Source of the DNA: Escherichia phage vB_EcoM_ESCO8
Sequence record: OM386653.1
Direction: 5' to 3' (one strand)
DNA length: 64,000 nucleotides
Shown here: one piece after another, positions 1 to 64,000 of the stretch
Numbering within the stretch: position 1 is the first letter of the stretch
How the letters are laid out: each line of letters begins with the position of its first letter
Program-made: the position numbers and the translations under genes
The notes under the pieces: generated by a model
Databases searched by the model: none
What the model was told of the DNA's origin: nothing
What the model saw: only the letters and a program-made list of their open reading frames with translations

Positions 1-471
1 GCCTTAGCAGAGCAGCAATTGTTTGTAGGTGCAGCTAAACTCATTCAAAAAATTATGTTGGATGAACTATTGCACGTTAAAATGGATTATGCTATTATTG
101 ATGCACTGCTGAAAGATCCTGTTTGGAGAAAAGTATACGAAGACAATATCGACGTTCTGACAGAAATTCTTGATACGGTAGTTGGACAAGAGGAAGATTG
201 GTGTGACTATCTGTTTAGTGAAGGAAGGGTTATCGTTGGTGGTAACGCAGAGTTGTTCAAACTTTGGGTTTACTTCAATGCCGCGCCTATCTATCGCAGA
301 CTGAAAATGAAACACAAATTCCGTGCACCGAAGAAAAGTCCACTGCCTTGGATGGATGTTTGGTTAAATCCAGATCAAATTCAAGCAGCAGCACAGGAGA
401 TCCAAATTACAGCTTACAAACTGAATTCAGCAAATAAAGATGTAAGTGACGACGAGGAGTTAGATTTTTAA
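1..471 (+). CDS. nrdB: ribonucleotide reductase class Ia beta subunit, C-terminal part (5' end outside window)
   Basis: Frame is open to position 1; translated tail ...EEDWCDYLFSEGRVIVGG...SPLPWMDVWL...DDEELDF matches the conserved NrdB C-terminus (W.DYLF, P.PW..WL, acidic R1-binding tail). Confidence 0.8.
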   Translation, partial: ALAEQQLFVGAAKLIQKIMLDELLHVKMDYAIIDALLKDPVWRKVYEDNIDVLTEILDTVVGQEEDWCDYLFSEGRVIVGGNAELFKLWVYFNAAPIYRRLKMKHKFRAPKKSPLPWMDVWLNPDQIQAAAQEIQITAYKLNSANKDVSDDEELDF

Positions 472-689
472 TGAAACTACTTTGTGTTGGATTAATTTCT
501 GACTTCAAAGACGTTTTCGAAAAGGGAGCCTCTTACGAGGCTTCCGAATTGCAGAATGGTTTCTGTGATGTTTACGGTAAACGTTTAAAAAAGAATGGTG
601 ATCATTGGCTAGGAGTTCTGTCTTGCGGTCATATTATAGTTAATGGTGTAGCCAAGTTTGAAATTATCAAAGGAGAAAAAGATGATTGA
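471..689 (+). CDS. hypothetical protein (72 aa)
   Basis: ORF track; ATG overlaps nrdB stop (taATGa), compact phage-style packing. Confidence 0.4.
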   Translation: MKLLCVGLISDFKDVFEKGASYEASELQNGFCDVYGKRLKKNGDHWLGVLSCGHIIVNGVAKFEIIKGEKDD

Positions 690-864
690 TTTTGTTGATG
701 TAGATATTAATTCTGACTTAACAGAAGATGAAGGTGGCGCTTTTGTGTGTTCAGATGGGGAAAAATGTTTTACTCTGATGGTAGAAACTTATGATGGTAT
801 CACAGAAATTCTGTTAACAGAGAATGAGTTAAAACAGATGTTAGAAAAGATTGAGGAGCTTTAA
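682..864 (+). CDS. hypothetical acidic protein
   Basis: ORF track 658..864; internal ATG at 682 preceded by aaaggagaaaaag RBS is the more likely start. Confidence 0.4.
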   Translation: MIDFVDVDINSDLTEDEGGAFVCSDGEKCFTLMVETYDGITEILLTENELKQMLEKIEEL

Positions 865-866
865 TA

Positions 867-1013
867 ATGGATGATGTAAGTATTTGTCCTATCTGCGGGG
901 GTACTGGGAATTTTATTGTTAGTATGGAACAATTTATTCCTTGTTGGAATTGTAACGGCTTAGGTTTCGTTCATACAGAAGAAAAAGAAGAGGAGGAAGA
1001 TAGTGGGGGTTGA
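867..1013 (+). CDS. small zinc-ribbon protein (48 aa, CPICGG...CWNCNG)
   Basis: Not in ORF track (under 60 aa); two CxxC pairs; fills the gap between flanking ORFs. Confidence 0.4.
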   Translation: MDDVSICPICGGTGNFIVSMEQFIPCWNCNGLGFVHTEEKEEEEDSGG

Positions 1014-1329
1014 TATTGCATGGCGTATGTTACAGGGTGCACCTTTTAATAAATGGGAAGAGGCTGTAGGAGAAGATCCTAGAATTGAAGAAGAATTTGA
1101 TGGAGATTTTAATTGGTTCTTACAAGAAGGTCTTGATTTAAGCCGTATCTCTCCTTTCTATGATGCTGATGAATCTTATTGCATATATGGCATTTATTTA
1201 GAAGGTGGCGAAGGAAGTATAGCTGTAGATCTTGAGCAACTAAATAAGAATGCAAAAGAAGCCTACGCACAACTTCTTGAAAAATATAACATTGAAACGG
1301 AAACTATTATTTCTCAACACGTTTGGTAA
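1003..1329 (+). CDS. hypothetical acidic protein
   Basis: ORF track; GTG at 1003 or ATG at 1027 as start. Confidence 0.45.
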   Translation: MGVDIAWRMLQGAPFNKWEEAVGEDPRIEEEFDGDFNWFLQEGLDLSRISPFYDADESYCIYGIYLEGGEGSIAVDLEQLNKNAKEAYAQLLEKYNIETETIISQHVW

Positions 1330-1342
1330 GGAGGATAGTAGA

Positions 1343-1540
1343 ATGATGCTAGATCAACTGATCAATACTCCTCGCGTAACAGTAAGTCCAAAAACATTTG
1401 CATCACTTTTAGAAGATGCTAGAGAGGTTTATAACTTTACTGAAGAAGAGATTCCTGTTCCTGTTGAAAAAGGTTCCAGATGGTTGTTTTATGAAGGTAT
1501 TATTTTTACTGAAGGGAATAATTGGAAGGAGACTAAATGA
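1343..1540 (+). CDS. hypothetical protein (65 aa)
   Basis: ATG at 1343 preceded by taaggaggatagtaga RBS; stop overlaps rmlB start. Confidence 0.4.
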   Translation: MMLDQLINTPRVTVSPKTFASLLEDAREVYNFTEEEIPVPVEKGSRWLFYEGIIFTEGNNWKETK

Positions 1541-2526
1541 AATACTTAGTAACAGGTGGTTTAGGCTTTATTGGAAGTGCAGTAGTTCGTTTCCTGGCTA
1601 AAAATACTAAGAATGATATTTACGTTATAGATAAATGGGGTTACGCTTCAGACCCTAGAAATTTATCAGAAACACCTAATGTAAAGTTTTGTCGTGTTGA
1701 CTTGACAAATGCGCAGTTAACTGCTAAGATTGTGGCAGATGTTAATCCAGATTATATAATGCATCTTGCAGCAGAGAGTCACGTAGATAATTCAATAGCA
1801 TCACCGAGTGTTTTTATAAATTCAAATATTGTTGGAACATTTAATCTTCTAGAGGCTGTTCGTTTAATGGGAGATAAATCAAATCTTAAAATGTTCCATC
1901 ATATTTCAACAGATGAAGTGTATGGTGATATGGAAGAAGGGGATTATCCGTTTACAGAACAGAATCCTTATAAACCAAGTAGTCCATATGCTGCATCTAA
2001 AGCTGCAAGCGATCATTTGGTAAGAGCATGGCATCGTACTTATGGTATTCCGACAGTTATAACAAATTGTTCAAATAATTTTGGAGCATATCATCATCCA
2101 GAAAAACTAATACCTAAAACGATAACAAATATCTTGATGCATAAACCAATCCCTGTTTATGGCAATGGTCTTCAAGTAAGAGATTGGTTATACGTTGACG
2201 ATCACGCAGAAGCATTACACCTAGTAGTAACTAAAGGCAAATCTGGAGAAACATATAATATTGGGAGCAGAAACCCTAGAACTAATATTGATGTAATCTA
2301 TATGATTTGTGATTATATGGATGCGGTGTATCCATCTGAAACAGATGCTTGTAGCCTCATTGAAATGGTTACAGATAGACCTGGACATGATTTAAGATAC
2401 GAAGTGAATCCTTATAAGATTGAAAAGGAATTAGGGTGGAAAGCTAAAGGCATATTTGAAGAAAAACTTTATTCAACCATTGATTGGTATGTAGATAACA
2501 AAGAGTGGTGGGAAAATAAAGTTTAA
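1537..2526 (+). CDS. rmlB: dTDP-glucose 4,6-dehydratase
   Basis: 329 aa; N-terminal Rossmann motif [13 protein letters not shown], catalytic YxxxK ([13 protein letters not shown]), typical RmlB length. Confidence 0.9.
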
Positions 2527-2534
2527 GGAGGAGT

Positions 2535-3404
2535 ATGAAAGGTATTATCTTAGCAGGTGGTAGTGGAACAAGACTTTACCCAGTTACTAAAGGGGTTAGT
2601 AAACAACTATTACCAATTTATGATAAGCCTATGATTTATTATCCACTCTCTGTCCTAATGCTTTCTGGAATTAGGGAAATACTAATAATTACAACACCAG
2701 AAGATCAAATTAATTTTGTAAATCTTCTAGGTGATGGTTCTTCTTTTGGTATTTCCCTACAGTATGCAATACAGGATAGCCCAAGAGGTTTAGCAGAAGC
2801 GTTTATTATTGGTGAGAACTTTATTGGTGAAGATTCTGTAGCACTTGTGCTAGGTGATAATTTATTCTTTGGTCAGAGTTTTGGTAGCATTTTAGATTCT
2901 GCTAAAGAACATATTGAAAAGAATGGTGGAGCTAATATTTTTGGGTATCACGTAAATGATCCTGAAAGATTTGGTGTTGTTGAGTTTGATTCTGAAGGTA
3001 CAGTGGTGAGTATTGAAGAAAAACCAAAAGCACCAAAAAGCAACTATGCAATCACAGGCTTGTACTTTTACGATAATTCTGTTGTACAGAAAGCTAAAAG
3101 CGTTAAACCTTCTGCTAGAGGGGAGTTAGAGATTACAGATATAAATGAGATGTACTGGAAAGAAAAGGCTTTACGTGTCTGTAAACTAGGAAGAGGTTTC
3201 ACTTGGCTGGATACAGGAACACATGAAAGTCTTATGGAAGCATCTCAATTTGTTCATGCAATAGAAAAGCAACAAGGTATGAAGGTTGCATGCCTGGAAG
3301 AGATTGCTTTTAAAAATGAATGGATTACTTTAGACTCTGTAAAAAGTTCTGGAGAGGTTTTAAGTAAAACAGACTACGGTAAGTATTTACTTAAATTAAA
3401 ATAA
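2535..3404 (+). CDS. rmlA: glucose-1-phosphate thymidylyltransferase
   Basis: 289 aa; [18 protein letters not shown] nucleotidyltransferase signature; follows rmlB. Confidence 0.9.
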
Positions 3405-3416
3405 AGGGGGAATTAA

Positions 3417-3971
3417 ATGATTCAAGCAACAAAAATCGAAGATTTGTTGATCATTCAACCTGACGTTTACGGAGATGAACGTGGTTTTTTCTTAGAAAGT
3501 TTTAATCAGGCTTTATATGATCAATACATAGGTAAACAAAACTTTGTCCAAGATAACCATTCACGTTCTATTCGAGGAGTTCTACGTGGGCTTCATTTTC
3601 AAAAGAAAAACCCACAAGGGAAGTTAGTACGTTGTGTTCGTGGTGAAGTTTATGATGTTGCTGTAGATATTAGGGTTGGTAGTCCAACATTTGGAGAATG
3701 GGTAGGTGTTCTCTTATCTGAAAAGAATAAAACACAATTTTGGATTCCTCCTGGTTTCGCTCATGGCTTTGTTGTGATTAGTGACATTGCTGATTTTGAA
3801 TATAAATGTACAGAATATTACGATCCGACTTCAGAGTGTAGTCTTGCGTGGAATGATCCAGATATCAATATTGATTGGGGTTTTGATTTAATCTTTAATG
3901 ATATTAATTTTAAACCTATCTTGTCACAAAAAGATCAGCAAGCCAAAACACTAAAGGAGATCATATTTTGA
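3417..3971 (+). CDS. rmlC: dTDP-4-dehydrorhamnose 3,5-epimerase
   Basis: 184 aa cupin-sized protein with RGLHFQ and FAHGF motifs; third gene of rml cluster. Confidence 0.85.
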   Translation: MIQATKIEDLLIIQPDVYGDERGFFLESFNQALYDQYIGKQNFVQDNHSRSIRGVLRGLHFQKKNPQGKLVRCVRGEVYDVAVDIRVGSPTFGEWVGVLLSEKNKTQFWIPPGFAHGFVVISDIADFEYKCTEYYDPTSECSLAWNDPDINIDWGFDLIFNDINFKPILSQKDQQAKTLKEIIF

Positions 3972-4798
3972 CAAAATTTTTAATCTTTGGTTCAAAAGGT
4001 CAATTAGGACAGTCTTTGGCAAAAGTTGCGCCCGAAGATGTTATTTTGATTGAAGCAAGTGATGTAGACATTACCAACTTTAAAGATGTTATGAATAGTC
4101 TTGTACAGCATGTGCCTGATGTTGTTGTGAATTGTGCGGCTTACACGGCAGTAGATAAAGCTGAAGAAGATGTTAACACCTGTATAAATGTTAATGCATA
4201 CGGTGCAACAAACATTGCCAAAGCATGTAATGATTTACTGATACAGTTTGTACATATTTCAACAGACTATGTTTTTGATGGGCATGTTGCTGGCACAGAA
4301 GATAGTAAAACAAACCCCTTGAACACCTACGGTTACAGTAAACAATTAGGTGAAACTTTAGTACAAACAGTTTGTCCTACAGCACTTATTATCAGAACAG
4401 CTTCTGTTTATAGTGAATTTGGACATAACTTTTTGAAAACTATGTTGGAACGCTACAACGGTGGTCAAAAAGAATTTAATGTAGTATGTGATCATTTGTC
4501 ATGTCCTACTTATGCACCTGATCTTGCAGAAACAATTTTTAAACTTGTAAAAGATGGTGTAAATAGTAAAGTTGTACACTATGCAGGTGCAGATTATATT
4601 TCTTGGTATGATTTTGCACGAAAGATATTTCTTGTTATAGATTTATCTGTTACAGTTAATCCTGTATCTGCTTCAACCTATAATTCCAAAGCAGTCAGAC
4701 CAGCAACATCTTATTTAAAAACAGATCCTACTTTAAATCCGCGAAGTGTTGATAGCGGTATTGTAAGAACTTTAACTATACTTTTAAACAAGGAGTGA
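3968..4798 (+). CDS. rmlD: dTDP-4-dehydrorhamnose reductase
   Basis: 276 aa; N-terminal Rossmann-like FGSKGQLGQSL; position after rmlC; TTG start overlapping rmlC stop. Confidence 0.75.
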   Translation: MTKFLIFGSKGQLGQSLAKVAPEDVILIEASDVDITNFKDVMNSLVQHVPDVVVNCAAYTAVDKAEEDVNTCINVNAYGATNIAKACNDLLIQFVHISTDYVFDGHVAGTEDSKTNPLNTYGYSKQLGETLVQTVCPTALIIRTASVYSEFGHNFLKTMLERYNGGQKEFNVVCDHLSCPTYAPDLAETIFKLVKDGVNSKVVHYAGADYISWYDFARKIFLVIDLSVTVNPVSASTYNSKAVRPATSYLKTDPTLNPRSVDSGIVRTLTILLNKE

Positions 4799-5061
4799 AA
4801 ATGAATTTTATTATCTACGGTAAACCAAATTGTCCTTTCTGCACTAACGCTAAGATTCTACTAGAACAGCGTGAACAGGATTTTAAATATCTTACCTTAG
4901 ATGAAGACTATTCTTTAGATCAGATTCAGAATCTGGTTTTAGAGAAAACAGGTGTTCTACCACGCACATTTCCTCAGATTTTTGTGGAAGATGGTGAACA
5001 GCTAACCCACGTAGGAGGTTTTTCTGAACTACGTGAATTCATGGCTCAGATTGCGGAGTAA
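4795..5061 (+). CDS. glutaredoxin (NrdC/NrdH-like redoxin)
   Basis: 88 aa; active-site CPFC near N-terminus, TFPQIFV and GGF motifs typical of glutaredoxins. Confidence 0.8.
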   Translation: MKMNFIIYGKPNCPFCTNAKILLEQREQDFKYLTLDEDYSLDQIQNLVLEKTGVLPRTFPQIFVEDGEQLTHVGGFSELREFMAQIAE

Positions 5062-5065
5062 CAAT

Positions 5066-5209
5066 ATGAAAGGTAAACAGAAACGTAAGATCTTTTCTCG
5101 TGCTTTGGCAACAGAGCTTAAGTCCCAAACTAAAAAGACGAAGCCTAAACGTGAAATGTCTCCTGAACACCTACTGTTTCAAGAGCTAGATCATGGGGAG
5201 GGCGACTGA
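5066..5209 (+). CDS. small basic protein (47 aa)
   Basis: Not in ORF track; ATG 5 nt after grx stop; Lys/Arg-rich. Confidence 0.3.
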   Translation: MKGKQKRKIFSRALATELKSQTKKTKPKREMSPEHLLFQELDHGEGD

Positions 5210-5221
5210 TATAAGGAAAAC

Positions 5222-5722
5222 ATGGCTAAAGTAGTTGATGTGTTTGATATGTTACGTTTTGATGAAGGACTAAAGCTAACTGTATATCCTGATACCGAAG
5301 GGTATTGGACAGTTGGTATTGGACACCTTCTGACAAAACTCAAAGATAAAGCAGAAGCTATACGCATTCTTGATAACTTAGTAGGTAGAAAAACCAATGG
5401 AGTTATTACTGAAGCGGAAGCTAGAAAAATCTTTGAGAGTGACGTAAAGAAAGCGATACAACAAATCCATTCAAGTACCATACTATCTCCTATTTACGAT
5501 AAAGTAAGTCCTAATCGTAAAATGGCTATTATTAATATGGTATTTCAAATGGGGTTGAAAGGTGCAGAATCTTTCAAAAATAGCTTGACTTTAGTGAGTA
5601 ATTCATATTATACTCAAGCCTCTATAAATTTACGTAAAAGTAAATGGTATCGCCAAACGCCTAATCGCGCAGAGCGTGTAATTCAGGTACTTAAAACTGG
5701 AACATTAGACGCTTATAACTAA
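5222..5722 (+). CDS. e: T4-type lysozyme (endolysin)
   Basis: 166 aa; MLRFDEGLKLTVYPDTEGYWTVGIGHLLTK closely matches the T4 lysozyme N-terminus including catalytic Glu/Asp/Thr positions. Confidence 0.9.
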   Translation: MAKVVDVFDMLRFDEGLKLTVYPDTEGYWTVGIGHLLTKLKDKAEAIRILDNLVGRKTNGVITEAEARKIFESDVKKAIQQIHSSTILSPIYDKVSPNRKMAIINMVFQMGLKGAESFKNSLTLVSNSYYTQASINLRKSKWYRQTPNRAERVIQVLKTGTLDAYN

Positions 5723-5725
5723 ACA

Positions 5726-5746
5726 AAGGGGCGAAAGCCCCTTTTA
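5726..5746 (+). terminator. rho-independent terminator (ggggcgaaagcccc + T-run)
   Basis: GC hairpin followed by tttt directly after lysozyme stop; same hairpin recurs at 17012. Confidence 0.6.
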
Positions 5747-5760
5747 TAAGGAGTGCAAAC

Positions 5761-6513
5761 ATGGGAAACAAAACCGCAAAGGCTCGTCGTCAATCAGCAG
5801 CCAATGATGACAAACGTGCCAGTCGTTATGCGGCTAAAGCAGTAGGAAATGATGATTACCGTCTTGATGAATTTACCCCTGTTGGGAATCAAGAAGCTAT
5901 TGTAAGAAGCATGGTTTGGAATGATTTAACCATTGTTAATGCCCCAGCAGGAACAGGAAAAACGACAACAGCACTATGGAAAGCATTGCAAATGCTTAAA
6001 GCTGGTGACTTCAGAAAGTTGATTTTCCTTAAAAACCCGACAGAAGTAGGTGATGATCAAATTGGTTTCTTATCTGGAGATAAGACTGATAAACTAGCAG
6101 CACACTACGAATCAACTAAAAGAATTTTCCAACAGTTTATGACTGCAAATAAATTGGAAAACGATATTGCAAGTGGCAAAATTGAACTTAATATTCCAAA
6201 CTATGCACTAGGTGCTACGTGGGATAACAGCATTATTCTTATTGATGAAGTTCAACTTATGTCACCAAATACAGTAAAACTTCTCCTTGAGCGAGCAGGT
6301 CTTAATACACGTATTGTCATTATGGGTGATGTTAATCAAACATATGCAATTAAACGAAGAGCTAACGGGTTAGGTGATTTGTTAGATCGTGTTGTTCCTA
6401 TTAATGAAGAAGGAGAAAGGGAAGCTATTGTGGATTTTATTGGTTATGTTGAAATGACAACTGCTGATAACCAACGTTCCCGTTTGTCTCAGTTCATCAC
6501 GGAAGTATATTAA
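5761..6513 (+). CDS. phoH: PhoH-like ATPase
   Basis: 250 aa; Walker A NAPAGTGKTT, Walker B ILIDEVQ, VIMGDVNQ motif. Confidence 0.85.
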   Translation: MGNKTAKARRQSAANDDKRASRYAAKAVGNDDYRLDEFTPVGNQEAIVRSMVWNDLTIVNAPAGTGKTTTALWKALQMLKAGDFRKLIFLKNPTEVGDDQIGFLSGDKTDKLAAHYESTKRIFQQFMTANKLENDIASGKIELNIPNYALGATWDNSIILIDEVQLMSPNTVKLLLERAGLNTRIVIMGDVNQTYAIKRRANGLGDLLDRVVPINEEGEREAIVDFIGYVEMTTADNQRSRLSQFITEVY

Positions 6514-6549
6514 TAATTACAAGGCAAGGATGCCTGTTATGGAGGTTAA

Positions 6550-7044
6550 ATGACGCTAATTGAGATTGATCGCAATGGTATTGATGAATGCTATCAAGCT
6601 GGCTTAGTTAAGCCGAATGAGTTTAGACAGATTTATATTGACAAGATTGAAAAAGAAATATCTCTTCGTTTAGAGAACATGACAACTTTGCAAAAAGTTC
6701 AGATGTTTTTTAGTTGGTTAAAAGGCGAGGATTGGCTAACTAAATATTACCAGGAATTATCTGATAGTCAAGAAGGCTTGTTTGAGTGTATAATAAATAT
6801 AGCTGGGTCTAATTCAGAATTACTCCTGATTGATGAAGAAGATTCTAAACTTCTTTTTCTTAGCAGTATCTTTCACAAGAAATCTATGTTAGTAAGAAAT
6901 TGCAGTGATTTACTAAATCATCCACTAACAAGAACTAATAAAATTCTTGTGGATAAAGAAACACTAAGAGCTATTGATTACCTCCGTAAATATGTAAGCG
7001 GTGGTAAAGCAGTCCTTAAAACACTACAGGAGGAAGTACAATGA
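6550..7044 (+). CDS. hypothetical protein (164 aa)
   Basis: ORF track; stop overlaps next start. Confidence 0.5.
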   Translation: MTLIEIDRNGIDECYQAGLVKPNEFRQIYIDKIEKEISLRLENMTTLQKVQMFFSWLKGEDWLTKYYQELSDSQEGLFECIINIAGSNSELLLIDEEDSKLLFLSSIFHKKSMLVRNCSDLLNHPLTRTNKILVDKETLRAIDYLRKYVSGGKAVLKTLQEEVQ

Positions 7045-7694
7045 CAACAATTATTGCAACACGTAACAAAATTCTGTCTGACGGTAAAGTAACAGTAGGT
7101 AGTCGTGTAGACACTTTAAATTTCAAGAAAGTGCGTAAAATTGGGGATTACCTTGTTGGTGGTGCAGGACGTCTGTCTTCTATCTTGACTTTCTTTTCTT
7201 GGTTCGAACAAAACTTACAATGCCAAGCAGCACAAGAGACAATCCCAGGTTTGGTGATCCAGTCAGATCCTGATAAAGAAGATGAAGAGTTTGTGGCATT
7301 GGTTGTTCACCCAGACGGTAAAATTTATATGCACGAGGGTAATAATCCAACACGAGCATATCCTTTAACTGAAGATTATTATGCTGTTGGTAGTGGGGCA
7401 GATTTTGCTTTAGCAGCTTTAGATGCAGGGGCAACTCCAGAAGAAGCGATGGAAGTTGCAAAACTACGAGATGCTTTTTCCGGTGGTGAAACTTTTGTCG
7501 AAGAGATCGAAGAACAACTGGAGCTAACAGCGGAAGATATTCTGAACTTCAGCAAGGAGCAACTAATTAGTATGCTGTTGACTGGTGATCCTGATAGTGA
7601 TGAAGCTGAAAGTATTTTAGCAGAAATGAAAGAATCACAAGAAAAAGTATTGACAGTCTCTGAAAAACTTGATAAAGTGTCCTCTGATAATTAA
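7041..7694 (+). CDS. HslV-like Ntn peptidase (proteasome-type) with acidic C-terminal extension
   Basis: N-terminal MTTIIATRN (Thr right after Met as in HslV), GGAGRLSS and YAVGSGADFALAA resemble HslV GFAGGTAD / GSGGPYA blocks; no HslU partner in window. Confidence 0.65.
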   Translation: MTTIIATRNKILSDGKVTVGSRVDTLNFKKVRKIGDYLVGGAGRLSSILTFFSWFEQNLQCQAAQETIPGLVIQSDPDKEDEEFVALVVHPDGKIYMHEGNNPTRAYPLTEDYYAVGSGADFALAALDAGATPEEAMEVAKLRDAFSGGETFVEEIEEQLELTAEDILNFSKEQLISMLLTGDPDSDEAESILAEMKESQEKVLTVSEKLDKVSSDN

Positions 7695-7702
7695 TCTAGT
7701 AT

Positions 7703-7725
7703 AAACCCCCCTTTAAGGGGGTTAT
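7703..7725 (+). terminator. rho-independent terminator (ccccccTTTAAggggg)
   Basis: Perfect hairpin directly after HslV-like stop followed by tt. Confidence 0.5.
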
Positions 7726-7736
7726 TAGGAGGAGAT

Positions 7737-8165
7737 ATGTTACCAGTACCTGTAACCTTTGTAGAAAAAGCCTACTACTCTTTAGAACAAAACTGTAAAA
7801 GAGCTAAAAATTTTATTGAAAGTTTAGCAGAACAGCGTTACACTGTATCTAAAAAGGGATGGTTCAGAACTTCACAATATTTAGTCAACCCTTTCGGAGA
7901 AGTTCGTGTGTTGTATGGCAACACAGAAAATATCTTAGAAAGAATGTTAGAACTAGATAGGATCTCCTCCTGTGATTATCAACTGTTGAAATTTTACGAT
8001 GTGTCAGAAAGCGTTAAAAACTTTCTTGACGACTTATGTAAACGAAAAACAGAAGAAGATACAATACCAGTATCTATGGAAGAATTAACATTCTTAAGAG
8101 ATATTATGGTTTTTGAAGAAGACCCTGAAATCACAAAAGAGGAGATTTTAAGTAGTGGCAAATAA
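7737..8165 (+). CDS. hypothetical protein (142 aa)
   Basis: ORF track; aggaggagat RBS before ATG. Confidence 0.5.
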   Translation: MLPVPVTFVEKAYYSLEQNCKRAKNFIESLAEQRYTVSKKGWFRTSQYLVNPFGEVRVLYGNTENILERMLELDRISSCDYQLLKFYDVSESVKNFLDDLCKRKTEEDTIPVSMEELTFLRDIMVFEEDPEITKEEILSSGK

Positions 8166-8664
8166 GTATGATCGTCCACCAACTGATTACTATCCTACTC
8201 CACAAAAATGTATAAATGCATTATTTAGTGTAATAGATTTTAATAACCTTAAAGAAGAAGGTTTTATTTTTGCAGAACCGTGTAAAGGCGCTGCTGCTGC
8301 AATTTATCAACATTTTCCAGAAGGATCAGAATATTGTGAGTTAGAAGAAGGGAAAGATTATTTTAACCACGAATGGCATACTAAGCCGGATATTATAATC
8401 ACAAATCCCCCATTCAAACTTGCACTTGAGTTCTTGCAAAAGAGCTTAAAAGAAGCAGACGTTTGCATATACTTGTTGCGTCTTGGGTTCCTAGAGTCTA
8501 TTAAACGAAGGGAATTCCATAAACAGAATCCACCAACAAACTTGATTGTTCTTTCTGAACGACCATCTTTTGTTGCAGGTGGTACTGATAAGACAGCATA
8601 TGCTTGGTACGTCTACGACCCAAAAAACAGGCTGGGTTTAACTCAACCTTTCTATTTTGTTTAA
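8155..8664 (+). CDS. small amino-methyltransferase-like protein (putative DNA N6-adenine or N4-cytosine MTase)
   Basis: 169 aa; YYPTP, FAEPCKGAAAA (AdoMet-binding-like) and IITNPPF (motif IV) in gamma-class order. Confidence 0.55.
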   Translation: MANKYDRPPTDYYPTPQKCINALFSVIDFNNLKEEGFIFAEPCKGAAAAIYQHFPEGSEYCELEEGKDYFNHEWHTKPDIIITNPPFKLALEFLQKSLKEADVCIYLLRLGFLESIKRREFHKQNPPTNLIVLSERPSFVAGGTDKTAYAWYVYDPKNRLGLTQPFYFV

Positions 8665-8677
8665 GAGGAGCATTTTT

Positions 8678-8908
8678 ATGACCGAGAAATTTACTGTTAC
8701 TATGGAACTCACCTTTGATGAAGAAGATTTTGATCTTCATGTATCAACTAAAGCAGATAACATTCACACAACACAGAGTGTTGCAATCGCTATGTTCTTT
8801 AAACAAGCTATTGCAAAACAAGCTGAAGTATGTGCTGGTTTAGCTGTAGAGTATGCAGAAGTTGTCAAGGTTCTTGAAAGTGCTCGTAACGGCGATTGGG
8901 ATGAATAA
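8678..8908 (+). CDS. hypothetical protein
   Basis: ORF track 8657..8908; ATG at 8678 after aagaggag RBS preferred. Confidence 0.4.
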   Translation: MTEKFTVTMELTFDEEDFDLHVSTKADNIHTTQSVAIAMFFKQAIAKQAEVCAGLAVEYAEVVKVLESARNGDWDE

Positions 8909-9111
8909 TGGCATACAATTACTATCTGGTATATTTTAACGAAACTAAGAAAAAAGACACAGGAACTAATGTTTATGCGGAATCCGAAGAACACGCAAAA
9001 GCTATTGGTTCCGTGCTTCTTTCTAGAATAGCAGGTGAAGAAATTCCTGTAGAGGCTATTTTTGCAGAAGTTGACCCTGGTATTCAAGAGGATGATATTA
9101 CCACTACTTAA
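8908..9111 (+). CDS. hypothetical protein (67 aa)
   Basis: ORF track; start overlaps previous stop. Confidence 0.4.
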   Translation: MAYNYYLVYFNETKKKDTGTNVYAESEEHAKAIGSVLLSRIAGEEIPVEAIFAEVDPGIQEDDITTT

Positions 9112-9168
9112 CTGTTGACTTTAACATTAAGGTAGTGCATACTTCCTGTAACAGAACAGGAGGGTATT

Positions 9169-9831
9169 ATGAAGTTTGTACTGTATCATCGACTTTCTAA
9201 GAAGAAACAACAAGGCAACCAGTATGGTATAGAATCACAGGAAGCAGATATTCAACGCTTCCTGGATTCACAAGAAAATTATACTATTGTAGGTAGCTTT
9301 GCAGAGTTTTATTCGGGTAAAGGCGATTGGAAGCAACGTAGAGAGCTTGTAAAAGCTGTTAATCTTTGTAAAGAAACAGGTGCTACACTTGTTGTTGCTA
9401 AGGTTGACCGTCTTGGACGTAACACAGCCTCTGTTGCAACCTTATTAGAGATGATTAATGTACGAATAGCAACTATGCCCTCCGCTGAAAATATGATAAT
9501 AAATATTTTAGCAGTTCTGGCAGAAGAAGAGGCTCGTGCAATATCTGATCGTGTTAAGAAGAGCCTTAAGGTAGCAAAAGCGAAGGGAACGCTTCTTGGT
9601 GCAGCAAACCCTAAATACAAAAGAACAGATTATACGAAAACGGAAGAAGCAAAACGCTCAAAAGAGTTTGCGCTTTCTTTAAAAGATTCTTTAGTTGCAT
9701 ACAGAGCTTGTAAAACGCCATATATGACGATTGCAAAGCATCTGAATGAATCAGGAAAGAGAACTATTCGTGGGAGTTTGTTCGATGCCAAAGCGGTACA
9801 ACGTCTTTGTGCAAAATTGAATATTAAATAA
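9169..9831 (+). CDS. small serine recombinase (resolvase/invertase family)
   Basis: 220 aa; YHRLS (catalytic Ser position), VVAKVDRLGRN, AVLAEEEARAISDRVKKSLKVAKAKG match resolvase catalytic-domain blocks; C-terminal helix-turn-helix-like tail. Confidence 0.7.
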   Translation: MKFVLYHRLSKKKQQGNQYGIESQEADIQRFLDSQENYTIVGSFAEFYSGKGDWKQRRELVKAVNLCKETGATLVVAKVDRLGRNTASVATLLEMINVRIATMPSAENMIINILAVLAEEEARAISDRVKKSLKVAKAKGTLLGAANPKYKRTDYTKTEEAKRSKEFALSLKDSLVAYRACKTPYMTIAKHLNESGKRTIRGSLFDAKAVQRLCAKLNIK

Positions 9832-9840
9832 GGAGGAAAC

Positions 9841-10044
9841 ATGGTAGTTCAATCTTTTGAGGAGACTGTTAAAAAACAATTCCTATCGAAGCGAGCGATG
9901 GTTGAATTTTTGCATTTTCTCGAAGTAGATAGGGTACTTATTGAGACTACACCAGATGGTAACTGGCAAGTCTCGTATATTGCCACCAGGCATATCGTAG
10001 ACAGTACGAAAGAAGAAAGTTCGGAAGTTACGGTTGCTAGTTAA
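9841..10044 (+). CDS. hypothetical protein (67 aa)
   Basis: ORF track; aaggaggaaac RBS. Confidence 0.4.
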   Translation: MVVQSFEETVKKQFLSKRAMVEFLHFLEVDRVLIETTPDGNWQVSYIATRHIVDSTKEESSEVTVAS

Positions 10045-10055
10045 AGGAGTTAAAT

Positions 10056-10628
10056 ATGCGTTTAGCTTTTAACGGGAAGATAAGCACAGCAAACATATTA
10101 TCAGCCATAGGATTATTAGGTAAAAAATTCACACCTTTCAGTTTACCTGTTTGTGTAGATTTTGATCATGTATTTGATATTAATAATCCTTCACGTTGTA
10201 TCGCCAGAAGTAATATTGATAACCCAAGTGAAAATCTGTTTTATATTACTAAACCATCCCAGGCAATTTTGAATCAATGGGAAGCAGGTCTGATTAAACC
10301 AGGTAAATATTTTGCATTACTACCTTGTAAATCATTGGCTATAGAGGACAGTCTAAACTATGCAAACAATCTTGTTGTTACAGCATTCATTGTCTCAGAA
10401 AAAGAAGAAACTGCGGCACTTGCAAACACTGTTAAATCTTTGTATGATGCTTTGGGTGTTACTTACACTACCTTCGTTTGTGAAGATATTCCACATTGCG
10501 TTGAATTCGTGGTGAATGGTGTAACTGTATGTCGTGTAGAAACAACTCAAGACGAAGACGTTTTTATTACTGTAGCCGATGTAATATCTGAACCTGTGTT
10601 TAGCTACGCAGTTTCATTAACACATTAA
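10056..10628 (+). CDS. hypothetical protein (190 aa)
   Basis: ORF track; aaggag RBS. Confidence 0.5.
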   Translation: MRLAFNGKISTANILSAIGLLGKKFTPFSLPVCVDFDHVFDINNPSRCIARSNIDNPSENLFYITKPSQAILNQWEAGLIKPGKYFALLPCKSLAIEDSLNYANNLVVTAFIVSEKEETAALANTVKSLYDALGVTYTTFVCEDIPHCVEFVVNGVTVCRVETTQDEDVFITVADVISEPVFSYAVSLTH

Positions 10629-10638
10629 GGAGAAGGGG

Positions 10639-10965
10639 ATGAAAATAACGACAGAACAGGCTTTAATAGACAAAGGAAGGGAAATCTTAGAAAGTCATTT
10701 GGAGGATATTCAAAGGACTCCAGGGTATCTCGGCTGGCGTATACAAGAAGCCGTCGATTTTCTACCCCGTAAAAATAAAGAGATTGAAGTAAGATCTCTA
10801 TTCCTCCTTGTTAAAGTAGATGGTGACGCTATATACAAAGATGTAGCGTCTCACATTGAACAAATAGAAGAAAAAGCCTACAAAGAATTTGCAGATCTTG
10901 TTGTAGAACATAATATAGAAGGTAAAGTTAATATCTTTATACTTATGGATTTTGAGGAGAGTTGA
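10639..10965 (+). CDS. hypothetical protein (108 aa)
   Basis: ORF track; aaggagaagggg RBS. Confidence 0.45.
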   Translation: MKITTEQALIDKGREILESHLEDIQRTPGYLGWRIQEAVDFLPRKNKEIEVRSLFLLVKVDGDAIYKDVASHIEQIEEKAYKEFADLVVEHNIEGKVNIFILMDFEES

Positions 10966-11708
10966 TGCTAGTATATCAAGAAATTAGTGTAAAAGATGAT
11001 CAAGACCTGTTTATTATTGGTGATTTACATGGTTGCTTTGATTTGTACCAGAAAGGTGTTAATACTTTAGGTATCCGAGATCAAGATGTTGTTGTATCTT
11101 TAGGAGATCTTACAGATCGCGGCAAGCAGAATTTTCGTTGTGTTGTTGAATTCACCAGAAAGCTAAATCGTTATGGTATTCGTGGAAATCATGAAGATAT
11201 GATGATTAAAGGGTTGCTAGAAGGTGATAGACGATATTACGAATGTTGGTTTCAGAACGGAGGCCATACAGTTCTAGACGAGTGTGGAGAAGAGGGTGCA
11301 ACTGCTCTTGCTTTGATGCTAGAAGATTTACCTGTTGTACTTGTTGTCAATTATCGTAATATGAAACTAGGCTTTATTCACGGTGGGTATCCTTCAGTTT
11401 TGGAACATTTACCAGTGACAGAAGTTTTGCCATTTTGTTTGAATATGAATAAAGAGCAAGTTTCTCGATTCACAGAATCTTTAATGTGGGATCGTGATAT
11501 GATAGATTGCGCACTTGAAGGGATTCTTCTTCCTAGAGTTTCAGGAGTAGATTATGTATTTCACGGGCATTCTTATGTTCCTAAACCTGTGATTAGCAGT
11601 AATAGGGTATATATGGACACAGGATCTTGCTTCAATGGTAATTTAACCTTTGCATATTTTGATGATTCAAATACGTTACAATTTTATTCTACTTTAGAGG
11701 AGGACTAA
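10962..11708 (+). CDS. Ser/Thr protein phosphatase (calcineurin-like metallophosphoesterase)
   Basis: 248 aa; GDLHG, GDLTDRG, GNHE metal-binding motifs in canonical order. Confidence 0.8.
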   Translation: MMLVYQEISVKDDQDLFIIGDLHGCFDLYQKGVNTLGIRDQDVVVSLGDLTDRGKQNFRCVVEFTRKLNRYGIRGNHEDMMIKGLLEGDRRYYECWFQNGGHTVLDECGEEGATALALMLEDLPVVLVVNYRNMKLGFIHGGYPSVLEHLPVTEVLPFCLNMNKEQVSRFTESLMWDRDMIDCALEGILLPRVSGVDYVFHGHSYVPKPVISSNRVYMDTGSCFNGNLTFAYFDDSNTLQFYSTLEED

Positions 11709-12028
11709 TGTATAAAATCACAATTAAAGAAACAGTAGGAGAACTTACGAAAGAAACTACTATTGAGACGGAAGATGTTGAGTTAGTCAAAGAGCTTTTA
11801 TTTCCAAAACCAGAAATAAAAGATAATGATGAACAGTTGGATGAAGATAATGAGACAGCAAGGGATAAATGGAAGAAACAACTAGCGGAGATTTGGAAAA
11901 AGCCTGAAGTAACTCCTCCATTTGATCCTCGTAGACCTTATAATCCTTGGGAAATTGGAAGCCCTTGGTTTACGTACCCTATCACTCCAATTGTTAATCC
12001 AATTGTTACTCCCAATATTACTTGTTAA
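11708..12028 (+). CDS. hypothetical protein, Pro-rich C-terminus
   Basis: ORF track 106 aa. Confidence 0.4.
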   Translation: MYKITIKETVGELTKETTIETEDVELVKELLFPKPEIKDNDEQLDEDNETARDKWKKQLAEIWKKPEVTPPFDPRRPYNPWEIGSPWFTYPITPIVNPIVTPNITC

Positions 12029-12038
12029 GGAGAAAACC

Positions 12039-12617
12039 ATGAGCGATTTATTCTACACAGGTGTTGGTAGCAGAGATATTACAGACGAAGAATGGGATAC
12101 TATGGTATCTGTTGCAAAATGGCTATCTACATGGTTCATTTTGCGATCTGGTAAAGCAGAAGGTGCAGATTCCGCATTTGAATGCGGGGTATATGATAGT
12201 GGGAACAATACAAAGAAAGAAATATACATCCCTTGGCTCTCGTTTAAAGGTAATGAAATAGAGGGAGAGGTTATTGTTCTTGACAGACCAGATAGTGTAA
12301 ACTATGCTTTAACCTTGCAATATGCAAAAGAATTGCATCCAGCTTGGGACAGATTATCTCAAGGTGCTAAAAAATTACATCAAAGAAATATCCACCAAGT
12401 TCTTGGAAGAGATCTTGAGAATCCAAAACCATCTTGTTTTCTTTTAGCTTGTGCAAATACAGATAAAAATGGAGATCCTTTAGGTGGTACAAGAACAGCT
12501 TGGATGTTGGCTAAAAAGTTTAATGTTCCTTGTTTTAATATTCGAGGTAAAAGTAAAAAACAAATTTTCGAATTTATTAAGCCTATTTTAGAGGAGAATG
12601 GTCTTGTCCAGAAATAA
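12039..12617 (+). CDS. SLOG-like (DprA/LOG/YpsA-type) Rossmann-fold protein, tentative
   Basis: Track ORF starts at 11922; ATG at 12039 after aaggagaaaacc RBS preferred. YTGVGSRD then LRSGKAEGAD resembles the GxGxR / SGxAxGxD SLOG signature. Confidence 0.4.
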   Translation: MSDLFYTGVGSRDITDEEWDTMVSVAKWLSTWFILRSGKAEGADSAFECGVYDSGNNTKKEIYIPWLSFKGNEIEGEVIVLDRPDSVNYALTLQYAKELHPAWDRLSQGAKKLHQRNIHQVLGRDLENPKPSCFLLACANTDKNGDPLGGTRTAWMLAKKFNVPCFNIRGKSKKQIFEFIKPILEENGLVQK

Positions 12618-13122
12618 TATAAGCGTCATTAAAGATAGCTTTATTGATGTAACAAACGATATTGTACCTACAATACAATATATAGTTGAGGCACAAGGTT
12701 TAAACTTTATACGTGATAAAGTTAAGATTGTTTTTCATAACACTCCAGGTTTTGTAACAGTGGGTTCAACAAAAACGCCGTGCTCTACAGATCTGATTAC
12801 TTTAGACAAAAACTTAACACAAGAAGAAGTAGAAATTCTTAACCTCTATTGGTTAGGTTTTAAAAGATACGAGGATACAGCTTTATCCAGAATGTCAACT
12901 ATTTTAGCTAATATTCTGGTTCGGAAAATTTCTAAAATATGGGATGAAGAAAACCCAGATGAAATAGTTTTACACTTTGCTAAACCGGAAGACGGGGCAT
13001 ATGATATAGACACATCTGAAATGGCTTATGGATTTATTATTTCTGGTAATGTATTACAGATGGAATCTTTATTGTATGTTGAGACAGTAAAACACAATAA
13101 CAACTACGAGGAGGTTGTATGA
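12598..13122 (+). CDS. hypothetical protein (174 aa)
   Basis: ORF track. Confidence 0.5.
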   Translation: MVLSRNNISVIKDSFIDVTNDIVPTIQYIVEAQGLNFIRDKVKIVFHNTPGFVTVGSTKTPCSTDLITLDKNLTQEEVEILNLYWLGFKRYEDTALSRMSTILANILVRKISKIWDEENPDEIVLHFAKPEDGAYDIDTSEMAYGFIISGNVLQMESLLYVETVKHNNNYEEVV

Positions 13123-13376
13123 AAGGTTTAGAGTTTAACTTTGTAGATGCGTGGGAAGGATGGGATGAACTAGGAGTAGGGGATTTATGTTTTTATGATG
13201 TTACCTTGAAGGAAGAATACAAACATCTAGCTCCTAGTGAAGATTGCGATGTGATTCTATCTATTCTGTTAAGTCAGTCTATAGTGCAATTCGATTTCTT
13301 AAAAGGTAGTGAATGTATTGAAAGTAAAGCATTCCGTTTAGAAGTTTCTCTTGGTGAAGAAGTTCCTGTAGAATAA
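13119..13376 (+). CDS. hypothetical protein (85 aa)
   Basis: ORF track. Confidence 0.4.
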   Translation: MKGLEFNFVDAWEGWDELGVGDLCFYDVTLKEEYKHLAPSEDCDVILSILLSQSIVQFDFLKGSECIESKAFRLEVSLGEEVPVE

Positions 13377-13380
13377 TATA

Positions 13381-13402
13381 AACCCGCTTCGGCGGGTTTT
13401 TT
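13381..13402 (+). terminator. rho-independent terminator (cccgcTTCGgcggg + T6)
   Basis: Hairpin with tetraloop followed by tttttt. Confidence 0.6.
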
Positions 13403-13403
13403 G

Positions 13404-13432
13404 TTGACAACACTAGTTTTTTCGAATAAACT
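13404..13432 (+). promoter_or_regulatory. sigma70-like promoter (TTGACA-N17-TAAACT)
   Basis: Perfect -35 hexamer immediately after terminator, upstream of 13459 CDS. Confidence 0.45.
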
Positions 13433-13458
13433 ACAGAAAAACAGAAGAGGAGTTTAGC

Positions 13459-13869
13459 ATGTATTATAGTGATTATTTTGTAAACCCAACAAAAGAACAA
13501 CTTCAATCAGCAGTGGATAAGATGCAGATTGTAGTTAAAGAATGTGAGAAAATAAGAAAACAACTACAAGAGGAGACTGTTGTTGTTAATAAATGGTTTG
13601 GTCTTAAGAAGAAAGTTGTTAGTAAACACAATATCATCCTTGAAAAAGCAAAAACGACAGGAACTAGTTACGCCTTACAAGCCTTGTTACTAAATTACAT
13701 TGATATAGAACAACATTCTCTTCTGCACTGTTGGCTTAACAGCCCTGGTATTGAGGATCTCTTGTTCTGGTTATCGTGTGAATCTGTACTTTTAAATGAG
13801 AATGAGGCTTACCGTTTAAACTTCTGCCTCAAGGCAGAATTACCAGCTAGTGTTAAGGAGAAGAAGTAA
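13459..13869 (+). CDS. hypothetical protein (136 aa)
   Basis: ORF track; gaggag RBS. Confidence 0.5.
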   Translation: MYYSDYFVNPTKEQLQSAVDKMQIVVKECEKIRKQLQEETVVVNKWFGLKKKVVSKHNIILEKAKTTGTSYALQALLLNYIDIEQHSLLHCWLNSPGIEDLLFWLSCESVLLNENEAYRLNFCLKAELPASVKEKK

Positions 13870-13871
13870 TA

Positions 13872-14861
13872 ATGAAAGTTTTAAGTCTTTTTGATGGTAT
13901 GTCAGGAGGAATGCTTGCGCTAAAAAGTGCAGGTATTGAAGTAGATACATATTACGCTTCAGAATTAGACAAATTTGCCGTAGCTGAAAGCCAAGCAAAT
14001 TTTCCAGATATTATTCAGTTAGGTGATGTTACAAAATGGAGAGAATGGGATATCCCGTGGGGAGAAATTGATCTTTTGTTAGGTGGTAGTCCGTGTCAAG
14101 GCTTCTCTTCTTCTGGTAAGGGTTTGAACTTTCAAGATCCGCGATCTAAGCTATTCTTCGAATATGTTGAAATTCTTGAACATATTAAAAAGTTTAATCC
14201 TAATGTTAAGTTCATGCTTGAAAACGTTAAGATGAAAGCGGAGTGGGAAAACGTGATCACAAGTTACTTAGGTGTTGATCCCGTATTCATTAACTCCGCA
14301 GATTTCACGGCACAGAATAGACAACGTTTATACTGGTGCAACTGGGAAATAAAACCCTGGGAGATTACCAATGAAGTGTTGCAAGATATCATTGAAGATG
14401 ATAGTATTGTAGACAGAGATAAGGCTTATTGCATAGATGCAAATTATGCCAAAGGTGGTAATATAGAACAGTATTTTGAAAAGAGTCGCAGACAACTGGT
14501 TTTTTATCCGGCAGCAATATATGGGCGTAGAATTAATGAAAATGGCAAACGTAGTACATCTAAAACTGATCGTTTGGTACATTGTTTGGAAGTTCAGGAC
14601 AGTGGAAAAACTCGTTGCCTCACAACTGTGCCTAAAGACGTACTATTAGCTTATATTCCACCTGGAAGATATCTAGATGCCTTTGAAAAATTAAGTGAAG
14701 GCGTACATTATAGAAAGTTAACGGTTAAAGAGTGTTGCCGCTTGCAAGGTGTGCCAGATGACTACTTTAAAGTGAGTAGTAACACACAAGCATATAAGAT
14801 GTTAGGCAATGGTTGGACTATACCTGTCATTGCACATATTCTTAAATGTATGGAGGAATAA
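13872..14861 (+). CDS. DNA cytosine-5 methyltransferase
   Basis: 329 aa; motif I LFDGMSGG, motif IV GGSPCQGFS, motif VI ENV, motif VIII QNRQR, motif X GNGWTIPV. Confidence 0.85.
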   Translation: MKVLSLFDGMSGGMLALKSAGIEVDTYYASELDKFAVAESQANFPDIIQLGDVTKWREWDIPWGEIDLLLGGSPCQGFSSSGKGLNFQDPRSKLFFEYVEILEHIKKFNPNVKFMLENVKMKAEWENVITSYLGVDPVFINSADFTAQNRQRLYWCNWEIKPWEITNEVLQDIIEDDSIVDRDKAYCIDANYAKGGNIEQYFEKSRRQLVFYPAAIYGRRINENGKRSTSKTDRLVHCLEVQDSGKTRCLTTVPKDVLLAYIPPGRYLDAFEKLSEGVHYRKLTVKECCRLQGVPDDYFKVSSNTQAYKMLGNGWTIPVIAHILKCMEE

Positions 14862-14983
14862 TGGAAACATTGTGGAAAGGCTGGAAGACTGCTGTGATAG
14901 CTTTTATAATTCCATTAACTTTTCTTGGTTGGTGTTTTTGGGAATTTATCTTTTGGTTAATTTCCCATATACATTGGGGGTAA
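14861..14983 (+). CDS. small hydrophobic peptide (40 aa)
   Basis: Not in track; ggaggaataATG overlapping dcm stop, stop abuts next ATG; one predicted TM helix. Confidence 0.35.
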   Translation: METLWKGWKTAVIAFIIPLTFLGWCFWEFIFWLISHIHWG

Positions 14984-14984
14984 T

Positions 14985-15593
14985 ATGACTCAAAAAGTTG
15001 CATATCAAGTAGATCGTGAAGATGGTGAAGGTAGTGTTGTAGTTTTTGATACACATGGTCTTGCAGCAAGACGCAAAGGTGCTTGTCTACTGGACATTGG
15101 TGGTGAAGATGAATACTGCACTGTACGTAGAGTAAAAGAATTTGATCAATATGCTGAAAAAGGTTTTGTACCCGTGAAAGCACTATTAGAAGCTGGATGG
15201 TGGATACCTAGTGCACATGATTATGATATTTTGGAAGATACAGATGAATTCAACAGTGAAGATTTTGTTTTTTCTCTGGATGAAAAATGTGTTTGGAAAA
15301 ACTGGGATGAAATGGAACGCCATGCTTATTTTATAAACGAAGCATTAGATCGTAAAACTTGGTTTGAAAATACAGTTAAAGCAGCGTATCCTCAATTTAC
15401 TTTTACACAGTTTTGGGGTGGCCCACATCATATTACTCATACAGCATATTTCGAGTTCCCAGGTTCACGTTATAAAGGTACTGTTTATTGGGATTGGGAC
15501 GAGAACAAAGAACCTTCTGCTCAAGATTTCCGTTGCTATGTTTGTCAAGGTGATCAAGAAGCCCTTGACAAGTACCTTAAAAGTCTGGTATAA
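14985..15593 (+). CDS. hypothetical protein (202 aa)
   Basis: ORF track. Confidence 0.5.
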   Translation: MTQKVAYQVDREDGEGSVVVFDTHGLAARRKGACLLDIGGEDEYCTVRRVKEFDQYAEKGFVPVKALLEAGWWIPSAHDYDILEDTDEFNSEDFVFSLDEKCVWKNWDEMERHAYFINEALDRKTWFENTVKAAYPQFTFTQFWGGPHHITHTAYFEFPGSRYKGTVYWDWDENKEPSAQDFRCYVCQGDQEALDKYLKSLV

Positions 15594-15608
15594 TCCGTAA
15601 AACTTAAC

Positions 15609-15632
15609 CAAAGCCCCAATCAGGGGCTTTAT
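15609..15632 (+). terminator. rho-independent terminator (gccccAATCAggggc + ttt)
   Basis: Hairpin after CDS stop. Confidence 0.5.
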
Positions 15633-15647
15633 TTGTGTGGAGGATAT

Positions 15648-16178
15648 ATGGGTTTTGATGATATGTTATTATATGAGGAGGCTTGTGTGAAAGAAGCTAT
15701 GGCTTTACCAGTTTTATCTATTGATATTACAACAGTAGACACTTTTTCAGATTGTGAAACGTGTGGATCGTATTCGTCTATTGTACATGAAGTTAGTGGG
15801 GATTTAGGCACTTACGAAGATGGAGATTATGCAAGTTGTTTAGGTGATAATCGAGATGGTGAAGTGGCGAATGTTGCAAACTGGATTGCTTCTAAGTTAA
15901 AAGAAAGAAATCGTCCGTTCCCTAATCTTCTTACACCAGAAGCTATGCTTAAAGCTGAACAAGAGATGTATGATTATGGTTATAAAGTAGATTATGACTA
16001 TAATGATCCTAAATATAAAAAATTGAGTGACAAGTATTGGGAACTAGCTAATGCTTATGATAAATACTACTCTACAGAAAACATTGTTAAATTGTTTTTA
16101 GATTTTGGAGTAGAAATTAATTGGGATTTCGAAGAGGAAGAGCGTTACGACGCATCTTCTTGGGATGATGATTACTAA
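15648..16178 (+). CDS. hypothetical acidic protein
   Basis: Track ORF from 15633; ATG at 15648 after ggaggatat RBS preferred. Confidence 0.5.
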   Translation: MGFDDMLLYEEACVKEAMALPVLSIDITTVDTFSDCETCGSYSSIVHEVSGDLGTYEDGDYASCLGDNRDGEVANVANWIASKLKERNRPFPNLLTPEAMLKAEQEMYDYGYKVDYDYNDPKYKKLSDKYWELANAYDKYYSTENIVKLFLDFGVEINWDFEEEERYDASSWDDDY

Positions 16179-16189
16179 GAGGATATTGA

Positions 16190-17002
16190 ATGCGAAGAGT
16201 AATTTTTGTTAGTGGCGCAGGTTTAAGTGCAGACAGTGGGATTCGAACGTTCCGAACAGACACAGATAGTGGTCGTGCCTTATGGGAAGAATATGACTTA
16301 GAAGAGGTCTGCGATATTGGAGCTTTCCAAGCAGGTTATCGTGTGAGAACATCTCCAGATCTTCCAGTGGTCGGTGGTGTAGACGAGAACGGTATGGACT
16401 TGTATGCCAAAACACACGAATTTTATAACAAAAGACGTGTTGAGCTTAAAGATGTACAACCTAATGCTGCACATATTCAAATAGCAAAGTGGTTTAAGGA
16501 ATATCCTAACCAAGTAGTAAACTTGACAACAAACGTCGATGATCTACTAGAGCGAGCAGGTGTGGACAGGGATTCTGTTATTCACGTGCACGGGTATCTC
16601 CCTGAAGTAGTTTACCGTATGCATCCTGGAGATTACAAAACACTGGTAGACATTGGTTACAATAGTATAAACATAGATGATTATAACTGGGTGAAGCCTA
16701 ATGTTGTATTTTTTGGTGAGGCTGCACCTTTGTATGCAGATATGGCTCACTTGTTTGATACTTTGACCATGCAAGATTTGGTTGTTGTAGTAGGATGTTC
16801 AAACCAAGTTATCAATTTTAATTGGGAATTATTCCCTGCACTTAATATGGGTACAAAAATGATTGTTGTTAACCCAGGAATTAATTACGAAGAAACTCTT
16901 CTTTACGAAGATAGAGGAGTCTTTGTTTACAGAGAAAAGGCAGCAGATGCTTTTAGCAATCCTGCTTTCATAAAAATGATAGAAGATCATTTGACTAAGT
17001 AA
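16190..17002 (+). CDS. Sir2-family (sirtuin-like) protein lacking the zinc-ribbon cysteines
   Basis: 270 aa; FVSGAGLSADSGIRTFR, TTNVDDLLERAG, HVHGY (catalytic His), VFFGEA and VVVGCS blocks in canonical order; no CxxC...CxxC module. Confidence 0.75.
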   Translation: MRRVIFVSGAGLSADSGIRTFRTDTDSGRALWEEYDLEEVCDIGAFQAGYRVRTSPDLPVVGGVDENGMDLYAKTHEFYNKRRVELKDVQPNAAHIQIAKWFKEYPNQVVNLTTNVDDLLERAGVDRDSVIHVHGYLPEVVYRMHPGDYKTLVDIGYNSINIDDYNWVKPNVVFFGEAAPLYADMAHLFDTLTMQDLVVVVGCSNQVINFNWELFPALNMGTKMIVVNPGINYEETLLYEDRGVFVYREKAADAFSNPAFIKMIEDHLTK

Positions 17003-17009
17003 CTTGACC

Positions 17010-17030
17010 AAGGGGCGAAAGCCCCTTTTC
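17010..17030 (+). terminator. rho-independent terminator (ggggcgaaagcccc + tttt)
   Basis: Identical hairpin to 5728-5741. Confidence 0.6.
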
Positions 17031-17045
17031 TTATAGGAGAATATT

Positions 17046-17303
17046 ATGACCACAGAACAAATCGTTAAAGACCATTTTATGATGCACTACGTTTATTACT
17101 TCAATAATAATCAACAGAAAGGTGAGGGATTTTGTTATCTATCCGCACAACAAGGTTTTGGTATCCGTCAAGCAGATATTAACGGGGCAGTGGCTGGAAT
17201 TACAAAAGGCTTGGTTGCAAACCTTAAAGATAATGTTGTTGTTGTCCCAACGTGCATCTCTTATCTCTCAACCTGCCCTGAAGAAGATTTTATGCATTCT
17301 TAA
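17046..17303 (+). CDS. hypothetical protein (85 aa)
   Basis: ORF track; aggag RBS. Confidence 0.4.
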   Translation: MTTEQIVKDHFMMHYVYYFNNNQQKGEGFCYLSAQQGFGIRQADINGAVAGITKGLVANLKDNVVVVPTCISYLSTCPEEDFMHS

Positions 17304-17370
17304 AACCTCCTGTAACGCATTCTAACGCACTTTTTATTTTAGTAATACGTTTCCCTATCTAATGCAAACA

Positions 17371-17405
17371 AAAGCCCCTAGAAGCGATTCTAGGGGCTTT
17401 ATTTT
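17371..17405. terminator. bidirectional terminator at convergence of plus and minus blocks
   Basis: aaaagccccTAGAAGCGATTCTAggggctttatttt: long hairpin flanked by A-run and T-run. Confidence 0.5.
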
Positions 17406-17478
17406 AGTCTTCTGTAAAATATCCTATGACAACAATGATAAAGATGATTAACACTACGATACTCTCTAATAAAGTCAT

Positions 17479-17700
17479 CTACAGATCTCGTTCATATAGT
17501 TCAATTATCAATTCATCCTCTGCTGTTATCGTACCAATTTGCCAAGTGTGAAGATAAACCTCTGTATAAGAGTGTATCTTACTATCTAACAAGCACAACC
17601 ACGTATTGTTGCTTACCTTTTCTTGAATATGAACCTTAACCACGAAAGGGTGAGGGTTATCTACTAAGAAACCAATACTACCTTCTACAACTACAGACAT
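17479..17700 (-). CDS. hypothetical protein (73 aa)
   Basis: ORF track. Confidence 0.45.
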   Translation of the reverse strand: MSVVVEGSIGFLVDNPHPFVVKVHIQEKVSNNTWLCLLDSKIHSYTEVYLHTWQIGTITAEDELIIELYERDL

Positions 17701-17747
17701 AATACCTCCTATTGTTTATGCTAAGACAAATAAAAACACACATACAA

Positions 17748-17772
17748 GAAAACCCGCCGGAGCGGGTTTAGC
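17748..17772 (-). terminator. rho-independent terminator (acccgcCGGAgcgggt)
   Basis: Hairpin followed by T-run on minus strand; same hairpin recurs at 44451. Confidence 0.5.
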
Positions 17773-17774
17773 TG

Positions 17775-18098
17775 TTATACAATGTGTTTTGTTTTAACGT
17801 GCGAAGATTTAAAAATCTTATTATGTAATGAAATACAACTATCACGGAACACATAGTAGTTAACAACATCTGGTTTATCAACACAGAGTGTAGCCACAAC
17901 TTTCATAGGTATAGATACATTCTCACGAAGAGTAATACTACCTTTCAAACGTTCAGATGAAATGTGAATCAAACCTTCTTTTTCATCAATGATAACTTCT
18001 TTAACATTTTTGAAATTATAACAAGAGTTGTCAACATAAGATACCCTTGCTTTTGTTTGCTTCTGTTTAGGACGAGAACCAGTGTTTATTTTTTGCAT
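17775..18098 (-). CDS. hypothetical protein (107 aa)
   Basis: ORF track. Confidence 0.45.
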   Translation of the reverse strand: MQKINTGSRPKQKQTKARVSYVDNSCYNFKNVKEVIIDEKEGLIHISSERLKGSITLRENVSIPMKVVATLCVDKPDVVNYYVFRDSCISLHNKIFKSSHVKTKHIV

Positions 18099-18106
18099 AG
18101 TTTTCC

Positions 18107-18394
18107 TTATTTGCTTTCACGAGCAAAATAATAATTTTCATATTCATTACGTGTAACGATTTCTGGATGATCAGGTTCACCGTAACTAAGTTTAATTTCA
18201 GGATACACTTTGGTGTTGAATAGACACGTAACACCTCTCATATAATATCCTGTAGGACTTAAGACAACATCATCTTCACTTACACTTGAGAATTTTATTT
18301 CACCATTAGTATCTTTGACGACAATAAGAGCATGTTCAGGCCAATCAAGATTCTCTTCTTTCAGTTTTTCATAAACTTCTTGCACTAGTTCCAT
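18107..18394 (-). CDS. hypothetical protein (95 aa)
   Basis: ORF track. Confidence 0.45.
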   Translation of the reverse strand: MELVQEVYEKLKEENLDWPEHALIVVKDTNGEIKFSSVSEDDVVLSPTGYYMRGVTCLFNTKVYPEIKLSYGEPDHPEIVTRNEYENYYFARESK

Positions 18395-18403
18395 ATTGCC
18401 TCC

Positions 18404-18577
18404 TCAGATTACAAATTTTTCTTCTTCTGGTTTCTCGTAGTTGGGAGAATAAACGTGGGATGGATTAAAACCTTTAAAGCTACCCCGCCCTTTTCGTGGA
18501 CAATTGAATGTTTTAGCTTTGTGATCACCAAAAGATTTACCACAATGTACACATTTATAATTGGTATCTTTGAACAT
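18404..18577 (-). CDS. small zinc-finger protein (57 aa, CVHCGK...FNCPRKGRG)
   Basis: Not in track; aaggagag RBS upstream; preferred over overlapping low-complexity track ORF 18409..18606. Confidence 0.45.
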   Translation of the reverse strand: MFKDTNYKCVHCGKSFGDHKAKTFNCPRKGRGSFKGFNPSHVYSPNYEKPEEEKFVI

Positions 18578-18733
18578 TTTACTCTCCTTTGAAAGATAGG
18601 CTGCACAGCAGTACAGCCTTTTAAAAAATTAGTGTTTAAATTTTTCGATTACTTCGTCAACTTTAGCGATGATAACATCCTGGTACTTGTGACCAAAATA
18701 ACCAACAACAACACCAACAATAAACGTCATCAT

Positions 18734-19333
18734 TTACTTCTCCTTTTTAACTATAATGGCTTCTTCATTCAGAGTAAACAGCAAGGAAGATGTATCACCA
18801 ACACACCTTGCACCTGGAATGAGTTCTAAAATTTTAGAGGATATAGCAATAGTATCTTCATCCAGTACATATTCTCCAGGTAACAATCTTAATGTTATTG
18901 GAAAATCTACGGATGCCAAACCAGAGAACATCCCATCATTAAGAAGAACAACTTCTAAACCGTTGCCTTCTTGTTGTGCATTATGCACTTTTTCCGGTAA
19001 GAAGTCAATACATTGATTTAAAATTTCCACATTTAATTCTACACCAGTCCGAGCTTTATAAACTCTAGCCAAATCTATGATCCGAGGATCAATACTGGCG
19101 TAAGGAGATTCTAGGTGTTTTGGGTCAATAGGAGCAACGCGCAATTTACCATCGAGAGATATCCACGTTACAATCCACATTTCACCAACCCCAGGTTGAT
19201 CTCGCGCAGTAAGGAATTCTACTAATGCTCCAGGATTAGGCATTATGTAATCTTGTGTGATCAACATGTTCTTCACTCGCAAAAGCATTCCTGGCTTCAG
19301 TAAGCCCTTCTCACCACTCCAATATTCTTTCAT
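18734..19333 (-). CDS. hypothetical protein (about 199 aa)
   Basis: Track ORF 18734..19378; internal ATG (MKEYW) at 19333 has aggagtaaaa RBS. Confidence 0.5.
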   Translation of the reverse strand: MKEYWSGEKGLLKPGMLLRVKNMLITQDYIMPNPGALVEFLTARDQPGVGEMWIVTWISLDGKLRVAPIDPKHLESPYASIDPRIIDLARVYKARTGVELNVEILNQCIDFLPEKVHNAQQEGNGLEVVLLNDGMFSGLASVDFPITLRLLPGEYVLDEDTIAISSKILELIPGARCVGDTSSLLFTLNEEAIIVKKEK

Positions 19334-19346
19334 TTTTACTCCTGAT

Positions 19347-19619
19347 TTAATGTCGTAGTTCACTAAACTTACAAACAAAGTGAACGTTAAGAAAAGTTAG
19401 TTTTCGATCTGGTGTAAACTCTGTTACTGTTTTATACACCTGTGCAATACCGAACCTGTTGACAGCAGGTACTGATAGTTGGCTTATACATTTCATAGCT
19501 GATAGTTTTGCCTCTTCTTCAGATGCAAAATAAGTAAACATACCTTCTTCGTCAACTATAATTTCTTGTGTAACACAATCTACAAAACAAAAGAAAACAT
19601 TAGGTAATTTTTCCGACAT
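19347..19619 (-). CDS. hypothetical protein (90 aa)
   Basis: ORF track. Confidence 0.45.
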   Translation of the reverse strand: MSEKLPNVFFCFVDCVTQEIIVDEEGMFTYFASEEEAKLSAMKCISQLSVPAVNRFGIAQVYKTVTEFTPDRKLTFLNVHFVCKFSELRH

Positions 19620-19620
19620 A

Positions 19621-19833
19621 TTAGTTGTTCCTGTACTTAGAGAACAAGGTATTGACTAACCAGTCAGCAAACAGTAATCCAAGTGTACCAATACCGTAAC
19701 CGATAAGCATAATGTAAGGCACTGCCTTATTTTCATTACCTGTCATTACTTCAGGAAAAATCAAAAATACAATACCGTTACCAACGATAATCCAGAACAT
19801 AAGAAACACAAACATACGAAGCAACATTGTCAT
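19621..19833 (-). CDS. small membrane protein (2 predicted TM helices)
   Basis: ORF track 70 aa; hydrophobic segments. Confidence 0.45.
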   Translation of the reverse strand: MTMLLRMFVFLMFWIIVGNGIVFLIFPEVMTGNENKAVPYIMLIGYGIGTLGLLFADWLVNTLFSKYRNN

Positions 19834-19834
19834 A

Positions 19835-20017
19835 TTATTCTTCCTCCTTCACTTCTTCAACTTTACGAAGCATACGTTTATCAAATGTAGCTTTCTGTAG
19901 TTGTTCATTAACATCAAACCATACCACTTCGCAAGTATCATAAGTAGATACCATTACAGTCATTAACATTTCTTCACTGGCAAGACGTACAATATCACCT
20001 GTTTTAATATTTACCAT
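19835..20017 (-). CDS. hypothetical protein (60 aa)
   Basis: ORF track; aggag RBS. Confidence 0.4.
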   Translation of the reverse strand: MVNIKTGDIVRLASEEMLMTVMVSTYDTCEVVWFDVNEQLQKATFDKRMLRKVEEVKEEE

Positions 20018-20421
20018 AACTCCTCCAGAAGTTTACCAAGTTTAGTTTTAAATTCATTATCCCACGCTATACGAACTATGTCAAGATCACCTTGTGCATT
20101 ACGTTTTGTATCTAAGTAGTAACCACCATGCTCATAGCGGTGTTTTATATGCTCGATCAGACGTTCTTTACCACTCTTGGATAAATAGTCATCAAATTCC
20201 CCATTGAAAAGGTCTAAGATTGTTTGTCTATTATCTCCTAGTTGGGTGATTCTAAAACTAATCAAAGATCCCTGTAAACCTATATCTGTTTGTTTAAGAG
20301 AAAACCCATGACCAAAGCCGCCTGTAACTATAACAAGCGGTTTTCCTGTGATAGAGCTTTTAATAACATCTTGCTTAGGTTCTGCCAAAGATGTTAGAAA
20401 CTCTTTTAACCATTTGAACAT
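20011..20421 (-). CDS. hypothetical protein (136 aa)
   Basis: ORF track. Confidence 0.5.
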   Translation of the reverse strand: MFKWLKEFLTSLAEPKQDVIKSSITGKPLVIVTGGFGHGFSLKQTDIGLQGSLISFRITQLGDNRQTILDLFNGEFDDYLSKSGKERLIEHIKHRYEHGGYYLDTKRNAQGDLDIVRIAWDNEFKTKLGKLLEELW

Positions 20422-20526
20422 AAACTCTCCTGTGTGGCGTGGCTTTGCCTAAGCGCCGAAGGCGCGGATCAAATATAAGCTGAATTTATTACGCCCAGGT
20501 AGCCAGGGCGCATAAATATCAGAAAT

Positions 20527-20775
20527 TTACCATCGAATAACTATTCGAGTAAAGTTTTCATCGTAATGAGATGTTTCTGTATCAATAAAAGTTAAAAAAC
20601 CTTCAGCATCCAAGCTAACTTTTACGAAAGTTGGATAAAGCGTGTATATAGCAGCTTCTCTGTCTCCATCTTTAGCTGCTCTTTCAATATACGCGTAGAT
20701 GTTTTGTAAACTCTCCTTTGCTTTGTTAAGTTCTGCGTTTTCTGCCAGTTCTCTCATTTTATCTGCTACAGTCAT
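20527..20775 (-). CDS. hypothetical protein (82 aa)
   Basis: ORF track. Confidence 0.45.
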   Translation of the reverse strand: MTVADKMRELAENAELNKAKESLQNIYAYIERAAKDGDREAAIYTLYPTFVKVSLDAEGFLTFIDTETSHYDENFTRIVIRW

Positions 20776-21044
20776 TTGTCAGTATCCTTTTCAATAAAGC
20801 CTGTGGTTTTACAAGGTACACATTCATACATTTGTCCAACATCTGCAACCACCCAACCCATTCCATTGCAATAAGGACAGATTGTTTTGTTCTCTTTAGC
20901 ATACACAGCCAGAAGTCTTTCTTCTAGCTTGTTGTAATCAGCAAGAAGAACATAGTCTCCTTCTGGATCTGGTACAATATCACATTGACCAGCAGCACCT
21001 TGGCTGTACACCTCTAAACCATATCGTGTAACCATTATCCCCAC
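20772..21044 (-). CDS. zinc-ribbon protein (CPYCNG...CVPC)
   Basis: ORF track 90 aa; two CxxC pairs. Confidence 0.45.
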   Translation of the reverse strand: MGIMVTRYGLEVYSQGAAGQCDIVPDPEGDYVLLADYNKLEERLLAVYAKENKTICPYCNGMGWVVADVGQMYECVPCKTTGFIEKDTDK

Positions 21045-21253
21045 TCCGCAATCAGTTTTGGATTTTCTGCACGAGAATAGAATGTTGTAATGTCACCGTA
21101 AGTGTACTCTTGTTCCGACAGTTTTACAAGAGAGATCATTTCACGATCTGGAGTACCAGGAATCCAGTCAAATACAGCAACGCCACGTGGTGTTACATAG
21201 AAACCAGATGTATTACCCGTAAACTTATCTTTTCCTTTATATAATTTGTACAC
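21035..21253 (-). CDS. hypothetical protein (72 aa)
   Basis: ORF track; GTG start with aggag RBS. Confidence 0.4.
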   Translation of the reverse strand: MYKLYKGKDKFTGNTSGFYVTPRGVAVFDWIPGTPDREMISLVKLSEQEYTYGDITTFYSRAENPKLIAEWG

Positions 21254-21324
21254 TTTCTACTCCTCATAGATAGAATCTATTAAAAACCTGCTATCAATCG
21301 GTATAAACAGTTTTACTTTTCGTA

Positions 21325-21379
21325 AAAAACATGCTACCCTAATCTTATATACCGAGCGATAGCGAGGTAGAGAATATTC
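21325..21379 (+). repeat. conserved ~55 nt element, copy A (aaaaacatgctaccctaa...gagcgaNagcgag...attc)
   Basis: Near-identical 18-mer plus similar downstream sequence also at 49968-50022. Confidence 0.4.
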
Positions 21380-21460
21380 CATGTTATACATGGAAAGAGT
21401 ATATGTAATGTTACTAACTCTATAACTAACTATATACTCTTTATACCTTACTTACTACTC

Positions 21461-21724
21461 TTATTGAAGTTCAAAGATATCCCCATCTCCATCATATCCA
21501 TACTCTAACTCTCCTGTATCATATAATACAATAAAGTCTGTATCATCTTCAATAAAAGATTTAGCATAGTCTACTAACTCTTCATTATCTTCATACCCTT
21601 CCAGGTACTCAATACGACCATTGATACATTTAGCTGCAACAACTCCTGGGCCATTGCTTGGAGTCCACTCACTGTATACTCGCATACCTAATTCTTTAAT
21701 CATTGTTTGTCTCCTCATAATCAA
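21461..21724 (-). CDS. hypothetical acidic protein (87 aa)
   Basis: ORF track. Confidence 0.45.
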   Translation of the reverse strand: MIMRRQTMIKELGMRVYSEWTPSNGPGVVAAKCINGRIEYLEGYEDNEELVDYAKSFIEDDTDFIVLYDTGELEYGYDGDGDIFELQ

Positions 21725-21920
21725 TGTAGTTGTAACACTTATTCTTTAAGAAATCTTCTGCTTGTTTATTGTGTTTTAGAATGATGCACTTCTCTTTGTT
21801 CTGTTCTACATCATTATGTAGATTGTACAAGTTAGATGCACCATACAGAATACCAATTAACAAAAGCAAAGAGATTGCTGTTGATAACAAAAATTGTTGC
21901 AACTTGTTTACAGACTTCAT
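21696..21920 (-). CDS. small membrane-anchored protein, paralog family B
   Basis: N-terminal TM helix; EKCIILKHNKQAEDFLKNKCYNYIDYEE matches 25784..26032 (EQCIVFKHQRNAEKFLALDCNRYVSYQMYE). Confidence 0.45.
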   Translation of the reverse strand: MKSVNKLQQFLLSTAISLLLLIGILYGASNLYNLHNDVEQNKEKCIILKHNKQAEDFLKNKCYNYIDYEETNND

Positions 21921-22143
21921 AAACCCTCCTTATCGTTAGTACACATTGATACTAACAAGAAGTTAAGATCGTGTCAACATCTTTGTGTTAATTTTATCCA
22001 CTGTTCACATTCTTCTTTTGTGTCGTACTCTACAGGCTTTCCTGTATCATTTCCACAACCATCTCCGAACGTAGCCCACCAGGAGAATAGAAAACAAGTT
22101 TCTCTTACTCTCCACTTATTGGCATAAGGTACAACATAATAAC

Positions 22144-22395
22144 TCATAAGATTGTGATCCTTAGTTCATTTTCTAAGGTGTGTCTCACACATTCTTTGAA
22201 ATTGTTATCAACATAAACCACACGTACCCCATGAGGTGTTTCTTTACATTCAAACACATTATATACAGTGTCAGATAAGACATGTTGTACGTTTACTTGT
22301 CCAACACCATCTTTAACCACAACCATTACTTTCAGTAAACTTGTATGGTTTTTAACTTCATCTTCTACGTATGCTACAACATCTTTGATATTCAT
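22144..22395 (-). CDS. hypothetical protein (83 aa)
   Basis: ORF track. Confidence 0.45.
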   Translation of the reverse strand: MNIKDVVAYVEDEVKNHTSLLKVMVVVKDGVGQVNVQHVLSDTVYNVFECKETPHGVRVVYVDNNFKECVRHTLENELRITIL

Positions 22396-22691
22396 CGTTT
22401 CTCCTGTTTAAGTACGATATAAGATTGACGAGATTTCCATCGTCCCATCTTAACAAGGCAAATAACGCCTCTCTTTAACAGATATTTCATATCTTCGTCA
22501 TAAGCTGTTTGCAATTGCCACTTACTGTTAACAGGAAGAGAACCATGTACCCTTAAGTGAGCTAACAGATACTTTCTTCGCTCCTTCCCATAAGGCAGAT
22601 ATTGCCATTCTTTCTTTGATACAGGTTCGTGTACTTTACGATGCCAGTAAGTAAGGTGTCTTCTTTTATGTAAACCCCTATTCCTTACCAT
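22392..22691 (-). CDS. hypothetical basic protein (99 aa)
   Basis: ORF track; Arg/Lys/His rich. Confidence 0.45.
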   Translation of the reverse strand: MVRNRGLHKRRHLTYWHRKVHEPVSKKEWQYLPYGKERRKYLLAHLRVHGSLPVNSKWQLQTAYDEDMKYLLKRGVICLVKMGRWKSRQSYIVLKQEKR

Positions 22692-22930
22692 TATACCTCT
22701 ACCTCCGTTACCCCAGGATCTCTAGTCCAGGTATAGTAGAGCATACCATCTTCTTTCAGTGCAATGCGATCACTTTCGTCTCGAAGATATAGGTCACATA
22801 CTACGCGCAGTTGCGGATCTGATCCGAGTAGTTCTGAAACAATAAGGTCATCACCGCTCATACGAGCAACAATCACTGCATATTGACCAGTATCTGCATC
22901 AAAAATTGGTTGTCCGATGTTTAATTGCAT
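22691..22930 (-). CDS. hypothetical protein (79 aa)
   Basis: ORF track. Confidence 0.4.
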   Translation of the reverse strand: MQLNIGQPIFDADTGQYAVIVARMSGDDLIVSELLGSDPQLRVVCDLYLRDESDRIALKEDGMLYYTWTRDPGVTEVEV

Positions 22931-23115
22931 TGTGTTGTCTCCTTATTCAGTACATTGTTTTGTGCTGCGCGCCAGCACTCATAAAAACCTTGGGTTAATG
23001 GCATAGTGTAATTTCCAGAAGGATCTCTTTCGAGATCCCCATCTGCATAACAACCACTACCTAAAAACCATTTTTCAAAATCGGATAAATCATCCCAATC
23101 TACACTATTTTCCAT
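22921..23115 (-). CDS. hypothetical protein (64 aa)
   Basis: ORF track. Confidence 0.4.
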   Translation of the reverse strand: MENSVDWDDLSDFEKWFLGSGCYADGDLERDPSGNYTMPLTQGFYECWRAAQNNVLNKETTQCN

Positions 23116-23116
23116 A

Positions 23117-23608
23117 TTATACTGTCTTATACCCTACAATAGCAACCTGATTCGTAGGCTTCCAACGACCAATAATCTCACCAGAAATCTCTGTGCTACC
23201 ATTTATGTATTGGTAATGGGTATCATCATGATTAACCCACGCCATAACGTCAAGAGTAGGGGTTTTGACGTGTACCAGTAGTGTAGCCCATTCTGGGGCT
23301 TCTTTAATATCTACAGAATCTTGCCAATCTTCTTCGATGTGCCAAGTAGGTTCACCATCAACATCTGTAACGAAGAAACGAGCTTTCATACGTTTAAAGA
23401 ACATTGGTGTATACCCATGATCGCACTCTGGGGTAAAATCATCCATCGTCTCGTCATAGGTGAAATATTGTCCATCTTTGTAATGAAAAGATGCGCAAAA
23501 TAGTTCATTACGAGCAGGAACATGCCATACAGCTACAAAACTACGACCATGTGGATAATGTTTAACCTCTTGCATAGTTTCCTCCTTATTTTTATTCAAA
23601 AGAATCAA
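23117..23608 (-). CDS. hypothetical protein (163 aa)
   Basis: ORF track; aggaggaaact RBS near internal Met also possible. Confidence 0.5.
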   Translation of the reverse strand: MILLNKNKEETMQEVKHYPHGRSFVAVWHVPARNELFCASFHYKDGQYFTYDETMDDFTPECDHGYTPMFFKRMKARFFVTDVDGEPTWHIEEDWQDSVDIKEAPEWATLLVHVKTPTLDVMAWVNHDDTHYQYINGSTEISGEIIGRWKPTNQVAIVGYKTV

Positions 23609-24035
23609 TTCGATTTTGTTCTATGTCAATTGCAGCATCTAAGATAAGTTTTAATGCTTCGAATTGCAAGTCTTCCTCTAAAGAGAAGACATATAAAACA
23701 ACGGATTCCAAGTAAGACAGCACTCCAAGACTAAGCGTTGCAATTTCTACTCCTGCATCGGAGAAGCCTGTTTGCAAAATTTCTTTGAAGAAACGCTGTT
23801 TATCAACAATAGCAGATAAAATAAGCGTTTTACGCTCGTCTGCTGATCGCACTGTGCAGTATATGTTGCTAAAAGAATCTAGCCACATTTTGATCATACC
23901 TTGTCGGTACATAAGGATTTCAATATCAGCTAACATATTATTTCTCCTCTGGAGAAAGGTTTGCATTAACTTGATAGTAAAAATCAAAATCTTTGTGTTG
24001 ATCGCACCATTCTTGAGCGTCTTTAAATGACGCAA
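23592..24035 (-). CDS. hypothetical protein (147 aa)
   Basis: ORF track. Confidence 0.45.
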   Translation of the reverse strand: MRHLKTLKNGAINTKILIFTIKLMQTFLQRRNNMLADIEILMYRQGMIKMWLDSFSNIYCTVRSADERKTLILSAIVDKQRFFKEILQTGFSDAGVEIATLSLGVLSYLESVVLYVFSLEEDLQFEALKLILDAAIDIEQNRIDSFE

Positions 24036-24126
24036 ATTGCATAGTGAATGTTGCCATCCACGTGTTCATACTTTTATTGAACTTGTCGATAAAAAATGTT
24101 TGCATTATTCCTCCCATTTTATCCAA
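23938..24126 (-). CDS. hypothetical protein (62 aa)
   Basis: ORF track. Confidence 0.35.
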   Translation of the reverse strand: MDKMGGIMQTFFIDKFNKSMNTWMATFTMQFASFKDAQEWCDQHKDFDFYYQVNANLSPEEK

Positions 24127-24338
24127 AGGCAGTATTCTGGAACATAAACCTCCTTCCCTTTGTTATTTACAAAGGTGTACTCCACAAATTCTGCTTTATA
24201 TGTTTTGTTATATTCCTGTGCTGCTGGCACAGGACATTTTGTAATGCGCGTTTCAGTCCAACGGCGGTGTATAACCGCCTTGTTCTTTGGATCAAACGGA
24301 TGTATAAAGTGTGTTTTACTCATGCGCCATTTCCACAA
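24105..24338 (-). CDS. hypothetical protein (77 aa)
   Basis: ORF track. Confidence 0.4.
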   Translation of the reverse strand: MWKWRMSKTHFIHPFDPKNKAVIHRRWTETRITKCPVPAAQEYNKTYKAEFVEYTFVNNKGKEVYVPEYCLWIKWEE

Positions 24339-24720
24339 GATTTTTAATCATAGTTTCTCGACAGAGATTCCACATGTCCGAAGCAACCATAGAGGCATAT
24401 TCATCGGGGTTGGATTCTGGTAAAATCTCTTTAACTGCTTCTGGTGTCGGGTTGCACATAGCAGGTAGTGCTTTAAGTGCATCTTCAATAGAGAGCTTCT
24501 TACCTTCACTGTAAATAACTTCGTAAGCATAGTCATTTACATCTTCTGGAATATCTTGATCCAGGTAACGCACAGTAGAGTTATGCATTTTGTTCATAGC
24601 TTCACTAACACCAGCGCCACAAAGCTGTGCAACTTCTTTAGAGATACAGTCACAAATAACAACTTCATAAGGTTGTCCACCATAATACTGTGCATTATAT
24701 TTGATTTTAACAGACCACAT
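24316..24720 (-). CDS. hypothetical protein (134 aa)
   Basis: ORF track. Confidence 0.5.
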   Translation of the reverse strand: MWSVKIKYNAQYYGGQPYEVVICDCISKEVAQLCGAGVSEAMNKMHNSTVRYLDQDIPEDVNDYAYEVIYSEGKKLSIEDALKALPAMCNPTPEAVKEILPESNPDEYASMVASDMWNLCRETMIKNLVEMAHE

Positions 24721-24786
24721 CTTACTCTCCTTATTTAACGTGTTTTAGCAATTCAATGCGATGCCCTTCAAACATAATCTCTTTCA

Positions 24787-25371
24787 TTACACATCCTCCA
24801 TTTGGAACATCTTCTTGTGGTTAGAATAGATCTGTTTGAAAATCTTGTCAAGGCGTTCATATGATTCTTTATGCTCTTGTTTCCATCCGTGATTTCGGAT
24901 TTTATCTGCTAGGTCATACGCCTCGCATAAAACTTTGGCAAAGTTGGTATTATCTATAGCACAAGCCTCAAAACCTTGAACTAAACCCTCTACATCATAC
25001 CACGTATAGTCAGAGTCACTAGGAGGCTTTCCTGCATCGGCTAAACGTTGCCTCACCCATTCGATACGTTTTTCATTCAAATGGCACTTACCTTCTCTAC
25101 ACTCTTGTTCTAATTCTTCTTTAGATTCATTGAATGGGTGAAGGACAGGTAGCTCTGCTTTTTGCAATTGCTCCAGATATTCTCCTACAATACGCATAGC
25201 TTCACTGTGTGTACACTTTCTACCTGTGTGCCAGTAACGGAAGATACTTTCTGTTAAACAGATGTTTTTACTAAACATCGCATTGTCTTTAACATTCACT
25301 CTATTAGCCCAGTCTAAATAATATACATAAAACTGCAATAATTCATAACTGCTTGGTATAATTTTACTCAT
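24787..25371 (-). CDS. paralog family A member 1 (194 aa)
   Basis: Shares LLQFY..W, LHPFN, RIEWVRQRL motifs with 25995..26363, 28287..28661, 28802..29218. Confidence 0.55.
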   Translation of the reverse strand: MSKIIPSSYELLQFYVYYLDWANRVNVKDNAMFSKNICLTESIFRYWHTGRKCTHSEAMRIVGEYLEQLQKAELPVLHPFNESKEELEQECREGKCHLNEKRIEWVRQRLADAGKPPSDSDYTWYDVEGLVQGFEACAIDNTNFAKVLCEAYDLADKIRNHGWKQEHKESYERLDKIFKQIYSNHKKMFQMEDV

Positions 25372-25549
25372 AGCCTCTCCTTAATTGTGAAAAATGTTAT
25401 CAATCAATATGACTAGTAATACAAGGATAGAAGGGAGTAGGAACAGAAATCTTAACATTATGTGATGCGTGTGAGAAGCGGCTTTAGCGCCAGCCGCCAG
25501 TAAGCCTACTAATCCTACAATAAAGAGCAGTTGTTCAGGGACACCCATA

Positions 25550-25774
25550 TTATGGAACACTTGGATACTCCGTAAGTTCGGCTAACAATTGGATATGTGG
25601 ACACGTGAATTGTTGTCCTGGATAGCGTGAGCTAATATCATCCAGCAAAGCAATCACAGCATTGTGCAATGCTTCGTAATCTTCATAATACACCATCTCT
25701 CCATTAGGATCTTCAACAATATCACAGTGACAAGCGTGAGCAGTACACGCATCCCATTCCAGACGTTTTACCAT
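25550..25774 (-). CDS. hypothetical Cys/His-rich protein (74 aa)
   Basis: ORF track; CTAHACHC motif. Confidence 0.4.
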   Translation of the reverse strand: MVKRLEWDACTAHACHCDIVEDPNGEMVYYEDYEALHNAVIALLDDISSRYPGQQFTCPHIQLLAELTEYPSVP

Positions 25775-25783
25775 AAACCCTCC

Positions 25784-26032
25784 TTACTCATACATTTGAT
25801 AAGATACATAACGATTGCAATCAAGTGCGAGAAACTTTTCAGCATTTCTTTGATGCTTGAACACAATACACTGTTCTTTTTTAGCTGCACTTTCACGAGC
25901 TTCTCTTGCCATATACTCACCTAAACGAACGATACCAGAGAATAACACGTATGCAAGAATAAGACAAACAGTGATTGCACAGAAAGTTTTAAACTTAACC
26001 ATTGTATTCCTCCATATCACGAATACGATCAA
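25784..26032 (-). CDS. small membrane-anchored protein, paralog family B
   Basis: See 21696..21920. Confidence 0.45.
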   Translation of the reverse strand: MIVFVIWRNTMVKFKTFCAITVCLILAYVLFSGIVRLGEYMAREARESAAKKEQCIVFKHQRNAEKFLALDCNRYVSYQMYE

Positions 26033-26363
26033 TCACCCATTGTACACGTTCTTTATTAAGGTGTGCAATGCCTAGCTCTGTTTCCGTAAAGTAGTGCGAG
26101 AAATCCGTATTAAACGGATGTAAATGGTTCAAACCCGCTTTCTTAAATTGTTCCTTCATTTCCTCTCGTACAGAGGATTGGAGCTTTGATACATTCTCAA
26201 CATCTTTTATCCAAGCAATATTGTATAAGAAGTCTACAAGACACGTGCAAAGACCATAATGCTTTTTGCTAAAGTTTGTATCTTCTTGTTCTAACCACCA
26301 TTCATAAAATTGTAGCAAATAGGGGCTGCTTTTCATGTTACACACTTTATTATTTTCTTGCAT
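25995..26363 (-). CDS. paralog family A member 2 (122 aa)
   Basis: LLQFYEWWLEQ, GLCTCLVDFL, LHPFN, RVQWVIDRI motifs. Confidence 0.55.
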   Translation of the reverse strand: MQENNKVCNMKSSPYLLQFYEWWLEQEDTNFSKKHYGLCTCLVDFLYNIAWIKDVENVSKLQSSVREEMKEQFKKAGLNHLHPFNTDFSHYFTETELGIAHLNKERVQWVIDRIRDMEEYNG

Positions 26364-26372
26364 GGTTTCTCC

Positions 26373-26672
26373 TTAATGCCAATCTACGATCACTGAATCT
26401 ACAAAACCCTCTTTGGTGTTTAAAGCATACACCTTACTAAGCCCACGCTCTCGTAGTGTTTCCATAGCAAGATCAATCAAATCAACTTGTCGTTTCTTTG
26501 CTTGTTCATTTTTTGGATAGTCATCCAAACCGAAAACAGACGGTTTAAATGCTTTGGAGTATTTGCCAGTCTTAGCCTGATCATAACAGTCCTGAATAAT
26601 TTCCTCAATAGGAAACCATAAACCTTCTCCACTTTGCTTTGCAATACAACGCAGTTTTTCTGTAACAGTCAT
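26373..26672 (-). CDS. hypothetical protein (99 aa)
   Basis: ORF track. Confidence 0.45.
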   Translation of the reverse strand: MTVTEKLRCIAKQSGEGLWFPIEEIIQDCYDQAKTGKYSKAFKPSVFGLDDYPKNEQAKKRQVDLIDLAMETLRERGLSKVYALNTKEGFVDSVIVDWH

Positions 26673-26881
26673 TCTTCCTCTCCTTTCAATTTACACTCAA
26701 AGATACCATTCTTAATGTTATCTGTCAAATAAAGACTATCTTCTATCTCTTCTTTTGTATACACATAAGCCTCCTTTTCCACGTCTGTCAGACCTTGCAT
26801 CGGAGCTAGTAGCCACCAGCTCCGCCAGTCAAACATAGGAGACTTATCAGATACACGAAGAATGTATCTGTCATTACACAT
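26669..26881 (-). CDS. hypothetical protein (70 aa)
   Basis: ORF track. Confidence 0.4.
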   Translation of the reverse strand: MCNDRYILRVSDKSPMFDWRSWWLLAPMQGLTDVEKEAYVYTKEEIEDSLYLTDNIKNGIFECKLKGEEE

Positions 26882-26884
26882 ATA

Positions 26885-27337
26885 TTATACGATGTTCACA
26901 CTAATATCTGCAACACCAACAAGAGAATAGATTTCAACTACACTCTGTGTACGATCCAGCTTGTAACGTTTCGCCTCTTTTTCAACTTCCTCATGGGAGA
27001 TGGTTTCCATGATCGGAACTCCATCCACTACAAGCAGGTATTTCTCTTCGTGTTTACTTTTTGGTGCTTCCTCTAAGACTTCTACAAAATACTCAAACTC
27101 ACTTTTTGCAAGCAACGTGTAACACTGAAGAAAGTCTCCTTCATTTTGAGCGATAATTTCTTGTTCTCCTGCTAAGGATTGCAAAGCAGTGACACCATAC
27201 CAATCATCCACATCTAATACACGAAAATAGGAATCACCTAAAAAAGAAGCAATCCTACTATTGCACTCAGACACATTAGCAAACTTACGGATATAAGATG
27301 CGTTCTTAAAACGATACACTTTACCAATTTCAAACAT
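26885..27337 (-). CDS. hypothetical protein (150 aa)
   Basis: ORF track. Confidence 0.5.
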   Translation of the reverse strand: MFEIGKVYRFKNASYIRKFANVSECNSRIASFLGDSYFRVLDVDDWYGVTALQSLAGEQEIIAQNEGDFLQCYTLLAKSEFEYFVEVLEEAPKSKHEEKYLLVVDGVPIMETISHEEVEKEAKRYKLDRTQSVVEIYSLVGVADISVNIV

Positions 27338-27539
27338 TACACAACTCCTTATTGTTCAAGGGTAAAAGGAATGATTTCACCATAGCTGTATTGCATGGCA
27401 TTCACTTCTGCTTCTGCACGTTGTGCTAGTTCTAGTGTTGCACAGATTTTGTAAGGTACAGTGCTGCATTGGCTCCAGCCTGGGGTATTCTTTGTTACTA
27501 AGTACACAGTAGTTTGTTTATCCATCTTCTTTTCCTCTT

Positions 27540-27797
27540 TTAAACAGTATATTCGTGTGGAAGGAAAACATAGTCTTCTCCTTCAACAACATCAACTACT
27601 TTCCACTTCCAGCCAGGTACTTGGCTCATTGTCTTGAATGACACATAAGCAACTCCGCTGTAAGCGATATCGGCATCTAATATAAGAGGGAAAGCAACGT
27701 GTGTCAACCCCAGATAACCACAATTATTTTCAATACACACCTGAATGCTTTTCATGTTATGCTCCATTAAAGACGGGGCGCGTAGCGTTACGTTCAT
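27540..27797 (-). CDS. hypothetical protein (85 aa)
   Basis: ORF track. Confidence 0.45.
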   Translation of the reverse strand: MNVTLRAPSLMEHNMKSIQVCIENNCGYLGLTHVAFPLILDADIAYSGVAYVSFKTMSQVPGWKWKVVDVVEGEDYVFLPHEYTV

Positions 27798-28215
27798 CGT
27801 TCACTGTAATAAGGTTTTTCATAACCATAACACCCTGAATATAGCCTAGCCAACGATGGCGTTTGGTTTCAGACATACCATTACACCCATTCTGAATTTC
27901 ATTCAACATCCACAGTAAGTGGGAAACACCTGTTTCACTGGTATCTGGATCTTCTACAGAACTAAGAATAGTTTCATAGCGTTCACAAATTTCTGGGTAG
28001 AATTCATAATCCTGTTGTACATCTCGCATTTCTCGAATGAAGTGACGAGCAATAGGCTTCCCACGAAAATATTCATTGATGAAATCAATAACACACATCT
28101 CACTGCCTGTCACCACGGAAGGCGTTCCTATGTTAAATTGAACACTCACACCGCATTCTTTTACAAGATTATGTACACGCTCCGTGTTAGCAAGATACAA
28201 AGATACAGTTTTCAT
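27757..28215 (-). CDS. hypothetical protein (152 aa)
   Basis: ORF track. Confidence 0.5.
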   Translation of the reverse strand: MKTVSLYLANTERVHNLVKECGVSVQFNIGTPSVVTGSEMCVIDFINEYFRGKPIARHFIREMRDVQQDYEFYPEICERYETILSSVEDPDTSETGVSHLLWMLNEIQNGCNGMSETKRHRWLGYIQGVMVMKNLITVNDERNATRPVFNGA

Positions 28216-28286
28216 TTACACCTCTCATTAGTAGTTTTGTTATGCGCGATATTGCATATTTTATGGAACACAGTGTACAGGCATTT

Positions 28287-28661
28287 CTATTCAATGCAAG
28301 CATTATTTGCATCTTCGATTCTGTCTTTCACCCATTGAAGACGTAACGTGTTGGTATGACACGCCAAGTCTATACACTCTGAAAGGTAATCCATGCAATC
28401 TGCATTGAACGGAAGATTGTAGTCCAGTCCTGCACATGTAAATTGTTTCCTCATTTCGTATTTCAAACTATCCAACAAACGATCACGCCATCTTTTATCT
28501 TCTTCTCTAGTTACCTCACCAACAAAATCATCTACATAATCTACCAGACAACCACATAAGCCACTCGTTGTGCGATTCATTGCAGGATGGTTGGCAATCC
28601 ATGCTTTATAGAATCGTATTAAAGCTGCACTACTCAACGGAATATTACTTTTCATGATCAC
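28287..28661 (-). CDS. paralog family A member 3 (124 aa)
   Basis: LIRFYKAWIANHP, GLCGCLVDYV, FTCAGLDYNLPFN, RLQWVKDRIEDANN motifs. Confidence 0.55.
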   Translation of the reverse strand: MIMKSNIPLSSAALIRFYKAWIANHPAMNRTTSGLCGCLVDYVDDFVGEVTREEDKRWRDRLLDSLKYEMRKQFTCAGLDYNLPFNADCMDYLSECIDLACHTNTLRLQWVKDRIEDANNACIE

Positions 28662-28827
28662 CTCCTAACTTAAGTATTCTACCTAGCAGATAAAAGAATG
28701 CCTGTATTGCACTAAGGAACATACACAAAATAATAAGAAGTCCGAAACCGACAAAACCTGCTTTTATCATTAACCAAACTATTCCAACCAATTCCCACAT
28801 TCTACACACCCTTACATGAATCGGCAA
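28645..28827 (-). CDS. small membrane protein (60 aa)
   Basis: ORF track; hydrophobic. Confidence 0.35.
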   Translation of the reverse strand: MPIHVRVCRMWELVGIVWLMIKAGFVGFGLLIILCMFLSAIQAFFYLLGRILKLGGDHEK

Positions 28828-29218
28828 TACGATCTTTCACCCACTGCAATCTCCCTGGGTTCGTATGGCAAGAATGTTTCTTACCTTCATCTTCATAACA
28901 CAGAAGATCATCATTAAAGGGCAGGAAGGAGGATAGCCCAGCACACGTGAATTGCAATTTCATCTCTTCCAGCGTTTTGCTACGAACCATTTTGAAATGT
29001 TCTATATCTTCTTGCGTAGGCTTTTTCTTTGACATAGCGGATGCCAGATAATCCATAAGGCAAATACACAAACCAACATTCTCACGATGCATTGAGGAAT
29101 GATCTTCCATCCATGCTTTGTAGAATTCTAACAGCAGTGGACTGCTAAGAGGAACACACATATCAGACTCCTTTATAAGATTACGTTTCATGCCACACAT
29201 CATATAGCATCTTTTCAT
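28802..29218 (-). CDS. paralog family A member 4 (138 aa)
   Basis: LLLEFYKAWMEDHS, GLCICLMDYL, FTCAGLSSFLPFN, RLQWVKDRIADSCKG motifs. Confidence 0.55.
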   Translation of the reverse strand: MKRCYMMCGMKRNLIKESDMCVPLSSPLLLEFYKAWMEDHSSMHRENVGLCICLMDYLASAMSKKKPTQEDIEHFKMVRSKTLEEMKLQFTCAGLSSFLPFNDDLLCYEDEGKKHSCHTNPGRLQWVKDRIADSCKGV

Positions 29219-29520
29219 CTGTTACAAGAACAGCAACATAGGAACATCATTAATGAAGGATTTAGTATAGGATTTCCCTATCAATTATTCTATATATACC
29301 TATTATTTTTAACACACCCCTTTGTACATAATATAGACAAATAAATATCTATGCCACAAAAATTTTCCGGTATACCCGATTTATTTCGACACACCCCCTT
29401 TTCATAAACGTAAAGTCAATAATATCAATAACTTGCCGCAAAATACTGCTCGCTTGCGAGAGGTGCTTAACGCGATTTTCAGCGCCCCCCGATTTCTGCC
29501 GACCGTCCCCCTCAAATATC

Positions 29521-29543
29521 AATGAGAATTATTATCATTTGCA
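29521..29543. promoter_or_regulatory. Fur-box-like palindromic site 1 (aatgagaattattatcatttgc)
   Basis: 14 of 19 match to GATAATGATAATCATTATC by eye; AATGA...TCATT inverted repeat. Confidence 0.35.
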
Positions 29544-29718
29544 TTATCATTCAATGACTTATAAGACTTTTGATTATTTTCTGAGCAAGAAAGGCACTAC
29601 TCACAACAAAACAGATAAATTCTAAGTAAATCAATGGCTTGGCATTTCTAAACATCTATATACACCTTGCCAAATGAAATGATCTGGCGTGAAATAGTGC
29701 CACCCGTGGAAGATAGCT

Positions 29719-29737
29719 GATAATGATTCTCATTTGC
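29719..29737. promoter_or_regulatory. Fur-box-like site 2 (gataatgattctcatttgc)
   Basis: Exact GATAATGAT half-site; 15 of 19 to Fur consensus; near-identical copy at 42212-42230. Confidence 0.4.
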
Positions 29738-30568
29738 ATACTTTCTGTACTATAAAACCGACTAAAAATCAAGATAATTCTATTTTATTGCGCTTTTAAG
29801 AAAGTAGGCTCAACAAATGGTAAGTTATATTGCAACAAATAGGGATAGTTATGCCCGACAAATAACAACAATAGTATGAAAAATCATCTATTCGGATGTA
29901 AATAATTTTGCGCAATAGCACTGTGTTCCCATAGCGCCCCCTGGAGGGTGGCGCATTATGATCATCAATGTCATTATTCACCATGTTTATTATTGCATAG
30001 CTTATATTATAGCCAATGTTCTAAACATTAGCTAATAATAACGCACCGCAACAATGTAAGGGAATACAATATACCATGTATATTGTTGCGCTTGCAATTG
30101 TTGCAAGCTACATAAGCACAGATAATAACTATCGGTGATGGTTATTATGTGGGGTGTGTAGTTGCGTTATTATTAGCCGCCTATGTGTCCGGCATAGGCT
30201 GCTAATGATACGCTTGCGAATTATATTTCTTGTTATAGTTATTGTATGGAATGATTACTGTATGAAATGATTATTTAGGTAATAGATAGGAAGGTAAAGA
30301 TTAGATCATAAATAGATAGGATATTAATTATTTAGTAATGTTACTAACAATTTAATAGTTACTTTGTGCAACAATTCGATAGATTATAGTTATAGTTTTA
30401 AAGGTTAGATAGATTATATTTAGCTTAGTAATGATTTATATTGGTTATTGTTGTTTAATATAAGGTTATCAATGAGATAGTAACAGTAAGTTATAAATAA
30501 AGGTGAGATAATTAGTTTTAATTTAGTTAGATAACTTATTATTTTATAGGTTAGATGGTCATAAGTTA

Positions 30569-30589
30569 AGAATGATTATCATTATTGCA
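30569..30589. promoter_or_regulatory. Fur-box-like site 3 (aagAATGATtATCATTATtgc)
   Basis: Perfect 13-bp palindrome AATGATtATCATT matching the Fur-box core. Confidence 0.4.
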
Positions 30590-30626
30590 TTATGCAGTTT
30601 ATTGCATAAATAATCAGCTATAAATA

Positions 30627-30645
30627 AGAATGATTATCATTTAAG
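30627..30645. promoter_or_regulatory. Fur-box-like site 4 (aagAATGATtATCATTtaa)
   Basis: Same perfect palindrome 45 bp from site 3. Confidence 0.4.
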
Positions 30646-30855
30646 AGGAAAGACAAGAAAAAGGCTGTTTTTTCCCGATAGTTACATTGAGAAATTAAAA
30701 ATAAGCGGTCTAAAACACGCTGTAAGCGCCTTATGATCTTCATGGTATGGTTGTTCATCTGCTCCTTGATTAGCTCGATACCGCGATCTATTCACTTTTT
30801 TCGGTGAACGTTTTTGATAGGTAAAAGCTATCATATTTATTTAGGTAAAAAGAAA

Positions 30856-30872
30856 GGGCGCTTTGTGCGCCC
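30856..30872 (-). terminator. terminator hairpin (gggcgcTTTGTgcgccc) at 3' end of minus-strand array
   Basis: GC hairpin followed by T-rich run on minus strand, just downstream of CDS 30889..31272. Confidence 0.5.
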
Positions 30873-30888
30873 TGGTATGAAATGTTAT

Positions 30889-31272
30889 TTACTGATAAGC
30901 AGGATCGTTTGTTATATCAATCCAATGAGCTAAATTAATTTTATTTTTTGCTTTCATTTTCTCGATCAAACGTTCGGCTAATGTCTCGGAACGAATATAA
31001 ACATAATCGCTAAAATCTTGCCCCGTTTCTTCGTCGATCATTTCCCTGTATTCAACCTTGCCGATAAACGCATGATTCAGCGCATAAGTTTTACCCGTGT
31101 ACCAGTTGTGTAAATGAATCTCGCATTTATAATCGTCGCTATAACCTTCGGTTGTTCTAACTTCAACCAAGTCACCTTTAAACACTGATAAGCACCACAT
31201 AGGATCACGATCTACAGCGCCGTTAAAATCTTTACCGTTTACAGTCGCTGCCAGGTTGATGATATTGCTCAT
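30889..31272 (-). CDS. hypothetical protein (127 aa)
   Basis: ORF track; first gene of PeSL-associated array. Confidence 0.5.
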   Translation of the reverse strand: MSNIINLAATVNGKDFNGAVDRDPMWCLSVFKGDLVEVRTTEGYSDDYKCEIHLHNWYTGKTYALNHAFIGKVEYREMIDEETGQDFSDYVYIRSETLAERLIEKMKAKNKINLAHWIDITNDPAYQ

Positions 31273-31347
31273 GGTGATTCCTCGTTTACCGTTTAAAATT
31301 GTTTGCCCTACACGATAACTATAAATTAACAGAGGCTATAAAGCAAG

Positions 31348-31578
31348 TTATTTTTCATAGAATTTTTCTACTGTGATATTCTTCCCAGTGGGATTAGCTA
31401 CTTTCAAAATTTTATCATGTACTGGACGCCCAAAAGAATAAGATCCGTATACAGTAAACCAATAATCACCGTCAGGCTGTACTATCACCGCTGCATAGGG
31501 TACGCCTTTTTCGTTATTGCTGACATAATAGATCACATTGCCGTTAATAGCCTCAGCGCGTTTAATTTGTTCGATCAT
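31348..31578 (-). CDS. hypothetical protein (76 aa)
   Basis: Track ORF 31348..31656 reads through the upstream stem-loop cassette; internal ATG (MIEQIK) at 31578 preferred. Confidence 0.45.
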   Translation of the reverse strand: MIEQIKRAEAINGNVIYYVSNNEKGVPYAAVIVQPDGDYWFTVYGSYSFGRPVHDKILKVANPTGKNITVEKFYEK

Positions 31579-31597
31579 GATATGATTCCTATATTGA

Positions 31598-31656
31598 GCG
31601 GGAAACCATTTCCCGCCTACGTGATAAATAATAATGTAAGCGTGATCCGGTGTCAA
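31598..31656 (-). promoter_or_regulatory. PeSL-like cassette (TTGACA -35, -10, hairpin GCGGGAAAtggTTTCCCGC)
   Basis: Minus-strand reading: TTGACA, 16 nt, TTATTA, then GC hairpin, then RBS and start of 31348..31578. Confidence 0.55.
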
Positions 31657-31669
31657 TAGATAAAGTTAA

Positions 31670-31906
31670 TTATTTTGCATAATCAATAACAGCGCAGATT
31701 TTATCATTTACATCTTGTAAATCAAAGGCATAGGCGATCTTGCCTTGCAATTTTCCACGGGTGAAACAGATACGATAAACGCCGTTTTTACTATCCTCTT
31801 CTGATTTTAGTATTTTTGCAACCGTTGCAATTAACAGATCATCAGAGTAAGCGATAAAGCCACCACGTAAAATAGGTGATTTTTTGAGGATCATGACTTC
31901 TTTCAT
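31670..31906 (-). CDS. hypothetical protein (78 aa)
   Basis: ORF track. Confidence 0.45.
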   Translation of the reverse strand: MKEVMILKKSPILRGGFIAYSDDLLIATVAKILKSEEDSKNGVYRICFTRGKLQGKIAYAFDLQDVNDKICAVIDYAK

Positions 31907-32334
31907 TTTCTTTTTCCTGTTTTCGTTTTGGGTATGTTCTACCCTCTAAAAACAATATTAAACTGTTGTGATTTATCGGTCAATAGATGAGATTGTAAAG
32001 ATTTGATAGTTTATTCCTTTGATGTTTTGTTGTTTGATAGTTATTAGCTATCAATATATAGCGGGATCTTCCGGTGATTATCTTCCCCTGTCCCCAGGTG
32101 CCGCCCGTTCCATAATAATAATCAAAAGCAGGGTAAAAGGCAAGATAAAAAGCAAATTATTTCCTATGTGCTTTAAACGCTCTAGATAGCTTTATAACGG
32201 CTTTTTCATCCTGGTAAGGTGATTAATCATCACTACCTTGTTTAAGCGGTTATAATCGGTTTTAGGCTGTTTTACGCCACCTTTACGCCTATTCTTTACG
32301 TGTTGTTTCCATCGTGAAAAAAGAATACAAAAAA

Positions 32335-32351
32335 GGGCGCTTAGTGCGCCC
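32335..32351. terminator. bidirectional terminator hairpin (gggcgcTTAGTgcgccc)
   Basis: Flanked by A-run and T-run; downstream of CDS 32369..32758. Confidence 0.5.
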
Positions 32352-32368
32352 CTTTCTTTTACCGTGTA

Positions 32369-32758
32369 TTAATATTCGTTATAATACATCGCTAATTTTT
32401 CATCAAAAGCTGATTGACGATCCGCATACTCCCAGAACATTTCCTGATCCTGTTGTTCGTCATCATCCATCATGTTGAATTGCGCAACCTCCTGGTAAGT
32501 GATCGCTATATTATAACGATAGGTGATCTCTTCTGCGATGTTTTCCGGTAAAGATGATTCTACACTGTCTAACAGCATATCTAACATCATTTCAGCCGCT
32601 TTTTCATCATTATCAAAGCAGTAAGCAGACCATGCCGCATGATGTTTATTTTTCATCTTTGCAATCAAGCCGTTTACTAAAAAAGGCGCTACGTTGTTAA
32701 CGATACCCTGTAAAGATTGGAATTTTTCAACGTTAGAAACAGAAACCAGGTTGCGCAT
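32369..32758 (-). CDS. hypothetical acidic protein (129 aa)
   Basis: ORF track. Confidence 0.5.
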   Translation of the reverse strand: MRNLVSVSNVEKFQSLQGIVNNVAPFLVNGLIAKMKNKHHAAWSAYCFDNDEKAAEMMLDMLLDSVESSLPENIAEEITYRYNIAITYQEVAQFNMMDDDEQQDQEMFWEYADRQSAFDEKLAMYYNEY

Positions 32759-32782
32759 AGTATTTACCTTTTTTGATTACCT

Positions 32783-32842
32783 GGCGGGAAACCATTTCCC
32801 GCCTACGTGGTAAATAATACCATATTGGGGATCGGTGTCAAT
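32783..32842 (-). promoter_or_regulatory. PeSL-like cassette (hairpin GGCGGGAAAtggTTTCCCGCC)
   Basis: TTGACA at 32837-32842 (minus), TATTAT -10, hairpin 32783-32803, then RBS of 32369..32758. Confidence 0.55.
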
Positions 32843-32847
32843 ACTTT

Positions 32848-33234
32848 TTATTCAATATAAATCAAATTATCTTCACCAATGTAAGCATGCACCGATGGCA
32901 TTAATTTAGCTGCATTTGTTAGGCGGTTGGCGGTGTTAGTAGTGTATATTTCAGGGCGATCCCAAAAGCCTACGCCGTGACCGTTACGGGTGAAATGTAA
33001 GTCATTCCCGATCTGGTTTGCTGTTGCGCCGTCGCTCATTGCCTCAGAGATAGCAGCATCATTGGCATCACAATAAGCCGCTACGTCATGAATGATCCGC
33101 TGATGGGCTTGATCTGAAAAATCATAATCGTCTAAGTTATCAATAAAATAGCCTTCATGATCCCTGGCTGATTCAGCAAAAATAAAGGCTTCTTTATAAC
33201 CGTTGATGATTTCAATAATGATTTCAGTTTTCAT
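32848..33234 (-). CDS. hypothetical protein (128 aa)
   Basis: ORF track. Confidence 0.5.
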   Translation of the reverse strand: MKTEIIIEIINGYKEAFIFAESARDHEGYFIDNLDDYDFSDQAHQRIIHDVAAYCDANDAAISEAMSDGATANQIGNDLHFTRNGHGVGFWDRPEIYTTNTANRLTNAAKLMPSVHAYIGEDNLIYIE

Positions 33235-33464
33235 GCTGTACGCTCGACAATAATAATGGTTTGCGGGATCTCGTTTTCTACTACTAACAAGGCTTTTTTC
33301 TGTGTGATAGATATTTTAACACGTTGTAAAGTAGCGGTAAAATCTTTCATTTCATTATGCGCGGATTTAGTGCAATGCCAGATCTCAGGTTTACCTATTT
33401 GCAAGCCGCGTAAAAATTCTGTTTTACCTGTCTTATTCGTGATCATTTGATTCACCTTATCCAA
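33231..33464 (-). CDS. hypothetical protein (77 aa)
   Basis: ORF track. Confidence 0.4.
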   Translation of the reverse strand: MDKVNQMITNKTGKTEFLRGLQIGKPEIWHCTKSAHNEMKDFTATLQRVKISITQKKALLVVENEIPQTIIIVERTA

Positions 33465-33579
33465 TACCGTGGGAAGATAGGATCATGTTAGCCATAGTTG
33501 CAACCAATCCAACCGATAACGCCAGGCCAACTACTACAACCGTGAAAATTTTCTCTAACATGATTCTACCCTCATTAAT

Positions 33580-33641
33580 GGGCGTTGCCTTATTGCCCCG
33601 CCCTATGTCGTACACTTTACCAGATAACAGCATATTGTCAA
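33580..33641 (-). promoter_or_regulatory. PeSL-like cassette (variant hairpin)
   Basis: TTGACA at 33636-33641 (minus) followed by GC-rich dyad gggcg...cgccc. Confidence 0.4.
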
Positions 33642-33642
33642 A

Positions 33643-33837
33643 CTATTTTTTATAAGGGATCAGTAAACTTCTCGCTATTGCTTCACGTAAACCTTTACTT
33701 TTTATTAGATCTATTGTTGCAGGGTGGCAAGTAAAAGCCTTTGACCATTTTTGATCACCTGGTTTACGGGCGAAAATGTAAACTTCTCCGTCGATTTCAT
33801 CCCAACGAGTATTGCTTGTTAGTTTTTTAAGCGCCAT
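33643..33837 (-). CDS. hypothetical protein (about 64 aa)
   Basis: Track ORF 33643..33867 runs into the upstream hairpin; internal ATG (MALKKL) with aaaagagaaa RBS preferred. Confidence 0.4.
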   Translation of the reverse strand: MALKKLTSNTRWDEIDGEVYIFARKPGDQKWSKAFTCHPATIDLIKSKGLREAIARSLLIPYKK

Positions 33838-33858
33838 GCTGATTTCTCTTTTAGTTGT

Positions 33859-33916
33859 GAGCGGCACTATTGCCGCCCTACGAAATACATTCTACCCGAT
33901 TTATAATTGTTGTCAA
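33859..33916 (-). promoter_or_regulatory. PeSL-like cassette (hairpin GCGGCActatTGCCGC)
   Basis: TTGACA 33911-33916 (minus), hairpin 33861-33876. Confidence 0.55.
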
Positions 33917-33917
33917 A

Positions 33918-34187
33918 CTATTTTTTCAAGCTCGACCAGTCAAAACACGGGGCGATCTCGTTAAAACTTGTACCCTGTAAAGCACATAATTTTTTAGCAA
34001 TAGCCGCCGTAACCTGGCGTTGTACGCGAGGATCTGCTACTGATTGGAGAAAGTAGGCGGCTTTATATGTGATCATGCTTTCGCCTGTTTCCTTGTTAAC
34101 GTGGTGCACGGTTTTAGCCTTATCATCTTTTACCAGGGTGTAACCGGATTCGATGGCCTTGATTGCAACGTCCAAAGATATTTTCAT
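33918..34187 (-). CDS. hypothetical protein (89 aa)
   Basis: ORF track; aagagg RBS. Confidence 0.45.
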   Translation of the reverse strand: MKISLDVAIKAIESGYTLVKDDKAKTVHHVNKETGESMITYKAAYFLQSVADPRVQRQVTAAIAKKLCALQGTSFNEIAPCFDWSSLKK

Positions 34188-34206
34188 GATTTACCTCTTT
34201 ATTGAC

Positions 34207-34227
34207 GGCGGGGAATACTCCCCCGCC
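34207..34227 (-). promoter_or_regulatory. stand-alone GC hairpin (GGCGGGGaatactCCCCCGCC) in 5' leader
   Basis: Hairpin between two minus-strand genes with no TTGACA hexamer present. Confidence 0.4.
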
Positions 34228-34234
34228 TTATTAA

Positions 34235-34405
34235 TTACTCTTCATCGTCGCCGTTATAGTATTCAATGCCGTTTTCATCGGTTACAGTAATGTTAACGCC
34301 ACCGATAGCAACACGATCACGGGCAAACGTCATGGCTTCATTTAAATCTTCAGACCAAAAAATATTGTGACCTTTGCGCGATACGTAAAACATAGTTGGG
34401 ATCAT
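34235..34405 (-). CDS. hypothetical protein (about 56 aa)
   Basis: Track ORF 34235..34435 begins inside the hairpin; internal ATG (MIPTMF) preferred. Confidence 0.4.
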   Translation of the reverse strand: MIPTMFYVSRKGHNIFWSEDLNEAMTFARDRVAIGGVNITVTDENGIEYYNGDDEE

Positions 34406-34427
34406 GATTTGTTTCTCTTCTGTTATG

Positions 34428-34485
34428 AGCGGCACTATTGCCGCCCTATGTGATAAACTTTACTACGTTGTTTGCCTAGTGTCAA
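34428..34485 (-). promoter_or_regulatory. PeSL-like cassette (hairpin GCGGCActatTGCCGC)
   Basis: TTGACA 34480-34485 (minus), hairpin 34430-34445. Confidence 0.55.
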
Positions 34486-34486
34486 A

Positions 34487-34771
34487 TTATTTTTTAATGT
34501 TTTGCCCTACAAAATTAATCACTTCCTTAAGCTGTTTCTCAGTCATGATCGTGCCTGGCAATTCTTCTTTGATTTCTTCCGGTAGATAGATATTACCGCG
34601 CCAGGTTAATAAACAACCGTTTTGATCTTCGCAGATAGAATAAGAGAAGATCCACTCATTATCATTCTCAAGCTCCCAAAAGCACAAAAAATCTTCTTTC
34701 CCCAGGTTTTCAACGGTTAAACATAAGCCGCGACGTGCTGCATAGTTGGAAAGTGCTTTTGTGATCTTCAT
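34487..34771 (-). CDS. hypothetical protein (94 aa)
   Basis: ORF track. Confidence 0.45.
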   Translation of the reverse strand: MKITKALSNYAARRGLCLTVENLGKEDFLCFWELENDNEWIFSYSICEDQNGCLLTWRGNIYLPEEIKEELPGTIMTEKQLKEVINFVGQNIKK

Positions 34772-34790
34772 AGCTTATCTCTTCTTTTAA

Positions 34791-34854
34791 GGCGGGGGAA
34801 ACCATTTCCCCGCTCTATGAGATACAATATACTACCCGTTCAGTGTGCTGTCAA
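34791..34854 (-). promoter_or_regulatory. PeSL-like cassette (hairpin GGCGGGGGAAAccaTTTCCCCGC)
   Basis: TTGACA 34849-34854 (minus), hairpin 34791-34813. Confidence 0.55.
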
Positions 34855-35178
34855 TCAATAATCTTCAATATTTTCTACATTGACAAAAGCATGTTTATTT
34901 TCTAAGTTTTCGCCGTACCATTGCCCCATGTTGATTTCTGCGGTGCGCAACCAGGACATGCCGCGTTCTATCTTTTTGCTCGCAATGTCGATCCGGCTTT
35001 TGCATAGTGATTTAGCTTGCAATGTAAAAACACTATTGCCCTGTAATGCTTCCAGGTCATCATGTGCAAGGCGATACTCTTTAAAGCCTGATTCTATCAT
35101 TTCAATCGCATCAAGGAAACGAGCGCGATGATAGAAAAAATCAGAGTTATCCAAATAAACACCGATCACAGATTTCAT
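34855..35178 (-). CDS. hypothetical protein (about 107 aa)
   Basis: Track ORF 34855..35238; internal ATG (MKSVIG) preferred; TTGACA-N17-TAAACT promoter without hairpin upstream. Confidence 0.45.
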   Translation of the reverse strand: MKSVIGVYLDNSDFFYHRARFLDAIEMIESGFKEYRLAHDDLEALQGNSVFTLQAKSLCKSRIDIASKKIERGMSWLRTAEINMGQWYGENLENKHAFVNVENIEDY

Positions 35179-35507
35179 AATTTTACCCTTTTGTTTGCGG
35201 CCTTTGCCGTTTTCAAGATATAGTTTAAAGCATAACAAAAAATTGTCAAGCCTTTAAAGCGTACAACTATAAAACCTATTAAAACACAATGTATAATAAC
35301 ATGGCTATAGTAGCAATACAACATAAAGCCATGCTTGTTTTCCTTCCTTCCTCGTATGCTGGATTTATTACGCTATATTGTACGGGAATAATTTTCATGC
35401 TGTTTCCTTAATGTCTTAAAACGTGGTTTACAATAGAAACAAGCATACAGAAGAAAAAAGATCCTGTCAATAAGATACCGAAAAATAAATGTAAATAGGG
35501 CATGGTT

Positions 35508-35810
35508 TTACTCCTTAAAAAAATCATTGACAATTAAACTGATAACGCCCAGCACCAGATCACCAGGTAGCGCCGCGCTTTCGTTGTTGCTTGTTTGCAC
35601 TTCCTCACTAGTACCAGCATGATAAATCGCATGGTAAGCAATAGTATAATAACCTTTCGTTATTTCTTTAAGATTAATGATTAGCACGTTATTTGTTTCA
35701 TCTTGAAACAATTTAGCGGTGATAGTATTGTTTTCTTTTACACTATCGACTTTTATTGATGGATCATTTACACCAGAAAAAAGAAAAAACGTTTTAGCTA
35801 TGCCGTTCAT
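35508..35810 (-). CDS. hypothetical protein (100 aa)
   Basis: ORF track. Confidence 0.45.
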   Translation of the reverse strand: MNGIAKTFFLFSGVNDPSIKVDSVKENNTITAKLFQDETNNVLIINLKEITKGYYTIAYHAIYHAGTSEEVQTSNNESAALPGDLVLGVISLIVNDFFKE

Positions 35811-35857
35811 GTAGTTCTCCTTTGTTGTGTGTATCTTATAACGTGCTTTCTATGTTG

Positions 35858-36259
35858 TCAATCTTTTATCTCGGTGCATTTTGCTAGGGTATACGTTGCA
35901 AGTGCTGACACTAGTTTTTCATTGCTACGATCTGCGGCTGTACTGTGTACTTTTTGAATACTTTTTAACCACGGCGTAAAATTTTGAGTAGTGAGCACAC
36001 TGGTAATAATTTCACATGGCACATCTTCATTTAAGCCATTAACAATAGATTTATCTATTTTTGCCGTTAGTTGTGTAACAGCACCATAAGCGATCATGTG
36101 TGAATCCTCCATGATTTCATCGGGGATCGCATTATTAATAAGCATGACGTTTTCCATTGCATCAACGGCGCTTAATTCTGCTACTGTGGAGGATATCGCC
36201 GCGCTAGATGTTCCAACCATGCCAAAAGAGATTAAACCAGCGATCAATAATTTTTTCAT
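35858..36259 (-). CDS. putative secreted protein (signal-peptide-like N-terminus)
   Basis: Track ORF 35858..36271; start at MKKLLIAGLISFGMVGTSSAA after gagg RBS. Confidence 0.45.
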   Translation of the reverse strand: MKKLLIAGLISFGMVGTSSAAISSTVAELSAVDAMENVMLINNAIPDEIMEDSHMIAYGAVTQLTAKIDKSIVNGLNEDVPCEIITSVLTTQNFTPWLKSIQKVHSTAADRSNEKLVSALATYTLAKCTEIKD

Positions 36260-36267
36260 TTCTTGCC

Positions 36268-36450
36268 TCATATATGTTTTATTGAGATTATATTGTCACT
36301 ATATACAACGTTTTTCAACGTGTCAATAAAAATCTTATTGCCTTCAATCCCCAGGATCACGCCGCTAGTTATGAAGCCATATTGATCACGATATCTGGCG
36401 CATAACCTTTGCCCCTGGGCTAGTGCCTTGCTTATTTCTTCTAATCTCAT
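36268..36450 (-). CDS. hypothetical protein (60 aa)
   Basis: ORF track. Confidence 0.35.
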   Translation of the reverse strand: MRLEEISKALAQGQRLCARYRDQYGFITSGVILGIEGNKIFIDTLKNVVYSDNIISIKHI

Positions 36451-36540
36451 TTTAAAGCTCCTGTAAAGCCGTCTAACGTTGATTTATAGGCTTGCCCTGG
36501 CGTTACCATTGCCTATGGGTAACAAGCCTCTATATAAGCT

Positions 36541-36566
36541 AAAAGGGCGCTTATTGCGCCCTTTTT
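36541..36566. terminator. bidirectional terminator (aaaagggcgcTTATtgcgcccttttt)
   Basis: Perfect hairpin flanked by A4 and T5. Confidence 0.55.
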
Positions 36567-36567
36567 G

Positions 36568-36705
36568 TTATTCGTTCCAGTATCTTTTTGTGCTGCGATC
36601 TCTTTTTGTTTTGTTCCGCTTATCGCCTTTTTTGGTGATCTCTTCGTTCCAATTTTTACGCGCCTTGCTGCGGTTGAATTTTTCGATCTGCTGTGATGCG
36701 TTCAT
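36568..36705 (-). CDS. small basic protein (45 aa)
   Basis: Not in track; aagagga RBS; Lys/Arg-rich; followed by terminator. Confidence 0.4.
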   Translation of the reverse strand: MNASQQIEKFNRSKARKNWNEEITKKGDKRNKTKRDRSTKRYWNE

Positions 36706-36720
36706 GTTTTTTCCTCTTAA

Positions 36721-37080
36721 TTACGCCACGTTATGCTGTTTTGCCAGGGTTACGATCATGCTTGCAATATATAACCAATAATTTTCCCGCTCACGGGTAA
36801 CGGTTGTTTCTTTACTTGTTTCTTTTATGTACTTCCATTCAATTAACAAGTGATCGATCTCGTTATAATCAAAAGCAATATTGATTTCTGACGGTAAACC
36901 TTGTAACCAGGAGGCTATCGCCTTGATCATGTTATGATTGTAACGTTTTTGATTATCGGGATACCAGTATTCAGATTTAAAACGGCGCATCAGTTCGGTG
37001 ATCTTTTCTTTTTCTGTTGTAGTACCATTAAAAGAAATAGCCGACACAATGTAAGTTTTAATTGCTTTTACTGATTTCAT
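36721..37080 (-). CDS. hypothetical protein (119 aa)
   Basis: ORF track. Confidence 0.5.
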   Translation of the reverse strand: MKSVKAIKTYIVSAISFNGTTTEKEKITELMRRFKSEYWYPDNQKRYNHNMIKAIASWLQGLPSEINIAFDYNEIDHLLIEWKYIKETSKETTVTRERENYWLYIASMIVTLAKQHNVA

Positions 37081-37100
37081 AATCTTATCTCTTTATTGAT

Positions 37101-37159
37101 GGCGGGAAACCATTTCCCGCCGTTGTTGTTACTTTACTTATAAATCATGCTACTGTCAA
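37101..37159 (-). promoter_or_regulatory. PeSL-like cassette (hairpin GGCGGGAAAccaTTTCCCGCC)
   Basis: TTGACA 37154-37159 (minus), hairpin 37101-37121. Confidence 0.55.
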
Positions 37160-37166
37160 GCGGATA

Positions 37167-37337
37167 TTATTTATTTTTTAACGTTAATGTTCCCAGCTTA
37201 TCAGCGTGACGCAGACCAGGGAAGATCCATTTTCCTGATTCATCTTTTACCGGGGCTTTAAGCGTAGCGCCCAAGTTGGCGGCATTAACTTTACGTGCAA
37301 CGTTGCGAGCGGCTTCACGGGTGGCGAAAGTGATCAT
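37167..37337 (-). CDS. small protein (56 aa)
   Basis: Not in track; sits between two cassettes. Confidence 0.4.
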   Translation of the reverse strand: MITFATREAARNVARKVNAANLGATLKAPVKDESGKWIFPGLRHADKLGTLTLKNK

Positions 37338-37408
37338 GGTGTTTTCCTCTTCTCTTTGTTAGGCGGTTGGCTATTCCACCGCCTTGATGAATACAGTTTA
37401 CTCTATTT

Positions 37409-37567
37409 TTATTTCTTTGCAACTACTTTTATATTTTCTTTCTTTGCCTCTTCCACCTGATCCGCCCACTGCTTACCCCACGTTTGAGCGTTATAGTGAT
37501 ATTGACAAAGAGCAACGCCACGTTTTAAACCAGAGATAGACTTTTTACCACATTGGCAAGTTTTCAT
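37409..37567 (-). CDS. small zinc-binding protein (52 aa, CQCGKK...CQYH)
   Basis: Not in track; aaggga RBS. Confidence 0.4.
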   Translation of the reverse strand: MKTCQCGKKSISGLKRGVALCQYHYNAQTWGKQWADQVEEAKKENIKVVAKK

Positions 37568-37578
37568 TTTGTGATCCC

Positions 37579-37794
37579 TTAGTTGATAATTGTCAAAGTA
37601 AAATCATAATCTTTTGACAGTTTATATTGCACCTTGTTACCGTATATGTCACCTTTACGTAAAGATCCACGGATACCGATAACATCCTTCACGTCTTTTA
37701 AATTTTTCACGCCTGTAATGTCTTTGTTGAAATACTCGTCATCTGAAAATAAAACTTGACTTGCATTTTTTAACAGTGTGCGGATATTAGCCAT
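37579..37794 (-). CDS. hypothetical protein (about 71 aa)
   Basis: Track ORF 37579..37842 reads into hairpin; internal ATG (MANIRT) preferred. Confidence 0.4.
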   Translation of the reverse strand: MANIRTLLKNASQVLFSDDEYFNKDITGVKNLKDVKDVIGIRGSLRKGDIYGNKVQYKLSKDYDFTLTIIN

Positions 37795-37815
37795 TTTGAT
37801 AATCTCTCTTACTAT

Positions 37816-37874
37816 GAGCGGCACTATTGCCGCCCTATGCATTACATTTTACTGATTTTAGTTATCTTGTCAAG
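37816..37874 (-). promoter_or_regulatory. PeSL-like cassette (hairpin GCGGCActatTGCCGC)
   Basis: TTGACA 37869-37874 (minus), hairpin 37818-37833. Confidence 0.55.
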
Positions 37875-37881
37875 ATTATTT

Positions 37882-38109
37882 TTAGTTTAATCCATCCAGG
37901 CACAACAAGCGATCAACATTCAGATCGGTTAGGCTAATCGTTGGCACCTGGTAGGATTCGATGTACTCAACGCTCGACCATTGCCCGAAGTTAGCGACCG
38001 CCCAGCTATTCAAGGAAGAGTGAAGATCATCCCCTTTCTTCTCGGTGATAACTGCTACTACCTGGGAGCTTCCAACCGTACCGGATACGCGAACAATAAC
38101 GATAGCCAT
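37882..38109 (-). CDS. hypothetical protein (75 aa)
   Basis: ORF track. Confidence 0.4.
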   Translation of the reverse strand: MAIVIVRVSGTVGSSQVVAVITEKKGDDLHSSLNSWAVANFGQWSSVEYIESYQVPTISLTDLNVDRLLCLDGLN

Positions 38110-38131
38110 AATGATAACCTTTCTTTGATTT

Positions 38132-38191
38132 GGCGGGAAACCATTTCCCGCCCTATGTGATATATCTTACACTAATTTAAAACGTTGTCAA
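38132..38191 (-). promoter_or_regulatory. PeSL-like cassette (hairpin GGCGGGAAAccaTTTCCCGCC)
   Basis: TTGACA 38186-38191 (minus), 16 nt, TAAGAT, hairpin 38132-38152. Confidence 0.55.
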
Positions 38192-38286
38192 ATTATTTTC
38201 TATTTCTTCCGTAATAGCCTAATTTATGATCTAAGCTAAAACGTTTTGTGAGATAGGTCGAACGATGTTTCATTTTTATATCTCCT

Positions 38287-38526
38287 TTACATTCCAACCA
38301 TCGCGGCGCGGATTGCAGTTTTACTGAACTTGTAACCGTCTGGCGTTTTATCTTGATCCATACTTTCAAGAAATAACATCATATCACGCGCTGCGTCATT
38401 CTTATTGGTGTTAGCTGCGATAAATTCACGCGCAAGATTATAAAAACCTTCATCATTGTTGATCCAAAGGCTTACATTCCAATGAGTTTTGTTTTTGTGA
38501 CCTAAGAACATTTTTGATTTAGCCAT
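38287..38526 (-). CDS. hypothetical protein (79 aa)
   Basis: ORF track. Confidence 0.45.
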   Translation of the reverse strand: MAKSKMFLGHKNKTHWNVSLWINNDEGFYNLAREFIAANTNKNDAARDMMLFLESMDQDKTPDGYKFSKTAIRAAMVGM

Positions 38527-38548
38527 GATGTTAATCTCTTTTTCAGTG

Positions 38549-38609
38549 AGGCGGGAACTATTCCCGCTCTCTATGTAATACAGTTTACTCTTTTTATTCG
38601 TGCTGTCAA
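38549..38609 (-). promoter_or_regulatory. PeSL-like cassette (hairpin GCGGGAActaTTCCCGC)
   Basis: TTGACA 38604-38609 (minus), hairpin 38549-38572. Confidence 0.5.
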
Positions 38610-38614
38610 TGCTT

Positions 38615-38980
38615 TTATAAATCTTTTTTACGTTTTACATCGCTTGCATGACTGTATACAGTGATCCCATTGTCACGGCAAAAACGGGAAAGGTAGGCAT
38701 AATTTGAAAACTCTTTACCTTCCAGGTTGATAACCTTGCTAAATTCTTCCATTGCTACAGTGTCAAAGTGATCCCCGTATCCATATTGGAACGGCACGTT
38801 TACTACTTCGATCAGTTTACCGCCGATCTCAACGTCAACCATCAAAGAGAAATAAGTATTACCATAAGACTTTTGAAACCAGCGACGGGCGCTAATATGT
38901 ACCGCTTCAATGCTGGATAGTTCAATTTTAGCAGTGTTAGCCAGGGTAGCATAAGCAGAAACATTGATATTTTTAGCCAT
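38615..38980 (-). CDS. hypothetical protein (121 aa)
   Basis: ORF track. Confidence 0.5.
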   Translation of the reverse strand: MAKNINVSAYATLANTAKIELSSIEAVHISARRWFQKSYGNTYFSLMVDVEIGGKLIEVVNVPFQYGYGDHFDTVAMEEFSKVINLEGKEFSNYAYLSRFCRDNGITVYSHASDVKRKKDL

Positions 38981-39075
38981 AGTCTTTAATCTCTTTTGAT
39001 TAGTTAGGAGTATTCCCGATAAAAGTTATTATGCTTGTACTATCGTTCGTTGTCAATAGCACAAGACTAAAACTT

Positions 39076-39255
39076 TTAACGATAATCATCATAGGCTTTA
39101 TTGACCTGGCGAATATAGCATTCAAAAGCTAGATCAATAGATTTATATTCACGGATATAATCACCATAGGAAACCACATACATTTCTATAGCTTCCTCAT
39201 ATGCCAAGATGATAGAATCTAAACCTACGATCTCAGTCTTTGCAATAATAGCCAT
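39076..39255 (-). CDS. small acidic protein (59 aa)
   Basis: Not in track; between cassettes. Confidence 0.4.
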   Translation of the reverse strand: MAIIAKTEIVGLDSIILAYEEAIEMYVVSYGDYIREYKSIDLAFECYIRQVNKAYDDYR

Positions 39256-39401
39256 GCTTTTATTCCTTAGTAATGTTTCAATCTATATAAGCATTATAGC
39301 TTACTGATTTCAGGTGTCAAGTGATTTTTTATTTCACCTTATGGGGCGTTGCCCCGCTTTATGTGGTACATATTACGGGGCTTGTTTGCATATGTCAAGC
39401 C

Positions 39402-39947
39402 TTACACAATACAATTTTCATAATTTTTTAGGGCTTGTCTTTTTTCCTCTTCTGTCGGCATGTATGGCTGGATCTCTTCCTCTTCCAGGGTAGGCATGAT
39501 TTCTTCCTCTTCCTCCTGGTCTTCCTCTTGCGCTACGGCAACAAGTTTATTGATCTTCTCCTGGGCTTTAATCAATTTTGCATCTAGCACCATTTTAGCG
39601 GTGTTGTATACCGTCCATGCCATGCGTTTTTCTTCGTATGCTTTATCTAGTGCGGCTAATTTAGCGGGATACTCTTCTAACACCTTAAAAGCCGGATCAA
39701 TGCTATATAAGGGATTATTTTTAGCGTCATCGCTTGGATCTGCGGCGCTTGCAATGTCAGCGTTACCATTTGCCAGCCAACCAGGGCGAACGGATCGCGT
39801 CTTTGTGTGCCCGTTGCTCTTTGCCGCTCGATTCCCTATCTGCTCCCCGCTGTACCCTTCCATGTGATCGATCATGTCATCTGGTATTATGCGCGGATCA
39901 TTAGCGTCATGCTTTACCCATGACTGGATCACATATTCACGCCCCAT
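39402..39947 (-). CDS. hypothetical protein with acidic Glu-rich C-terminal region (181 aa)
   Basis: ORF track. Confidence 0.5.
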   Translation of the reverse strand: MGREYVIQSWVKHDANDPRIIPDDMIDHMEGYSGEQIGNRAAKSNGHTKTRSVRPGWLANGNADIASAADPSDDAKNNPLYSIDPAFKVLEEYPAKLAALDKAYEEKRMAWTVYNTAKMVLDAKLIKAQEKINKLVAVAQEEDQEEEEEIMPTLEEEEIQPYMPTEEEKRQALKNYENCIV

Positions 39948-40209
39948 GTTCGTTCGCCTCTTCTGTTAGTAGTTTACACACCTTAAACATGCTTGCCGCG
40001 TCTTTTGACGGTAGCCAGCCTATGCGATACACTCCAGGATCTGGATTCGTTATATCTGTTAATTGAGCGTTACGATGATTAAAGATAGTGTAACCGCCAC
40101 CAGCACGGGGATAAACATTATCTTTAAACCTGATAGCGTATCTCGCCAGGTTGAACGTTGTAGCATGTTCAAAAGCGATCACATTATCAAAAACTTTTAG
40201 AAAAAACAA
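39937..40209 (-). CDS. hypothetical protein (90 aa)
   Basis: ORF track. Confidence 0.4.
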   Translation of the reverse strand: MFFLKVFDNVIAFEHATTFNLARYAIRFKDNVYPRAGGGYTIFNHRNAQLTDITNPDPGVYRIGWLPSKDAASMFKVCKLLTEEANEHGA

Positions 40210-40211
40210 GA

Positions 40212-40358
40212 TTATCCTCCCCAGCGTTTAAAGCCCGTTGCACGGTTATTTTTTAACTCTCGTTTTAGTCTCTTGCAACGGTTTACAAGTGCAAACCGTG
40301 CCGGAGTTGTAACAGTAGCGCCGTTTTTGGTGTGAATACTCATTACATATTGTTTCAT
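40212..40358 (-). CDS. small basic protein (48 aa)
   Basis: Not in track; downstream of hairpin 40376-40396. Confidence 0.35.
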   Translation of the reverse strand: MKQYVMSIHTKNGATVTTPARFALVNRCKRLKRELKNNRATGFKRWGG

Positions 40359-40436
40359 AAAGTTTTATCCTATGTAAGCGGGAATAGTTCCCGCTTTAAG
40401 ATAGCTTATCAGGTTTTAGTGCAATGTTAACCGTTT

Positions 40437-40799
40437 TTATTCGTAAATTTTACCGCTTTCTACCCATACCATAACACGGCGCATGTTATCCCATGCATCT
40501 TGTCGCAGATTTAAGGCATGCAATTCTTCGGTTGTGCTCATACCTGGTACGGGCTTGCTATATGTTACAAAGAGATCGCCAGCATATTCATAAGCCAGGG
40601 TAAGATCACATTGAATCATCTTTTTAAGCATAGCATTAAGCATCATATTAGCGGCATGTTGATCACGTTTTAGCGGTAGCGTTGCGATCTGTGAGCGATA
40701 GCTTTCGATCCGTGCATCCACTGCATCACGTGGAAGATTTTTCACGTCGTCGCGGAAAGATACCAGGTTTAACATGATAGTATTGATTTGCTTGCTCAT
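40437..40799 (-). CDS. hypothetical protein (120 aa)
   Basis: ORF track. Confidence 0.5.
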   Translation of the reverse strand: MSKQINTIMLNLVSFRDDVKNLPRDAVDARIESYRSQIATLPLKRDQHAANMMLNAMLKKMIQCDLTLAYEYAGDLFVTYSKPVPGMSTTEELHALNLRQDAWDNMRRVMVWVESGKIYE

Positions 40800-40821
40800 T
40801 GCATTACCCTTTCTTTGATTT

Positions 40822-40882
40822 GGCGGGAAACCATTTCCCCGCCTTATGTGGTATATATTACAAAATTATTTTTAAGTGTCAA
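40822..40882 (-). promoter_or_regulatory. PeSL-like cassette (hairpin GGCGGGAAAccaTTTCCCCGCC)
   Basis: TTGACA 40877-40882 (minus), hairpin 40822-40843. Confidence 0.55.
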
Positions 40883-40885
40883 GCC

Positions 40886-41158
40886 TTAAAGCAAAAACGC
40901 TACATCTTGCGCTTTTAGTGTAGTGTCGATCATTTTCGGGCTTTTATAATCCACAAAGCGCGCGGTTTTTTCAATAACGAAGCCGAGATAATCTTGTTTA
41001 TTGAAATTACATTCTTTTTTAAATGTTTCCCGTGCCACGGTGATCGCTGCATCCAGGGATAAACGCCCATCAATATTGATGTTAGCGAAAGATCCGCCAC
41101 CGCGCATAGGTTTACCAGTGATGCCAGCTACGATCATTGATGCGCTATATGATGCCAT
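40886..41158 (-). CDS. hypothetical protein (90 aa)
   Basis: ORF track. Confidence 0.45.
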   Translation of the reverse strand: MASYSASMIVAGITGKPMRGGGSFANINIDGRLSLDAAITVARETFKKECNFNKQDYLGFVIEKTARFVDYKSPKMIDTTLKAQDVAFLL

Positions 41159-41180
41159 GATTATTTCTCTCTTCTGTTAT

Positions 41181-41238
41181 GAGCGGCACTATTGCCGCCC
41201 TATGTGATACATCTTATCAGATTAAAAAACGTTGTCAA
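41181..41238 (-). promoter_or_regulatory. PeSL-like cassette (hairpin GCGGCActatTGCCGC)
   Basis: TTGACA 41233-41238 (minus), 16 nt, TAAGAT, hairpin 41183-41198, then RBS and ATG of 40886..41158. Confidence 0.55.
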
Positions 41239-41609
41239 GAATATTTTTAAAAGATAATAACCGCTACTACAATCCAAAATGGAACGGCTAGAATGATAGC
41301 GTTAATCGTTCCAACCGTCAAGCTGTTTTCTTTCTTGATCATCGTTATCAACCTTTTATAAGTAATGTTATTGTGACGGTGGATTGTGGAGATCCTCACC
41401 TTTGCCCGTCCTGCATTGCGCCCTCCTTTTGTTTATTGTCGTTGTGCCTCGCCCCCCTCGACAAGATGAATAATACGCTACCAGGTGAGGAACGTCAACC
41501 CCTTTTTTAATCTTTTTTCATTTCTTTTTTGCTTGCTATCTATAAAGGAAAGGGGCTATTATCTTTCTACCGCGCCAACCAGGGCGCACATCAAAGAAAG
41601 GGCGATACC

Positions 41610-41876
41610 ATGACAAATACTACTTTACACCTCATGCACTCATTAGGCTGGCAAGGCGGCACGGTGCACCAGGTAGCAAGCGCAACGGGCTTAAAGGTTG
41701 AAACCGTTCTCAACCTGGGCGATCATAAGGTGGAAGAAATAGATCATTTTGATACGTTCGCAAATGGTTATCTATGGGCTTGCAGTGGCGGCGGGGAAAG
41801 CAAGATCCCGCCAGGGGCGCGGGGCGACATGTATTTTTGGCTAGGTGTCCTATCCTGGCAAGAAAACAAAAAATAA
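41610..41876 (+). CDS. hypothetical protein (about 88 aa), GC-rich
   Basis: Track ORF 41529..41876; internal ATG (MTNTTLHL) after aaagaaagggcg preferred; higher GC than surrounding phage DNA. Confidence 0.35.
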   Translation: MTNTTLHLMHSLGWQGGTVHQVASATGLKVETVLNLGDHKVEEIDHFDTFANGYLWACSGGGESKIPPGARGDMYFWLGVLSWQENKK

Positions 41877-41878
41877 TC

Positions 41879-41907
41879 TTGACAAGCCCAGGGATCGGGC
41901 TTATACT
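41879..41907 (+). promoter_or_regulatory. strong sigma70-like promoter (TTGACA-N17-TATACT)
   Basis: Perfect -35 and near-consensus -10; no ORF for about 800 bp downstream. Confidence 0.4.
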
Positions 41908-42138
41908 GTTTTACATACAGAAGAGGAAGCGCCACCCCCACGGCGTAAAGGCGGGGCTAACATACCAGGGCACTACTGGTTGGAAGGTTGATCGCCGGTA
42001 GCTCGTCTAAAATAAATTTGTAAAGAAATGTAAAGATAAAAATAATCGCTTGCTTTTGTTGTTGGTTATGCTATTCTTATTGTATGGCGAGGGGACACGG
42101 GAGCGCGAGACAAACACCGCCCCTGCGCGTTATTCTCT

Positions 42139-42252
42139 AAATGAGAAAATTCTCATTTGCTAATGATTCTCATTCTCTTACTGAGAATGATTATCACTTA
42201 CATACTTAAATGATAATGATTCTCATTTACAAATGAAAATGATTATCATACG
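42139..42252. promoter_or_regulatory. cluster of five Fur-box-like palindromic sites
   Basis: aatgagaaAAttctcatt (8+8 palindrome), AATGAttcTCATT, gAATGATtATCAc, GATAATGATtctCATTtac, AATGATtATCATa within 114 bp. Confidence 0.4.
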
Positions 42253-42269
42253 CACACCCATAAAAACAC

Positions 42270-42478
42270 GAAATTGAACTTTTCATTTTTGATTTTTCTA
42301 CGGAAAAAGGCAAAAAACTTTAAATAAACTGGGGAATTTTTAAAAAATTGAAGTTTTCATTTTCAAAATCTGGATAGAAATACGTACAAAAACTTTAAAT
42401 AATTTTGACCAAACTTGAACTTTTCATTTTCAAAATTTGTACCCAAAAATCTGTAAAAACTTTAAATAATTTTGTCCT
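42270..42478. repeat. three tandem ~66-74 bp direct repeats (ttgaaSttttcattttcaaaat ... aaaactttaaataa)
   Basis: Units begin near 42274, 42348, 42414; each has a TTGAA..TTCAA dyad and a TTTAAATA box. Confidence 0.55.
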
Positions 42479-42688
42479 TTTTATAAAAATGATTTTACTG
42501 TTCTGTTATAAGTAGTAGTTAAGAGATAGTATGCCTTTTAAAGATCAGATACCATAGTCAAACAAACAAATTAAATACTTTATTAACAGAGTACAGAATA
42601 ATATTTACTCTGGATATATTATTCAGAGGGTGGATTTCCGTACATGAAACCCACACCCCTTTTTATAAAAATAAAAATTTTCAAAATA

Positions 42689-43240
42689 TCAGGAAATATC
42701 AGATTGTGCTTTTAGATAAACAGCAAGGTCTGTATGCCATTTTCCTAAAAGATTTTGTCCTTTCCAACAGTCCTTATTTTCCACATCACGATCCCACATT
42801 CCCATTTTGATACCATAAATAGAATCATAAGGGCTTGCCTCTACGAACTCCTTATCTGCGTAAGCGATAAGTTTATTTTTGAGATCTTCATTTTGTGTGT
42901 ATTTAAGATACAAACCACGCTTGACAATCTTCTCCCGTAAAGAAGTCCAAGTAGCTTCATCGTAATCTTTAACTAATCTACCTAGTCGCTTATAATATGC
43001 CTGTTCTTTTTCTCCTGTATATCTTAGATCTCCGGTTAAAATAGAAGATGCAATGTTGTAATCATAAAACAAACATGCTTTTCTCCACATCATATATTGT
43101 TCCACACAAGTAAATTCAACAGAACTTGTAATAGAATTATTATACTTGGGAGCTAAAGGTTCAATAAAAGATGATAGATACCAGTTGCTAAATTCATCTT
43201 TTGCCGAGAAGAAGAACACATACTTATCAGTAATCCGCAT
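42689..43240 (-). CDS. NADAR-domain (YbiA-like) protein
   Basis: 183 aa; FFFSAKDEFSNWY, CVEQYMMWRKA, GQNLLGKWHTDLAVYL fit the NADAR pattern (F.F....SN..., ..EQ..QA.KA, G.NLLG). Confidence 0.65.
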   Translation of the reverse strand: MRITDKYVFFFSAKDEFSNWYLSSFIEPLAPKYNNSITSSVEFTCVEQYMMWRKACLFYDYNIASSILTGDLRYTGEKEQAYYKRLGRLVKDYDEATWTSLREKIVKRGLYLKYTQNEDLKNKLIAYADKEFVEASPYDSIYGIKMGMWDRDVENKDCWKGQNLLGKWHTDLAVYLKAQSDIS

Positions 43241-44413
43241 TTACATCTCCTTACTGTATACTAATTTGCCACCATATTGTGTAATAATTTTTTGAAGATT
43301 TTCCAAATCAGAAACACTTACTGTTTCTGTATAACCATCTTTCAACTCTCTTGCCGTTAAAATACCAGTTTTTAATTTTTTCTTTATAGCTCTTTCAGCA
43401 GCCCTACATTGTTTCACTGTGCTAAAATCATATAAACAAATACGCCCCATAAAAAACAGATTACGGCTCTTTTGACCGTTTAATCGTCTATCGCTATCTT
43501 TAGATATACCAAACTTAAGAGCAACTATAATATCATTATCTTTAACAATATTAATATATAATTGCTGTTGATTATGACCAGCACACTGTGGACAACCTTG
43601 ACCGAGGCTTAATAAATTACGAGCACTCCCTATCTGCTCACCATGCACAAGACAAAGATATTTAAACTTACCTATAGAAGAGGGTTTGGTAATCCAATCT
43701 ACCCAGACATACCCTTTCCCTTCTACTTCCTTTTTTACCCTATAGGTGATCTGGTCTTCTGTATACTGATAGTTCCCACAACGACACGGAATATACCCTT
43801 GTTTAAGGTTATGTCCTGCAGAGTAAAATTTACCATCACAAACACCTGCTTGAACATATTCATCATGGGAGCAAACAGGACACTCAACCATCCATACTGC
43901 ATCACGCTTGTTACGTTTCCCTGTATTGGTGAAGATAGTGCCTTCCTTAAATTCCCCTGTAGAAAAGAAATCTGCAATATGTTGATCGTCGGACATTGTT
44001 TGTCTCTCCCTCTTACATTGTGGACAACCGCTACCACGTTTAAAATTGTTAATACTTGTAGTATCCCATTTATTACCACAATGACACAACAAATCAAGTT
44101 TTGTTTTATTCCCTTTCCATTCTCCCACGTACCCTAACACCTGATACCCCCTCTTCTGTGCTATCTCTTCCAAGATCGGCAATTCTGTTTCCCATGTTAA
44201 CGGCTTCTTACCAGAACAGATAGGACAACCACGTCCCTTCTTAAAATCATTAATGTTCGTGGTGTTCCACTCTCCATGTTTAGGACAAGATAGCTTAAGT
44301 TTAGTCTTGTTCCCTTTCCATTCACCAACATAACCCAGGATTTGAATATTGCGATTTTTAGCAAGGGGTGTTAATTCTTCTTTATATTGTTCCCATGATT
44401 TTGGTGCTGTCAT
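43241..44413 (-). CDS. zinc-ribbon-repeat protein with C-terminal GIY-YIG/T5orf172-like domain (putative nuclease)
   Basis: 390 aa; two tandem ~45 aa repeats (LGYVGEWKGNKTKL.L.C...G.W.TT.IN.FK.G.GCP.C), further GCPQC motif, C-terminal LYINIV...ALKFGISKDSDRRL resembling the T5orf172 KxGxT...RR core. Confidence 0.4.
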   Translation of the reverse strand: MTAPKSWEQYKEELTPLAKNRNIQILGYVGEWKGNKTKLKLSCPKHGEWNTTNINDFKKGRGCPICSGKKPLTWETELPILEEIAQKRGYQVLGYVGEWKGNKTKLDLLCHCGNKWDTTSINNFKRGSGCPQCKRERQTMSDDQHIADFFSTGEFKEGTIFTNTGKRNKRDAVWMVECPVCSHDEYVQAGVCDGKFYSAGHNLKQGYIPCRCGNYQYTEDQITYRVKKEVEGKGYVWVDWITKPSSIGKFKYLCLVHGEQIGSARNLLSLGQGCPQCAGHNQQQLYINIVKDNDIIVALKFGISKDSDRRLNGQKSRNLFFMGRICLYDFSTVKQCRAAERAIKKKLKTGILTARELKDGYTETVSVSDLENLQKIITQYGGKLVYSKEM

Positions 44414-44450
44414 CTATTACTCCTCTTATTAAATCTGGCATCAATACAAG

Positions 44451-44470
44451 AAAACCCGCCGGAGCGGGTT
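44451..44470. terminator. bidirectional terminator (acccgcCGGAgcgggt + T-run)
   Basis: Same hairpin as 17750-17770. Confidence 0.5.
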
Positions 44471-44487
44471 TTTATTTGCTGGCTTAC

Positions 44488-45615
44488 TTAAAACACGCTT
44501 GCCAAAGTTGCACCATTGGTGATAGTTGGTTCCAGAACAATACGGAAAGAATCTTCTGGATCATCACTAAACACAACGATTTTACCGCCTGTAATAAGAT
44601 CTGCTTTCATTTTTGTCGCATTCAATGGAATTCGAGCATCTCCTTCATCATCAAAAACCACGTAAGAGCTATTAGCAAGGGCTTCTTTAGAGTCTGCATC
44701 ACTTGGAGATGACAAGTACACGTCTAGTGTGCACGAGCCACCTAAAAAGATTGCAGGTGTGAAGTTATGCCAACTAGATACCCAGCTAACTTTCTGAAGT
44801 TTCCCATTAATAACAACGCTGCTGATATCCCACTTATTACCACCACCCAAAGAAACGCCCATCATAGAGATGCATTCTTTAAAGGATAAATCAGGGTAGA
44901 AATTAAGTTCTTCTACTATACCTTGGATCACATCAAAGGACAACTCTAAACTTACATCCCAAAGCCTTTGGAAATTATCAAAGTGTGCTTTGTTATCCAG
45001 GTTTTTATCTAAATAGTCAATCATAGTTTCTAGTGAGATTTTATCATAATTAAAATTATAAAACACACGACTAGGACGATTTAGAAAGAATTCAGAGATA
45101 AAGCCACTGTTTTTAGTTAGAATAAACAGTTTATTACCACTGCCAGTACCATCTAACAAAGTGAGAAGTGCTTCTTGATCTTGTTTCTTCTCATACACTT
45201 TATCAAACTCGTCAAAAATAATCACTGCTTTGTCGGTGATCTTGCTAATAAGTTCAATGAAATTAGCATCGCTGTAGGCTTGAGTAACCATAATAGTTGG
45301 AATACCTTCTTCTACAAGGTCACGACTAATGAGTTTGGCTAACATAGTTTTACCACTACCCTTAGTTCCTGTCAGAAGCAATCCTGTATTTTTACCTTGT
45401 GCACTCCGGCGATGGAATGTACGGATAACGTGATTTGCTCGTTTTTCTGTTTCACCATACAGAACATCCGGTACACCTGTCAGATTACCACGGCTTAAAA
45501 AATAATTGCCAAGGGGATCACGACTAACAGTATAGAATCCAGGTGGAAGATAGTTAGATTCCACGCCCATATCTTTATTTACACTTACAATATCACCATA
45601 AATCGTGTATTTCAT
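44488..45615 (-). CDS. AAA-type P-loop ATPase, paralog 1
   Basis: 375 aa; Walker A GTKGSGKT, Walker B IIFDEFD, NRPSR arginine motif; about 45% identical by eye over the ATPase core to 60181..61341. Confidence 0.6.
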   Translation of the reverse strand: MKYTIYGDIVSVNKDMGVESNYLPPGFYTVSRDPLGNYFLSRGNLTGVPDVLYGETEKRANHVIRTFHRRSAQGKNTGLLLTGTKGSGKTMLAKLISRDLVEEGIPTIMVTQAYSDANFIELISKITDKAVIIFDEFDKVYEKKQDQEALLTLLDGTGSGNKLFILTKNSGFISEFFLNRPSRVFYNFNYDKISLETMIDYLDKNLDNKAHFDNFQRLWDVSLELSFDVIQGIVEELNFYPDLSFKECISMMGVSLGGGNKWDISSVVINGKLQKVSWVSSWHNFTPAIFLGGSCTLDVYLSSPSDADSKEALANSSYVVFDDEGDARIPLNATKMKADLITGGKIVVFSDDPEDSFRIVLEPTITNGATLASVF

Positions 45616-45626
45616 TTTAACCCCTT

Positions 45627-46064
45627 TTATTTTTGTTGAGATGAACGAATTAAATCAGCAGCAAATTCAATCAGATACACTTTTGGTGCAATAATGATTT
45701 TTAGCCAATCAAAATTCGAAAAGAAAATAACAAATCCTAAAAAGAAAAAGAAAGCACAGACAACAAGGCCAACAATAGGTAAAGCAGATACTTCACCATA
45801 GCGATCTCGTGACCACAGGCATTCTTTATCTTTAATTGCTTTTACGAGGTTCCGCACAGCAATAAAAGTAATAAACATAAAGCAAATACTAAAAAGTTGC
45901 CATAAACCTGCGGATACTGCTTTCCACACTAATAGTTGATGGATTACTTCTGGAATTTGTTGTTTTCCAAACTCTACAACATCACTCATTGTTTGAATAG
46001 TGACGTTAACCATGTTCAGAAGTACATCCGTTGCTTTATCTGCGATTGCGTTTGTTTTACTCAT
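45627..46064 (-). CDS. membrane protein (145 aa, multiple TM helices)
   Basis: ORF track; hydrophobic segments. Confidence 0.45.
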   Translation of the reverse strand: MSKTNAIADKATDVLLNMVNVTIQTMSDVVEFGKQQIPEVIHQLLVWKAVSAGLWQLFSICFMFITFIAVRNLVKAIKDKECLWSRDRYGEVSALPIVGLVVCAFFFFLGFVIFFSNFDWLKIIIAPKVYLIEFAADLIRSSQQK

Positions 46065-46078
46065 TCTTTATTCCTCAC

Positions 46079-46252
46079 TTACCTTTTAAGGAAACCAATC
46101 ATAATGAAGAACCACATCCAGGCAGGAGAGATAATAAAGCCAAAGAAACCGCAAATAACCGCTTTCTTAATCTCTTCCAGACAACCCACCAGGAAAAGAA
46201 CGAGTGAGACTACAATCCAGATAGCCATAAATACTGTAACAAAGAAACTCAT
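46079..46252 (-). CDS. small membrane protein (57 aa)
   Basis: Not in track; hydrophobic. Confidence 0.3.
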   Translation of the reverse strand: MSFFVTVFMAIWIVVSLVLFLVGCLEEIKKAVICGFFGFIISPAWMWFFIMIGFLKR

Positions 46253-46272
46253 ACCTTTCTCCCGTCTGTATT

Positions 46273-46524
46273 TTAAAATTCAACCACCACTTTATCGAGG
46301 TGCTCTGCTTCAACTTGATCTAATGTTAACACCTCAACTAAACCCTTGTCAATACCTAATTTAATAACATCAACATATTGTCCAAACAGATCCTGGATAG
46401 ATATCTTGTGTTCGACAACAACAACCACTTCATTCCCTTTTGTGAATTCTCTCCATACACGTCCACATTTGAAAATAAAGTCTGCTTCATCTGCTGTTAT
46501 CATTTTAGGTTTGATACTTAACAT
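46273..46524 (-). CDS. hypothetical protein (83 aa)
   Basis: ORF track. Confidence 0.45.
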   Translation of the reverse strand: MLSIKPKMITADEADFIFKCGRVWREFTKGNEVVVVVEHKISIQDLFGQYVDVIKLGIDKGLVEVLTLDQVEAEHLDKVVVEF

Positions 46525-46862
46525 TATAAAACTCCGTACTCTGGTTCAATATTATGCTTACGACAAATGGCATCCCAACGCTCATTACCAAAACTTCTTC
46601 CATGTAGTGCATCGTATGCGAAATGTTCTGCCAACCACATTACTACACCATCTGGTTCAGTGTCAAGCGGAATTCGAAACTCTCGATCATAACGCATACG
46701 GAGAACAAACTCATTACCGTCTTCCAGCAGGTGCATATGACTTTTAGCTCGTGATGCCAAATCGAAGAAAGGAGGTTCATCGTTCCAAACGTGACGCTCA
46801 ACTTCAACACCATGATCAACTACCAAAGTGGCAATTACTTCTCTCATTTCTTTACTAAACAT
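46524..46862 (-). CDS. hypothetical protein (112 aa)
   Basis: ORF track. Confidence 0.5.
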   Translation of the reverse strand: MFSKEMREVIATLVVDHGVEVERHVWNDEPPFFDLASRAKSHMHLLEDGNEFVLRMRYDREFRIPLDTEPDGVVMWLAEHFAYDALHGRSFGNERWDAICRKHNIEPEYGVL

Positions 46863-46960
46863 ATTAAAGCCCTCCTAATTTAATAGTCCACTCAACACCT
46901 GTTAGATAACTTCTTTACACAAGTATACTAAGAACATATAAGTGATTTTACCAGATATGT

Positions 46961-47314
46961 TTAGCTCCACAAATTATGGAAATACTTAGCAAACAAAATA
47001 CGACCTTCTAAACGCTCTTGCCGTTGTTTTTCATTAACTTCTTCAGGTGGAGTTGAATCCTTAAAAGAGGACTCCATTTTTTCAAGAATTTCTAACCAGT
47101 GTTCTGCTGCTCGTTCTTCCATATAAGGTAGATAGTCACCTTTAGCGTGTGGGTACATCCGACGAAGTAACCCGCTAGGAATTTTAACATTGTTTGTGGC
47201 TATCACTTTTGCACGATATGCAGAAAGTGCGTTGTAGATCAGTTTACTTAGTGTCACATCCAGATCAAGAAGATCACTCTCTTCAAATTGAATTTCATCG
47301 TGTACAATTTTCAT
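46961..47314 (-). CDS. hypothetical protein (117 aa)
   Basis: ORF track. Confidence 0.5.
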   Translation of the reverse strand: MKIVHDEIQFEESDLLDLDVTLSKLIYNALSAYRAKVIATNNVKIPSGLLRRMYPHAKGDYLPYMEERAAEHWLEILEKMESSFKDSTPPEEVNEKQRQERLEGRILFAKYFHNLWS

Positions 47315-47325
47315 ATCACTCTCCT

Positions 47326-47616
47326 TTATAGTAAAACACGTTTTGCACTGCTTGGTGCATTGTCGAACATGTTTATCACTTTGTCAAGTTTGTGTATTAA
47401 CTCGTTCGTAATGTTCCACTCTTTGTATGATCTCCATTGTTTCTTATTCTCACCTACCTGGTGTAAAACTTTGATTGGTGCATTCAAACGTACATTGCGT
47501 TCTTTGTCCTCTTCAAAAGAGGCTAACCATTTTTCGTTATGCCCATGAACAGCAATAATAATGCCAAAACCATCAAAAGTTTCTGTAATATTCTTAGTTG
47601 CTAGTGTGATGTTCAT
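47326..47616 (-). CDS. hypothetical protein (96 aa)
   Basis: ORF track. Confidence 0.45.
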   Translation of the reverse strand: MNITLATKNITETFDGFGIIIAVHGHNEKWLASFEEDKERNVRLNAPIKVLHQVGENKKQWRSYKEWNITNELIHKLDKVINMFDNAPSSAKRVLL

Positions 47617-47665
47617 ATCTAACCTCTTTTGTTACGATACCCACAGAGTACCAGAAACTAATTTC

Positions 47666-47693
47666 AAATCAAGTATTGACATACATTTTTATT
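47666..47693 (+). promoter_or_regulatory. sigma70-like promoter (TTGACA-N16-TAAGAT) in divergent intergenic region
   Basis: Same -10 hexamer as several PeSL cassettes; drives the plus-strand block starting at 47735. Confidence 0.45.
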
Positions 47694-47734
47694 TTGTTAA
47701 GATTAGCGCATACCAAATGAAAGGAGAAAAACAA

Positions 47735-47881
47735 ATGCAAAACATCGAACTAACTTCTATCGAAGCTAAAGAAGCAATGAAGGAAGATAGACGTGTTGAA
47801 CATAACCGTTTTTGCGGTGGTGAGTGGTTTGAGATGGAATTCAGATCGGAAGTTTGGCAAGGGAGTGATGGGGGGGTGTAA
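47735..47881 (+). CDS. small protein (48 aa)
   Basis: Track ORF 47561..47881; internal ATG after gaaaggagaaaaacaa RBS. Confidence 0.35.
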   Translation: MQNIELTSIEAKEAMKEDRRVEHNRFCGGEWFEMEFRSEVWQGSDGGV

Positions 47882-47899
47882 TCAAAAAGGAAAGAAGAA

Positions 47900-48046
47900 A
47901 TGATCTACAAAAATAAGTTCACTGGCTGTCTGCGTAAATTTATTGACAAAAAAGGGTATGTTTCTGTTGACAATGGTGTTACGTGGGTGCAAAATGGCAC
48001 TTCAGAACAACTGATCAAGGCTTTACCTTACTATGAGGAGGTTTAA
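47900..48046 (+). CDS. small protein (48 aa)
   Basis: Not in track; aaaaaggaaagaagaa RBS; stop abuts next ATG. Confidence 0.35.
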   Translation: MIYKNKFTGCLRKFIDKKGYVSVDNGVTWVQNGTSEQLIKALPYYEEV

Positions 48047-48370
48047 ATGTCAAACAGTCTGTTTAGCGTGTCAATTGCACCACGTGTCAATATCCGTTGT
48101 CAGTTTGTTACTTTACCTGGTGTAACGCATATCACATTAGAATACGATCCTCGCTCACGAGACAACCCAATCACAGGGAAAATTGATTGTGCTTATGGTG
48201 ATTTTGTTATGGATCACCAAACCATCTTATGCTGTGTGCAACGCTTACAGGCAGGATCTTTATACATCTTTAAGAAAACGGTGTTCCAAGAGATTGCTCA
48301 AGCAGTTGAAAGTGGTATGGAGACTCTTAACGCTATGATTGAAGCAGCCAACAAGAAGGAGGTTTTATGA
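48047..48370 (+). CDS. hypothetical protein (107 aa)
   Basis: ORF track. Confidence 0.45.
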   Translation: MSNSLFSVSIAPRVNIRCQFVTLPGVTHITLEYDPRSRDNPITGKIDCAYGDFVMDHQTILCCVQRLQAGSLYIFKKTVFQEIAQAVESGMETLNAMIEAANKKEVL

Positions 48371-48624
48371 CACTTTATCACGTAACTACAGAAGGCGACT
48401 GTGAAGGCCGCACTACAAAAGATTTGGGGTATGTTGAAGCAGATTCACCTGAACATGCAATTAAGTATCTGCACTCTATTGGTAAGTATGCTTATTATGA
48501 ATATTATATTTATGAGGTTGAGGAAAATCCTATACAAGTAGCAACACCTATGGTAGAGTTGGAACCTCTTAAAGCAAAAGTTAAAACTGGCAGTACATCT
48601 GGATTTAAGGGGGTAGTACAATGA
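48367..48624 (+). CDS. hypothetical protein (85 aa)
   Basis: ORF track. Confidence 0.45.
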   Translation: MTLYHVTTEGDCEGRTTKDLGYVEADSPEHAIKYLHSIGKYAYYEYYIYEVEENPIQVATPMVELEPLKAKVKTGSTSGFKGVVQ

Positions 48625-48890
48625 AAATTCGTGATAATATTGCAGACTACATTGTAACTTGTGAAGATGGTACAGATGTTTTGCTCCCGCAACCAATTGT
48701 TTGGGAGGATGGTGAAATGTACCGTGTAGCTACGGAACATTGTAAAGGTATTGACATTAAAGCTCTTTGTGCTATGCTTGTCGAAGATCAAGAATCTGAT
48801 CTCTCAGTTGTAACATACCAAGATGTGTATGAAATCTGTGAAACTTTACTACAAATGCATGAAGATGGACAAGAGGTATTTCCAAAATGA
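48621..48890 (+). CDS. hypothetical protein (89 aa)
   Basis: ORF track. Confidence 0.45.
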   Translation: MKIRDNIADYIVTCEDGTDVLLPQPIVWEDGEMYRVATEHCKGIDIKALCAMLVEDQESDLSVVTYQDVYEICETLLQMHEDGQEVFPK

Positions 48891-49087
48891 CAGAATGGGT
48901 AAAAGTAGAAGATCCATACGATATCCCACTAGGTGAGTATGTGGTGGTAATGGAAGATGGTGAAAAAGGGTATTGTGAAGTGCATAAAAGTATGTCTGGT
49001 AAGATTATTGTGGTGAACCATCATTTTCACTTTGATTACCCTCCTATTGTGGCATATATGCCTTTACCTAAATATGAAGGGGATTAA
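48887..49087 (+). CDS. hypothetical protein (66 aa)
   Basis: ORF track. Confidence 0.4.
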   Translation: MTEWVKVEDPYDIPLGEYVVVMEDGEKGYCEVHKSMSGKIIVVNHHFHFDYPPIVAYMPLPKYEGD

Positions 49088-49234
49088 ATGTTATTCTTTA
49101 GACTTAATATTGCTTTTTGTTTGTTTGCAAACATTGCATTCTGGGTATTGGGTAGTGTAAAATTAGGCTACTTCTTTATTGTACTACAAGCTATTTGTTT
49201 AGCTGGTCAAATAATCACTAAGGGGCGAGTATGA
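49088..49234 (+). CDS. small membrane peptide (48 aa)
   Basis: Not in track; ATGA overlap with next gene. Confidence 0.35.
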   Translation: MLFFRLNIAFCLFANIAFWVLGSVKLGYFFIVLQAICLAGQIITKGRV

Positions 49235-49659
49235 CACAACAAATCCAAGATAAATTTAATGAACTCTATCCAGCAAGCGAAAGCGGCACTCATAACGTGC
49301 GTAAATCGCTCTATAACGTCTTTAAAGCAGGATGGGAGGCTTGCCTTCAGGCTCAAGAAAAACCAGCGTTAGGGACGCGTAACGGCTTTTATATCCCGAT
49401 TGTTGAAAGCGAGGAAGGATGGGGTAGCAAATATGATGGCTATATGGTAGGATTCACCATAGAAGATCTTGAAGAACGCCGTAAAGTCTTTGAGGCAGCT
49501 AATACAGAAAAGTATGGCTACTATTATGAACGACCTATTCGTTACACTCCTGTTGTGCTTAGTCCTAAAGCTGTTGAAACAATGTCTGCAACAGAAAAAG
49601 AAAGGACTCGCCATTGTGTATGGTTTGATGATATTGACGATTTTCGATTTGGAGAATAA
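49231..49659 (+). CDS. hypothetical protein (142 aa)
   Basis: ORF track; aaggggcgag RBS. Confidence 0.5.
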   Translation: MTQQIQDKFNELYPASESGTHNVRKSLYNVFKAGWEACLQAQEKPALGTRNGFYIPIVESEEGWGSKYDGYMVGFTIEDLEERRKVFEAANTEKYGYYYERPIRYTPVVLSPKAVETMSATEKERTRHCVWFDDIDDFRFGE

Positions 49660-49662
49660 TTT

Positions 49663-49935
49663 ATGAAAAATAAACACCCTTACTATCAACTATTGCATGT
49701 ACTGCGCCGATTGCGCAATAAGCAGATTGAAGATTTCCGTCACTTCAAGCGTGATCGTGTGAATCGTCAATGGATGGATCATCGTTTCTTCTCTTTAACT
49801 GTACGTAAGTTCCGTGAAGAGATTAAGAAGACAGACCAGGTAATTGCAGGTGCTAAACGTGCAATCTCTATGTCAAAAATCACAGGTGTAAATCATATGT
49901 ACGACTTCAAAACAGACTCTGTTGTACCTATGTAA
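49663..49935 (+). CDS. hypothetical basic protein (90 aa)
   Basis: ORF track. Confidence 0.45.
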   Translation: MKNKHPYYQLLHVLRRLRNKQIEDFRHFKRDRVNRQWMDHRFFSLTVRKFREEIKKTDQVIAGAKRAISMSKITGVNHMYDFKTDSVVPM

Positions 49936-49967
49936 AAGTATTTTGTAAAGTTTTGTGGAGAGTATTG

Positions 49968-50022
49968 ACTTTTTCAGAAAAACATGCTACCCTAAACCTG
50001 AAAGGTGACGAGCGAAGCGAGT
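49968..50022 (+). repeat. conserved ~55 nt element, copy B
   Basis: aaaaacatgctaccctaa and downstream gagcgaagcgag...attctc shared with 21325-21379; followed by 7-bp dyad 50043-50071 and RBS of 50100 CDS. Confidence 0.4.
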
Positions 50023-50099
50023 TAGTATTCTCTATAGATATTGTTCCTGTCACTCATGGAGGGGCAGGAACAGAGTATATTACTGTATAGGAGAATACT

Positions 50100-50366
50100 A
50101 TGGATGTTACTACACTAAGGTTTATACTTCTCTTCTTACTTATAGTTATAGGATTAATTGTTATACCCTATCTATATGTCTACATGTTATCTCGTAAGTA
50201 TGGTTATGATCGTATACCATTTTACTATTTAATACCTGTCTTAGTTATCTATCTATTTCTCTTTTGTAGATATTGTCCTGAACTAGTTCCTGAACACTGG
50301 AAGTTAGAACCTGTTGAAGTTTACCATTGTGAATGGAAGACAGAGTACAGATCTAACAGTAATTAG
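50100..50366 (+). CDS. membrane protein (88 aa, 2 TM helices)
   Basis: ORF track; aggagaatact RBS. Confidence 0.45.
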   Translation: MDVTTLRFILLFLLIVIGLIVIPYLYVYMLSRKYGYDRIPFYYLIPVLVIYLFLFCRYCPELVPEHWKLEPVEVYHCEWKTEYRSNSN

Positions 50367-50426
50367 TTATTGACTCTACCTACTAAATAATCTAGATTCT
50401 ATGTAAAATTTACTAAGGAGACTACT

Positions 50427-50591
50427 ATGCAAAACATTTCTATCACTAAAACAAAAAGATCTGTACCTAAACTTACTCACTCTACCTACCCTGTTATCAT
50501 CCGAAAAGGAAAAGAATGGATTAAAGATGATCATGGTGGTTATGTAGAAGTGTCAAAGCTGAAAGAAGCAGAAGTTAACTTTGTACGCTAA
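50427..50591 (+). CDS. small basic protein (54 aa)
   Basis: Not in track; taaggagactact RBS. Confidence 0.4.
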   Translation: MQNISITKTKRSVPKLTHSTYPVIIRKGKEWIKDDHGGYVEVSKLKEAEVNFVR

Positions 50592-50601
50592 GGAGTAGAT
50601 T

Positions 50602-50883
50602 ATGACTGAAGAGTTTAAGCAATGGTTTGATAAAAACTTTCTACCCCATCTGTGGCCTAATGAAGAAGAACGTCAAGAGATGATGATCTACACTTGGCTT
50701 GCCTGGCGGGATGGCATCCGTAGCAAAGAAGCACAGGAAGAGGAACCTATTGCTTACATCTTTAAACATCCGGCAGGTAAGTTGTTTTGGGCTTTAACAG
50801 ACGAAAGTAATAAAGATCACCATGATGTTATTCCTGTGTATGCCAAGAACAATGTGAAGGATCAATCAGATGACAATGTATAG
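50602..50883 (+). CDS. hypothetical protein (93 aa)
   Basis: ORF track; aaggag RBS. Confidence 0.45.
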   Translation: MTEEFKQWFDKNFLPHLWPNEEERQEMMIYTWLAWRDGIRSKEAQEEEPIAYIFKHPAGKLFWALTDESNKDHHDVIPVYAKNNVKDQSDDNV

Positions 50884-51352
50884 CATATGGGGTAGAATGG
50901 GTGAAGACCATGACTACTATTGCTTGAAAAGTAACGTTGAACAGGTAGATGTTGATCAAATTATAAAGCACTACCTGAAAACATGGCGTGAGGTGGAGTT
51001 TAGAGAGTTCGCTATCCTCCATAGTCAAGAAGGAGAAAAGGAGATAGACATGAGTACACTAACTAAAGCAGTACAAACGCATAAAGAATATGAGGAAGCA
51101 GTTAAAGATGAAGTAAACCCTACTTCACTGACCTTCGAAAACCTTACCCCTTTGTTTTGGTCATATGATGGTAATGAAATCCTTACACATCATACACCAG
51201 AGGCTGTTAAAAATTGGGAAGGCTGTTGTAATTCCTATGAGGTACGGTATGTTGTAGAAGAAGATGATACGTACATTATGTTCCGCATAGATAACGGTTG
51301 TGGTGATCAATGGGATATTGTTCTTTCTAAACATTTGCAATTGGGTGGTTAA
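50870..51352 (+). CDS. hypothetical protein (160 aa)
   Basis: ORF track. Confidence 0.5.
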   Translation: MTMYSIWGRMGEDHDYYCLKSNVEQVDVDQIIKHYLKTWREVEFREFAILHSQEGEKEIDMSTLTKAVQTHKEYEEAVKDEVNPTSLTFENLTPLFWSYDGNEILTHHTPEAVKNWEGCCNSYEVRYVVEEDDTYIMFRIDNGCGDQWDIVLSKHLQLGG

Positions 51353-51353
51353 A

Positions 51354-51716
51354 ATGCTAAAGTACCTGATGATTACTTGGTTATGTTTACTTTCATTTGC
51401 TGGACATGCAACAGAAGGTTTTAAACTTGGTGCTGACGGTACTAAATTCTTTACATATTGGGGTGGGAAAGCCTTATACCAAGAAGAAAAGAATAGCATA
51501 GAATGTACGGTTAGTAAGAAGATTAAATCAGTAGATCAATATGGGGATGCCTATACTGGTGTAGGTTTTAACTGTGGAAAAGATTTATTTCTATTTGTTA
51601 AAAAGTATTTAGATGTTAACCTTGTATTGCTTATTGTTGTAGATCCTGCTAAGTTTGAAGAGCGTAAAGCATATCGTGCAGATATGTTCCTAGAATATGA
51701 TGATAAGGAGAAATAA
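51354..51716 (+). CDS. putative secreted protein (signal-peptide-like N-terminus)
   Basis: Track ORF 51300..51716; start at MLKYLMITWLCLLSFAGHA. Confidence 0.45.
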   Translation: MLKYLMITWLCLLSFAGHATEGFKLGADGTKFFTYWGGKALYQEEKNSIECTVSKKIKSVDQYGDAYTGVGFNCGKDLFLFVKKYLDVNLVLLIVVDPAKFEERKAYRADMFLEYDDKEK

Positions 51717-52067
51717 ATGCTTGATGTAACTATTAATGGTGTTAAATATATTCCTTACGTAGAGAAAAGCAATCCTGATGCCCTGGATGTTATGTTTGAG
51801 GATTCAGATCTTGGTACTGTCACTGTACGGGAATATTTCCGACAACTACTCTCTACGTTATGGAGAGAAGAAGAGTGTTTTAATGGTAAACGTCCATTTG
51901 GTAACTCATGCTGGCAATTTGATATGATCCGCGCCTTAATTGAGGCAGGGTATATTGAAGGTACAGTTGTGTACGATGAAGATGGATATCCAGAAGAGAC
52001 TGACTACGACAGTAAAGAAGCTAATAAATTTATACAGGGCTTGATTGCACAGATGTGTTTGGGTTAA
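51717..52067 (+). CDS. hypothetical protein (116 aa)
   Basis: ORF track; aaggagaaataa RBS. Confidence 0.45.
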   Translation: MLDVTINGVKYIPYVEKSNPDALDVMFEDSDLGTVTVREYFRQLLSTLWREEECFNGKRPFGNSCWQFDMIRALIEAGYIEGTVVYDEDGYPEETDYDSKEANKFIQGLIAQMCLG

Positions 52068-52068
52068 T

Positions 52069-52455
52069 ATGAAAGTATTAAATTTTTACCACTTAGGTAA
52101 AGTAATACCTGAAGGTGCAGTTTACATTGGCAGAGCTATGCCTCATATGGGGTTAAAAGCCTCAAAGTTTGCAAATCCTTTTAAGTTAAAGGATGATGAA
52201 CCACGAGGGTCAACTATACAAAGATATAAAGAGTGGTTGTGGGAACAAATTCGTTGTGGTAAAATCACTCTTGAGGATTTGTTAGAATTAGAAGGGAAAG
52301 ACTTAGTTTGCTTCTGCGCACCTCAACCTTGTCATGGTGATGTGTTGGTAGCAGCGGTTGCTTGGGCTAGAACAGAGTGGGATAAAAGGCATCCTACTTA
52401 CACAGATGATTATTGGATTTGGGAGGATATTTATGAAGACTACACAAGAAATTAA
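52069..52455 (+). CDS. hypothetical protein with CFCAPQPCHGDVL motif
   Basis: Track ORF 52045..52455; internal ATG preferred; conserved-looking VYIGR...ANPF...CxCxPxPCHGD pattern. Confidence 0.45.
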   Translation: MKVLNFYHLGKVIPEGAVYIGRAMPHMGLKASKFANPFKLKDDEPRGSTIQRYKEWLWEQIRCGKITLEDLLELEGKDLVCFCAPQPCHGDVLVAAVAWARTEWDKRHPTYTDDYWIWEDIYEDYTRN

Positions 52456-52798
52456 CGTATTTGATCTGTCAGGTTTAGATATGGAAAAAGCAACCCTGTA
52501 TCATCACGATAAAGATAACATTACATACATCTACATCGGAGCAGATAAATATAACATTCCTGAAGACTCCCTGGCAGTAATGAAGGAAGGGGATATGCCT
52601 TTGCAAGAGAAGATGATTGGTTTTTCCTTTCGTCAAGATGTTAAGATGGATGGTGTTATTGCTATCTTCCAGGTGGACGAGTTTTATATGGTTACTTTTG
52701 TAACACCAAATTTCACCAATATCAATGGGGAAGAGGCAGCAAACGATGTTATTGTTCTAACGTTGGGTAATGCCTTAAAAGATTTAGAAAACGTTTAA
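52433..52798 (+). CDS. hypothetical protein (121 aa)
   Basis: Track ORF 52358..52798; ATG after gggaggatattt RBS. Confidence 0.45.
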   Translation: MKTTQEINVFDLSGLDMEKATLYHHDKDNITYIYIGADKYNIPEDSLAVMKEGDMPLQEKMIGFSFRQDVKMDGVIAIFQVDEFYMVTFVTPNFTNINGEEAANDVIVLTLGNALKDLENV

Positions 52799-52819
52799 CA
52801 AACCAATAAGGAAAATATA

Positions 52820-53335
52820 ATGTTTTTTGATGCTCAATCTCCACTTGTTGACTCTGTAAGCAGAGCGGTAATATATCCAGACTTTGATGAAAGAGAAATA
52901 TGGCTTAAGGAACACCACTATGATCCAGAAAATGTCAACTGGTGCAATCTGGATGTTGGTAAGTATCCGCGAGATAAGGGCATCTTGAAATATTATGCTT
53001 GCTATACGGTGGATAACATCTATGAATACTACGTGTTTCGTAGTTTGATTATCCATCTAAATAAATTGGGTGCTCTAACAGGGGATTCTCAATTTACTCT
53101 AGGCCACTATAAACCATTTAAGAAAGGTGGAGAGCACTTTCCAAGCAATTGGATTATACAAACATTAAAAGATAATTCTCGTGCTAGTGATGTTATCCCA
53201 GACAAAAAAGAAAAGTGGACATGGCATGAGCAAATGGAGTATATTATACAACATATGCCACAACGTGTATTGTATGAGGAAAAGTTGGTCAACCGTTGTG
53301 CCGAGTTAATACAGATTGTTAAAGGGTTTTACTAG
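52820..53335 (+). CDS. hypothetical protein (171 aa)
   Basis: ORF track; aaggaaaatataATG. Confidence 0.5.
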   Translation: MFFDAQSPLVDSVSRAVIYPDFDEREIWLKEHHYDPENVNWCNLDVGKYPRDKGILKYYACYTVDNIYEYYVFRSLIIHLNKLGALTGDSQFTLGHYKPFKKGGEHFPSNWIIQTLKDNSRASDVIPDKKEKWTWHEQMEYIIQHMPQRVLYEEKLVNRCAELIQIVKGFY

Positions 53336-53343
53336 GGGGAAAT

Positions 53344-53820
53344 ATGTCTAAACGTTTTGGTCGTAATCAAAAAAGAAAGTTAAGTGCTCAACTAGCAACT
53401 TTGCAAAAAGAGGTTAACACTTTACAAAAAAGTGTTTGTGAACTTAAGGAACAAAACCAACTTGAAAAAGAGTGTATCCAGCTTACACAGGAAGTTATTG
53501 GTGAGTATTTTCCTTCACTAGTTCCTAAGAAGGTGGCTCTTAGGGAAAATCTACCTTTTACTTTATCCTTAATGCAAGCAAATGATAGATTCCAAACTGA
53601 AACTGATGATTTGATGTTTGCAATGCATCAATTACATGGTTTAGAATATACAGCACAAGTGGATAAACTTCGTAACATGTTATATGTGCGGGTAGAAACA
53701 CCTAAAGGTGAGACAGTAGCTTTTAATTATAATTTCCAACAGCTACCTGATCATATTATTGAACAAATTTTAAAACGAGATTTTGTTCCTATGCTTGTTA
53801 AACAAATTAAGAGAGGTTGA
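53344..53820 (+). CDS. hypothetical protein (158 aa), basic N-terminus, coiled-coil-like
   Basis: ORF track. Confidence 0.45.
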   Translation: MSKRFGRNQKRKLSAQLATLQKEVNTLQKSVCELKEQNQLEKECIQLTQEVIGEYFPSLVPKKVALRENLPFTLSLMQANDRFQTETDDLMFAMHQLHGLEYTAQVDKLRNMLYVRVETPKGETVAFNYNFQQLPDHIIEQILKRDFVPMLVKQIKRG

Positions 53821-53821
53821 A

Positions 53822-55558
53822 ATGGCTAAGAAAGAGTTGAGCTTCACTCCAACAGAAGAGCAAACAGCTATTAAGGAGGCTTTTCCAGACCATCGCTTTT
53901 TAACTATCCAAGCTAAATCTGGATCAGGCAAAACGTCAACACTTTATTTGCTGGCTAACAGTACAGAAGATCGCATTCTTTACTTAGCTTTCAATAAAAG
54001 CATGGCAGAAGAAGCACGACGTAAGATGCCACTAAATGTAGAATGCCGTACATTGCATTCTATTTGCTATCAATTCCTGGATCATCGTTTACGTGCAAAA
54101 CTGTCACGACCAGAAGGACAGTATGTTAACGTTGCAGGTACAGGTAGCGAGATAGCAAAGAAATTTAAGATTAATAATCTTATTGATAAACGAGGGAAAA
54201 CACTTTTAACTCGTGCTATGATCGGTTTAATGATCAAGCAAACCGTAGGTAAGTTTGAATTTTCGGATGATCCTTTTATCAGCCGTAAACATTTTCCTAG
54301 TGTACATCTTGCAGATATTAAAAGAAAAGGTATTAACGAACACAAACTAATTACAGAAGTAGTTAAGTATGCAAAACAACTGTGGCGAGAGCGCATCGAT
54401 CCTAACACAGATACTTTGATGACGCATGACACCTATGTAAAATTGTTTGAATTGTCTGGTGCTGATCTTGGTTATGATATTATTTTTGGTGATGAATTCC
54501 AGGATGTTAACCCTGCATTCTTGTCTATTCTGCGAAATGCTAAATCTGCAAAACAAGTAGTAGTGGTGGGTGACGAATATCAGAGCATCTACCAGTTCCG
54601 TGGAAGCCAAAATATGATGAAGGAAACCTCTACATATGGGGCAGAGCTTCCATTAACTGCTTGCTTCCGTTTTGGCCCCAAAGTGGCAAACATTGCCAAT
54701 ATGATTTTAAGCGATAAAGAACCTTTGCGTCATCCTTTGGTTGGTAAAGGCTTTGATACTGTAGTAGGTAGCTACAAATCAGATGTTGTAGACTATACAA
54801 AACCTTACACTATCATCTTTCGCAAGAATTTAACCTTGCTTATGGAGGCAATGGATCGTATTGCAGATGGGGAAGAAATTATTATTAACGTAGATACCAG
54901 AGATTTTATCTCTATGGTAGATAGTGTTAATGCTCTTCGGAGAGGAGATATTGAGAAAGTAAAACATGAAACTGTATTACCTTACGCAGACTGGAATGAA
55001 TTTGTTGAGTGTGCAGAGGCTGATCCAGATGCTAAACGCTTGTTAAACATCGTAGTTTCTGGTAAGGCGAACACTATAGCACATACACTTAGAACGCATA
55101 GAAATTCTCCTACAGCAAAAGTCACACTGACTACAGCACACAAGTCTAAAGGTTTGGAGTGGGATCAGGTTATTGTTGCTAATGATTTTCCTTCCAACTA
55201 TGATAAAAAGACTGGTGAATGGATAGGACTGGAAGAGGCAGAGCGAAACCTACTGTATGTAGCGCATACCCGTTGTGTTAAATGCTTACAATGGAACACA
55301 ACCGTACAGGAGATTATAGATATCAACCGTGTTGCAACAGAGAAAGTACCAACAAGCACCACTTTACCGATCAATGGTATTAAACTTGGTGTATTTGGCG
55401 CTGGCACATCTCGAAAAGCTGTAGAAAAATTTGTTGCAGATTCTTTTGATGGTAACTATAATCATGCACAAGCATATGAGAGTTGGTTAGAGGAAGGTGA
55501 AGGTGATTTTTTAGGTGAAATAAATCTTTTACCAGATATAAATAAACTGGTAAACTAA
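53822..55558 (+). CDS. SF1 UvrD/Rep-type DNA helicase
   Basis: Track ORF from 53783; ATG at 53822 after agagaggttgaa RBS. Walker A AKSGSGKTSTL, motif II GDEFQD, motif III VGDEYQSIYQFRG, C-terminal TAHKSKGLEWD. Confidence 0.75.
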   Translation: MAKKELSFTPTEEQTAIKEAFPDHRFLTIQAKSGSGKTSTLYLLANSTEDRILYLAFNKSMAEEARRKMPLNVECRTLHSICYQFLDHRLRAKLSRPEGQYVNVAGTGSEIAKKFKINNLIDKRGKTLLTRAMIGLMIKQTVGKFEFSDDPFISRKHFPSVHLADIKRKGINEHKLITEVVKYAKQLWRERIDPNTDTLMTHDTYVKLFELSGADLGYDIIFGDEFQDVNPAFLSILRNAKSAKQVVVVGDEYQSIYQFRGSQNMMKETSTYGAELPLTACFRFGPKVANIANMILSDKEPLRHPLVGKGFDTVVGSYKSDVVDYTKPYTIIFRKNLTLLMEAMDRIADGEEIIINVDTRDFISMVDSVNALRRGDIEKVKHETVLPYADWNEFVECAEADPDAKRLLNIVVSGKANTIAHTLRTHRNSPTAKVTLTTAHKSKGLEWDQVIVANDFPSNYDKKTGEWIGLEEAERNLLYVAHTRCVKCLQWNTTVQEIIDINRVATEKVPTSTTLPINGIKLGVFGAGTSRKAVEKFVADSFDGNYNHAQAYESWLEEGEGDFLGEINLLPDINKLVN

Positions 55559-55568
55559 GGGGGTTAAA

Positions 55569-55820
55569 GTGGCAGGGTATCATTTGAAGGAGATTAGCAA
55601 AGAGGAATATGGTTCTATTGCTAAAATTCAAGAAGAGCTTTATGAACTTCAGGATGCTATTGATCAAGATTGCAAGCTGATGCAACTTATTGAGTTATCA
55701 GATATTGTAGGCGCTGTTGAAGGTGTTCTTGAACAGCATTTTCCTGATATGACGCTTCAAGATTTGATCACTATGTCGAACATTACTAAACGTGCATTCC
55801 GCAATGGAGGTCGCTCATGA
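55569..55820 (+). CDS. MazG-like nucleotide pyrophosphohydrolase domain protein, tentative
   Basis: 83 aa; EELYELQDAI...ELSDIVG resembles the MazG EExxEL...E(L)xD helical signature. Confidence 0.4.
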   Translation: MAGYHLKEISKEEYGSIAKIQEELYELQDAIDQDCKLMQLIELSDIVGAVEGVLEQHFPDMTLQDLITMSNITKRAFRNGGRS

Positions 55821-56389
55821 ATGTTGAAGTAATAGCCCAAGCTATTGATTACTATGGTCGGTTTGCACAAATGTTGGAAGTTCCATATCTCGTGGATGCT
55901 GATATACTGGTGTACACACTACCAGAAAATAAAGAGGATCGCCCATTAGGGCATCCTAACGGTAAATACTATGTAGCCAGTGCAGAACAATCTTTCCTGC
56001 AAATGGAGAAGGATGGTTTTGAATTTGCAGCAGGTAATCCTTATATGGCACTAACACCATGTTACCGTACAGAAGAAAATTTAGATGATACTCATTTCAA
56101 TATTTTCTTGAAATTGGAGTTGATTGAGTTCTATCCTGATGCTACAATTGAAGAGTATGCTAACTCTATGCGCTGTTTCTTCTCTACTTACTATGGAGTT
56201 AAAACATATTTAGTACCCACTAATATTGGGGTTGACGTAGAGGATGAATATGGTTTAGAATTAGGTTCATTCGGTATGAGGGAGTCTCCAAAAGGTCATC
56301 CTTATATCTATGCAACAGGTATTGCGGAGCCTAGGGCTTCACTGGCAATAAACCGTGTTGTAAATAAGATTCAAAGCATTAGCAAATAA
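55817..56389 (+). CDS. hypothetical protein with class II aminoacyl-tRNA-synthetase-like motif 2, weak
   Basis: 190 aa; CYRTEENLDDTHFNIFLKLEL resembles class II motif 2 (fRxE...H..F...E); GSFGMRE is a possible motif-3 analogue. Fold assignment uncertain. Confidence 0.3.
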   Translation: MNVEVIAQAIDYYGRFAQMLEVPYLVDADILVYTLPENKEDRPLGHPNGKYYVASAEQSFLQMEKDGFEFAAGNPYMALTPCYRTEENLDDTHFNIFLKLELIEFYPDATIEEYANSMRCFFSTYYGVKTYLVPTNIGVDVEDEYGLELGSFGMRESPKGHPYIYATGIAEPRASLAINRVVNKIQSISK

Positions 56390-56401
56390 GAGGAGAATAG
56401 A

Positions 56402-56836
56402 ATGTCTATTGTGACACAAATGAAAGCAGATCGTATCTTAGCACGTACAACCGATAAGGGTGCTTTTGCTTTGTTAACTAATATTATTGGTGAGTTTGAC
56501 CTTGCTCGTACTCAAAAGGCAAATCTAAATAAATCAGAAGACGATATTATGATTAACATTGTTAAGATTGGTATTGCACACGCTAAAGAGGAGCTAGACT
56601 CACTTAAGAAAGTTAATGCTTCCCTTAGCAAATGTGAGCGAGCTATGCGTGATATCACCACTCTGGAAAAATATTTACCAGAAATGCTATCTGAAGATGA
56701 CCTTCGAGCGATTGCTGAAGAATTTGCCTTGACAGGCAAGAAAATGCCAGATATGATGAAACACCTTAAAGCAGAGTATCCGAATCAATATGATGGAAAA
56801 CTTGCTTCTACCATTGCAAAAGAAATTTTAAACTAA
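56402..56836 (+). CDS. GatB/YqeY-domain protein
   Basis: 144 aa; YLPEMLSEDDLRAIAEEFALTGKKMPDMMKHLKAEYP...KLASTIAKEIL parallels YqeY YLPEQLSEEE...DMGKVMG...KVK...LV. Confidence 0.5.
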   Translation: MSIVTQMKADRILARTTDKGAFALLTNIIGEFDLARTQKANLNKSEDDIMINIVKIGIAHAKEELDSLKKVNASLSKCERAMRDITTLEKYLPEMLSEDDLRAIAEEFALTGKKMPDMMKHLKAEYPNQYDGKLASTIAKEILN

Positions 56837-56853
56837 TTTAGAAGGAGAACATA

Positions 56854-57804
56854 ATGATTGCATTTTACGCTAATAAACTGGAAGTTAAAAAAGCAGCAGA
56901 AGAGATGGGTATCCTGCATATTCTTAACGAAGCAATTCACAAAAGTTTTGGTTACACGTCTGAAGCAGAAATCAATGATCTGATTCACAGTGTTAATGAC
57001 TTGTTCTTCTACCCTAACTTTCTACAGCAATTAGATGGTTGTGGATTTGAATATATGGAGCTTCATCCTGAATATACATTTATGGAAGTAACACCTGAAG
57101 GTTTTCTGGAGATTATTCGTACTGAATATCTTGCTAAAGAGGATAAAGAAAAAGATATGGCTGAAAAAGTACAACTGACTGTGCATAATACGTGTTTCCT
57201 GGATACTGAGGCCACGGAAGAAAATATTAATTACTTGCTTTCCGTTTGTAATCCTCATTGTCCACAACCACATTGGAAAAATGCAGATCATTATCTAATG
57301 TATTCAACTGAAGAAAACATTACTTTCTTCGATGAAAATAGTGGTATTAATGGTGCACATAAGAATTCTCCATATAGGAAAGATCGGTTTGTAGTTGATG
57401 TAAAAACATTTACTAAACTGTTTGAGGAGTATTATTCAAAAAATGAAAGTAAGACTGAATCTTCACCAAAACCACGTTTTCGCCGACCGCGTAAACCTGT
57501 GCCTACTCGTTCTGTAAGTTATGTTCGTATCATTTACACTACGCAGCAGGTATATACTCTTAAGAACGTAAGTACCCTTTCTGTACAAGAAGATGTAATT
57601 AATATTGTGCGTAATAATGTTATTACAGAGGGTATTGAGGAAAAGATTATGTCTGTTATCGATCCTAAACTTGTTATGGCAATCATTATTAATGAACCAA
57701 AAGGTGTAACAACATTGTTCCGAAATATTCATGGCACTTGGGAAACTCAAGTTGACGGTTTGACTTCTGATGGTTGTACACGTATTACCAAAAACCTTGA
57801 CTAA
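56854..57804 (+). CDS. hypothetical protein (316 aa)
   Basis: ORF track; aaggagaacataATG. Confidence 0.5.
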   Translation: MIAFYANKLEVKKAAEEMGILHILNEAIHKSFGYTSEAEINDLIHSVNDLFFYPNFLQQLDGCGFEYMELHPEYTFMEVTPEGFLEIIRTEYLAKEDKEKDMAEKVQLTVHNTCFLDTEATEENINYLLSVCNPHCPQPHWKNADHYLMYSTEENITFFDENSGINGAHKNSPYRKDRFVVDVKTFTKLFEEYYSKNESKTESSPKPRFRRPRKPVPTRSVSYVRIIYTTQQVYTLKNVSTLSVQEDVINIVRNNVITEGIEEKIMSVIDPKLVMAIIINEPKGVTTLFRNIHGTWETQVDGLTSDGCTRITKNLD

Positions 57805-57851
57805 GATCAAGGACAATCTTACGAAAAAGATTTAAAATAAAGATCCACCCT

Positions 57852-57880
57852 AAAGCCAGCTTAATGCTGGCTTTTATTTT
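57852..57880 (+). terminator. rho-independent terminator (aagccagcTTAATgctggctt + T-run)
   Basis: Hairpin after 56854..57804 stop; argues that the nrdD start is at 57894, not 57864. Confidence 0.55.
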
Positions 57881-57893
57881 CCACGGAGGATTA

Positions 57894-59693
57894 ATGACCC
57901 AAAAACTATATGAGGATGTAATCGGATTCCTCGAACAAACATCCGAAGAATTTACTCGTGAAAATGCAAACAAACCTGCAATGATTGTTAATACTCACCG
58001 AGACTTACTAGCAGGTATCCTAAGCAAGCACATGGCAATGACCCATATTTTACCGGAAGATCTGGCAGAATGGCATAAAAGTGGGTATGGTCACATTCAC
58101 GATTTAGATTATTTACTCTCACCTTTAACTAATTGTTGCCTGGTAAATTACCAAGATATGCTTGAGAACGGTTTCCGTATTGGTAATGCACATATTGAAA
58201 AACCAAAATCTATCGGTGTAGCGACTACTGTCCTAACTCAAATTATTCAAGCAGTAGCTTCTAGCCAATATGGTGGACAAACTTGTGCACATGTTGATAC
58301 TGGGCTTAGTCAATACGTTAAAGCAAGTTTTAATAAAATATATGCCGATGTTGGCGATTATGATATTGCTATGCGTATGGTAGATAAACAGGTCTATGAT
58401 GCAATGCAAACTTTAATCTACCAGGTGAACACTCTAATGAGTGTAAATGGTCAGTCACCTTTTATAACAATTAGTTTAGGTTTGGATACCTCTGCTTTTG
58501 GTAGAATGATCACTAAAAACTACCTAATGGTGCACAAACAAGGATTGGGAAAAGATAGGGTAACTCCTGTGTTTCCTAAAGTTATCTTCTTCTTGGAAGA
58601 TGGTGTTAACATGAAAGCTGGCGATCCAAATTATGATTTGAAGCAACTGGCAATGGAGTGTTGTGCTGAACGCATTTATCCTGATTTTATCTCTGTACCT
58701 TTAAACAAAGAAGTTACAGGATCTTCAGATGGTCGCGTCACAAGCATGGGTTGCCGTAGCTTCTTGTCATACTATGCAACAGAGCAAGGTGAAAAATATG
58801 ATGGTCGTTTCAACTTAGGCGTAGTTTCTTTAAACTTACCTATCATTGCAGCAGAGTCCCGTGAAAAGGGCATCTTATTTACTGAACTGTTGGAACAACA
58901 TATGGAGATGGCGTATAAGGCACATATGCTACGTGTTAACCGTATTAGACATACCAAAGCATCTCAAAACCCTACATTGTTTATGGAAGGGGCTTTAGCT
59001 CGACTAGAAGCTAATGAAGAGATTGGTAAGCTATTTGAAGGTGGTTATGCCTCTATTAGTATCGGTTATGTAGGTTTAGCAGAAGCTATGGAGATTTTAT
59101 ACCCAGGTAACACCAATCCAAAAGCAATGGGTAAAAACATCCTTCAATATATGAAGGATATCTGTGGCACATTTAAAGAACGTTCTGGTTTAGCTTTTAG
59201 TTTGTATGGAACACCAGCAGAATCCTTGTGCTATAAATTTGCCAAAGCATTAAATGATCGCTATCCTGGTTCTATTGATCGTGACTACTTGACAAACTCT
59301 TTCCATCAACCTGTGTGGATGCACACTACCCCGTTCCAAAAGTGGGATTATGAGGAAGGTTTTGCACAAATCAGTAATGGTGGGAACATAGGCTATGTAG
59401 AAACACCAAACCTTAAAAATAACTTGCAAGCACTGGAAACCCTTGTAGATTATGCCTACAACAAAATTCCTTATTTTGGCGTGAACCAACCTGTAGATCA
59501 GTGTTTCAAATGTGGTTTTCATGGTGAATTTAAGGCAACAGCTAAAGGCTTCGAGTGTCCAAGTTGTGGCAATCATGAGGAAGAATCTATATCTGTAATC
59601 AGAAGAGTGTCAGGATACCTGTCTGCCCCTAACTCTCGCCCTTATAATAAAGGTAAAATGCAAGAGGTATTAGAAAGGGAGAAACATTTTTGA
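57894..59693 (+). CDS. nrdD: anaerobic ribonucleoside-triphosphate reductase
   Basis: About 599 aa; C-terminal zinc ribbon CFKCGFHGEF...CPSCGN followed by glycyl-radical-like RRVSGYL; followed by nrdG. Confidence 0.85.
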   Translation: MTQKLYEDVIGFLEQTSEEFTRENANKPAMIVNTHRDLLAGILSKHMAMTHILPEDLAEWHKSGYGHIHDLDYLLSPLTNCCLVNYQDMLENGFRIGNAHIEKPKSIGVATTVLTQIIQAVASSQYGGQTCAHVDTGLSQYVKASFNKIYADVGDYDIAMRMVDKQVYDAMQTLIYQVNTLMSVNGQSPFITISLGLDTSAFGRMITKNYLMVHKQGLGKDRVTPVFPKVIFFLEDGVNMKAGDPNYDLKQLAMECCAERIYPDFISVPLNKEVTGSSDGRVTSMGCRSFLSYYATEQGEKYDGRFNLGVVSLNLPIIAAESREKGILFTELLEQHMEMAYKAHMLRVNRIRHTKASQNPTLFMEGALARLEANEEIGKLFEGGYASISIGYVGLAEAMEILYPGNTNPKAMGKNILQYMKDICGTFKERSGLAFSLYGTPAESLCYKFAKALNDRYPGSIDRDYLTNSFHQPVWMHTTPFQKWDYEEGFAQISNGGNIGYVETPNLKNNLQALETLVDYAYNKIPYFGVNQPVDQCFKCGFHGEFKATAKGFECPSCGNHEEESISVIRRVSGYLSAPNSRPYNKGKMQEVLEREKHF

Positions 59694-60160
59694 ATTACGC
59701 CGGATATGAACCTGTTGACATGCTCAACGGTGATGGTGTAAGATGCTCTTTGTGGGTGAGCGGTTGTAGCCACGGTTGCCGTGGCTGCTTTAACCAGAAA
59801 GCCTGGTCGTATAACTACGGACAAGAGTTCACTACTGAAACATTAGATCTTATCTTGAAAGATTTATCTCGACCTTTCATTAAAGGATTAACAGTTTTAG
59901 GTGGTGAACCTCTTGACAAAGAGAACATTGACACTGTAGAGTATGTTCTTGAGAAGGTAAGAGATTGTTTTGGAAACAAAAAAGATATTGTCTTATATAC
60001 AGGATATCTTTTTGAAGAAATTCCAGAGAAAATTAAAAAACTGGTTGACATAGTAATAGATGGTAAGTATGATATGACTCAACCAACAACGAAACGTTAT
60101 AGAGGTTCAGATAATCAACGAATGTGGGTTAAGAAAGACAACATTTGGGAATCTGACTAA
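59690..60160 (+). CDS. nrdG: anaerobic RNR activating protein (radical SAM)
   Basis: 156 aa; CSHGCRGC (Cx3Cx2C) radical-SAM cluster motif near N-terminus; directly downstream of nrdD. Confidence 0.85.
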   Translation: MNYAGYEPVDMLNGDGVRCSLWVSGCSHGCRGCFNQKAWSYNYGQEFTTETLDLILKDLSRPFIKGLTVLGGEPLDKENIDTVEYVLEKVRDCFGNKKDIVLYTGYLFEEIPEKIKKLVDIVIDGKYDMTQPTTKRYRGSDNQRMWVKKDNIWESD

Positions 60161-60180
60161 ATTAAATAGAGGAGAAAACT

Positions 60181-61341
60181 ATGTTTACAGTATTCGGCAA
60201 TCAAATCTTCCTGCGTCAGAAGTCTGGTACAGATATTGAAGAAATTCCAGCAGGAACTTTTGGTGTAGGTGTTACTCAAAGTGGCGAGTTCTTCCTGTAT
60301 CCTAAAAACGATATGGAAGTCCCTTCAGTAACATACGGTGATACTGATGATAAATCAGAACGTATTATCAAGACGTTCCTTAGCCGCAAAGGTAAAAACA
60401 CAGGTGTTCTCCTTGAGGGTACGAAGGGTAGCGGTAAAACTTTGCAAGCTAAAATGCTGTCTTCTGCTCTTCGTGAAATGGGTATTCCTACTATTTCTAT
60501 CGGTAGTGCTTTTAATGGTGAAGGCTTTATCAATTTTATGTCTAAAATCACACAACCTGTGATGATTATGATCGATGAATTTGATAAACTGTATGCTGAA
60601 AAAGATGCACAGGATGGTTTGCTTACCCTGCTGGATGGTGTTGGTGGCTATGACAAGCTGTTTGTATTGACTAAAAATGATGGTTATGTATCAGAATTTT
60701 TGCGTAATCGCCCTAGCCGTATTTTCTACAGCTTTAACTATAAGAAACTACCTAAAGCTACTATGGATGATTATCTGGCTAAAAATCTGGAGAACAAAGC
60801 CTTTTTACCAGATTTTGAAACGCTTTATAATCTGTCCGTGGACTTGAACTTTGATATTGTTCAGTCATTAGTAGAAGAACTTAACCGTTACCCTAATGAC
60901 AAATTCTCTGATGCACTTGCATTAATGGGTATCAGTATTACTGAACACCGCTATGCTGCAAAAGAAGTTAAACTTCTGAAAGTTAACGGTGTAGATCGTA
61001 CAGGAGATGTTTCGGCAGATACCGATATTGACGGTATGACAGCACAGGGTTTGTTTAGCGGTAATCGTTATGTTGTAGCTGTAGACCATAAGCTAGGAGA
61101 AGAGCATCTTCCTGAAATGGAAGGAGTCGTTACCGTAGAAGATAAAGACGAAGAAGGTGACTACTACTGGGGTGTAGACCGTATCTTGCTGACGTATGAT
61201 GAAAAACACATCCGTACAATGGGCGGTGACGGTTATCACTTTATGTTCACCGATGATAAAGGTAACAACATTGAAGTTGTTATTAAAAACAAAGAACGTA
61301 AAAACTACACAGAGTATGTGTTTGGTGGTCGTTCTTACTAA
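60181..61341 (+). CDS. AAA-type P-loop ATPase, paralog 2
   Basis: 386 aa; Walker A GTKGSGKT, Walker B IMIDEFD, NRPSR; paralog of 44488..45615. Confidence 0.6.
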   Translation: MFTVFGNQIFLRQKSGTDIEEIPAGTFGVGVTQSGEFFLYPKNDMEVPSVTYGDTDDKSERIIKTFLSRKGKNTGVLLEGTKGSGKTLQAKMLSSALREMGIPTISIGSAFNGEGFINFMSKITQPVMIMIDEFDKLYAEKDAQDGLLTLLDGVGGYDKLFVLTKNDGYVSEFLRNRPSRIFYSFNYKKLPKATMDDYLAKNLENKAFLPDFETLYNLSVDLNFDIVQSLVEELNRYPNDKFSDALALMGISITEHRYAAKEVKLLKVNGVDRTGDVSADTDIDGMTAQGLFSGNRYVVAVDHKLGEEHLPEMEGVVTVEDKDEEGDYYWGVDRILLTYDEKHIRTMGGDGYHFMFTDDKGNNIEVVIKNKERKNYTEYVFGGRSY

Positions 61342-61347
61342 GTGATA

Positions 61348-61372
61348 AAAGGAGGCGAAAGCCTCCTTTATT
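61348..61372 (+). terminator. rho-independent terminator (ggaggcGAAAgcctcc + ttta ttt)
   Basis: Hairpin after ATPase stop. Confidence 0.5.
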
Positions 61373-61375
61373 TGT

Positions 61376-61579
61376 ATGGAGGGTATTATGGATCATTATT
61401 TTGTTTTTAAAGATAAAGTTGATACCGCAGGTGGTCACGTTGCTAAAAATGATCGTGACATTAAAGAAGTATTAGGAGATCTGATTAACATTTTAGAACA
61501 AAAAGAGTTGCTTTTAGATAAGGATATTGCTAGACTTCTTGGTGTGGGGATAAGTGACATACAAAGATTACCATTCTAA
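61376..61579 (+). CDS. hypothetical protein (63-67 aa)
   Basis: ORF track; second in-frame ATG at 61388 has a better RBS. Confidence 0.4.
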   Translation: MEGIMDHYFVFKDKVDTAGGHVAKNDRDIKEVLGDLINILEQKELLLDKDIARLLGVGISDIQRLPF

Positions 61580-61590
61580 AGGGGAAGAAA

Positions 61591-61746
61591 ATGCTTACAG
61601 ATGATGAATATAAAGCTATCCAAGAAAAACTAACGGAACTTGAAATTCTTGCTGTCAATATTAAAGATCAATCACATGCTGGAAAGTTACTACATCAAGA
61701 GATCAATAAAATTAAGCAGATGATATTCTTTTGGACGGAGGATTAA
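61591..61746 (+). CDS. small protein (51 aa)
   Basis: Not in track; ggggaagaaaATG RBS; stop abuts HAD-like gene. Confidence 0.35.
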   Translation: MLTDDEYKAIQEKLTELEILAVNIKDQSHAGKLLHQEINKIKQMIFFWTED

Positions 61747-61748
61747 AA

Positions 61749-62405
61749 ATGACTGTTAAGCATATTTCTTTTGATGTATGGAATACTCTTATTACTGCTA
61801 ATCCTTTGTATGCAGAAGAACGCAACAAGGTTATTGCCGAGTATGCCTCTTGTTCTGAGGTAGAAGCAGCTACCGTATATAAAGAGGTAAAAACTCTCCT
61901 GGATTTAAAAGCAGAAAAAGGCATTTGTGGAACATCTAGAAATGCTTGGGAAACACTTTCTGCTCGTTTGAACATTGATCTTGATAAAGTAGATGGGTTA
62001 AAAAGAGACTGTTTAGCAATGTTTATAAAACATCCTCCAACATTAAACCCTGAACTTTGCAAGAAGTTGGAAGAGCTAAGTTCAACCTATTCTTTGAGTA
62101 TTAAAAGCAATACTAATTTTGTACCTGGTAGTTTTTTAGCTGTATATTCTGGCTTGACAAAATTACCATTCGACTTTATGCATTTTTCTGACGAGTTTTG
62201 CTTGTGTAAACCAGATCCTAGGTTTTTTAAACTCTCTTTTGATGAAATGGTAACGTTTGATCTCGCACCAGAGGAGATCTTACACGTTGGAGATAGTTTG
62301 ATCTATGATGGAAAAGCTGTTGACATAGGGATGAAGTTCTGTCATATTATTAATCCAGAAGACTTGTTGGCTAAACTTAAAAAAGAGGAACTTATTAATG
62401 CGTAA
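61749..62405 (+). CDS. HAD-superfamily-like hydrolase, tentative
   Basis: Track ORF from 61731; ATG at 61749 after ggaggattaaaa. N-terminal ISFDVWNTL (haloacid-dehalogenase-like DxxGTL variant) and C-terminal HVGDSLIYDGKAVDIGM (motif IV-like). Confidence 0.45.
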   Translation: MTVKHISFDVWNTLITANPLYAEERNKVIAEYASCSEVEAATVYKEVKTLLDLKAEKGICGTSRNAWETLSARLNIDLDKVDGLKRDCLAMFIKHPPTLNPELCKKLEELSSTYSLSIKSNTNFVPGSFLAVYSGLTKLPFDFMHFSDEFCLCKPDPRFFKLSFDEMVTFDLAPEEILHVGDSLIYDGKAVDIGMKFCHIINPEDLLAKLKKEELINA

Positions 62406-63255
62406 TCAAATTCAACATTTTGCTAATACTTTTACTAACCTGAAGGAAGCAAAATTTAACATTGCAGATTATTCCAAGCTAAAGTTTGGTAGTAACCAGG
62501 CAGCAAAAAGAATGGGGCGCATTCTGGCTGAAAGTTTCTTTTCCAAGTATGAAGAACGACTGGTAAATGAAAGTTTTGTTGTTATTCCATCTCCATATAA
62601 CTATGTGAAAAATGCAGCTACAGTGTTATCTGAACATTTTGTAGATCACCTCAACTACCTAATCTCTATCAAAGGAGGTAAAGCAGTGGAGTGGGATATC
62701 GTTCATCGTAAAGTGAGCTATATCAATGATTATGGATTTCTTAGCAAAGAAGATCGTAAGGCTTTGATCGATGGTGACACTTTCTCTATCAATCGTGATT
62801 TCTGGGGTAATAAAACTCTGATTTTCATTGATGATGTTAATATTACAGGAACGCACGAAGAAAAACTTATTGAAATTTTAGACAAAGAAGGTGTTGAAAA
62901 CGATACGTTTTTCCTGTACTTTGCAAAGTATGAAGGTACAGAAGCCAATACCGAAGCTGCACTTAACTTCAACTATATCAATAACCTGGCAGCTTTTATT
63001 AAAATGATTAAACAAGAAACTGATGCTAAATGTTTGGTTCGTCCTATTAAGTATCTAATGAGTCAAAGCGAAGTTGATTTTAAAATTGCACTTTCACAGC
63101 TTCCTTTGTATTATGTAGAACAACTGTTCTTTGGTTGCCTTGCAGAAGGCTACAATAACATTGAAAAATATAAAGAGAACTTTGATTTCCTACGTCAATT
63201 TTTTGAAAGCAACATTATCAACAAATCTAATGTTAAAGGGGATTATTATGTCTAA
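62398..63255 (+). CDS. phosphoribosyltransferase (type I PRT) fold protein
   Basis: 285 aa; TLIFIDDVNITGTH matches the PRPP-binding loop (hhhhDDhhxTGxT). Confidence 0.5.
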   Translation: MRNQIQHFANTFTNLKEAKFNIADYSKLKFGSNQAAKRMGRILAESFFSKYEERLVNESFVVIPSPYNYVKNAATVLSEHFVDHLNYLISIKGGKAVEWDIVHRKVSYINDYGFLSKEDRKALIDGDTFSINRDFWGNKTLIFIDDVNITGTHEEKLIEILDKEGVENDTFFLYFAKYEGTEANTEAALNFNYINNLAAFIKMIKQETDAKCLVRPIKYLMSQSEVDFKIALSQLPLYYVEQLFFGCLAEGYNNIEKYKENFDFLRQFFESNIINKSNVKGDYYV

Positions 63256-63964
63256 TAAAGTAATGACTTTCGGAGATCCTATCACCAATATTACAGAAAA
63301 AGATTTTGGGCGTGTAGCAACAGATAAAGATGGTGTCTTAAGAATTCGTGTACAAGGTATTACAGCACAGGATGAATATGCTGTGTATGTTTCAGGTCTT
63401 AACTATATTGATGATCGCATTACACAAAACTTTGCACTGATCGGTGGTGTAGAGAAAATGTATTGGGAAGATGAAATTGTAACAAGTTATCCGGCAGGTA
63501 TCATTGAGGTATACGGTGATCTTTTAGCAGCAGCCGAGAGAGGCGATATAGACGCTATAGCACACTGCTGTAACTGTTTTTGCACTATGGGTAGTGGTAT
63601 TGCACCAAAAATTAAAAGCAAGTGGCCTGGTGCGTTTAAAGCAGATTGTGCCACTAAACATGGTGATTATAAAAAATTAGGTACGTTTACCAAATATATA
63701 GAAAACAATTTGACAATTTATAATTTATATGGACAATATGGTTATAGTCGTCGTGAGGAAGGTAAGCGTGACCTGAATTATGAAGCTATCTACAATGCGT
63801 TAGATAGTATGGGAGACGATGTTGTATCTTCAGGCGGTAAAATTGTAGGTTTACCAATGCTTGGTTGTGGTTTGGCTGGAGGTTCTTGGAGTATTGTAAA
63901 ACTTATGATCGAAGAAACTCTAGTAAACAAAGGTTTAAATGTAATTGTTTACAAACTGAAATAA
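63248..63964 (+). CDS. macro-domain protein with N-terminal extension
   Basis: Track ORF from 63131; ATG at 63248 (MSNKV). GDIDAIAHCCNCFCTMGSGIA resembles macro D-A-I-V-N-A-A-N...GGGV; C-terminal VGLPMLGCGLAGGS resembles the macro diphosphate-binding loop. Confidence 0.5.
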   Translation: MSNKVMTFGDPITNITEKDFGRVATDKDGVLRIRVQGITAQDEYAVYVSGLNYIDDRITQNFALIGGVEKMYWEDEIVTSYPAGIIEVYGDLLAAAERGDIDAIAHCCNCFCTMGSGIAPKIKSKWPGAFKADCATKHGDYKKLGTFTKYIENNLTIYNLYGQYGYSRREEGKRDLNYEAIYNALDSMGDDVVSSGGKIVGLPMLGCGLAGGSWSIVKLMIEETLVNKGLNVIVYKLK

Positions 63965-63973
63965 GGAGAAAGT

Positions 63974-64000
63974 ATGGCAGGTGTTTTAGCAGTATTAGGT
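63974..64000 (+). CDS. start of next CDS (truncated by window end)
   Basis: aaggagaaagtATG then MAGVLAVLG; only 9 codons visible. Confidence 0.25.

Follow-up and report, generated by a model that had tools for sequence, protein, structure and literature searches.

A three-unit, iteron-like repeat array in a conserved non-coding module of phi92-like phages, a candidate protein-binding site and replication origin

A non-coding module with three bipartite repeats

The window (the whole stretch of DNA analysed, 64,000 nucleotides) spans a long minus-strand block of small early genes, within which a 1.5-kb stretch (41159-42688), bounded by minus-strand genes at 41158 and 42689, holds a series of short elements and three tandem repeats (Table 1). 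A 3.5-kb query around the repeats matched 145 phage records, chiefly from the genera Justusliebigvirus (phi92-like) and Phapecoctavirus, both of the Stephanstirmvirinae, with a 99.9% match to the Justusliebigvirus Escherichia phage outra (MN850645). The window is the reverse complement of positions 79,090-143,089 of the outra record, and our genome-wide scans (Box B profile, curvature and stability) covered the whole 145-kb outra genome. The only open reading frame between 41159 and 42688 that matched a protein family was a small one on the plus strand (41610-41876), which bears out the placing of the repeats in a non-coding region by the initial annotation. Neither a tRNA nor a tmRNA was detected in the window, an Rfam search over all of it gave no match at the gathering threshold, and a search over the module at a permissive E-value returned chance-level matches only.

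Elements of the module follow one another in an order that is common to the Stephanstirmvirinae and the Vequintavirinae: a strong sigma-70-type promoter (P1), a GC-rich sequence, a GTAAA-N5-GTAAA box, a second promoter-like sequence (P2), a GC-rich hairpin, Fur-like boxes, the repeats, variable DNA and AAATATCA boxes. Individual relatives have 1-5 Fur-box-like palindromes, 170-300 variable nucleotides after the repeats and 2-4 of the AAATATCA boxes. The conserved GC-rich sequence after P1 showed modest covariation and had no match in Rfam. The GTAAA-N5-GTAAA box and P2 were conserved in 10 relatives, P2 itself scoring 8/12, below the threshold of our promoter scan. Fur-like boxes, which we located with a repeat-family search and a genome scan against TGATAATNATTATCA, were kept before the repeats in every relative examined. 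Beyond the repeats, BLAST found no similarity to the AT-rich stretch outside Justusliebigvirus. The segment 42478-42672, which includes the terminator-like hairpin, folded with z = -2.59; a simple terminator scan did not call this hairpin. On the minus strand there were three sigma-70-like promoters, at 41498, 41321 and 41238.

Table 1. Elements of the non-coding module around the repeats (positions are those of the window)
Feature	Position	Strand	Sequence	Support or remark
P1, strong sigma-70-type promoter	41879-41907	+	TTGACA-17-TATACT	Promoter scan 11/12; points toward the array
Conserved GC-rich sequence after P1, ~105 nt	to 42017	+		70-86% identity in unannotated Vequintavirinae DNA
GTAAA-N5-GTAAA box	42020-34	+	GTAAA-N5-GTAAA	Only one in the genome
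P2, promoter-like	42050-55 and 42072-77	+	TTGCTT, 16-nt spacer, TATTCT	Points toward the Fur-like boxes and repeats
Fur-box-like 7-1-7 palindrome cluster	42132..42248		TGCTAATGATTCTCA, TGAGAATGATTATCA, TGATAATGATTCTCA, TGAAAATGATTATCA	Directly upstream of unit 1
Repeat unit 1	42270..42336		Box A 42271-42290 AAATTGAACTTTTCATTTTT; Box B 42312-42328 AAAAAACTTTAAATAAA	Repeat family, exact 14-mer, unit alignment
Repeat unit 2	42344..42410		Box A 42345-42364 AAATTGAAGTTTTCATTTTC; Box B 42387-42404 CAAAAACTTTAAATAATT	Tandem Repeats Finder, repeat family, 14-mer, 22-mer, alignment
Repeat unit 3	42411..42477		Box A 42411-42431 AAACTTGAACTTTTCATTTTC; Box B 42454-42471 TAAAAACTTTAAATAATT	Tandem Repeats Finder, repeat family, 14-mer, 22-mer, alignment
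AT-rich, poorly conserved stretch	42478..42627			Just after the repeats; candidate unwinding region
Terminator-like hairpin, then TTTTT	42628..42664	+		Would close plus-strand transcription units crossing the repeats
Two AAATATCAG(G) boxes	42684..42702			Module right edge, overlapping the NADAR gene stop codon; Tandem Repeats Finder, relatives

Three tandem units of ~70 bp had been read by eye near 42274, 42348 and 42414, and these starts proved right. Tandem Repeats Finder, the check that had been proposed, recovered a period-67 repeat at 42344-42474 (2.0 copies, 81% matches, score 178), and the repeat-family search found three 67-nt copies at 42270, 42344 and 42411, spaced by 74 and then 67 nt, with 61, 100 and 81% identity to the reference copy, respectively, the first copy being the most diverged. 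The 14-mer AAAACTTTAAATAA occurs in three exact copies (at 42314, 42389 and 42456), and nothing closer to it than two mismatches was found elsewhere in the 64 kb; the 22-mer TTGAASTTTTCATTTTCAAAAT, from the left part of the unit, gave two matches where 0.03 were expected by chance. In GenBank, the entries for phages inny and alia show a bare, unexplained 'repeat_region' feature at the site of the repeats, and we found no paper that discusses it.

To define the conserved parts of the unit we relied on an alignment of 13 units from five lineages, namely outra, Citrobacter phage Tr1, Klebsiella phages KP2025 and FKP3, and the Phapecoctavirus ASO2A, which was free of gaps apart from one 1-nt column in unit 1 of outra. 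The aligned unit is bipartite, consisting of a Box A (AAAcTTtAaaTTTTsnTTTTs) and a Box B (gAAAAAsTTTAAATAAT) with sixteen nearly invariant positions in the latter. The distance from Box A to Box B is fixed at 44-45 bp (from TTGAA to CTTTAAAT it is 44, 45 and 45 bp in the three outra units), and the ~20-nt spacer between them varies freely in sequence. Successive units in the Stephanstirmvirinae are spaced by 72-76 bp and then by 66-67 bp. Since cTTTAAAT is present in both boxes in most lineages, the block offers six related sites. These results redraw the unit, for which a TTGAA/TTCAA dyad and a single further box had been described. Only units 2 and 3 have the dyad, unit 1 reading TTGAAC..TTTTTGATT, and relatives do not conserve it; what is conserved is the pair of boxes at a fixed distance. 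A profile of Box B run against the 145-kb genome gave three matches only, all at this locus and scoring 22-26 bits, the next best match scoring 13.5.

Conservation and predicted physical properties

The repeats were well kept within the genus and beyond it. All 55 Justusliebigvirus records carry 217-219 bp of the repeat at 97.3-99.5% identity, including several in which the surrounding 3.5 kb drops to 92-94%; the uniform length means that the copy number, which it had been suggested should be compared between related phages, is always three in this genus. The Fur-like boxes are also followed at this place by three tandem units in Phapecoctavirus, where the middle unit is decayed, and in Tr1, KP2025 and FKP3. 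Six Vequintavirinae (PVP-SE1, 4MG, CR3, phiTE, BIS47 and FV3) likewise have three tandem units in the same position, with a different sequence. The Vequintavirinae unit is again bipartite with fixed spacing, made up of a conserved GAAAAAATACG, N22 of T/A tracts, and GATCGAGnAC, and its units are spaced by 63-67 bp and then 74-78 bp, i.e., in the reverse order relative to the Stephanstirmvirinae. This reversal, together with a match of the outra Box A to the reverse complement of the Vequintavirinae core, suggests that the whole block may have been inverted between the subfamilies; we note that the core is quasi-palindromic and that the lineages other than outra lack the Box A match. Since three units occupy the same position in two subfamilies, we regard the array as an old, maintained feature, and the genes to the right of the module differ between genera.

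We saw no sign that the repeats were acquired from a host or a plasmid, and rejected this source, as none of 5,426 E. coli genomes had a repeat match and the repeats had no match in plasmids, where only the Fur-like boxes were matched (in Moraxella). A scan of viral contigs with TTTAAATAA-N-TTTAAATAA gave chance matches only, in AT-rich giant-virus contigs, and one anchored on the conserved GC-rich sequence yielded no new lineages.

In predicted physical properties the repeat block was at the extreme of the genome. Its mean predicted curvature was the highest among 220-bp windows genome-wide, with a sharp drop at 42500; these values are approximate, as they come from our own implementation of a wedge model with Bolshoy-type parameters. 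At four of four other Stephanstirmvirinae loci the repeat block coincided with the most curved window of the locus or lay only a few bases from it (98.6-99.7th percentile), and high predicted curvature was not seen in the Vequintavirinae versions. By a nearest-neighbour scan, 42319-42618, which takes in units 2-3 and the AT-rich DNA after them, ranks second in the genome for low stability among stretches of 300 bp, behind one near 30.7-31.0 kb in the other large non-coding region.

Candidate roles of the repeats

Taken together, we see the feature as an iteron-like array with long bipartite units, in a deeply conserved, uncharacterised non-coding module. Of the three roles that the initial annotation had offered, a replication origin and a platform for a regulator remain the best supported (by the unique boxes, the fixed geometry, the three copies, the conserved position, the predicted curvature and the easily melted DNA alongside), and stacked promoters do not. 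Our leading interpretation, to which we give a probability of roughly 0.35, is that the repeats are a sequence-specific protein-binding array that most likely belongs to a replication origin activated by transcription. The three units would act at the level of DNA, as an iteron-like array with unusually long bipartite units, each unit presenting two recognition boxes 44-45 bp apart on DNA predicted to be intrinsically curved; with two boxes per unit on such DNA, three units would serve to wrap a multimeric protein complex or to organise it. Two promoters of the host type, one of them strong and one weaker, are aimed at the array and easily melted DNA adjoins it, and from this arrangement we infer the core of an origin activated by transcription, which would be analogous to the primary origin of T7 with the addition of a binding platform as in lambda and plasmid origins. 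The binding of a protein to the boxes, the identity of that protein and a start of replication at the repeats are all inferred steps.

The replisome encoded by the phage also speaks for such an origin, as it comprises a primase-helicase of 590 aa with fused Toprim and DnaB_C domains and a family A polymerase (DNA_pol_A) of 859 aa, and origins consisting of a promoter plus AT-rich DNA are established for this type of replisome in T7. No initiator gene was recognisable among the neighbours of the module, which include a NADAR protein, a homing endonuclease, a generic AAA ATPase and proteins of unknown function, and which vary between genera. The adjacent AAA ATPase (44488-45615) was considered as an initiator and rejected, being Cdc48/p97-like and not kept beside the module in the Vequintavirinae. 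Several findings speak against an origin here: GC skew tracked gene orientation only, the units exceed classical iterons three- to fourfold in length, the module has neither DnaA nor IHF consensus sites, and the Vequintavirinae versions lack high predicted curvature. An equally good candidate for an origin a priori is the other large non-coding region (window 29.2-30.9 kb), whose stability is lower still and which has Fur-like boxes as well.

Much of the same evidence (geometry, uniqueness, conservation and curvature) would serve a second explanation, that the array is a curved multi-site platform for protein binding with a regulatory or architectural role and none in replication. An early protein of the phage might use it as an operator or in the way of an enhancer, a host nucleoid protein of the H-NS type might nucleate on its curved, AT-rich DNA, or it might insulate the plus-strand promoters P1 and P2 from the two early operons on the minus strand. 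The module is packed with sites like those of host regulators, i.e., the Fur-like boxes and the unique GTAAA-N5-GTAAA, and its place is between early transcription units that converge and restart, with the three sigma-70-like promoters on the minus strand noted above. However, sixteen nearly invariant positions in Box B are more than purely shape-driven binding such as that of H-NS would call for, no regulated gene lies downstream, where ~170 nt of unconserved DNA are followed by a converging gene, and the module has no linked gene for a DNA-binding protein. We rate this explanation second to the origin, and less likely than not.

The proposal that the repeats are three stacked promoters, with Box B (TTTAAATAAT) as a -10-like or T4-late-like element and Box A as an upstream element, appears improbable to us. 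The three TAAATAAT boxes would fire rightward into a segment of ~170 nt that ends at the 42628-42664 hairpin, a plus-strand terminator-like structure. In its favour, each lineage keeps nATAAT in at least two of its three units, with a run of purines or of G 2-5 nt further on, unit 2 reached 9/12 in the sigma-70 scan, and the boxes read TTTAAATA, which agrees with the T4 late box TATAAATA at 7/8 positions. Unit 2 was alone in reaching that score, however, and the promoter scan gave 18 promoter-like matches against 8.2 expected in this AT-rich DNA, which scores easily. The aligned units have no conserved -35 and no TG extension (positions -15/-14 read TT), and in most lineages unit 1 has AATAAA or AAATAC, without the final T of a -10-like hexamer. 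Beyond the genus there is no conservation of the product that such promoters would yield, and the Vequintavirinae counterparts have GATCGAG in place of TTTAAATAAT and no -10-like box. Since Box B is confined to this locus in 145 kb, it is not a general (late) promoter class, and the genome-wide profile scan led us to reject any such class. As for the T4 motif, TATAAATA occurs 12 times in the genome, once co-oriented within the structural region, and TTTAAATA occurs 20 times, about the expectation from base composition; across the genome neither is enriched or co-oriented with structural genes. Homologues of gp33, gp45 and gp55 have been reported absent from rV5 (Kropinski et al., PMC3606486). 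The resemblance to T4-type late promoters is probably coincidental.

We give similarly little credence to a function of the repeats as RNA, in which a repetitive non-coding transcript would act as a sponge for an RNA-binding protein or a nuclease of the host, comparable to the phiTE pseudo-ToxI and to arrays of type III antitoxins. Transcription would start at P2, at a promoter under Fur control or, in Seunavirus/Mydovirus, at a dedicated promoter immediately before the repeats. Plus-strand promoters do lie upstream and a plus-strand terminator-like hairpin downstream, PVP-SE1, 4MG and BIS47 carry TTGACA-N17/18-GAAAAT or GATACT right before unit 1, and a decoy in the form of a repeat RNA is known to evolve in phiTE, a phage of this group (PMC3475682). 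Against this, the dedicated promoter is missing in CR3, phiTE and the Stephanstirmvirinae, no toxin gene follows, and the reversed order of spacings between the subfamilies would be odd for a strand-specific RNA. Neither strand has a conserved or stable structure: the 217-nt repeat folded no better than its shuffles (z = +0.64 and +1.16 on the two strands), and RNAalifold returned zero consensus pairs for the aligned units on either strand, and we rejected a structured RNA or covariation of the units for both strands. We also rejected the idea that the module corresponds to the phiTE pseudo-ToxI locus, as the escape locus is at 106,714-106,772 and the module homologue at 38,265-40,902 in phiTE, and ToxI had no match in that homologue at up to 3 mismatches. 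Coding repeats were rejected too, since the distance from unit to unit is not divisible by three and base composition, with its lack of stop triplets, is by itself enough to keep several frames open; the open reading frames annotated over the repeats in relatives (PVP-SE1 gp202, BIS47_205) are probably artefacts.

Least probable of all, and very unlikely in our estimate, is that the repeats are a DNA-transit signal, either a stop or pause in injection like the T5 iss region or a recognition site for packaging, an argument from position only. A direct terminal repeat has been predicted for the close relative BME3 (PMC12210895); it maps to ~29.4-29.7 kb of the window, which places the module ~12.5-13 kb (8.6-8.9% of the genome) away, and T5 injection stops at 7.9%, in an untranslated repeat-rich region (10.1101/866236). 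All genes between the predicted terminus and the module are read from promoters beside the module. However, the terminus prediction comes from one paper and the BME3 record has redundant ends, phiTE is reported to be circularly permuted, the terminase gene is far away, and the repeat region has none of the ordered DnaA boxes that are the hallmark of the T5 iss. We know of no two-step injection in these phages.

A broader proposal joins the repeats to the apparent host-regulator sites beside them. The repeats may be the docking core of a control region gated by the state of the host and common to >250 sequenced rV5-like and phi92-like phages, in which coupling of the curved three-unit array to the Fur boxes and a CpxR-type GTAAA-N5-GTAAA would make either replication initiation or a T5-iss-like genome entry depend on host iron or envelope stress; we offer this as a speculation and rate it improbable. 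Phages of the rV5-like and phi92-like kinds feature widely in collections for phage therapy and biocontrol; a search for literature on transcriptomes or origin mapping in the Stephanstirmvirinae and Vequintavirinae found nothing usable. Because the invariant three-unit array and the apparent host-regulator sites are kept while neighbouring genes turn over, the locus makes a concrete, small experimental target. Its interest is high only if the link to Fur or envelope-stress sensing or to replication control holds. Should an origin or a host-sensing switch prove true, it would represent a new origin architecture for phages with T7-type replisomes, provide a handle for engineering rV5-like and phi92-like phages, and explain why the annotated 'genes' over the repeats, the two named above and others, are probably not genes.

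Comparison with known systems

Among the systems that the array resembles in part, T4 late promoters have the box TATAAATA that gp55 recognises, from which the TTTAAATA here differs at one position. They differ in that the box here is at one locus and not upstream of late genes, in that conservation extends over AAAAAsTTTAAATAAT and Box A, unlike the minimal late promoter, and in that the late-transcription proteins are reported absent from rV5-like phages. ToxI and pseudo-ToxI are also tandem non-coding repeats between a promoter and a terminator-like hairpin, the latter in a phage of the same group, but their units are 36 nt long whereas those here are 67-76 nt, the repeats here lack a pseudoknot or other conserved structure and belong to another locus in phiTE, and their copy number is fixed and not expandable. 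The T5 injection stop likewise occupies a large region that is untranslated and rich in repeats, with motifs like binding sites for host proteins, and its distance from a genome end (a predicted one here) is a similar fraction of the genome; the region here has no DnaA boxes and is not inside a long terminal repeat.

The array also resembles lambda ori and plasmid iterons (pSC101, P1 oriR, R6K), where several direct repeats that occur nowhere else in the replicon lie in non-coding DNA, with bent DNA (predicted here) beside an AT-rich, easily melted stretch. Here there are three conserved direct repeats, the AT-rich unwinding element has its counterpart in the unstable DNA at 42319-42618, and the copy number is small and fixed. 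Classical iterons measure 17-22 bp, each occupied by a single initiator monomer or dimer, and pSC101 has three of them. Our units differ from those single 17-22-bp sites in being 67-76 bp long with two boxes 44-45 bp apart, although the single boxes (17-20 bp) are of iteron size. The module also differs in having no recognisable cognate initiator gene, which in iteron origins is usually adjacent, and no consensus sites for DnaA or IHF; TTWTNCACA has no match between 41160 and 42690, the nearest being at 42777, within a gene.

A further counterpart for the origin interpretation is the primary origin of T7, in which the tandem promoters phi1.1A/1.1B are followed by an AT-rich region. The promoters of the module differ from those of T7 in being of the host sigma-70 type, and between them and the AT-rich DNA lie the repeat array, the Fur-like boxes and conserved GC-rich sequences. 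The two are alike in that promoters, here P1 at 11/12 and the conserved P2, fire into AT-rich DNA downstream, and in that a gp4-like primase-helicase and a family A polymerase are present with no separate initiator.

P1 and the conserved GC-rich sequence

The module, a conserved non-coding region that extends rightward through the Fur-like boxes and the three tandem ~70-bp repeats, includes a strong promoter, P1, whose spacer holds a GC-rich inverted repeat. Downstream of P1 lies a GC-rich sequence of ~105 nt with 70-86% identity to unannotated Vequintavirinae DNA, and among the 267 records matched by a 1,541-bp module query, those from Vequintavirinae matched the conserved GC-rich part only. 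Rfam has no family for the ~105-nt sequence, and covariation in its alignment fold was modest (3 of 16 pairs); we regard it as a candidate for a conserved non-coding phage RNA. Three predicted promoters on the opposite strand, directly to the left of the module, would restart minus-strand early transcription.

Features of the module, its neighbours and the other large non-coding region (window coordinates unless a locus is named)
Feature	Position	Remarks
Non-coding region	29219-30888	1.7 kb
Fur-box-like 7-1-7 palindromes, other large non-coding region	29524-29540, 29718-29735, 30570-30586, 30625-30641	
Three sigma-70-like promoters	41211-41498	minus strand: 41498, 41321, 41238; 10/12 each
P1 promoter and GC-rich sequence	41879-42017	strong sigma-70-type, TTGACA-17-TATACT
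Fur-box-like 7-1-7 palindromes, module	42132-42248	
CapR/T5orf172-type homing-endonuclease-like gene	43241-44413	390 aa; between NADAR gene and AAA ATPase gene
TTTGAGATA copies	L007 4235-4275; L011 2060-2180; L012 2055-2170	loci of relatives (L011, BIS47)

The repeats and the right edge of the module

Genes have been annotated exactly over the three repeats in two relatives, PVP-SE1 (gp202; L009 1779-2063) and BIS47 (BIS47_205, phrog_25933; L011 1808-2152). Since several frames are open across these repeats through composition alone, both ORFs are probably spurious. After the repeats, identical copies of the 15-bp palindromic CCTTTTTATAAAAAT (42476-42490 and 42658-42672) flank a variable segment of ~170 bp that folds better than its shuffles (z = -2.59). 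The short motif TTTGAGATA occurs in 2-4 copies downstream of the repeats in Phapecoctavirus and several Vequintavirinae, with a single weak copy in outra, near 42523. Two AAATATCAG(G) boxes at 42684-42702 overlap the stop codon of the NADAR gene, and 2-4 AAATATC(A)-type boxes are retained at the module's right edge in both subfamilies. Farther right, the homing-endonuclease-like gene is probably a mobile insertion: Tr1, KP2025 and FKP3 either lack it or have a different one, and alia has a longer one.

Fur-like and GTAAA boxes and the predicted terminal repeat

At a threshold of ≤2 mismatches to TGATAATNATTATCA, Fur-like boxes cluster in two places only, the module and the large non-coding region where the terminal repeat is predicted. 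Single sites with 2 mismatches are also present near 41336 and, beyond the 64-kb window, at ~117.2 kb when the genome is numbered in the window's orientation. Plasmid matches to the module (Moraxella) were to the Fur-like boxes only. The other region also carries several short tandem repeats, and the genome's least stable DNA lies at or just past its right edge (~30.7-31.0 kb on the outra-mapped scale, which is shifted by ~450 bp relative to window positions). Within this region, the stretch at ~29396-29737 matches a direct terminal repeat of 342 bp that is annotated in the BME3 record, which has redundant ends. In the module, GTAAAGAAATGTAAA (42020-42034) is the single site in the entire 145-kb genome that fits GTAAA-N5-GTAAA, the CpxR consensus, and each of the 10 relatives examined retains it ahead of the second promoter.

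Follow-up and report, generated by a model that had tools for sequence, protein, structure and literature searches.

Neighboring but Probably Separable Genes for an AAA+ ATPase, a Putative Homing Endonuclease, and an AdfN-Type NADAR Protein in a phi92-like Coliphage

Introduction

Three adjacent genes of Escherichia phage vB_EcoM_ESCO8 (OM386653.1), examined in a window of 64,000 nucleotides, encode an AAA+ ATPase, a zinc-finger protein with a GIY-YIG-fold nuclease domain, and a NADAR protein orthologous to the anti-DarT1 factor AdfN-Bas60. With a probability of roughly 0.8, these are neighboring but functionally separable genes that lie last in an early, leftward transcription unit. An earlier note on this DNA had proposed both that the NADAR protein counters DarT-type ADP-ribosylation of DNA and that the three genes constitute one anti-defense or DNA-repair module. 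The first proposal is correct and already published, in that AdfN-Bas60, a 98.4% identical protein, neutralizes DarT1 (PMC11825919). The second is already largely refuted: NADAR works alone, the nuclease gene is an insertion, and the ATPase is also encoded by phages that lack NADAR.

Organization of the Locus

The source stretch is a Justusliebigvirus, i.e., a phi92-like coliphage, and is 99.9% identical to Escherichia phage outra. The three open reading frames listed in the earlier note are all present with exactly those ends, and they are co-directional as it had said; they had also been described as following directly after the non-coding region, yet on the minus strand they lie upstream of it. 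In the order of transcription, the ATPase (375 aa, 45615..44488, the equivalent of phi92 gp221) is followed by the nuclease-like protein (390 aa, 44413..43241), the NADAR protein (183 aa, 42689..43240), and the non-coding region that forms the other side of NADAR. The gap between the ATPase and the nuclease-like gene harbors a strong intrinsic terminator hairpin on the minus strand (44451..44472; AAAACCCGC-TCCG-GCGGGTTTT and then a T-rich tail), for which the terminator scan reports a 9-bp stem with 5 GC pairs. The terminator downstream of the ATPase carries a bidirectional-terminator annotation in phage Paula, and an equivalent hairpin is found 3′ of the ATPase in Phapecoctavirus genomes both with and without the endonuclease.

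No promoter is recognizable in the 37 nt ahead of the endonuclease ATG. Because none lies between the ATPase gene and the two genes that follow, the endonuclease and NADAR are probably expressed via terminator read-through. The lack of a promoter 3′ of the ATPase also means that all three genes are probably co-transcribed, an observation that runs against reading them as separable. At the second junction, the endonuclease stop codon TAA (43243..43241) lies immediately against the NADAR ATG (43240..43238) and the Shine–Dalgarno sequence AAGGAG for NADAR (43247..43252, minus strand) is located inside the last codons of the endonuclease reading frame. Rfam yields no match within 41000-47800, and PADLOC returns one NADAR-type match (PDC-M42C) and weak P-loop matches, nothing more.

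The NADAR Protein

The assignment of the 183-aa protein to the NADAR family, made earlier from its signature, is borne out by HMM search: it matches Pfam PF08719 with an E value of 2.3e-36 (126 bits against a cut-off of 35.1) over profile positions 9-154 of 163, and PDB entry 8bau, a NADAR, is matched with an E value of 2.5e-12. Residues E47, K54, and E134, the last within FVEASPYD, are invariant across five diverse phage NADARs. The protein thus has the E-x6-K motif and the acidic residue of the last strand that characterize NADAR catalysis, and the spacing of the motif equals that of the mutationally validated pairs E36/K43 in T4 AdfN and E88/K95 in the E. coli C7 NADAR.

The closest characterized proteins are those of the AdfN-Bas60 type (Bas60/61/62; Johannesman, Carlson & LeRoux), which come from the same genus and the same locus, have the same catalytic residues, and share 98.4-99.5% amino acid identity with the window protein. 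Over 183 aa, it is 98.4% identical to its Bas60 counterpart and 99.5% identical to that of Bas62; the window protein differs from AdfN-Bas60 by a few substitutions only, and the phage itself is nearest to outra. The genes bas60_0111 and bas62_0106 lie between the same neighbors, such that near-identity is accompanied by the same position in the same genus with the same endonuclease and ATPase flanks, as befits an orthologue. AdfN-Bas60 neutralizes DarT1 and restores RB69, T5, and Bas25 on DarTG1 (PMC11825919; Nat Commun 2025;16:1598), leaves DarTG2 unaffected, and is autonomous, rescuing from DarTG1 without other phage factors (PMC11825919).

On the basis of the 98.4% identity to an orthologue for which the function has been shown, and of the conserved catalytic residues, the window protein is predicted to be a stand-alone, orphan antitoxin-like DNA guanine ADP-ribosylglycohydrolase. 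It would strip ADP-ribose from DNA guanine and thereby undo the modification introduced by host DarT1, allowing replication in DarTG1 hosts. A Pfam scan of the seven remaining proteins encoded in this leftward block reveals neither an ART nor a DarT domain, and since no DarT gene is adjacent, the protein is considered an orphan and not a member of a DarT–NADAR (DarTG1) operon.

AdfN-T4 (gp30.3) and the DarG1/DarT1-associated NADAR antitoxins have in common with this protein the NADAR fold family, the E-x6-K motif, and guanine-ADPr hydrolysis, predicted here. However, there are several differences. The third catalytic residue is a histidine in the T4 clade, an aspartate in DarG1, and a glutamate in the window protein, the latter being of the YbiA/stand-alone type. 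The window protein lacks the N-terminal extension, and no DarT gene adjoins it, as described for orphan phage AdfNs. Furthermore, AdfN-T4 depends on the T-even context, whereas the Bas60 type is independent of it (PMC11825919).

The glutamate of the last strand, typical of the YbiA subfamily, could also be taken to indicate that the protein acts mainly on small molecules, either intermediates of the riboflavin pathway, as in the case of E. coli YbiA, or soluble immune signals derived from ADP-ribose. The protein exceeds the cut-off of the NCBIfam model TIGR02464 ("riboflavin biosynthesis intermediates N-glycosidase") at 1.4e-31, the BASEL annotation of the gene reads "putative YbiA-like N-glycosidase", and Iyer et al. 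propose that phage NADARs act mainly on soluble ADPr derivatives (PMC9503650). However, the 98.4% identical protein is experimentally anti-DarT1 and acts on the guanine-type modification only, being inactive on the thymine type (PMC11825919), and every NADAR subfamily tested, including YbiA, hydrolyzes guanine-ADPr in vitro. A predominantly small-molecule role is thus very unlikely, though such a role is compatible with DNA de-ADP-ribosylation and not exclusive of it.

The Zinc-Finger GIY-YIG Protein

The 390-aa protein combines an N-terminal DNA-binding half (residues 1-280, 43574..44413, minus strand), delimited by Pfam and cysteine motifs, with a C-terminal T5orf172/GIY-YIG-fold nuclease domain (residues 281-390, 43244..43573, minus strand). 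Both the repeated zinc ribbons and the T5orf172/GIY-YIG-like C-terminus had been recognized beforehand, and both hold up. Pfam finds three CapR-homology zinc-finger units (PF21817, E 2.9e-43) together with DUF4379 (2.2e-6) and DUF723 (1.4e-5), a modular repeat composition in which three treble-clef fingers are joined by one extra CxxC…CxC zinc ribbon; the cysteine motifs are GRGCPIC, GSGCPQC, and GQGCPQC, plus ECPVC. The C-terminal domain has the GIY-YIG fold and retains the invariant nuclease motif residues expected of a T5orf172 nuclease. A sequence search of the PDB gives chance antibody matches alone, and the 64-kb window contains no second copy of the endonuclease.

T4 Seg proteins and I-TevI likewise join a GIY-YIG-fold catalytic domain to a modular DNA-binding region. 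In enzymes of this type, a zinc finger lies within the DNA-binding region, and intergenic insertion keeps the neighboring genes expressed. A similar design is seen in gp165, gp174, and other T5orf172 homing endonucleases of the ICP1 type, in which CapR/DUF723 repeats are also N-terminal and the T5orf172 domain C-terminal, and which show the same repeat-number variation and domain shuffling as the 390-aa family. By tblastn, the window protein aligns to an ICP1 "putative homing endonuclease" with 27.8% identity over 82% of the query (E 3e-23). The ICP1-type putative enzymes differ in residing in another host phage lineage and at another insertion site. The PLE repressor CapR shares the zinc-finger repeats but lacks a nuclease domain.

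The gene behaves as an insertion in the sister genus. In Phapecoctavirus, the endonuclease is a 1203-bp segment that is present in anhysbys and missing in phiWec190, where 3 nt separate the homologous flanks; the site is bounded by the ATPase terminator on one side and the following gene on the other. The two genomes are otherwise collinear, and phiWec188 and phiWec190 keep both the ATPase and NADAR while the endonuclease gene is missing at this precise site. A probe for the endonuclease-free junction is contiguous in 3 of 77 records, and the remainder break at the same base, position 287. As in the window, the downstream gene in anhysbys has its ribosome-binding site within the 3′ end of the endonuclease gene. 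The endonuclease is nearly fixed in Phapecoctavirus, and no empty site is found within Justusliebigvirus, in which 55 of 55 records are occupied.

The gene is also hypervariable. Among the same 55 genomes, the ATPase is at least 99% identical in 54 and NADAR at least 95% identical in all 55, while the endonuclease reaches at least 95% in 16. The divergence is restricted to the DNA-binding half, which falls to 78% nucleotide identity or contains indels in comparisons with Bas60, KKE7M, and PD06, the flanks remaining at 95-100%. The alleles are mosaic, and their lengths of 325-330, 390-408, 465-477, and 527-669 aa reflect variation in repeat number.

Architecture, insertion polymorphism, and hypervariability, all of which are observed, together point to a free-standing homing endonuclease of the T5orf172 family, cleavage and homing being predicted from sequence. 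The CapR zinc fingers, arranged as beads on a string, would read the DNA target, and the GIY-YIG-fold domain would be expected to cut it. Such cutting would bias inheritance toward the endonuclease gene and tightly linked markers in mixed infections. The insertion would be a tidy one, with the gene placed right behind the ATPase terminator and its own 3′ end providing the ribosome-binding site of the next gene.

In Justusliebigvirus, the nuclease residues are invariant although the gene is fixed, which hints at a retained function and counts against pure selfishness, because a selfish element without empty sites would not be expected to keep them. This fixation, near-fixation in Phapecoctavirus, and the rapid turnover of the DNA-binding repeats, as in an arms race, would also fit a domesticated protein, serving either as a transcription regulator like CapR of PLE or as a weapon against competitors or satellites like Odn of ICP1, both of which are precedents. 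Nevertheless, the retained nuclease motif speaks against a pure repressor, and homing endonucleases are classically recognized by just such a clean presence/absence polymorphism at a single site, so that domestication is rather unlikely.

A homing endonuclease that abuts an anti-defense gene might carry it along, with breaks and co-conversion spreading NADAR among co-infecting relatives as part of a "homing-endonuclease island". The placement of the NADAR ribosome-binding site inside the endonuclease frame is consistent with joint travel, as is the absence of both genes from the Klebsiella phages phi1_175008 and KP2025, which keep the ATPase. Barth et al. describe homing endonucleases at the boundaries of genetic exchange and in islands with cargo (PMC10448857), and a GIY-YIG/NUMOD3 endonuclease likewise adjoins NADAR in one unrelated locus (L015). 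In contrast, phiWec188 and phiWec190 carry NADAR without the endonuclease, two other genes separate the pair in Phapecoctavirus, and NADAR alleles are sorted by genus (at least 95% identity inside a genus, 56-59% across genera) and do not follow the mosaic endonuclease alleles. Joint mobility is therefore a possible but unlikely account of the pair.

The AAA+ ATPase

The third protein is an AAA ATPase, as previously proposed (PF00004, E 1.5e-9; phrog_2376, 7e-108). A classic-clade AAA core, with Walker A, Walker B, sensor 1, and the arginine fingers of the second region of homology, is preceded by a small beta domain at the N terminus and followed by 110 C-terminal residues that form a beta-rich domain. 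The label "FtsH-like protease" is dropped, as Pfam finds AAA-type P-loop families only and no Peptidase_M41 domain C-terminal to the AAA module. Compared with the classic-clade remodelers Bcs1, bacterial Trip13, Cdc48/p97, and the AAA module of FtsH, the domains on either side of the core are unique, with no counterpart among solved structures. A likeness of residues 201-291 to the influenza NS1 effector domain (E 8e-4) is attributed to chance, being limited to one family with marginal scores and unsupported by the fold search. The ATPase is invariant within Justusliebigvirus and is present in phi1_175008 and KP2025, which have neither NADAR nor endonuclease. It would represent a conserved protein remodeler that is older than the endonuclease insertion and independent of NADAR.

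Linkage Across Phages

In 80 diverse IMG/VR NADAR loci (4 from Stephanstirmvirinae and 76 unrelated), endonuclease homologues flank NADAR in 4, all of them Stephanstirmvirinae, and an ATPase homologue, in addition to those in Stephanstirmvirinae, lies within 5 kb in only 2 of the 76 unrelated loci (L051, which is Atu_ph07, and L073). A general NADAR–nuclease or NADAR–ATPase linkage (0/76 and 2/76, respectively) is rejected. The 132 immediate NADAR neighbors elsewhere are mainly NUDIX, NMNAT-like, and NAPRTase proteins and include one GIY-YIG/NUMOD3 protein; among the 25 most frequent of the 52 Pfam families that they match, neither T5orf172 nor CapR is present. Two apparent cases of nuclease linkage were discarded: KB57 (Mydovirus) has an endonuclease homologue but no NADAR within 5 kb, and the "HNH endonuclease" adjoining NADAR in Klebsiella phage Iguana_ER37 is an annotation without Pfam support. 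In phi1_175008 and KP2025, the position of NADAR is taken by a member of DUF6939 in which an E-x6-K motif is invariant. It has no PDB sequence match, and its interpretation as a divergent NADAR is rejected at hhalign probabilities of 0.1-0.2% against NADAR profiles of 5 and 75 sequences.

The order of ATPase, zero to three genes, and NADAR is kept in two genera, Justusliebigvirus and Phapecoctavirus, which could reflect more than common ancestry.

A single anti-defense or repair module, in which, for example, ATPase and nuclease process ADP-ribosylated DNA that NADAR then cleans, would account for the tight, co-directional packing without an internal promoter and for the recurrence of the three families in the same order in Phapecoctavirus. 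It is nonetheless highly improbable. AdfN-Bas60 alone neutralizes DarT1 and rescues three unrelated phages (PMC11825919), phiWec188/190 dispense with the nuclease, the Klebsiella phages retain the ATPase without NADAR, linkage is near absent in the 76 NADAR loci from outside Stephanstirmvirinae, and a hypervariable DNA-binding half is unlike the recognizer of a fixed lesion. Separable neighboring genes remain the preferred reading.

The ATPase has a neighborhood of its own. Within 5 kb of the family at 79 unrelated loci, NAMPT occurs at 17 (usually directly upstream and co-oriented), Macro at 14, and NadM-Nudix at 12, and NAMPT (n = 9) leads the Pfam families found among the 135 immediate ATPase neighbors. 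In many environmental phages, phrog_2376 comes directly after NAMPT, accompanied by NadM-Nudix and Macro, and in Stephanstirmvirinae it precedes NADAR. Downstream of a paralogue in the window (60181-61341, 47% identical) lie genes for HAD, a ComF-like PRTase, and a Macro-domain protein; Atu_ph07 holds ATPase, ClpP, NADAR, and Macro inside 6 kb; and in Acinetobacter phage ME3 a gene annotated as a MutT/NUDIX hydrolase comes right after the ATPase. All of these would suit a thematic link of ATPase and NADAR in an NAD+/ADP-ribose counter-defense neighborhood, the AAA+ protein remodeling or unfolding a host or phage factor. However, shared ancestry may account for much of the NAMPT signal, as NAMPT-linked ATPases fall mostly into one single-linkage cluster at 55% identity (14 of 48 members). 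Lineage independence of the ATPase–NAMPT linkage is accordingly not regarded as established, most cases being placed in one broad clade. Moreover, the ATPase is missing from 74 of 76 NADAR loci and persists in Klebsiella phages devoid of NADAR, and NADAR needs no partner (PMC11825919). The thematic link is tentative and, on balance, unlikely.

Implications

These findings bear chiefly on annotation. Among therapeutic coliphages of the phi92-like and phAPEC8-like groups, the gene labeled "YbiA-like N-glycosidase", "GTP cyclohydrolase II", or "hypothetical" corresponds to AdfN, the experimentally validated anti-DarTG1 factor. Its neighbor, labeled "hypothetical" or "endonuclease", is a putative mobile T5orf172 homing endonuclease whose hypervariable zinc-finger array would mark a recombination hot spot, and the "FtsH-like protease" is wrongly named, being an AAA+ ATPase without a protease domain. 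Where an anti-defense gene lies beside a nuclease, homing-endonuclease signatures should be checked before a functional module is called.

The sole forward-looking element is the ATPase. It is a decidedly speculative and rather improbable suggestion that phrog_2376 is an accessory of phage NAD+/ADP-ribose counter-defense islands, acting as an unfoldase or remodeler of a host effector or of phage enzymes, with the endonuclease helping to spread the NADAR allele. If true, the linkage of the ATPase to NAMPT, Macro, and NADAR would add a protein-remodeling component to phage NAD+/ADP-ribose counter-defense.

Gene order and relatives of the locus

Three genes are transcribed from the minus strand of the window in the order ATPase (45615..44488), nuclease-like gene (44413..43241) and NADAR (43240..42689), followed by an AT-rich non-coding region. 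All three ORFs described in the earlier note are present at its coordinates, with the strand being minus, and its NADAR, zinc-finger and AAA calls are backed by Pfam, PHROG and NCBIfam searches; the agreement between ORFs and family searches confirms its observation. NADAR is matched by Pfam at E 2.3e-36, and the 390-aa nuclease-like protein harbors three CapR-homology zinc fingers, DUF4379 and DUF723. Its proposed T5orf172 domain is a borderline case, as the window allele falls slightly below the Pfam cut-off (18.4 vs 20 bits) and another allele lies slightly above it.

Over 42000-46100, the sequence shows 99.9% identity to Escherichia phage outra; for the remaining best-matching phi92-like phages (Justusliebigvirus, Stephanstirmvirinae), which include the BASEL phages Bas60 (PaulScherrer), Bas61 and Bas62 (JohannJBalmer), the identity is 94-99%. 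The phi92 counterparts of the ATPase, nuclease-like and NADAR genes are gp221, gp222 and gp223. The locus is also matched by four "Campylobacter phage" records, MG065689, MG065656, MG065650 and MG065672 (A110a, C3, B15 and A141). A110a and C3 share 92-94% DNA identity with the window, and the NADAR proteins of A110a and B15 are 98.9% and 59.3% identical to that of the window. The host labels of these four records look doubtful.

An intrinsic terminator follows the ATPase gene (44472-44451, minus strand), and the endonuclease ATG lies 37 nt past it. The NADAR ATG directly abuts the endonuclease stop codon and is preceded, at a distance of six bases, by AAGGAG within the final endonuclease codons. 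No promoter was found between the ATPase and the downstream genes; thus, terminator read-through probably accounts for expression of the endonuclease and NADAR. The same leftward block is headed by a 96-aa protein (47326-47616, minus strand) with a DUF7325 match (E 1.7e-19), and its remaining small proteins (45627-47314) match only PHROG families without assigned function.

Fur-box-like motifs are strongly enriched at 42159-42247 and 29500-30640. The 19-mer GATAATGATAATCATTATC has 4 matches with at most 3 mismatches vs 0.12 expected, and the Fur-like 13-mer core has 23 vs 3.4 expected. The matches fall in two non-coding AT-rich regions, one directly downstream of NADAR and one at ~30 kb, where the GC content falls to 0.30 and the GC skew switches sign. 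A 67-bp unit, AAAATTGAACTTTTCATTTTCAAAATCTGGA...AAAAACTTTAAATAATTTTGACC, is tandemly repeated in three copies (two full, one diverged) at 42270-42474, in the interval from the Fur-like boxes to the 3′ end of NADAR, and a hairpin with a T-run is found on the plus strand at ~42630-42675. A "repeat_region" is annotated in this stretch in several related phage records.

NADAR as a probable anti-DarT1 factor

Johannesman, Carlson and LeRoux gave the name AdfN-Bas60 to a NADAR protein that they found in Bas60, Bas61 and Bas62 (PMC11825919). Expressed alone, AdfN-Bas60 neutralizes DarT1 in E. coli cells that are not infected, and in its presence RB69, T5 and Bas25 again form plaques on hosts carrying DarTG1; it has no effect on the thymine-modifying DarTG2 (PMC11825919). 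The window NADAR shares 98.4% of its residues with the Bas60 protein and 99.5% with that of Bas62. Its E47/K54 pair has the same E-x6-K spacing as the catalytic pairs validated in T4 AdfN (E36/K43) and in the NADAR of E. coli C7 (E88/K95), and E47, K54 and E134 (in FVEASPYD) are invariant in five phage NADARs of 36-59% mutual identity. The last-strand residue is a glutamate, as in the stand-alone/YbiA type, in contrast to the aspartate of DarG1 and the histidine of T4 types. A Pfam scan of the seven other proteins in the leftward block found no DarT gene near NADAR, which makes it an orphan antitoxin-like gene. The anti-DarT role proposed in the earlier note is therefore correct, and has already been demonstrated experimentally for the same gene lineage: a near-identical protein neutralizes DarT1 and rescues plating. 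NADAR probably acts alone.

The nuclease as a predicted homing endonuclease

In ICP1 and other phages, T5orf172 homing endonucleases have been described with N-terminal CapR/DUF723 zinc-finger repeats ahead of T5orf172, and the satellite repressor CapR is an offshoot of this family (PMC10448857). The domain order of the window's 390-aa protein is identical, and in tblastn it matches ICP1 "putative homing endonucleases" (E 3e-23). Ten nuclease-motif residues, Y286, K300, G302, R310, Q314, E340, D359, G360, E363 and T364, do not vary among 42 homologues with identities as low as 24%, so the catalytic domain is under purifying selection.

Related phages with and without the gene reveal its boundaries. 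In anhysbys, a member of the sister genus Phapecoctavirus, the endonuclease (402 aa, CapR x3/MUG113) follows the ATPase, and after it come a 121-aa gene, a 62-aa gene and NADAR; phiWec190, of the same genus, has this order without the endonuclease. The sole difference in their alignment is a segment of 1203 bp that coincides with the endonuclease ORF, with only 3 nt between the homologous flanks. This segment lies just past the ATPase terminator and at its 3′ end restores an RBS for the next gene. The window shares the same tidy layout of terminator, endonuclease and, in the endonuclease 3′ end, an RBS for NADAR. A 601-bp probe over the endonuclease-free junction (...GGGGCATTTCTCATATACGGAGGAAAA...) aligns without a break in only 3 of 77 records. 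Among Phapecoctavirus records in which it does break, the interruption falls at one shared base, position 287, and an "endonuclease" is frequently annotated at this break.

The gene is also hypervariable. Across 55 Justusliebigvirus records, the ATPase is at least 99% identical in 54 and NADAR at least 95% identical in all 55, while the endonuclease reaches at least 95% in only 16 (80-90% in 22, 60-80% in 17). Sliding comparison with Bas60, KKE7M and PD06 gives 95-100% identity in the flanks and 96-97% in the nuclease domain, and down to 78% or indels in the DNA-binding half (43450-44350). Otherwise near-identical phages carry alleles of ~327, 395, 467 and >520 aa (L006:2744-4147 and L005:5244-6233 among the relatives' loci; homologues P0002-P0060), the length classes resulting from gain or loss of ~61-77-aa zinc-finger units. 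Alleles can be mosaic, as in P0029, in which a nuclease domain nearly identical to that of the window is joined to a diverged DNA-binding region. The length classes form a natural series of DNA-binding-array variants.

Five lines of evidence argue that the 390-aa nuclease is an insertion of the homing-endonuclease type. It is a predicted homing endonuclease, selfish or possibly co-opted, that would have entered between two older neighbors. The endonuclease is a further member of a kind already known.

Gene neighborhoods of NADAR

The earlier note had suggested that NADAR, nuclease and ATPase could form one anti-defense or DNA-repair unit. Among 80 NADAR loci (+/-5 kb) from IMG/VR, endonuclease homologues occur near NADAR only in four Stephanstirmvirinae loci, and ATPase homologues beyond Stephanstirmvirinae only in Atu_ph07 and one further locus, L073. 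Pfam searches of 132 immediate NADAR neighbors from 73 other loci returned NUDIX (3), NMNAT-like (3), NAPRTase (2) and NAD synthase (1) proteins and one GIY-YIG/NUMOD3 endonuclease. An association of phage NADARs with genes of NAD+ salvage has been published, and these neighbors agree with it. In Vequintavirinae, NADAR lies within a ligase/exonuclease/RuvC replication-repair cluster.

In the Klebsiella phages phi1_175008 and KP2025, the ATPase is retained (74-75% identity), and both endonuclease and NADAR are missing. Their NADAR slot is occupied by a 205-aa protein (L003:3186-3803 and L092:3170-3787, respectively), which in phi1_175008 matches DUF6939, a large Pfam family (925 matches) with an invariant SPF...ENAWQxxK motif. 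DUF6939 was considered as a NADAR relative and shows no detectable relation. The three-gene unit is thus not borne out: the nuclease is a predicted insertion between older neighbors, NADAR is probably autonomous, and the 80 loci show no general linkage.

The ATPase family and NAD+/ADP-ribose genes

The ATPase belongs to the classic AAA+ clade, with Walker A/B, sensor 1 and SRH arginines invariant in 33 homologues. Pfam found no M41 protease domain; therefore, the label "FtsH-like protease" is unjustified. Large phages commonly encode full-length structural relatives, which lack annotation. Residues 201-291 weakly match several influenza A NS1 effector-domain entries (E 8e-4 to 5e-3), probably by chance, as a fold search gave no support.

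A paralogue of 386 aa (60181-61341, plus strand; 47% identity over 254 aa) lies downstream of NrdD (57864-59693) and NrdG (59690-60160); beyond it lie a HAD hydrolase (61731-62405), a ComF-like PRTase (62398-63255) and a Macro-domain protein (63131-63964, plus strand, homology from about 63509; Pfam E 1.6e-6). The phage thus has both NADAR and Macro-type ADP-ribose-processing genes. In 14 loci of environmental phages, homologues of this Macro protein (31-41% identity) adjoin genes for NAMPT and NadM-Nudix.

Within 5 kb of the ATPase in 79 non-Stephanstirmvirinae loci, NAMPT is found in 17, Macro in 14 and NadM-Nudix in 12, with NAMPT usually ending 50-100 nt ahead of the ATPase start. NadM-Nudix, Macro, NAMPT and ATPase genes recur as a co-oriented block in IMG/VR contigs (e.g., L167:1385-6002; similar in L112, L119, L121, L126, L129, L139 and L171). 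An unbiased Pfam search covering 135 immediate ATPase neighbors gave NAMPT as the commonest family (n=9). A gene annotated as MutT/NUDIX hydrolase follows the ATPase in Acinetobacter phage ME3. Agrobacterium phage Atu_ph07 encodes ATPase, ClpP, NADAR and Macro inside 6 kb (L008, 839-6946); the ATPase homologue is directly upstream of the ClpP protease subunit, with NADAR and Macro a few kb beyond, an adjacency that hints at a role as unfoldase partner in this phage.

The NAMPT association may also reflect descent. Fourteen of the 17 NAMPT-linked ATPases fall in one single-linkage cluster of 48 (55% identity), so shared ancestry accounts for much of the signal. The NAD+ reconstitution (NARP2) preprint and the survey of Iyer et al. 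(PMC9503650) do not mention the ATPase family. A functional link between this family and its NAD+/ADP-ribose neighborhood is on balance unlikely. As a lead, the NAMPT/Macro/NadM linkage partly rehabilitates the ATPase-NADAR neighborhood.

Follow-up and report, generated by a model that had tools for sequence, protein, structure and literature searches.

The two ATPases encoded in a 64,000-nucleotide stretch of Escherichia phage vB_EcoM_ESCO8 DNA (OM386653.1; the window), which represents a Justusliebigvirus (phi92-like coliphage), are best read, with a probability of roughly 60 %, as anciently diverged members of the AAA+ family PHROG 2376. They would act as ring-shaped remodellers on different targets, with a loose relation to their gene neighbourhood and no role in recombination. 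Both open reading frames were found exactly where the original prediction had placed them, on opposite strands and about 14.6 kb apart:

44488..45615, minus strand: ATPase paralog A, 375 aa
60181..61341, plus strand: ATPase paralog B, 386 aa, with a three-domain layout like that of A

The proposed paralogy was corroborated by BLASTP, which aligned aa 1–254 with 120 of 254 identities (47 %; 70 % positives, E 2e-82); all motifs quoted in its favour are present. The aligned span comprises the N-terminal domain and the whole AAA module and thus extends far beyond the Walker motifs. The last ~120 aa of the two proteins yielded no BLAST alignment. Profile comparison identifies these C-terminal domains as distant homologs (hhalign probability 70.7 %, E 3.8e-5, 101 columns), connected via an intermediate clade at 92 % and 95.5 %. 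The split between A and B is ancient, since their core identity (~48 %) equals that of either protein to jumbo-phage homologs (46–48 %) and they do not form an exclusive pair in the core tree (bootstrap 0.0), B grouping instead with a third clade, M368 (0.845). Clades A, B, M368 and GAP32-like are roughly equidistant (46–57 %).

Profile searches assign both proteins to PHROG 2376, a phage-specific three-domain family of classical AAA+ ATPases. The matches run essentially end to end, with no difference in kind between profile and query (A, aa 1–367 to positions 1–357 of 363, E 6.6e-108; B, aa 1–376, E 3.6e-104), and PF00004 scored above the gathering cutoff for A as well as B. By tblastn, the family was detected at 423 places across 360 phage records, the carriers including Stephanstirmvirinae, Herelleviridae, GAP32-like jumbo phages, 7-11-like phages as well as Aeromonas and Acinetobacter phages. 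Full-length structural matches with the same three-domain fold were retrieved from BFVD for many phages, including Atu_ph07 and crAss-like phages. Two copies in one genome are unusual and were observed in the listed Justusliebigvirus records and in Klebsiella-phage relatives. The pair itself is ordinary: dozens of public phi92-like genomes already carry the label "ATPase" on both genes, and neither is able to rearrange the genome. A literature search for described phage AAA+ proteins of this type and for work specific to phage Bas61 retrieved nothing on these ATPases. A role as known defence-system proteins was dropped, as PADLOC profiles gave marginal P-loop matches alone (E 1e-3 or weaker).

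Protein A is composed of an N-terminal β-domain (aa 1–45), the AAA module (aa 56–255) and a variable, β-rich C-terminal domain (aa 256–375; nt 44491–44850). The AlphaFold models of A and B, both monomeric, are confident (B: AF2, pLDDT 89.4) and share this layout. The catalytic equipment, i.e. Walker A and B, aromatic pore loop, sensor 1 and double arginine finger, is fully intact. Walker A of A reads GTKGSGKT (aa 83–90) and Walker B reads IIFDEFD. No variation is seen across 134 family sequences at G83, G86, G88, K89, D135 and E136, nor at the sensor-1 residue N169 and the two arginine fingers R180 and R183; the NRPSR motif is aligned to RPGR of p97. In 115 of the 134 sequences, position 114 of pore loop 1 (Y114) is F, Y or W, and G116 occurs in 90. 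The C-terminal domain diverges much faster than the core within the family. A profile of it, derived from clades A and M368 and run against 1.84 billion representatives, recovered the family itself, one fragment and, weakly, a few long multi-stretch proteins, and thus no informative homolog.

The closest solved folds are Bcs1, bacterial Trip13 (second-best) and NSF-D2. Compared with the classical remodellers (Bcs1, Pch2/TRIP13 including the bacterial CBASS Trip13, NSF-D2, p97/Cdc48 and the FtsH module), A and B share Walker A and B, the sensor-1 asparagine, a second region of homology with two arginine fingers, the aromatic-x-Gly pore loop 1 and an α-helical lid. They differ from them in a sequence identity of just 13–18 %, a shorter stretch from Walker A to Walker B, and a C-terminal β-domain found in their own family. 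Both proteins are probably hexameric protein remodellers: each would assemble into a ring, probably a hexamer, that uses its aromatic pore loop and ATP to tug at or remodel a protein substrate, and the variable C-terminal domain would select the target, such that A and B act on different ones. For the family as a whole, we infer oligomeric state, substrate and protein versus nucleic-acid specificity alike.

Other assignments of the motor were weighed against this reading. It is quite improbable that A and B are replication accessory ATPases which handle DNA-replication proteins as a clamp loader or a DnaC-like helicase loader would. Weak PHROG matches to clamp loader (1.2e-8) and DnaC-like loaders (1e-6), a weak NCBIfam match to Hda, the position of B after nrdD/nrdG, an RNase H neighbour in 10 of 80 loci and the location of the Acinetobacter phage P577 gene after primase/helicase and DNA polymerase are consistent with such a role. 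The loader matches are, however, confined to the P-loop core, the best sequence and fold matches all belong to the classical clade (PF00004, p97/FtsH, Bcs1, Trip13, NSF), and a second region of homology with two invariant arginines together with an aromatic pore loop are traits of protein translocases rather than of loaders. The clamp-loader/DnaC label was rejected, its P-loop-centred matches (1e-8 to 1e-6) being weaker than those to the classical clade. A function as BCS1-like chaperone or translocase in membrane-proximal virion assembly is very improbable. Such a role has been proposed for jumbo-phage "BCS1 orthologs" by Iyer et al. 2021, proteins that may not belong to PHROG 2376; A and B have no BCS1_N Pfam match and no hydrophobic segment (maximum 13 of 19 hydrophobic residues), and their genes are found among early and metabolic genes, outside the morphogenesis modules. 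The BCS1 label was discarded on the absence of the BCS1-specific N-terminal domain and the membrane anchor. Many GenBank relatives are labelled as FtsH-like protease or "ATPase or Zn metalloprotease". The AAA module of A and B is distantly FtsH- and p97-like, but the M41 peptidase domain (no Peptidase_M41 match), HExxH and a transmembrane segment are absent, and the protease label was rejected and is an annotation artefact.

The surroundings of the two genes comprise the following elements:

42689..43240, minus strand: NADAR protein, 183 aa (PF08719 at 2.3e-36)
43241..44413, minus strand: CapR and T5orf172 endonuclease-like gene between A and NADAR (Pfam CapR 2.9e-43, T5orf172 weak)
44451..44472, minus strand: terminator-like hairpin, 9-bp stem with 5 G-C pairs, beginning 16 nt past the stop of A
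47617..48046, no strand assigned: divergent intergenic/promoter region at the junction of the leftward block, which ends in A, and the rightward block holding B (ORF map)
60045..60073, plus strand: sigma-70-like promoter match, TTGACA-17-TATGAT, 11/12, predicted by consensus match
61348..61369, plus strand: terminator-like hairpin, 9-bp stem with 5 G-C pairs, beginning 7 nt past the stop of B
61731..62405, plus strand: HAD-superfamily hydrolase, first gene of the trio (PF00702; NCBIfam HAD family IA matches)
62398..63255, plus strand: PRTase_3, a ComF-like phosphoribosyltransferase (PF15610 at 1.1e-41)
63131..63964, plus strand: macro-domain protein (PF01661 at 1.6e-6), coordinates of the longest ORF; relatives are annotated with a start ~100 nt further on

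The neighbours originally named on either side, i.e. NADAR and an endonuclease-like gene next to A and HAD, PRTase_3 and macro genes downstream of B, were thus all recovered. A is presumably the ancestral copy of the subfamily and would close a leftward early-type operon; the hairpin following it separates it from the endonuclease-like gene and NADAR, and a terminator is annotated at the matching position in phage Schickermooser. B is located between nrdG and the trio, and its promoter-like site lies within the nrdG 3' end, ~108 nt upstream. In Phapecoctavirus, B is absent between nrdG and HAD, and tblastn detected one ATPase copy per record. B is therewith a lineage-specific cassette with putative promoter and terminator-like hairpin of its own. 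Its insertion behind nrdG, ahead of the Ter-type HAD/PRTase/macro genes, would have taken place in the Justusliebigvirus and Klebsiella-phage lineage. Promoter and terminator calls are consensus matches, the counts of which are no higher than in shuffled sequence.

The original prediction had further held that homologous recombination between the inverted paralogs could flip the intervening 45.6–60.2 kb segment. Its sole support is the presence of two homologous genes in inverted orientation, and it is effectively refuted. Aligned at the DNA level, A and B agree at 57 % of positions and share no identical stretch longer than 16 nt, and a repeat search detected no inverted repeats linking them. 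In all ~50 related genomes listed in both searches, the flank with NADAR and the endonuclease gene is on the same strand as the helicase-NrdD interior; none of these genomes carries the segment inverted, and Phapecoctavirus, which lacks B, has the same layout. The opposite orientation of A and B results instead from divergently transcribed gene blocks meeting near 47.6–48.0 kb, where the GC-skew changes sign (at about 48 kb) and promoter-like sites occur on both strands (47617..48046).

That each ATPase borders an "ADP-ribose-linked gene set" was substantiated in part: within the window the link is weak, a hairpin following each ATPase, yet family members do recur next to NAD+/ADP-ribose genes across phages, so that the refuting observation named in the original prediction, a complete lack of such co-localisation in other genomes, was not made. 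The neighbourhood is accordingly suggestive, but not obligate. In 80 IMG/VR loci, genes for macro (17), NadV (14) and NadM-Nudix (10) proteins were found within 8 kb of the ATPase, the order NadM-Nudix, macro, NadV, ATPase being kept on one strand. A NadV-centred scan, which yielded close NadV relatives only (76–100 % identity) and hence no unbiased sample of NadV-bearing phages, revealed the ATPase in 48 of 79 loci; 70 loci left room for it, and in 34 of these it immediately followed NadV. In the Acinetobacter jumbo phage ME3, NADAR (Pfam 6.5e-39) abuts the ATPase start and Nudix follows directly; SE131 and 7-11 encode a NARP1-like PRPP-synthetase/Nampt pair 3–4 kb downstream of the ATPase; and in L014 and L016, B-type ATPases (74 % identity) are again located upstream of HAD/PRTase/macro genes. 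Iterative NADAR and Nudix searches of all fetched loci detected NADAR solely in A-type Stephanstirmvirinae loci and ME3.

These associations, and the second-best structural match to Trip13, a remodeller in a bacterial immune system, would suit ATPases acting as partners of a phage NAD+/ADP-ribose counter-defence toolkit. Alongside NADAR, macro, Nudix and NAD+-salvage enzymes, such motors could, for example, act on host ADP-ribosyltransferase toxins or NADase effectors recognised by the variable C-terminal domain, extracting or unfolding them, or could expose modified DNA or protein. This partnership is nonetheless considered unlikely. After dereplication at 62 % identity, an ADP-ribose/NAD gene is among the four nearest neighbours in about 6–7 of 32 lineages (p ~0.01–0.04 against an assumed background of 8 %, not significant at 12 %) and absent from ~25, and no such neighbour was found beside the ATPase in LAh_8, P577, Thurquoise, GAP32 and Tr1. 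Genes of this kind are common in medium-sized and jumbo phages anyway (NADAR >48 %, NadV 22–33 %; PMC9503650), and the same systematic viral survey reports no AAA+ partner. The NadV-linked loci represent one broad environmental lineage (ATPases 45–76 % identical), in which the ATPase has its own hairpin and promoter-like signal. A dependence of the partner enzymes on the ATPase is not borne out. The NADAR of Bas60/61/62 reportedly reverses DarT1 guanine ADP-ribosylation, and that of Bas60/61, ectopically expressed alone, neutralises DarTG1 (bioRxiv 10.1101/2024.07.11.602962); the window protein is 99 % identical (182/183) to the ortholog from Bas61 (EmilieFrey). Likewise, the HAD/PRTase_3/macro trio is retained without B in Phapecoctavirus. 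Rather improbable, too, is the more far-reaching notion that PHROG 2376 proteins are target-swappable motors dismantling host ADP-ribosylating or NAD+-depleting effectors (DarT-type toxins, Sir2/TIR NADase assemblies) while NADAR, macro, Nudix and NAD+-salvage enzymes repair the damage, the two paralogs providing two specificities, each paired with a different enzyme, the anti-DarT1 NADAR or the DarG-like macro protein. The remodeller reading takes the link as loose on account of the hairpins after both ATPases, the autonomous activity of NADAR and the finding that none of the gene families predominates among the four closest neighbours in the 32 lineages; adjacency to NADAR and HAD/PRTase/macro would then reflect a family tendency toward counter-defence and auxiliary-metabolism islands without obligate enzyme partnership. 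The 34 of 70 NadV loci and the ME3 NADAR-ATPase-Nudix arrangement may mean that the link is more than loose.

Known modules resemble these neighbourhoods to a limited extent. Distant family members are encoded directly downstream of NadV in arrays that recall NARP2-type modules (NadV and NadM-Nudix, often macro), and the window NADAR is an ortholog of the phage anti-DarT1 factor. Unlike in these systems, most PHROG 2376 members lack such neighbours and the ATPase has its own promoter-like signal; the NAD+ salvage and NADAR pathways, as published, require no ATPase. On the B side, the HAD and PRTase_3 genes followed, in relatives, by TerC, TelA, vWA-TerF and TerD genes recall the Ter nucleoside-like-metabolite module of PRTase and HAD (Anantharaman, Iyer & Aravind 2012, as cited in PMC7824862), to which branch PRTase_3-type enzymes have been assigned (PMC7824862). 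In difference to this module, the window harbours a DarG-like macro protein missing from the Ter components of PMC7824862 (closest NCBIfam model: DarG antitoxin macro domain, NF048014, 1.4e-12, below the curated cutoff), and B is no part of the module in Phapecoctavirus.

The value of these observations lies in the family: its AAA+ motor is structurally well defined and widespread in large phages, no function or literature was found for it, and it is repeatedly encoded beside NAD+-salvage and ADP-ribose-removal genes, which have come to be seen as counter-defence factors. If the link turns out to be functional, energy-dependent protein remodelling would join the means by which phages evade ADP-ribosylation or NAD+-depletion immunity. 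If not, the widespread annotation as "FtsH-like protease / Zn metalloprotease" would still be corrected.

The endonuclease-like gene between A and NADAR measures 978, 1173 or 1461 nt in relatives, a variation as would be expected for a mobile insert of the homing-endonuclease type.

Two genes for AAA+ ATPases, A and B, were located exactly at the positions claimed in the original prediction, each with the claimed neighbours:

42689-43240, minus strand, NADAR gene
43241-44413, minus strand, CapR/T5orf172 endonuclease-like gene
44488-45615, minus strand, ATPase A, 375 aa
60181-61341, plus strand, ATPase B, 386 aa
61731-62405, plus strand, HAD gene
62398-63255, plus strand, PRTase_3 gene
63131-63964, plus strand, Macro gene

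A and B were aligned by BLASTP over residues 1-254 (47 % identity, 70 % positives, E 2e-82), a span comprising the small N-terminal domain and the whole AAA module, so that the resemblance reflects true paralogy, as proposed, rather than a shared P-loop. The final ~120 residues were not aligned by BLAST; profile-profile comparison of the clade alignments linked the two C-domains with a probability of 70.7 % (E 3.8e-5, 101 columns), and M368, a third clade of 368-aa proteins, bridges them (92 % and 95.5 %). The AlphaFold models of A (pLDDT 92.3) and B (pLDDT 89.4) display the same order of elements:

aa 1-45, N-terminal five-strand beta domain
aa about 56-255, AAA alpha/beta and lid subdomains
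after about aa 255, beta-rich C-domain with a short terminal helix

From the C-domain profile link and the matching model layout it follows that the homology of A and B extends over the full proteins and that the C-domain evolves fast.

Both proteins pass the gathering threshold of Pfam PF00004 (AAA) and match PHROG 2376 ('ATPase') over the full extent of the profile (E 1e-108 for A and 1e-104 for B). The closest PDB sequences are p97/Cdc48 D2 modules, and in this comparison the NRPSR motif aligns with the RPGR arginine-finger motif. Invariant in an alignment of 134 family sequences are the Walker A glycines and lysine, D135/E136 (Walker B), N169 (sensor-1), R180 and R183. In the beta2-alpha2 loop, 115 of these sequences have an aromatic residue and 90 have a glycine two positions further on, a pattern that is a pore-loop-1 signature. 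A and B belong to PHROG 2376 and to the classical AAA+ clade, and they possess all features that define these groups at the sequence level. Foldseek retrieved full-length three-domain BFVD matches from many phages (Erwinia, Salmonella SE131, Agrobacterium Atu_ph07, Proteus, Lactobacillus and one crAss-like phage), followed by BCS1-like giant-virus proteins. The proteins probably represent ring-forming, ATP-driven protein remodellers, the target of which would be picked by the variable C-domain. A profile of this domain run against 1.84 billion representative proteins recovered, besides members of the family, one fragment and a few long multi-stretch proteins, and no informative homolog.

In related records, both ORFs are already annotated, as 'ATPase (x2)', 'putative ATPase or Zn metalloprotease', 'FtsH-like protease' or 'hypothetical protein'. 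A and B were searched for an M41 peptidase domain, an HExxH motif, a BCS1_N domain and a membrane segment, none of which was found. The FtsH-like protease and Zn metalloprotease labels are therefore unfounded (no M41, HExxH or membrane segment), and strict BCS1 membership fails in the architectural sense (no BCS1_N, no membrane segment). Identity as clamp loader or helicase loader was likewise rejected. Among known defence proteins, PADLOC gave only marginal P-loop hits, and a literature search retrieved no paper on the function of the PHROG 2376 family. 'BCS1 orthologs' of jumbo phages, with a proposed membrane-proximal assembly role, are noted by Iyer et al. (2021) and may belong to the same family as A and B.

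The region 44000-62000 matches Escherichia phage outra over its full length (megablast, 99.4 %) and 55 records at an identity of at least 95 %; those listed or annotated all belong to the phi92-like coliphages (genus Justusliebigvirus, subfamily Stephanstirmvirinae). By tblastn, the ATPase family was detected in 360 phage records, with two copies per genome in Justusliebigvirus among the matches listed and in Klebsiella-phage relatives, e.g., KP13-26 and FKP3. Phapecoctavirus (phAPEC8, Schickermooser and others) possesses only an ortholog of A (72 % identity); there, two unrelated ORFs of small or medium size separate nrdG from HAD and PRTase_3, and B is absent. Across the conserved core, A and B are as similar to each other (48 %) as either is to GAP32-like jumbo-phage homologs (46-48 %). 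In a neighbour-joining tree (200 bootstraps), A, B and M368 are each monophyletic (1.0), B groups with M368 (0.845), and an exclusive A+B clade was never recovered. Core distances, tree topology and the lack of B in Phapecoctavirus thus identify B as an old family lineage, which was inserted, or retained, in part of the subfamily only, and rule out a recent duplication of A as its source. The A-B paralogy is genuine and ancient, and it can already be read from public annotation. An M368-clade ATPase on a 154-kb Logan contig (SRR10882646) lies upstream of the UvrD helicase on the same strand, a third genomic position for the family among related phages; a weak macro-like ORF is located about 600 nt upstream of the ATPase (phmmer 7e-9, no Pfam hit), the two ORFs occupying L008:7586-8389 and 9001-10107.

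The proposal that A and B could mediate homologous inversion of the intervening segment is wrong. Their DNA is only 57 % identical (432 of 756 positions in the aligned 5' two-thirds), the longest common exact word measures 16 nt, and a repeat finder detected no inverted repeat between them. Probes from the flank (42689-44487, NADAR and endonuclease) and the interior (53783-59693, helicase to NrdD) were on the same strand and in the expected order in all of the roughly 50 records among the matches listed in both searches. The opposite orientation of A and B is explained by their position in two divergently transcribed blocks, which meet at about 47.6-48.0 kb, where the sign of the GC skew flips. 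A sigma-70-like promoter match (11/12; 60045-60073) is situated about 108 nt upstream of B within the end of nrdG, and a terminator-like hairpin with a 9-bp stem (61348-61369) starts 7 nt past the B stop codon, so that B looks like a self-contained cassette with putative promoter and terminator. Directly 3' of A resides another hairpin with a 9-bp stem (44451-44472), and phage Schickermooser has an annotated terminator at that place.

The suggestion that each ATPase adjoins an ADP-ribose-linked gene set held with respect to the neighbours and their recurrent co-localisation. Arguing against a tight functional unit in the window are terminator-like hairpins between each ATPase and its neighbours, the variable endonuclease-like gene, a NADAR that acts alone and the occurrence of the HAD/PRTase_3/macro trio without B in Phapecoctavirus. 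The endonuclease-like gene measures 978 nt in EmilieFrey, 1173 nt in the window and PHB05, and 1461 nt in Schickermooser, a variation in length that suggests a mobile homing-endonuclease-type insert. The NADAR protein is identical to that of Bas61 at 182 of 183 positions; NADAR of Bas60/61/62, expressed alone, restored phage growth against DarTG1 and neutralised DarT1 (bioRxiv 10.1101/2024.07.11.602962). In relatives, the trio stands at the head of a TerC/TelA/vWA-TerF/TerD cluster, in agreement with the 'nucleoside-like metabolite' branch (PRTase plus HAD) reported for phage Ter systems (PMC7824862). The best NCBIfam match of the macro protein is the DarG antitoxin macro domain (1.4e-12, under the curated cutoff).

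Across phages, co-localisation of ATPase homologs with ADP-ribose genes recurs in a NadV lineage, in Acinetobacter jumbo phage ME3 and in B-type loci, so that the refuting case named in the original prediction, a complete lack of such co-localisation, does not hold. Among 80 IMG/VR ATPase loci (8-kb flanks, ORFs clustered), homologs of the window macro were present in 17, NadV (Nampt) in 14 and bifunctional NadM-Nudix in 10, with the recurring same-strand order NadM-Nudix, macro, NadV, ATPase; one sub-lineage lacks NadV and has macro immediately ahead of the ATPase. A NadV-centred scan, which yielded close NadV relatives only, revealed the ATPase in 48 of 79 loci, and at most 400 nt downstream of NadV in 34 of the 70 with room. 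These NadV-linked loci form one broad lineage (ATPases 45-76 % identical among themselves). In environmental phages, the NadV-ATPase spacer (73-94 nt) contains a GC-rich hairpin overlapping a near-consensus promoter (TTGACA/TAGACA-N17-TATAAT):

L019:7856-7928, NadV-ATPase spacer
L045:4410-4486, NadV-ATPase spacer
L066:7849-7925, NadV-ATPase spacer
L102:9402-9475, NadV-ATPase spacer
L118:5280-5358, NadV-ATPase spacer
L156:8195-8267, NadV-ATPase spacer
L165:8637-8713, NadV-ATPase spacer

Hairpin and promoter match indicate that the ATPase begins its own transcription unit, implying a putative independently transcribed early cassette, possibly shuffled. The spacer resembles the 'promoter-early stem-loop' cassettes of T4-type phages.

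The ME3 ATPase shares only about 31 % identity with the window copies; its gene stands between NADAR (Pfam 6.5e-39), which abuts the ATPase start, and Nudix, which comes directly after it. The tight ME3 array (L089:9432-12952) also includes a 481-aa DUF2828/DUF7788 protein; a 498-aa 'RNA-binding protein' about 1.5 kb past the ATPase of Aeromonas phage LAh_8 might be of the same kind. B-type ATPases at 74 % identity are likewise located upstream of HAD/PRTase/macro, and 7-11-like phages harbour a PRPP-synthetase-like/Nampt-like pair 3-4 kb downstream of the ATPase.

A Pfam scan of the four nearest genes in 32 dereplicated lineages revealed no dominant partner (NAPRTase 2, NUDIX 1, PRTase_3 1, HAD_PNKP 3, RNA ligase 2, cREC 1). 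With divergent macros counted, about 6-7 of the 32 have an NAD/ADPr neighbour, corresponding to a binomial p of 0.04-0.01 against an assumed background of 8 % and not significant at 12 %. No such neighbour was seen in GAP32, Tr1, LAh_8, P577 and Thurquoise; in P577, the ATPase gene follows those for primase-helicase and DNA polymerase. An AAA+ partner goes unmentioned in the comprehensive viral NAD-ADPr survey (PMC9503650). RNA-repair genes (PNKP phosphatase 3, T4-type RNA ligase 2, cREC 1) are as frequent as NAD+ genes among the four genes closest to the ATPase (32 dereplicated loci from L010-L088).

Members of the family tend to be located in islands of counter-defence, repair and auxiliary metabolism. 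The ADP-ribose association represents a modest lead, and a functional connection with NAD+/ADP-ribose biology is possible but not established. That A and B serve anti-ADP-ribosylation or anti-NAD+-depletion counter-defence as target-swappable remodelling motors is unlikely (probability about 0.1). The observation of the pair was confirmed, and the reading placed on it is partly supported.

Between A and B, the UvrD-type helicase (53783-55558) and NrdD (57864-59693) are insertion-free in the window; the helicase contains an intein in relatives ZYD, PaulScherrer and JohannJBalmer (the PHB05 gene measures 2775 nt), and NrdD is interrupted in several relatives (2-3 alignment pieces, split annotations). 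RefSeq relatives label a 316-aa ORF upstream of nrdD (56854-57804; 1386 nt in Schickermooser) 'ribonucleotide reductase'; Pfam gave no hit for it at a cutoff of E 0.01. Of two small genes, 55817-56389 bears the annotation seryl- or histidyl-tRNA synthetase and has no Pfam hit, and 56402-56836, annotated as tRNA amidotransferase, encodes a YqeY/GatB-like domain protein (Pfam). A similar 'amidotransferase subunit B' gene lies about 6 kb upstream of the ME3 ATPase. Across the helicase-NrdD region, four unannotated records of about 146.4 kb, 'Campylobacter phage' A150, A145, C3 and A110a (MG065639, MG065645, MG065656 and MG065689), share about 98 % identity with E. coli Justusliebigvirus, and their Campylobacter host label looks doubtful.
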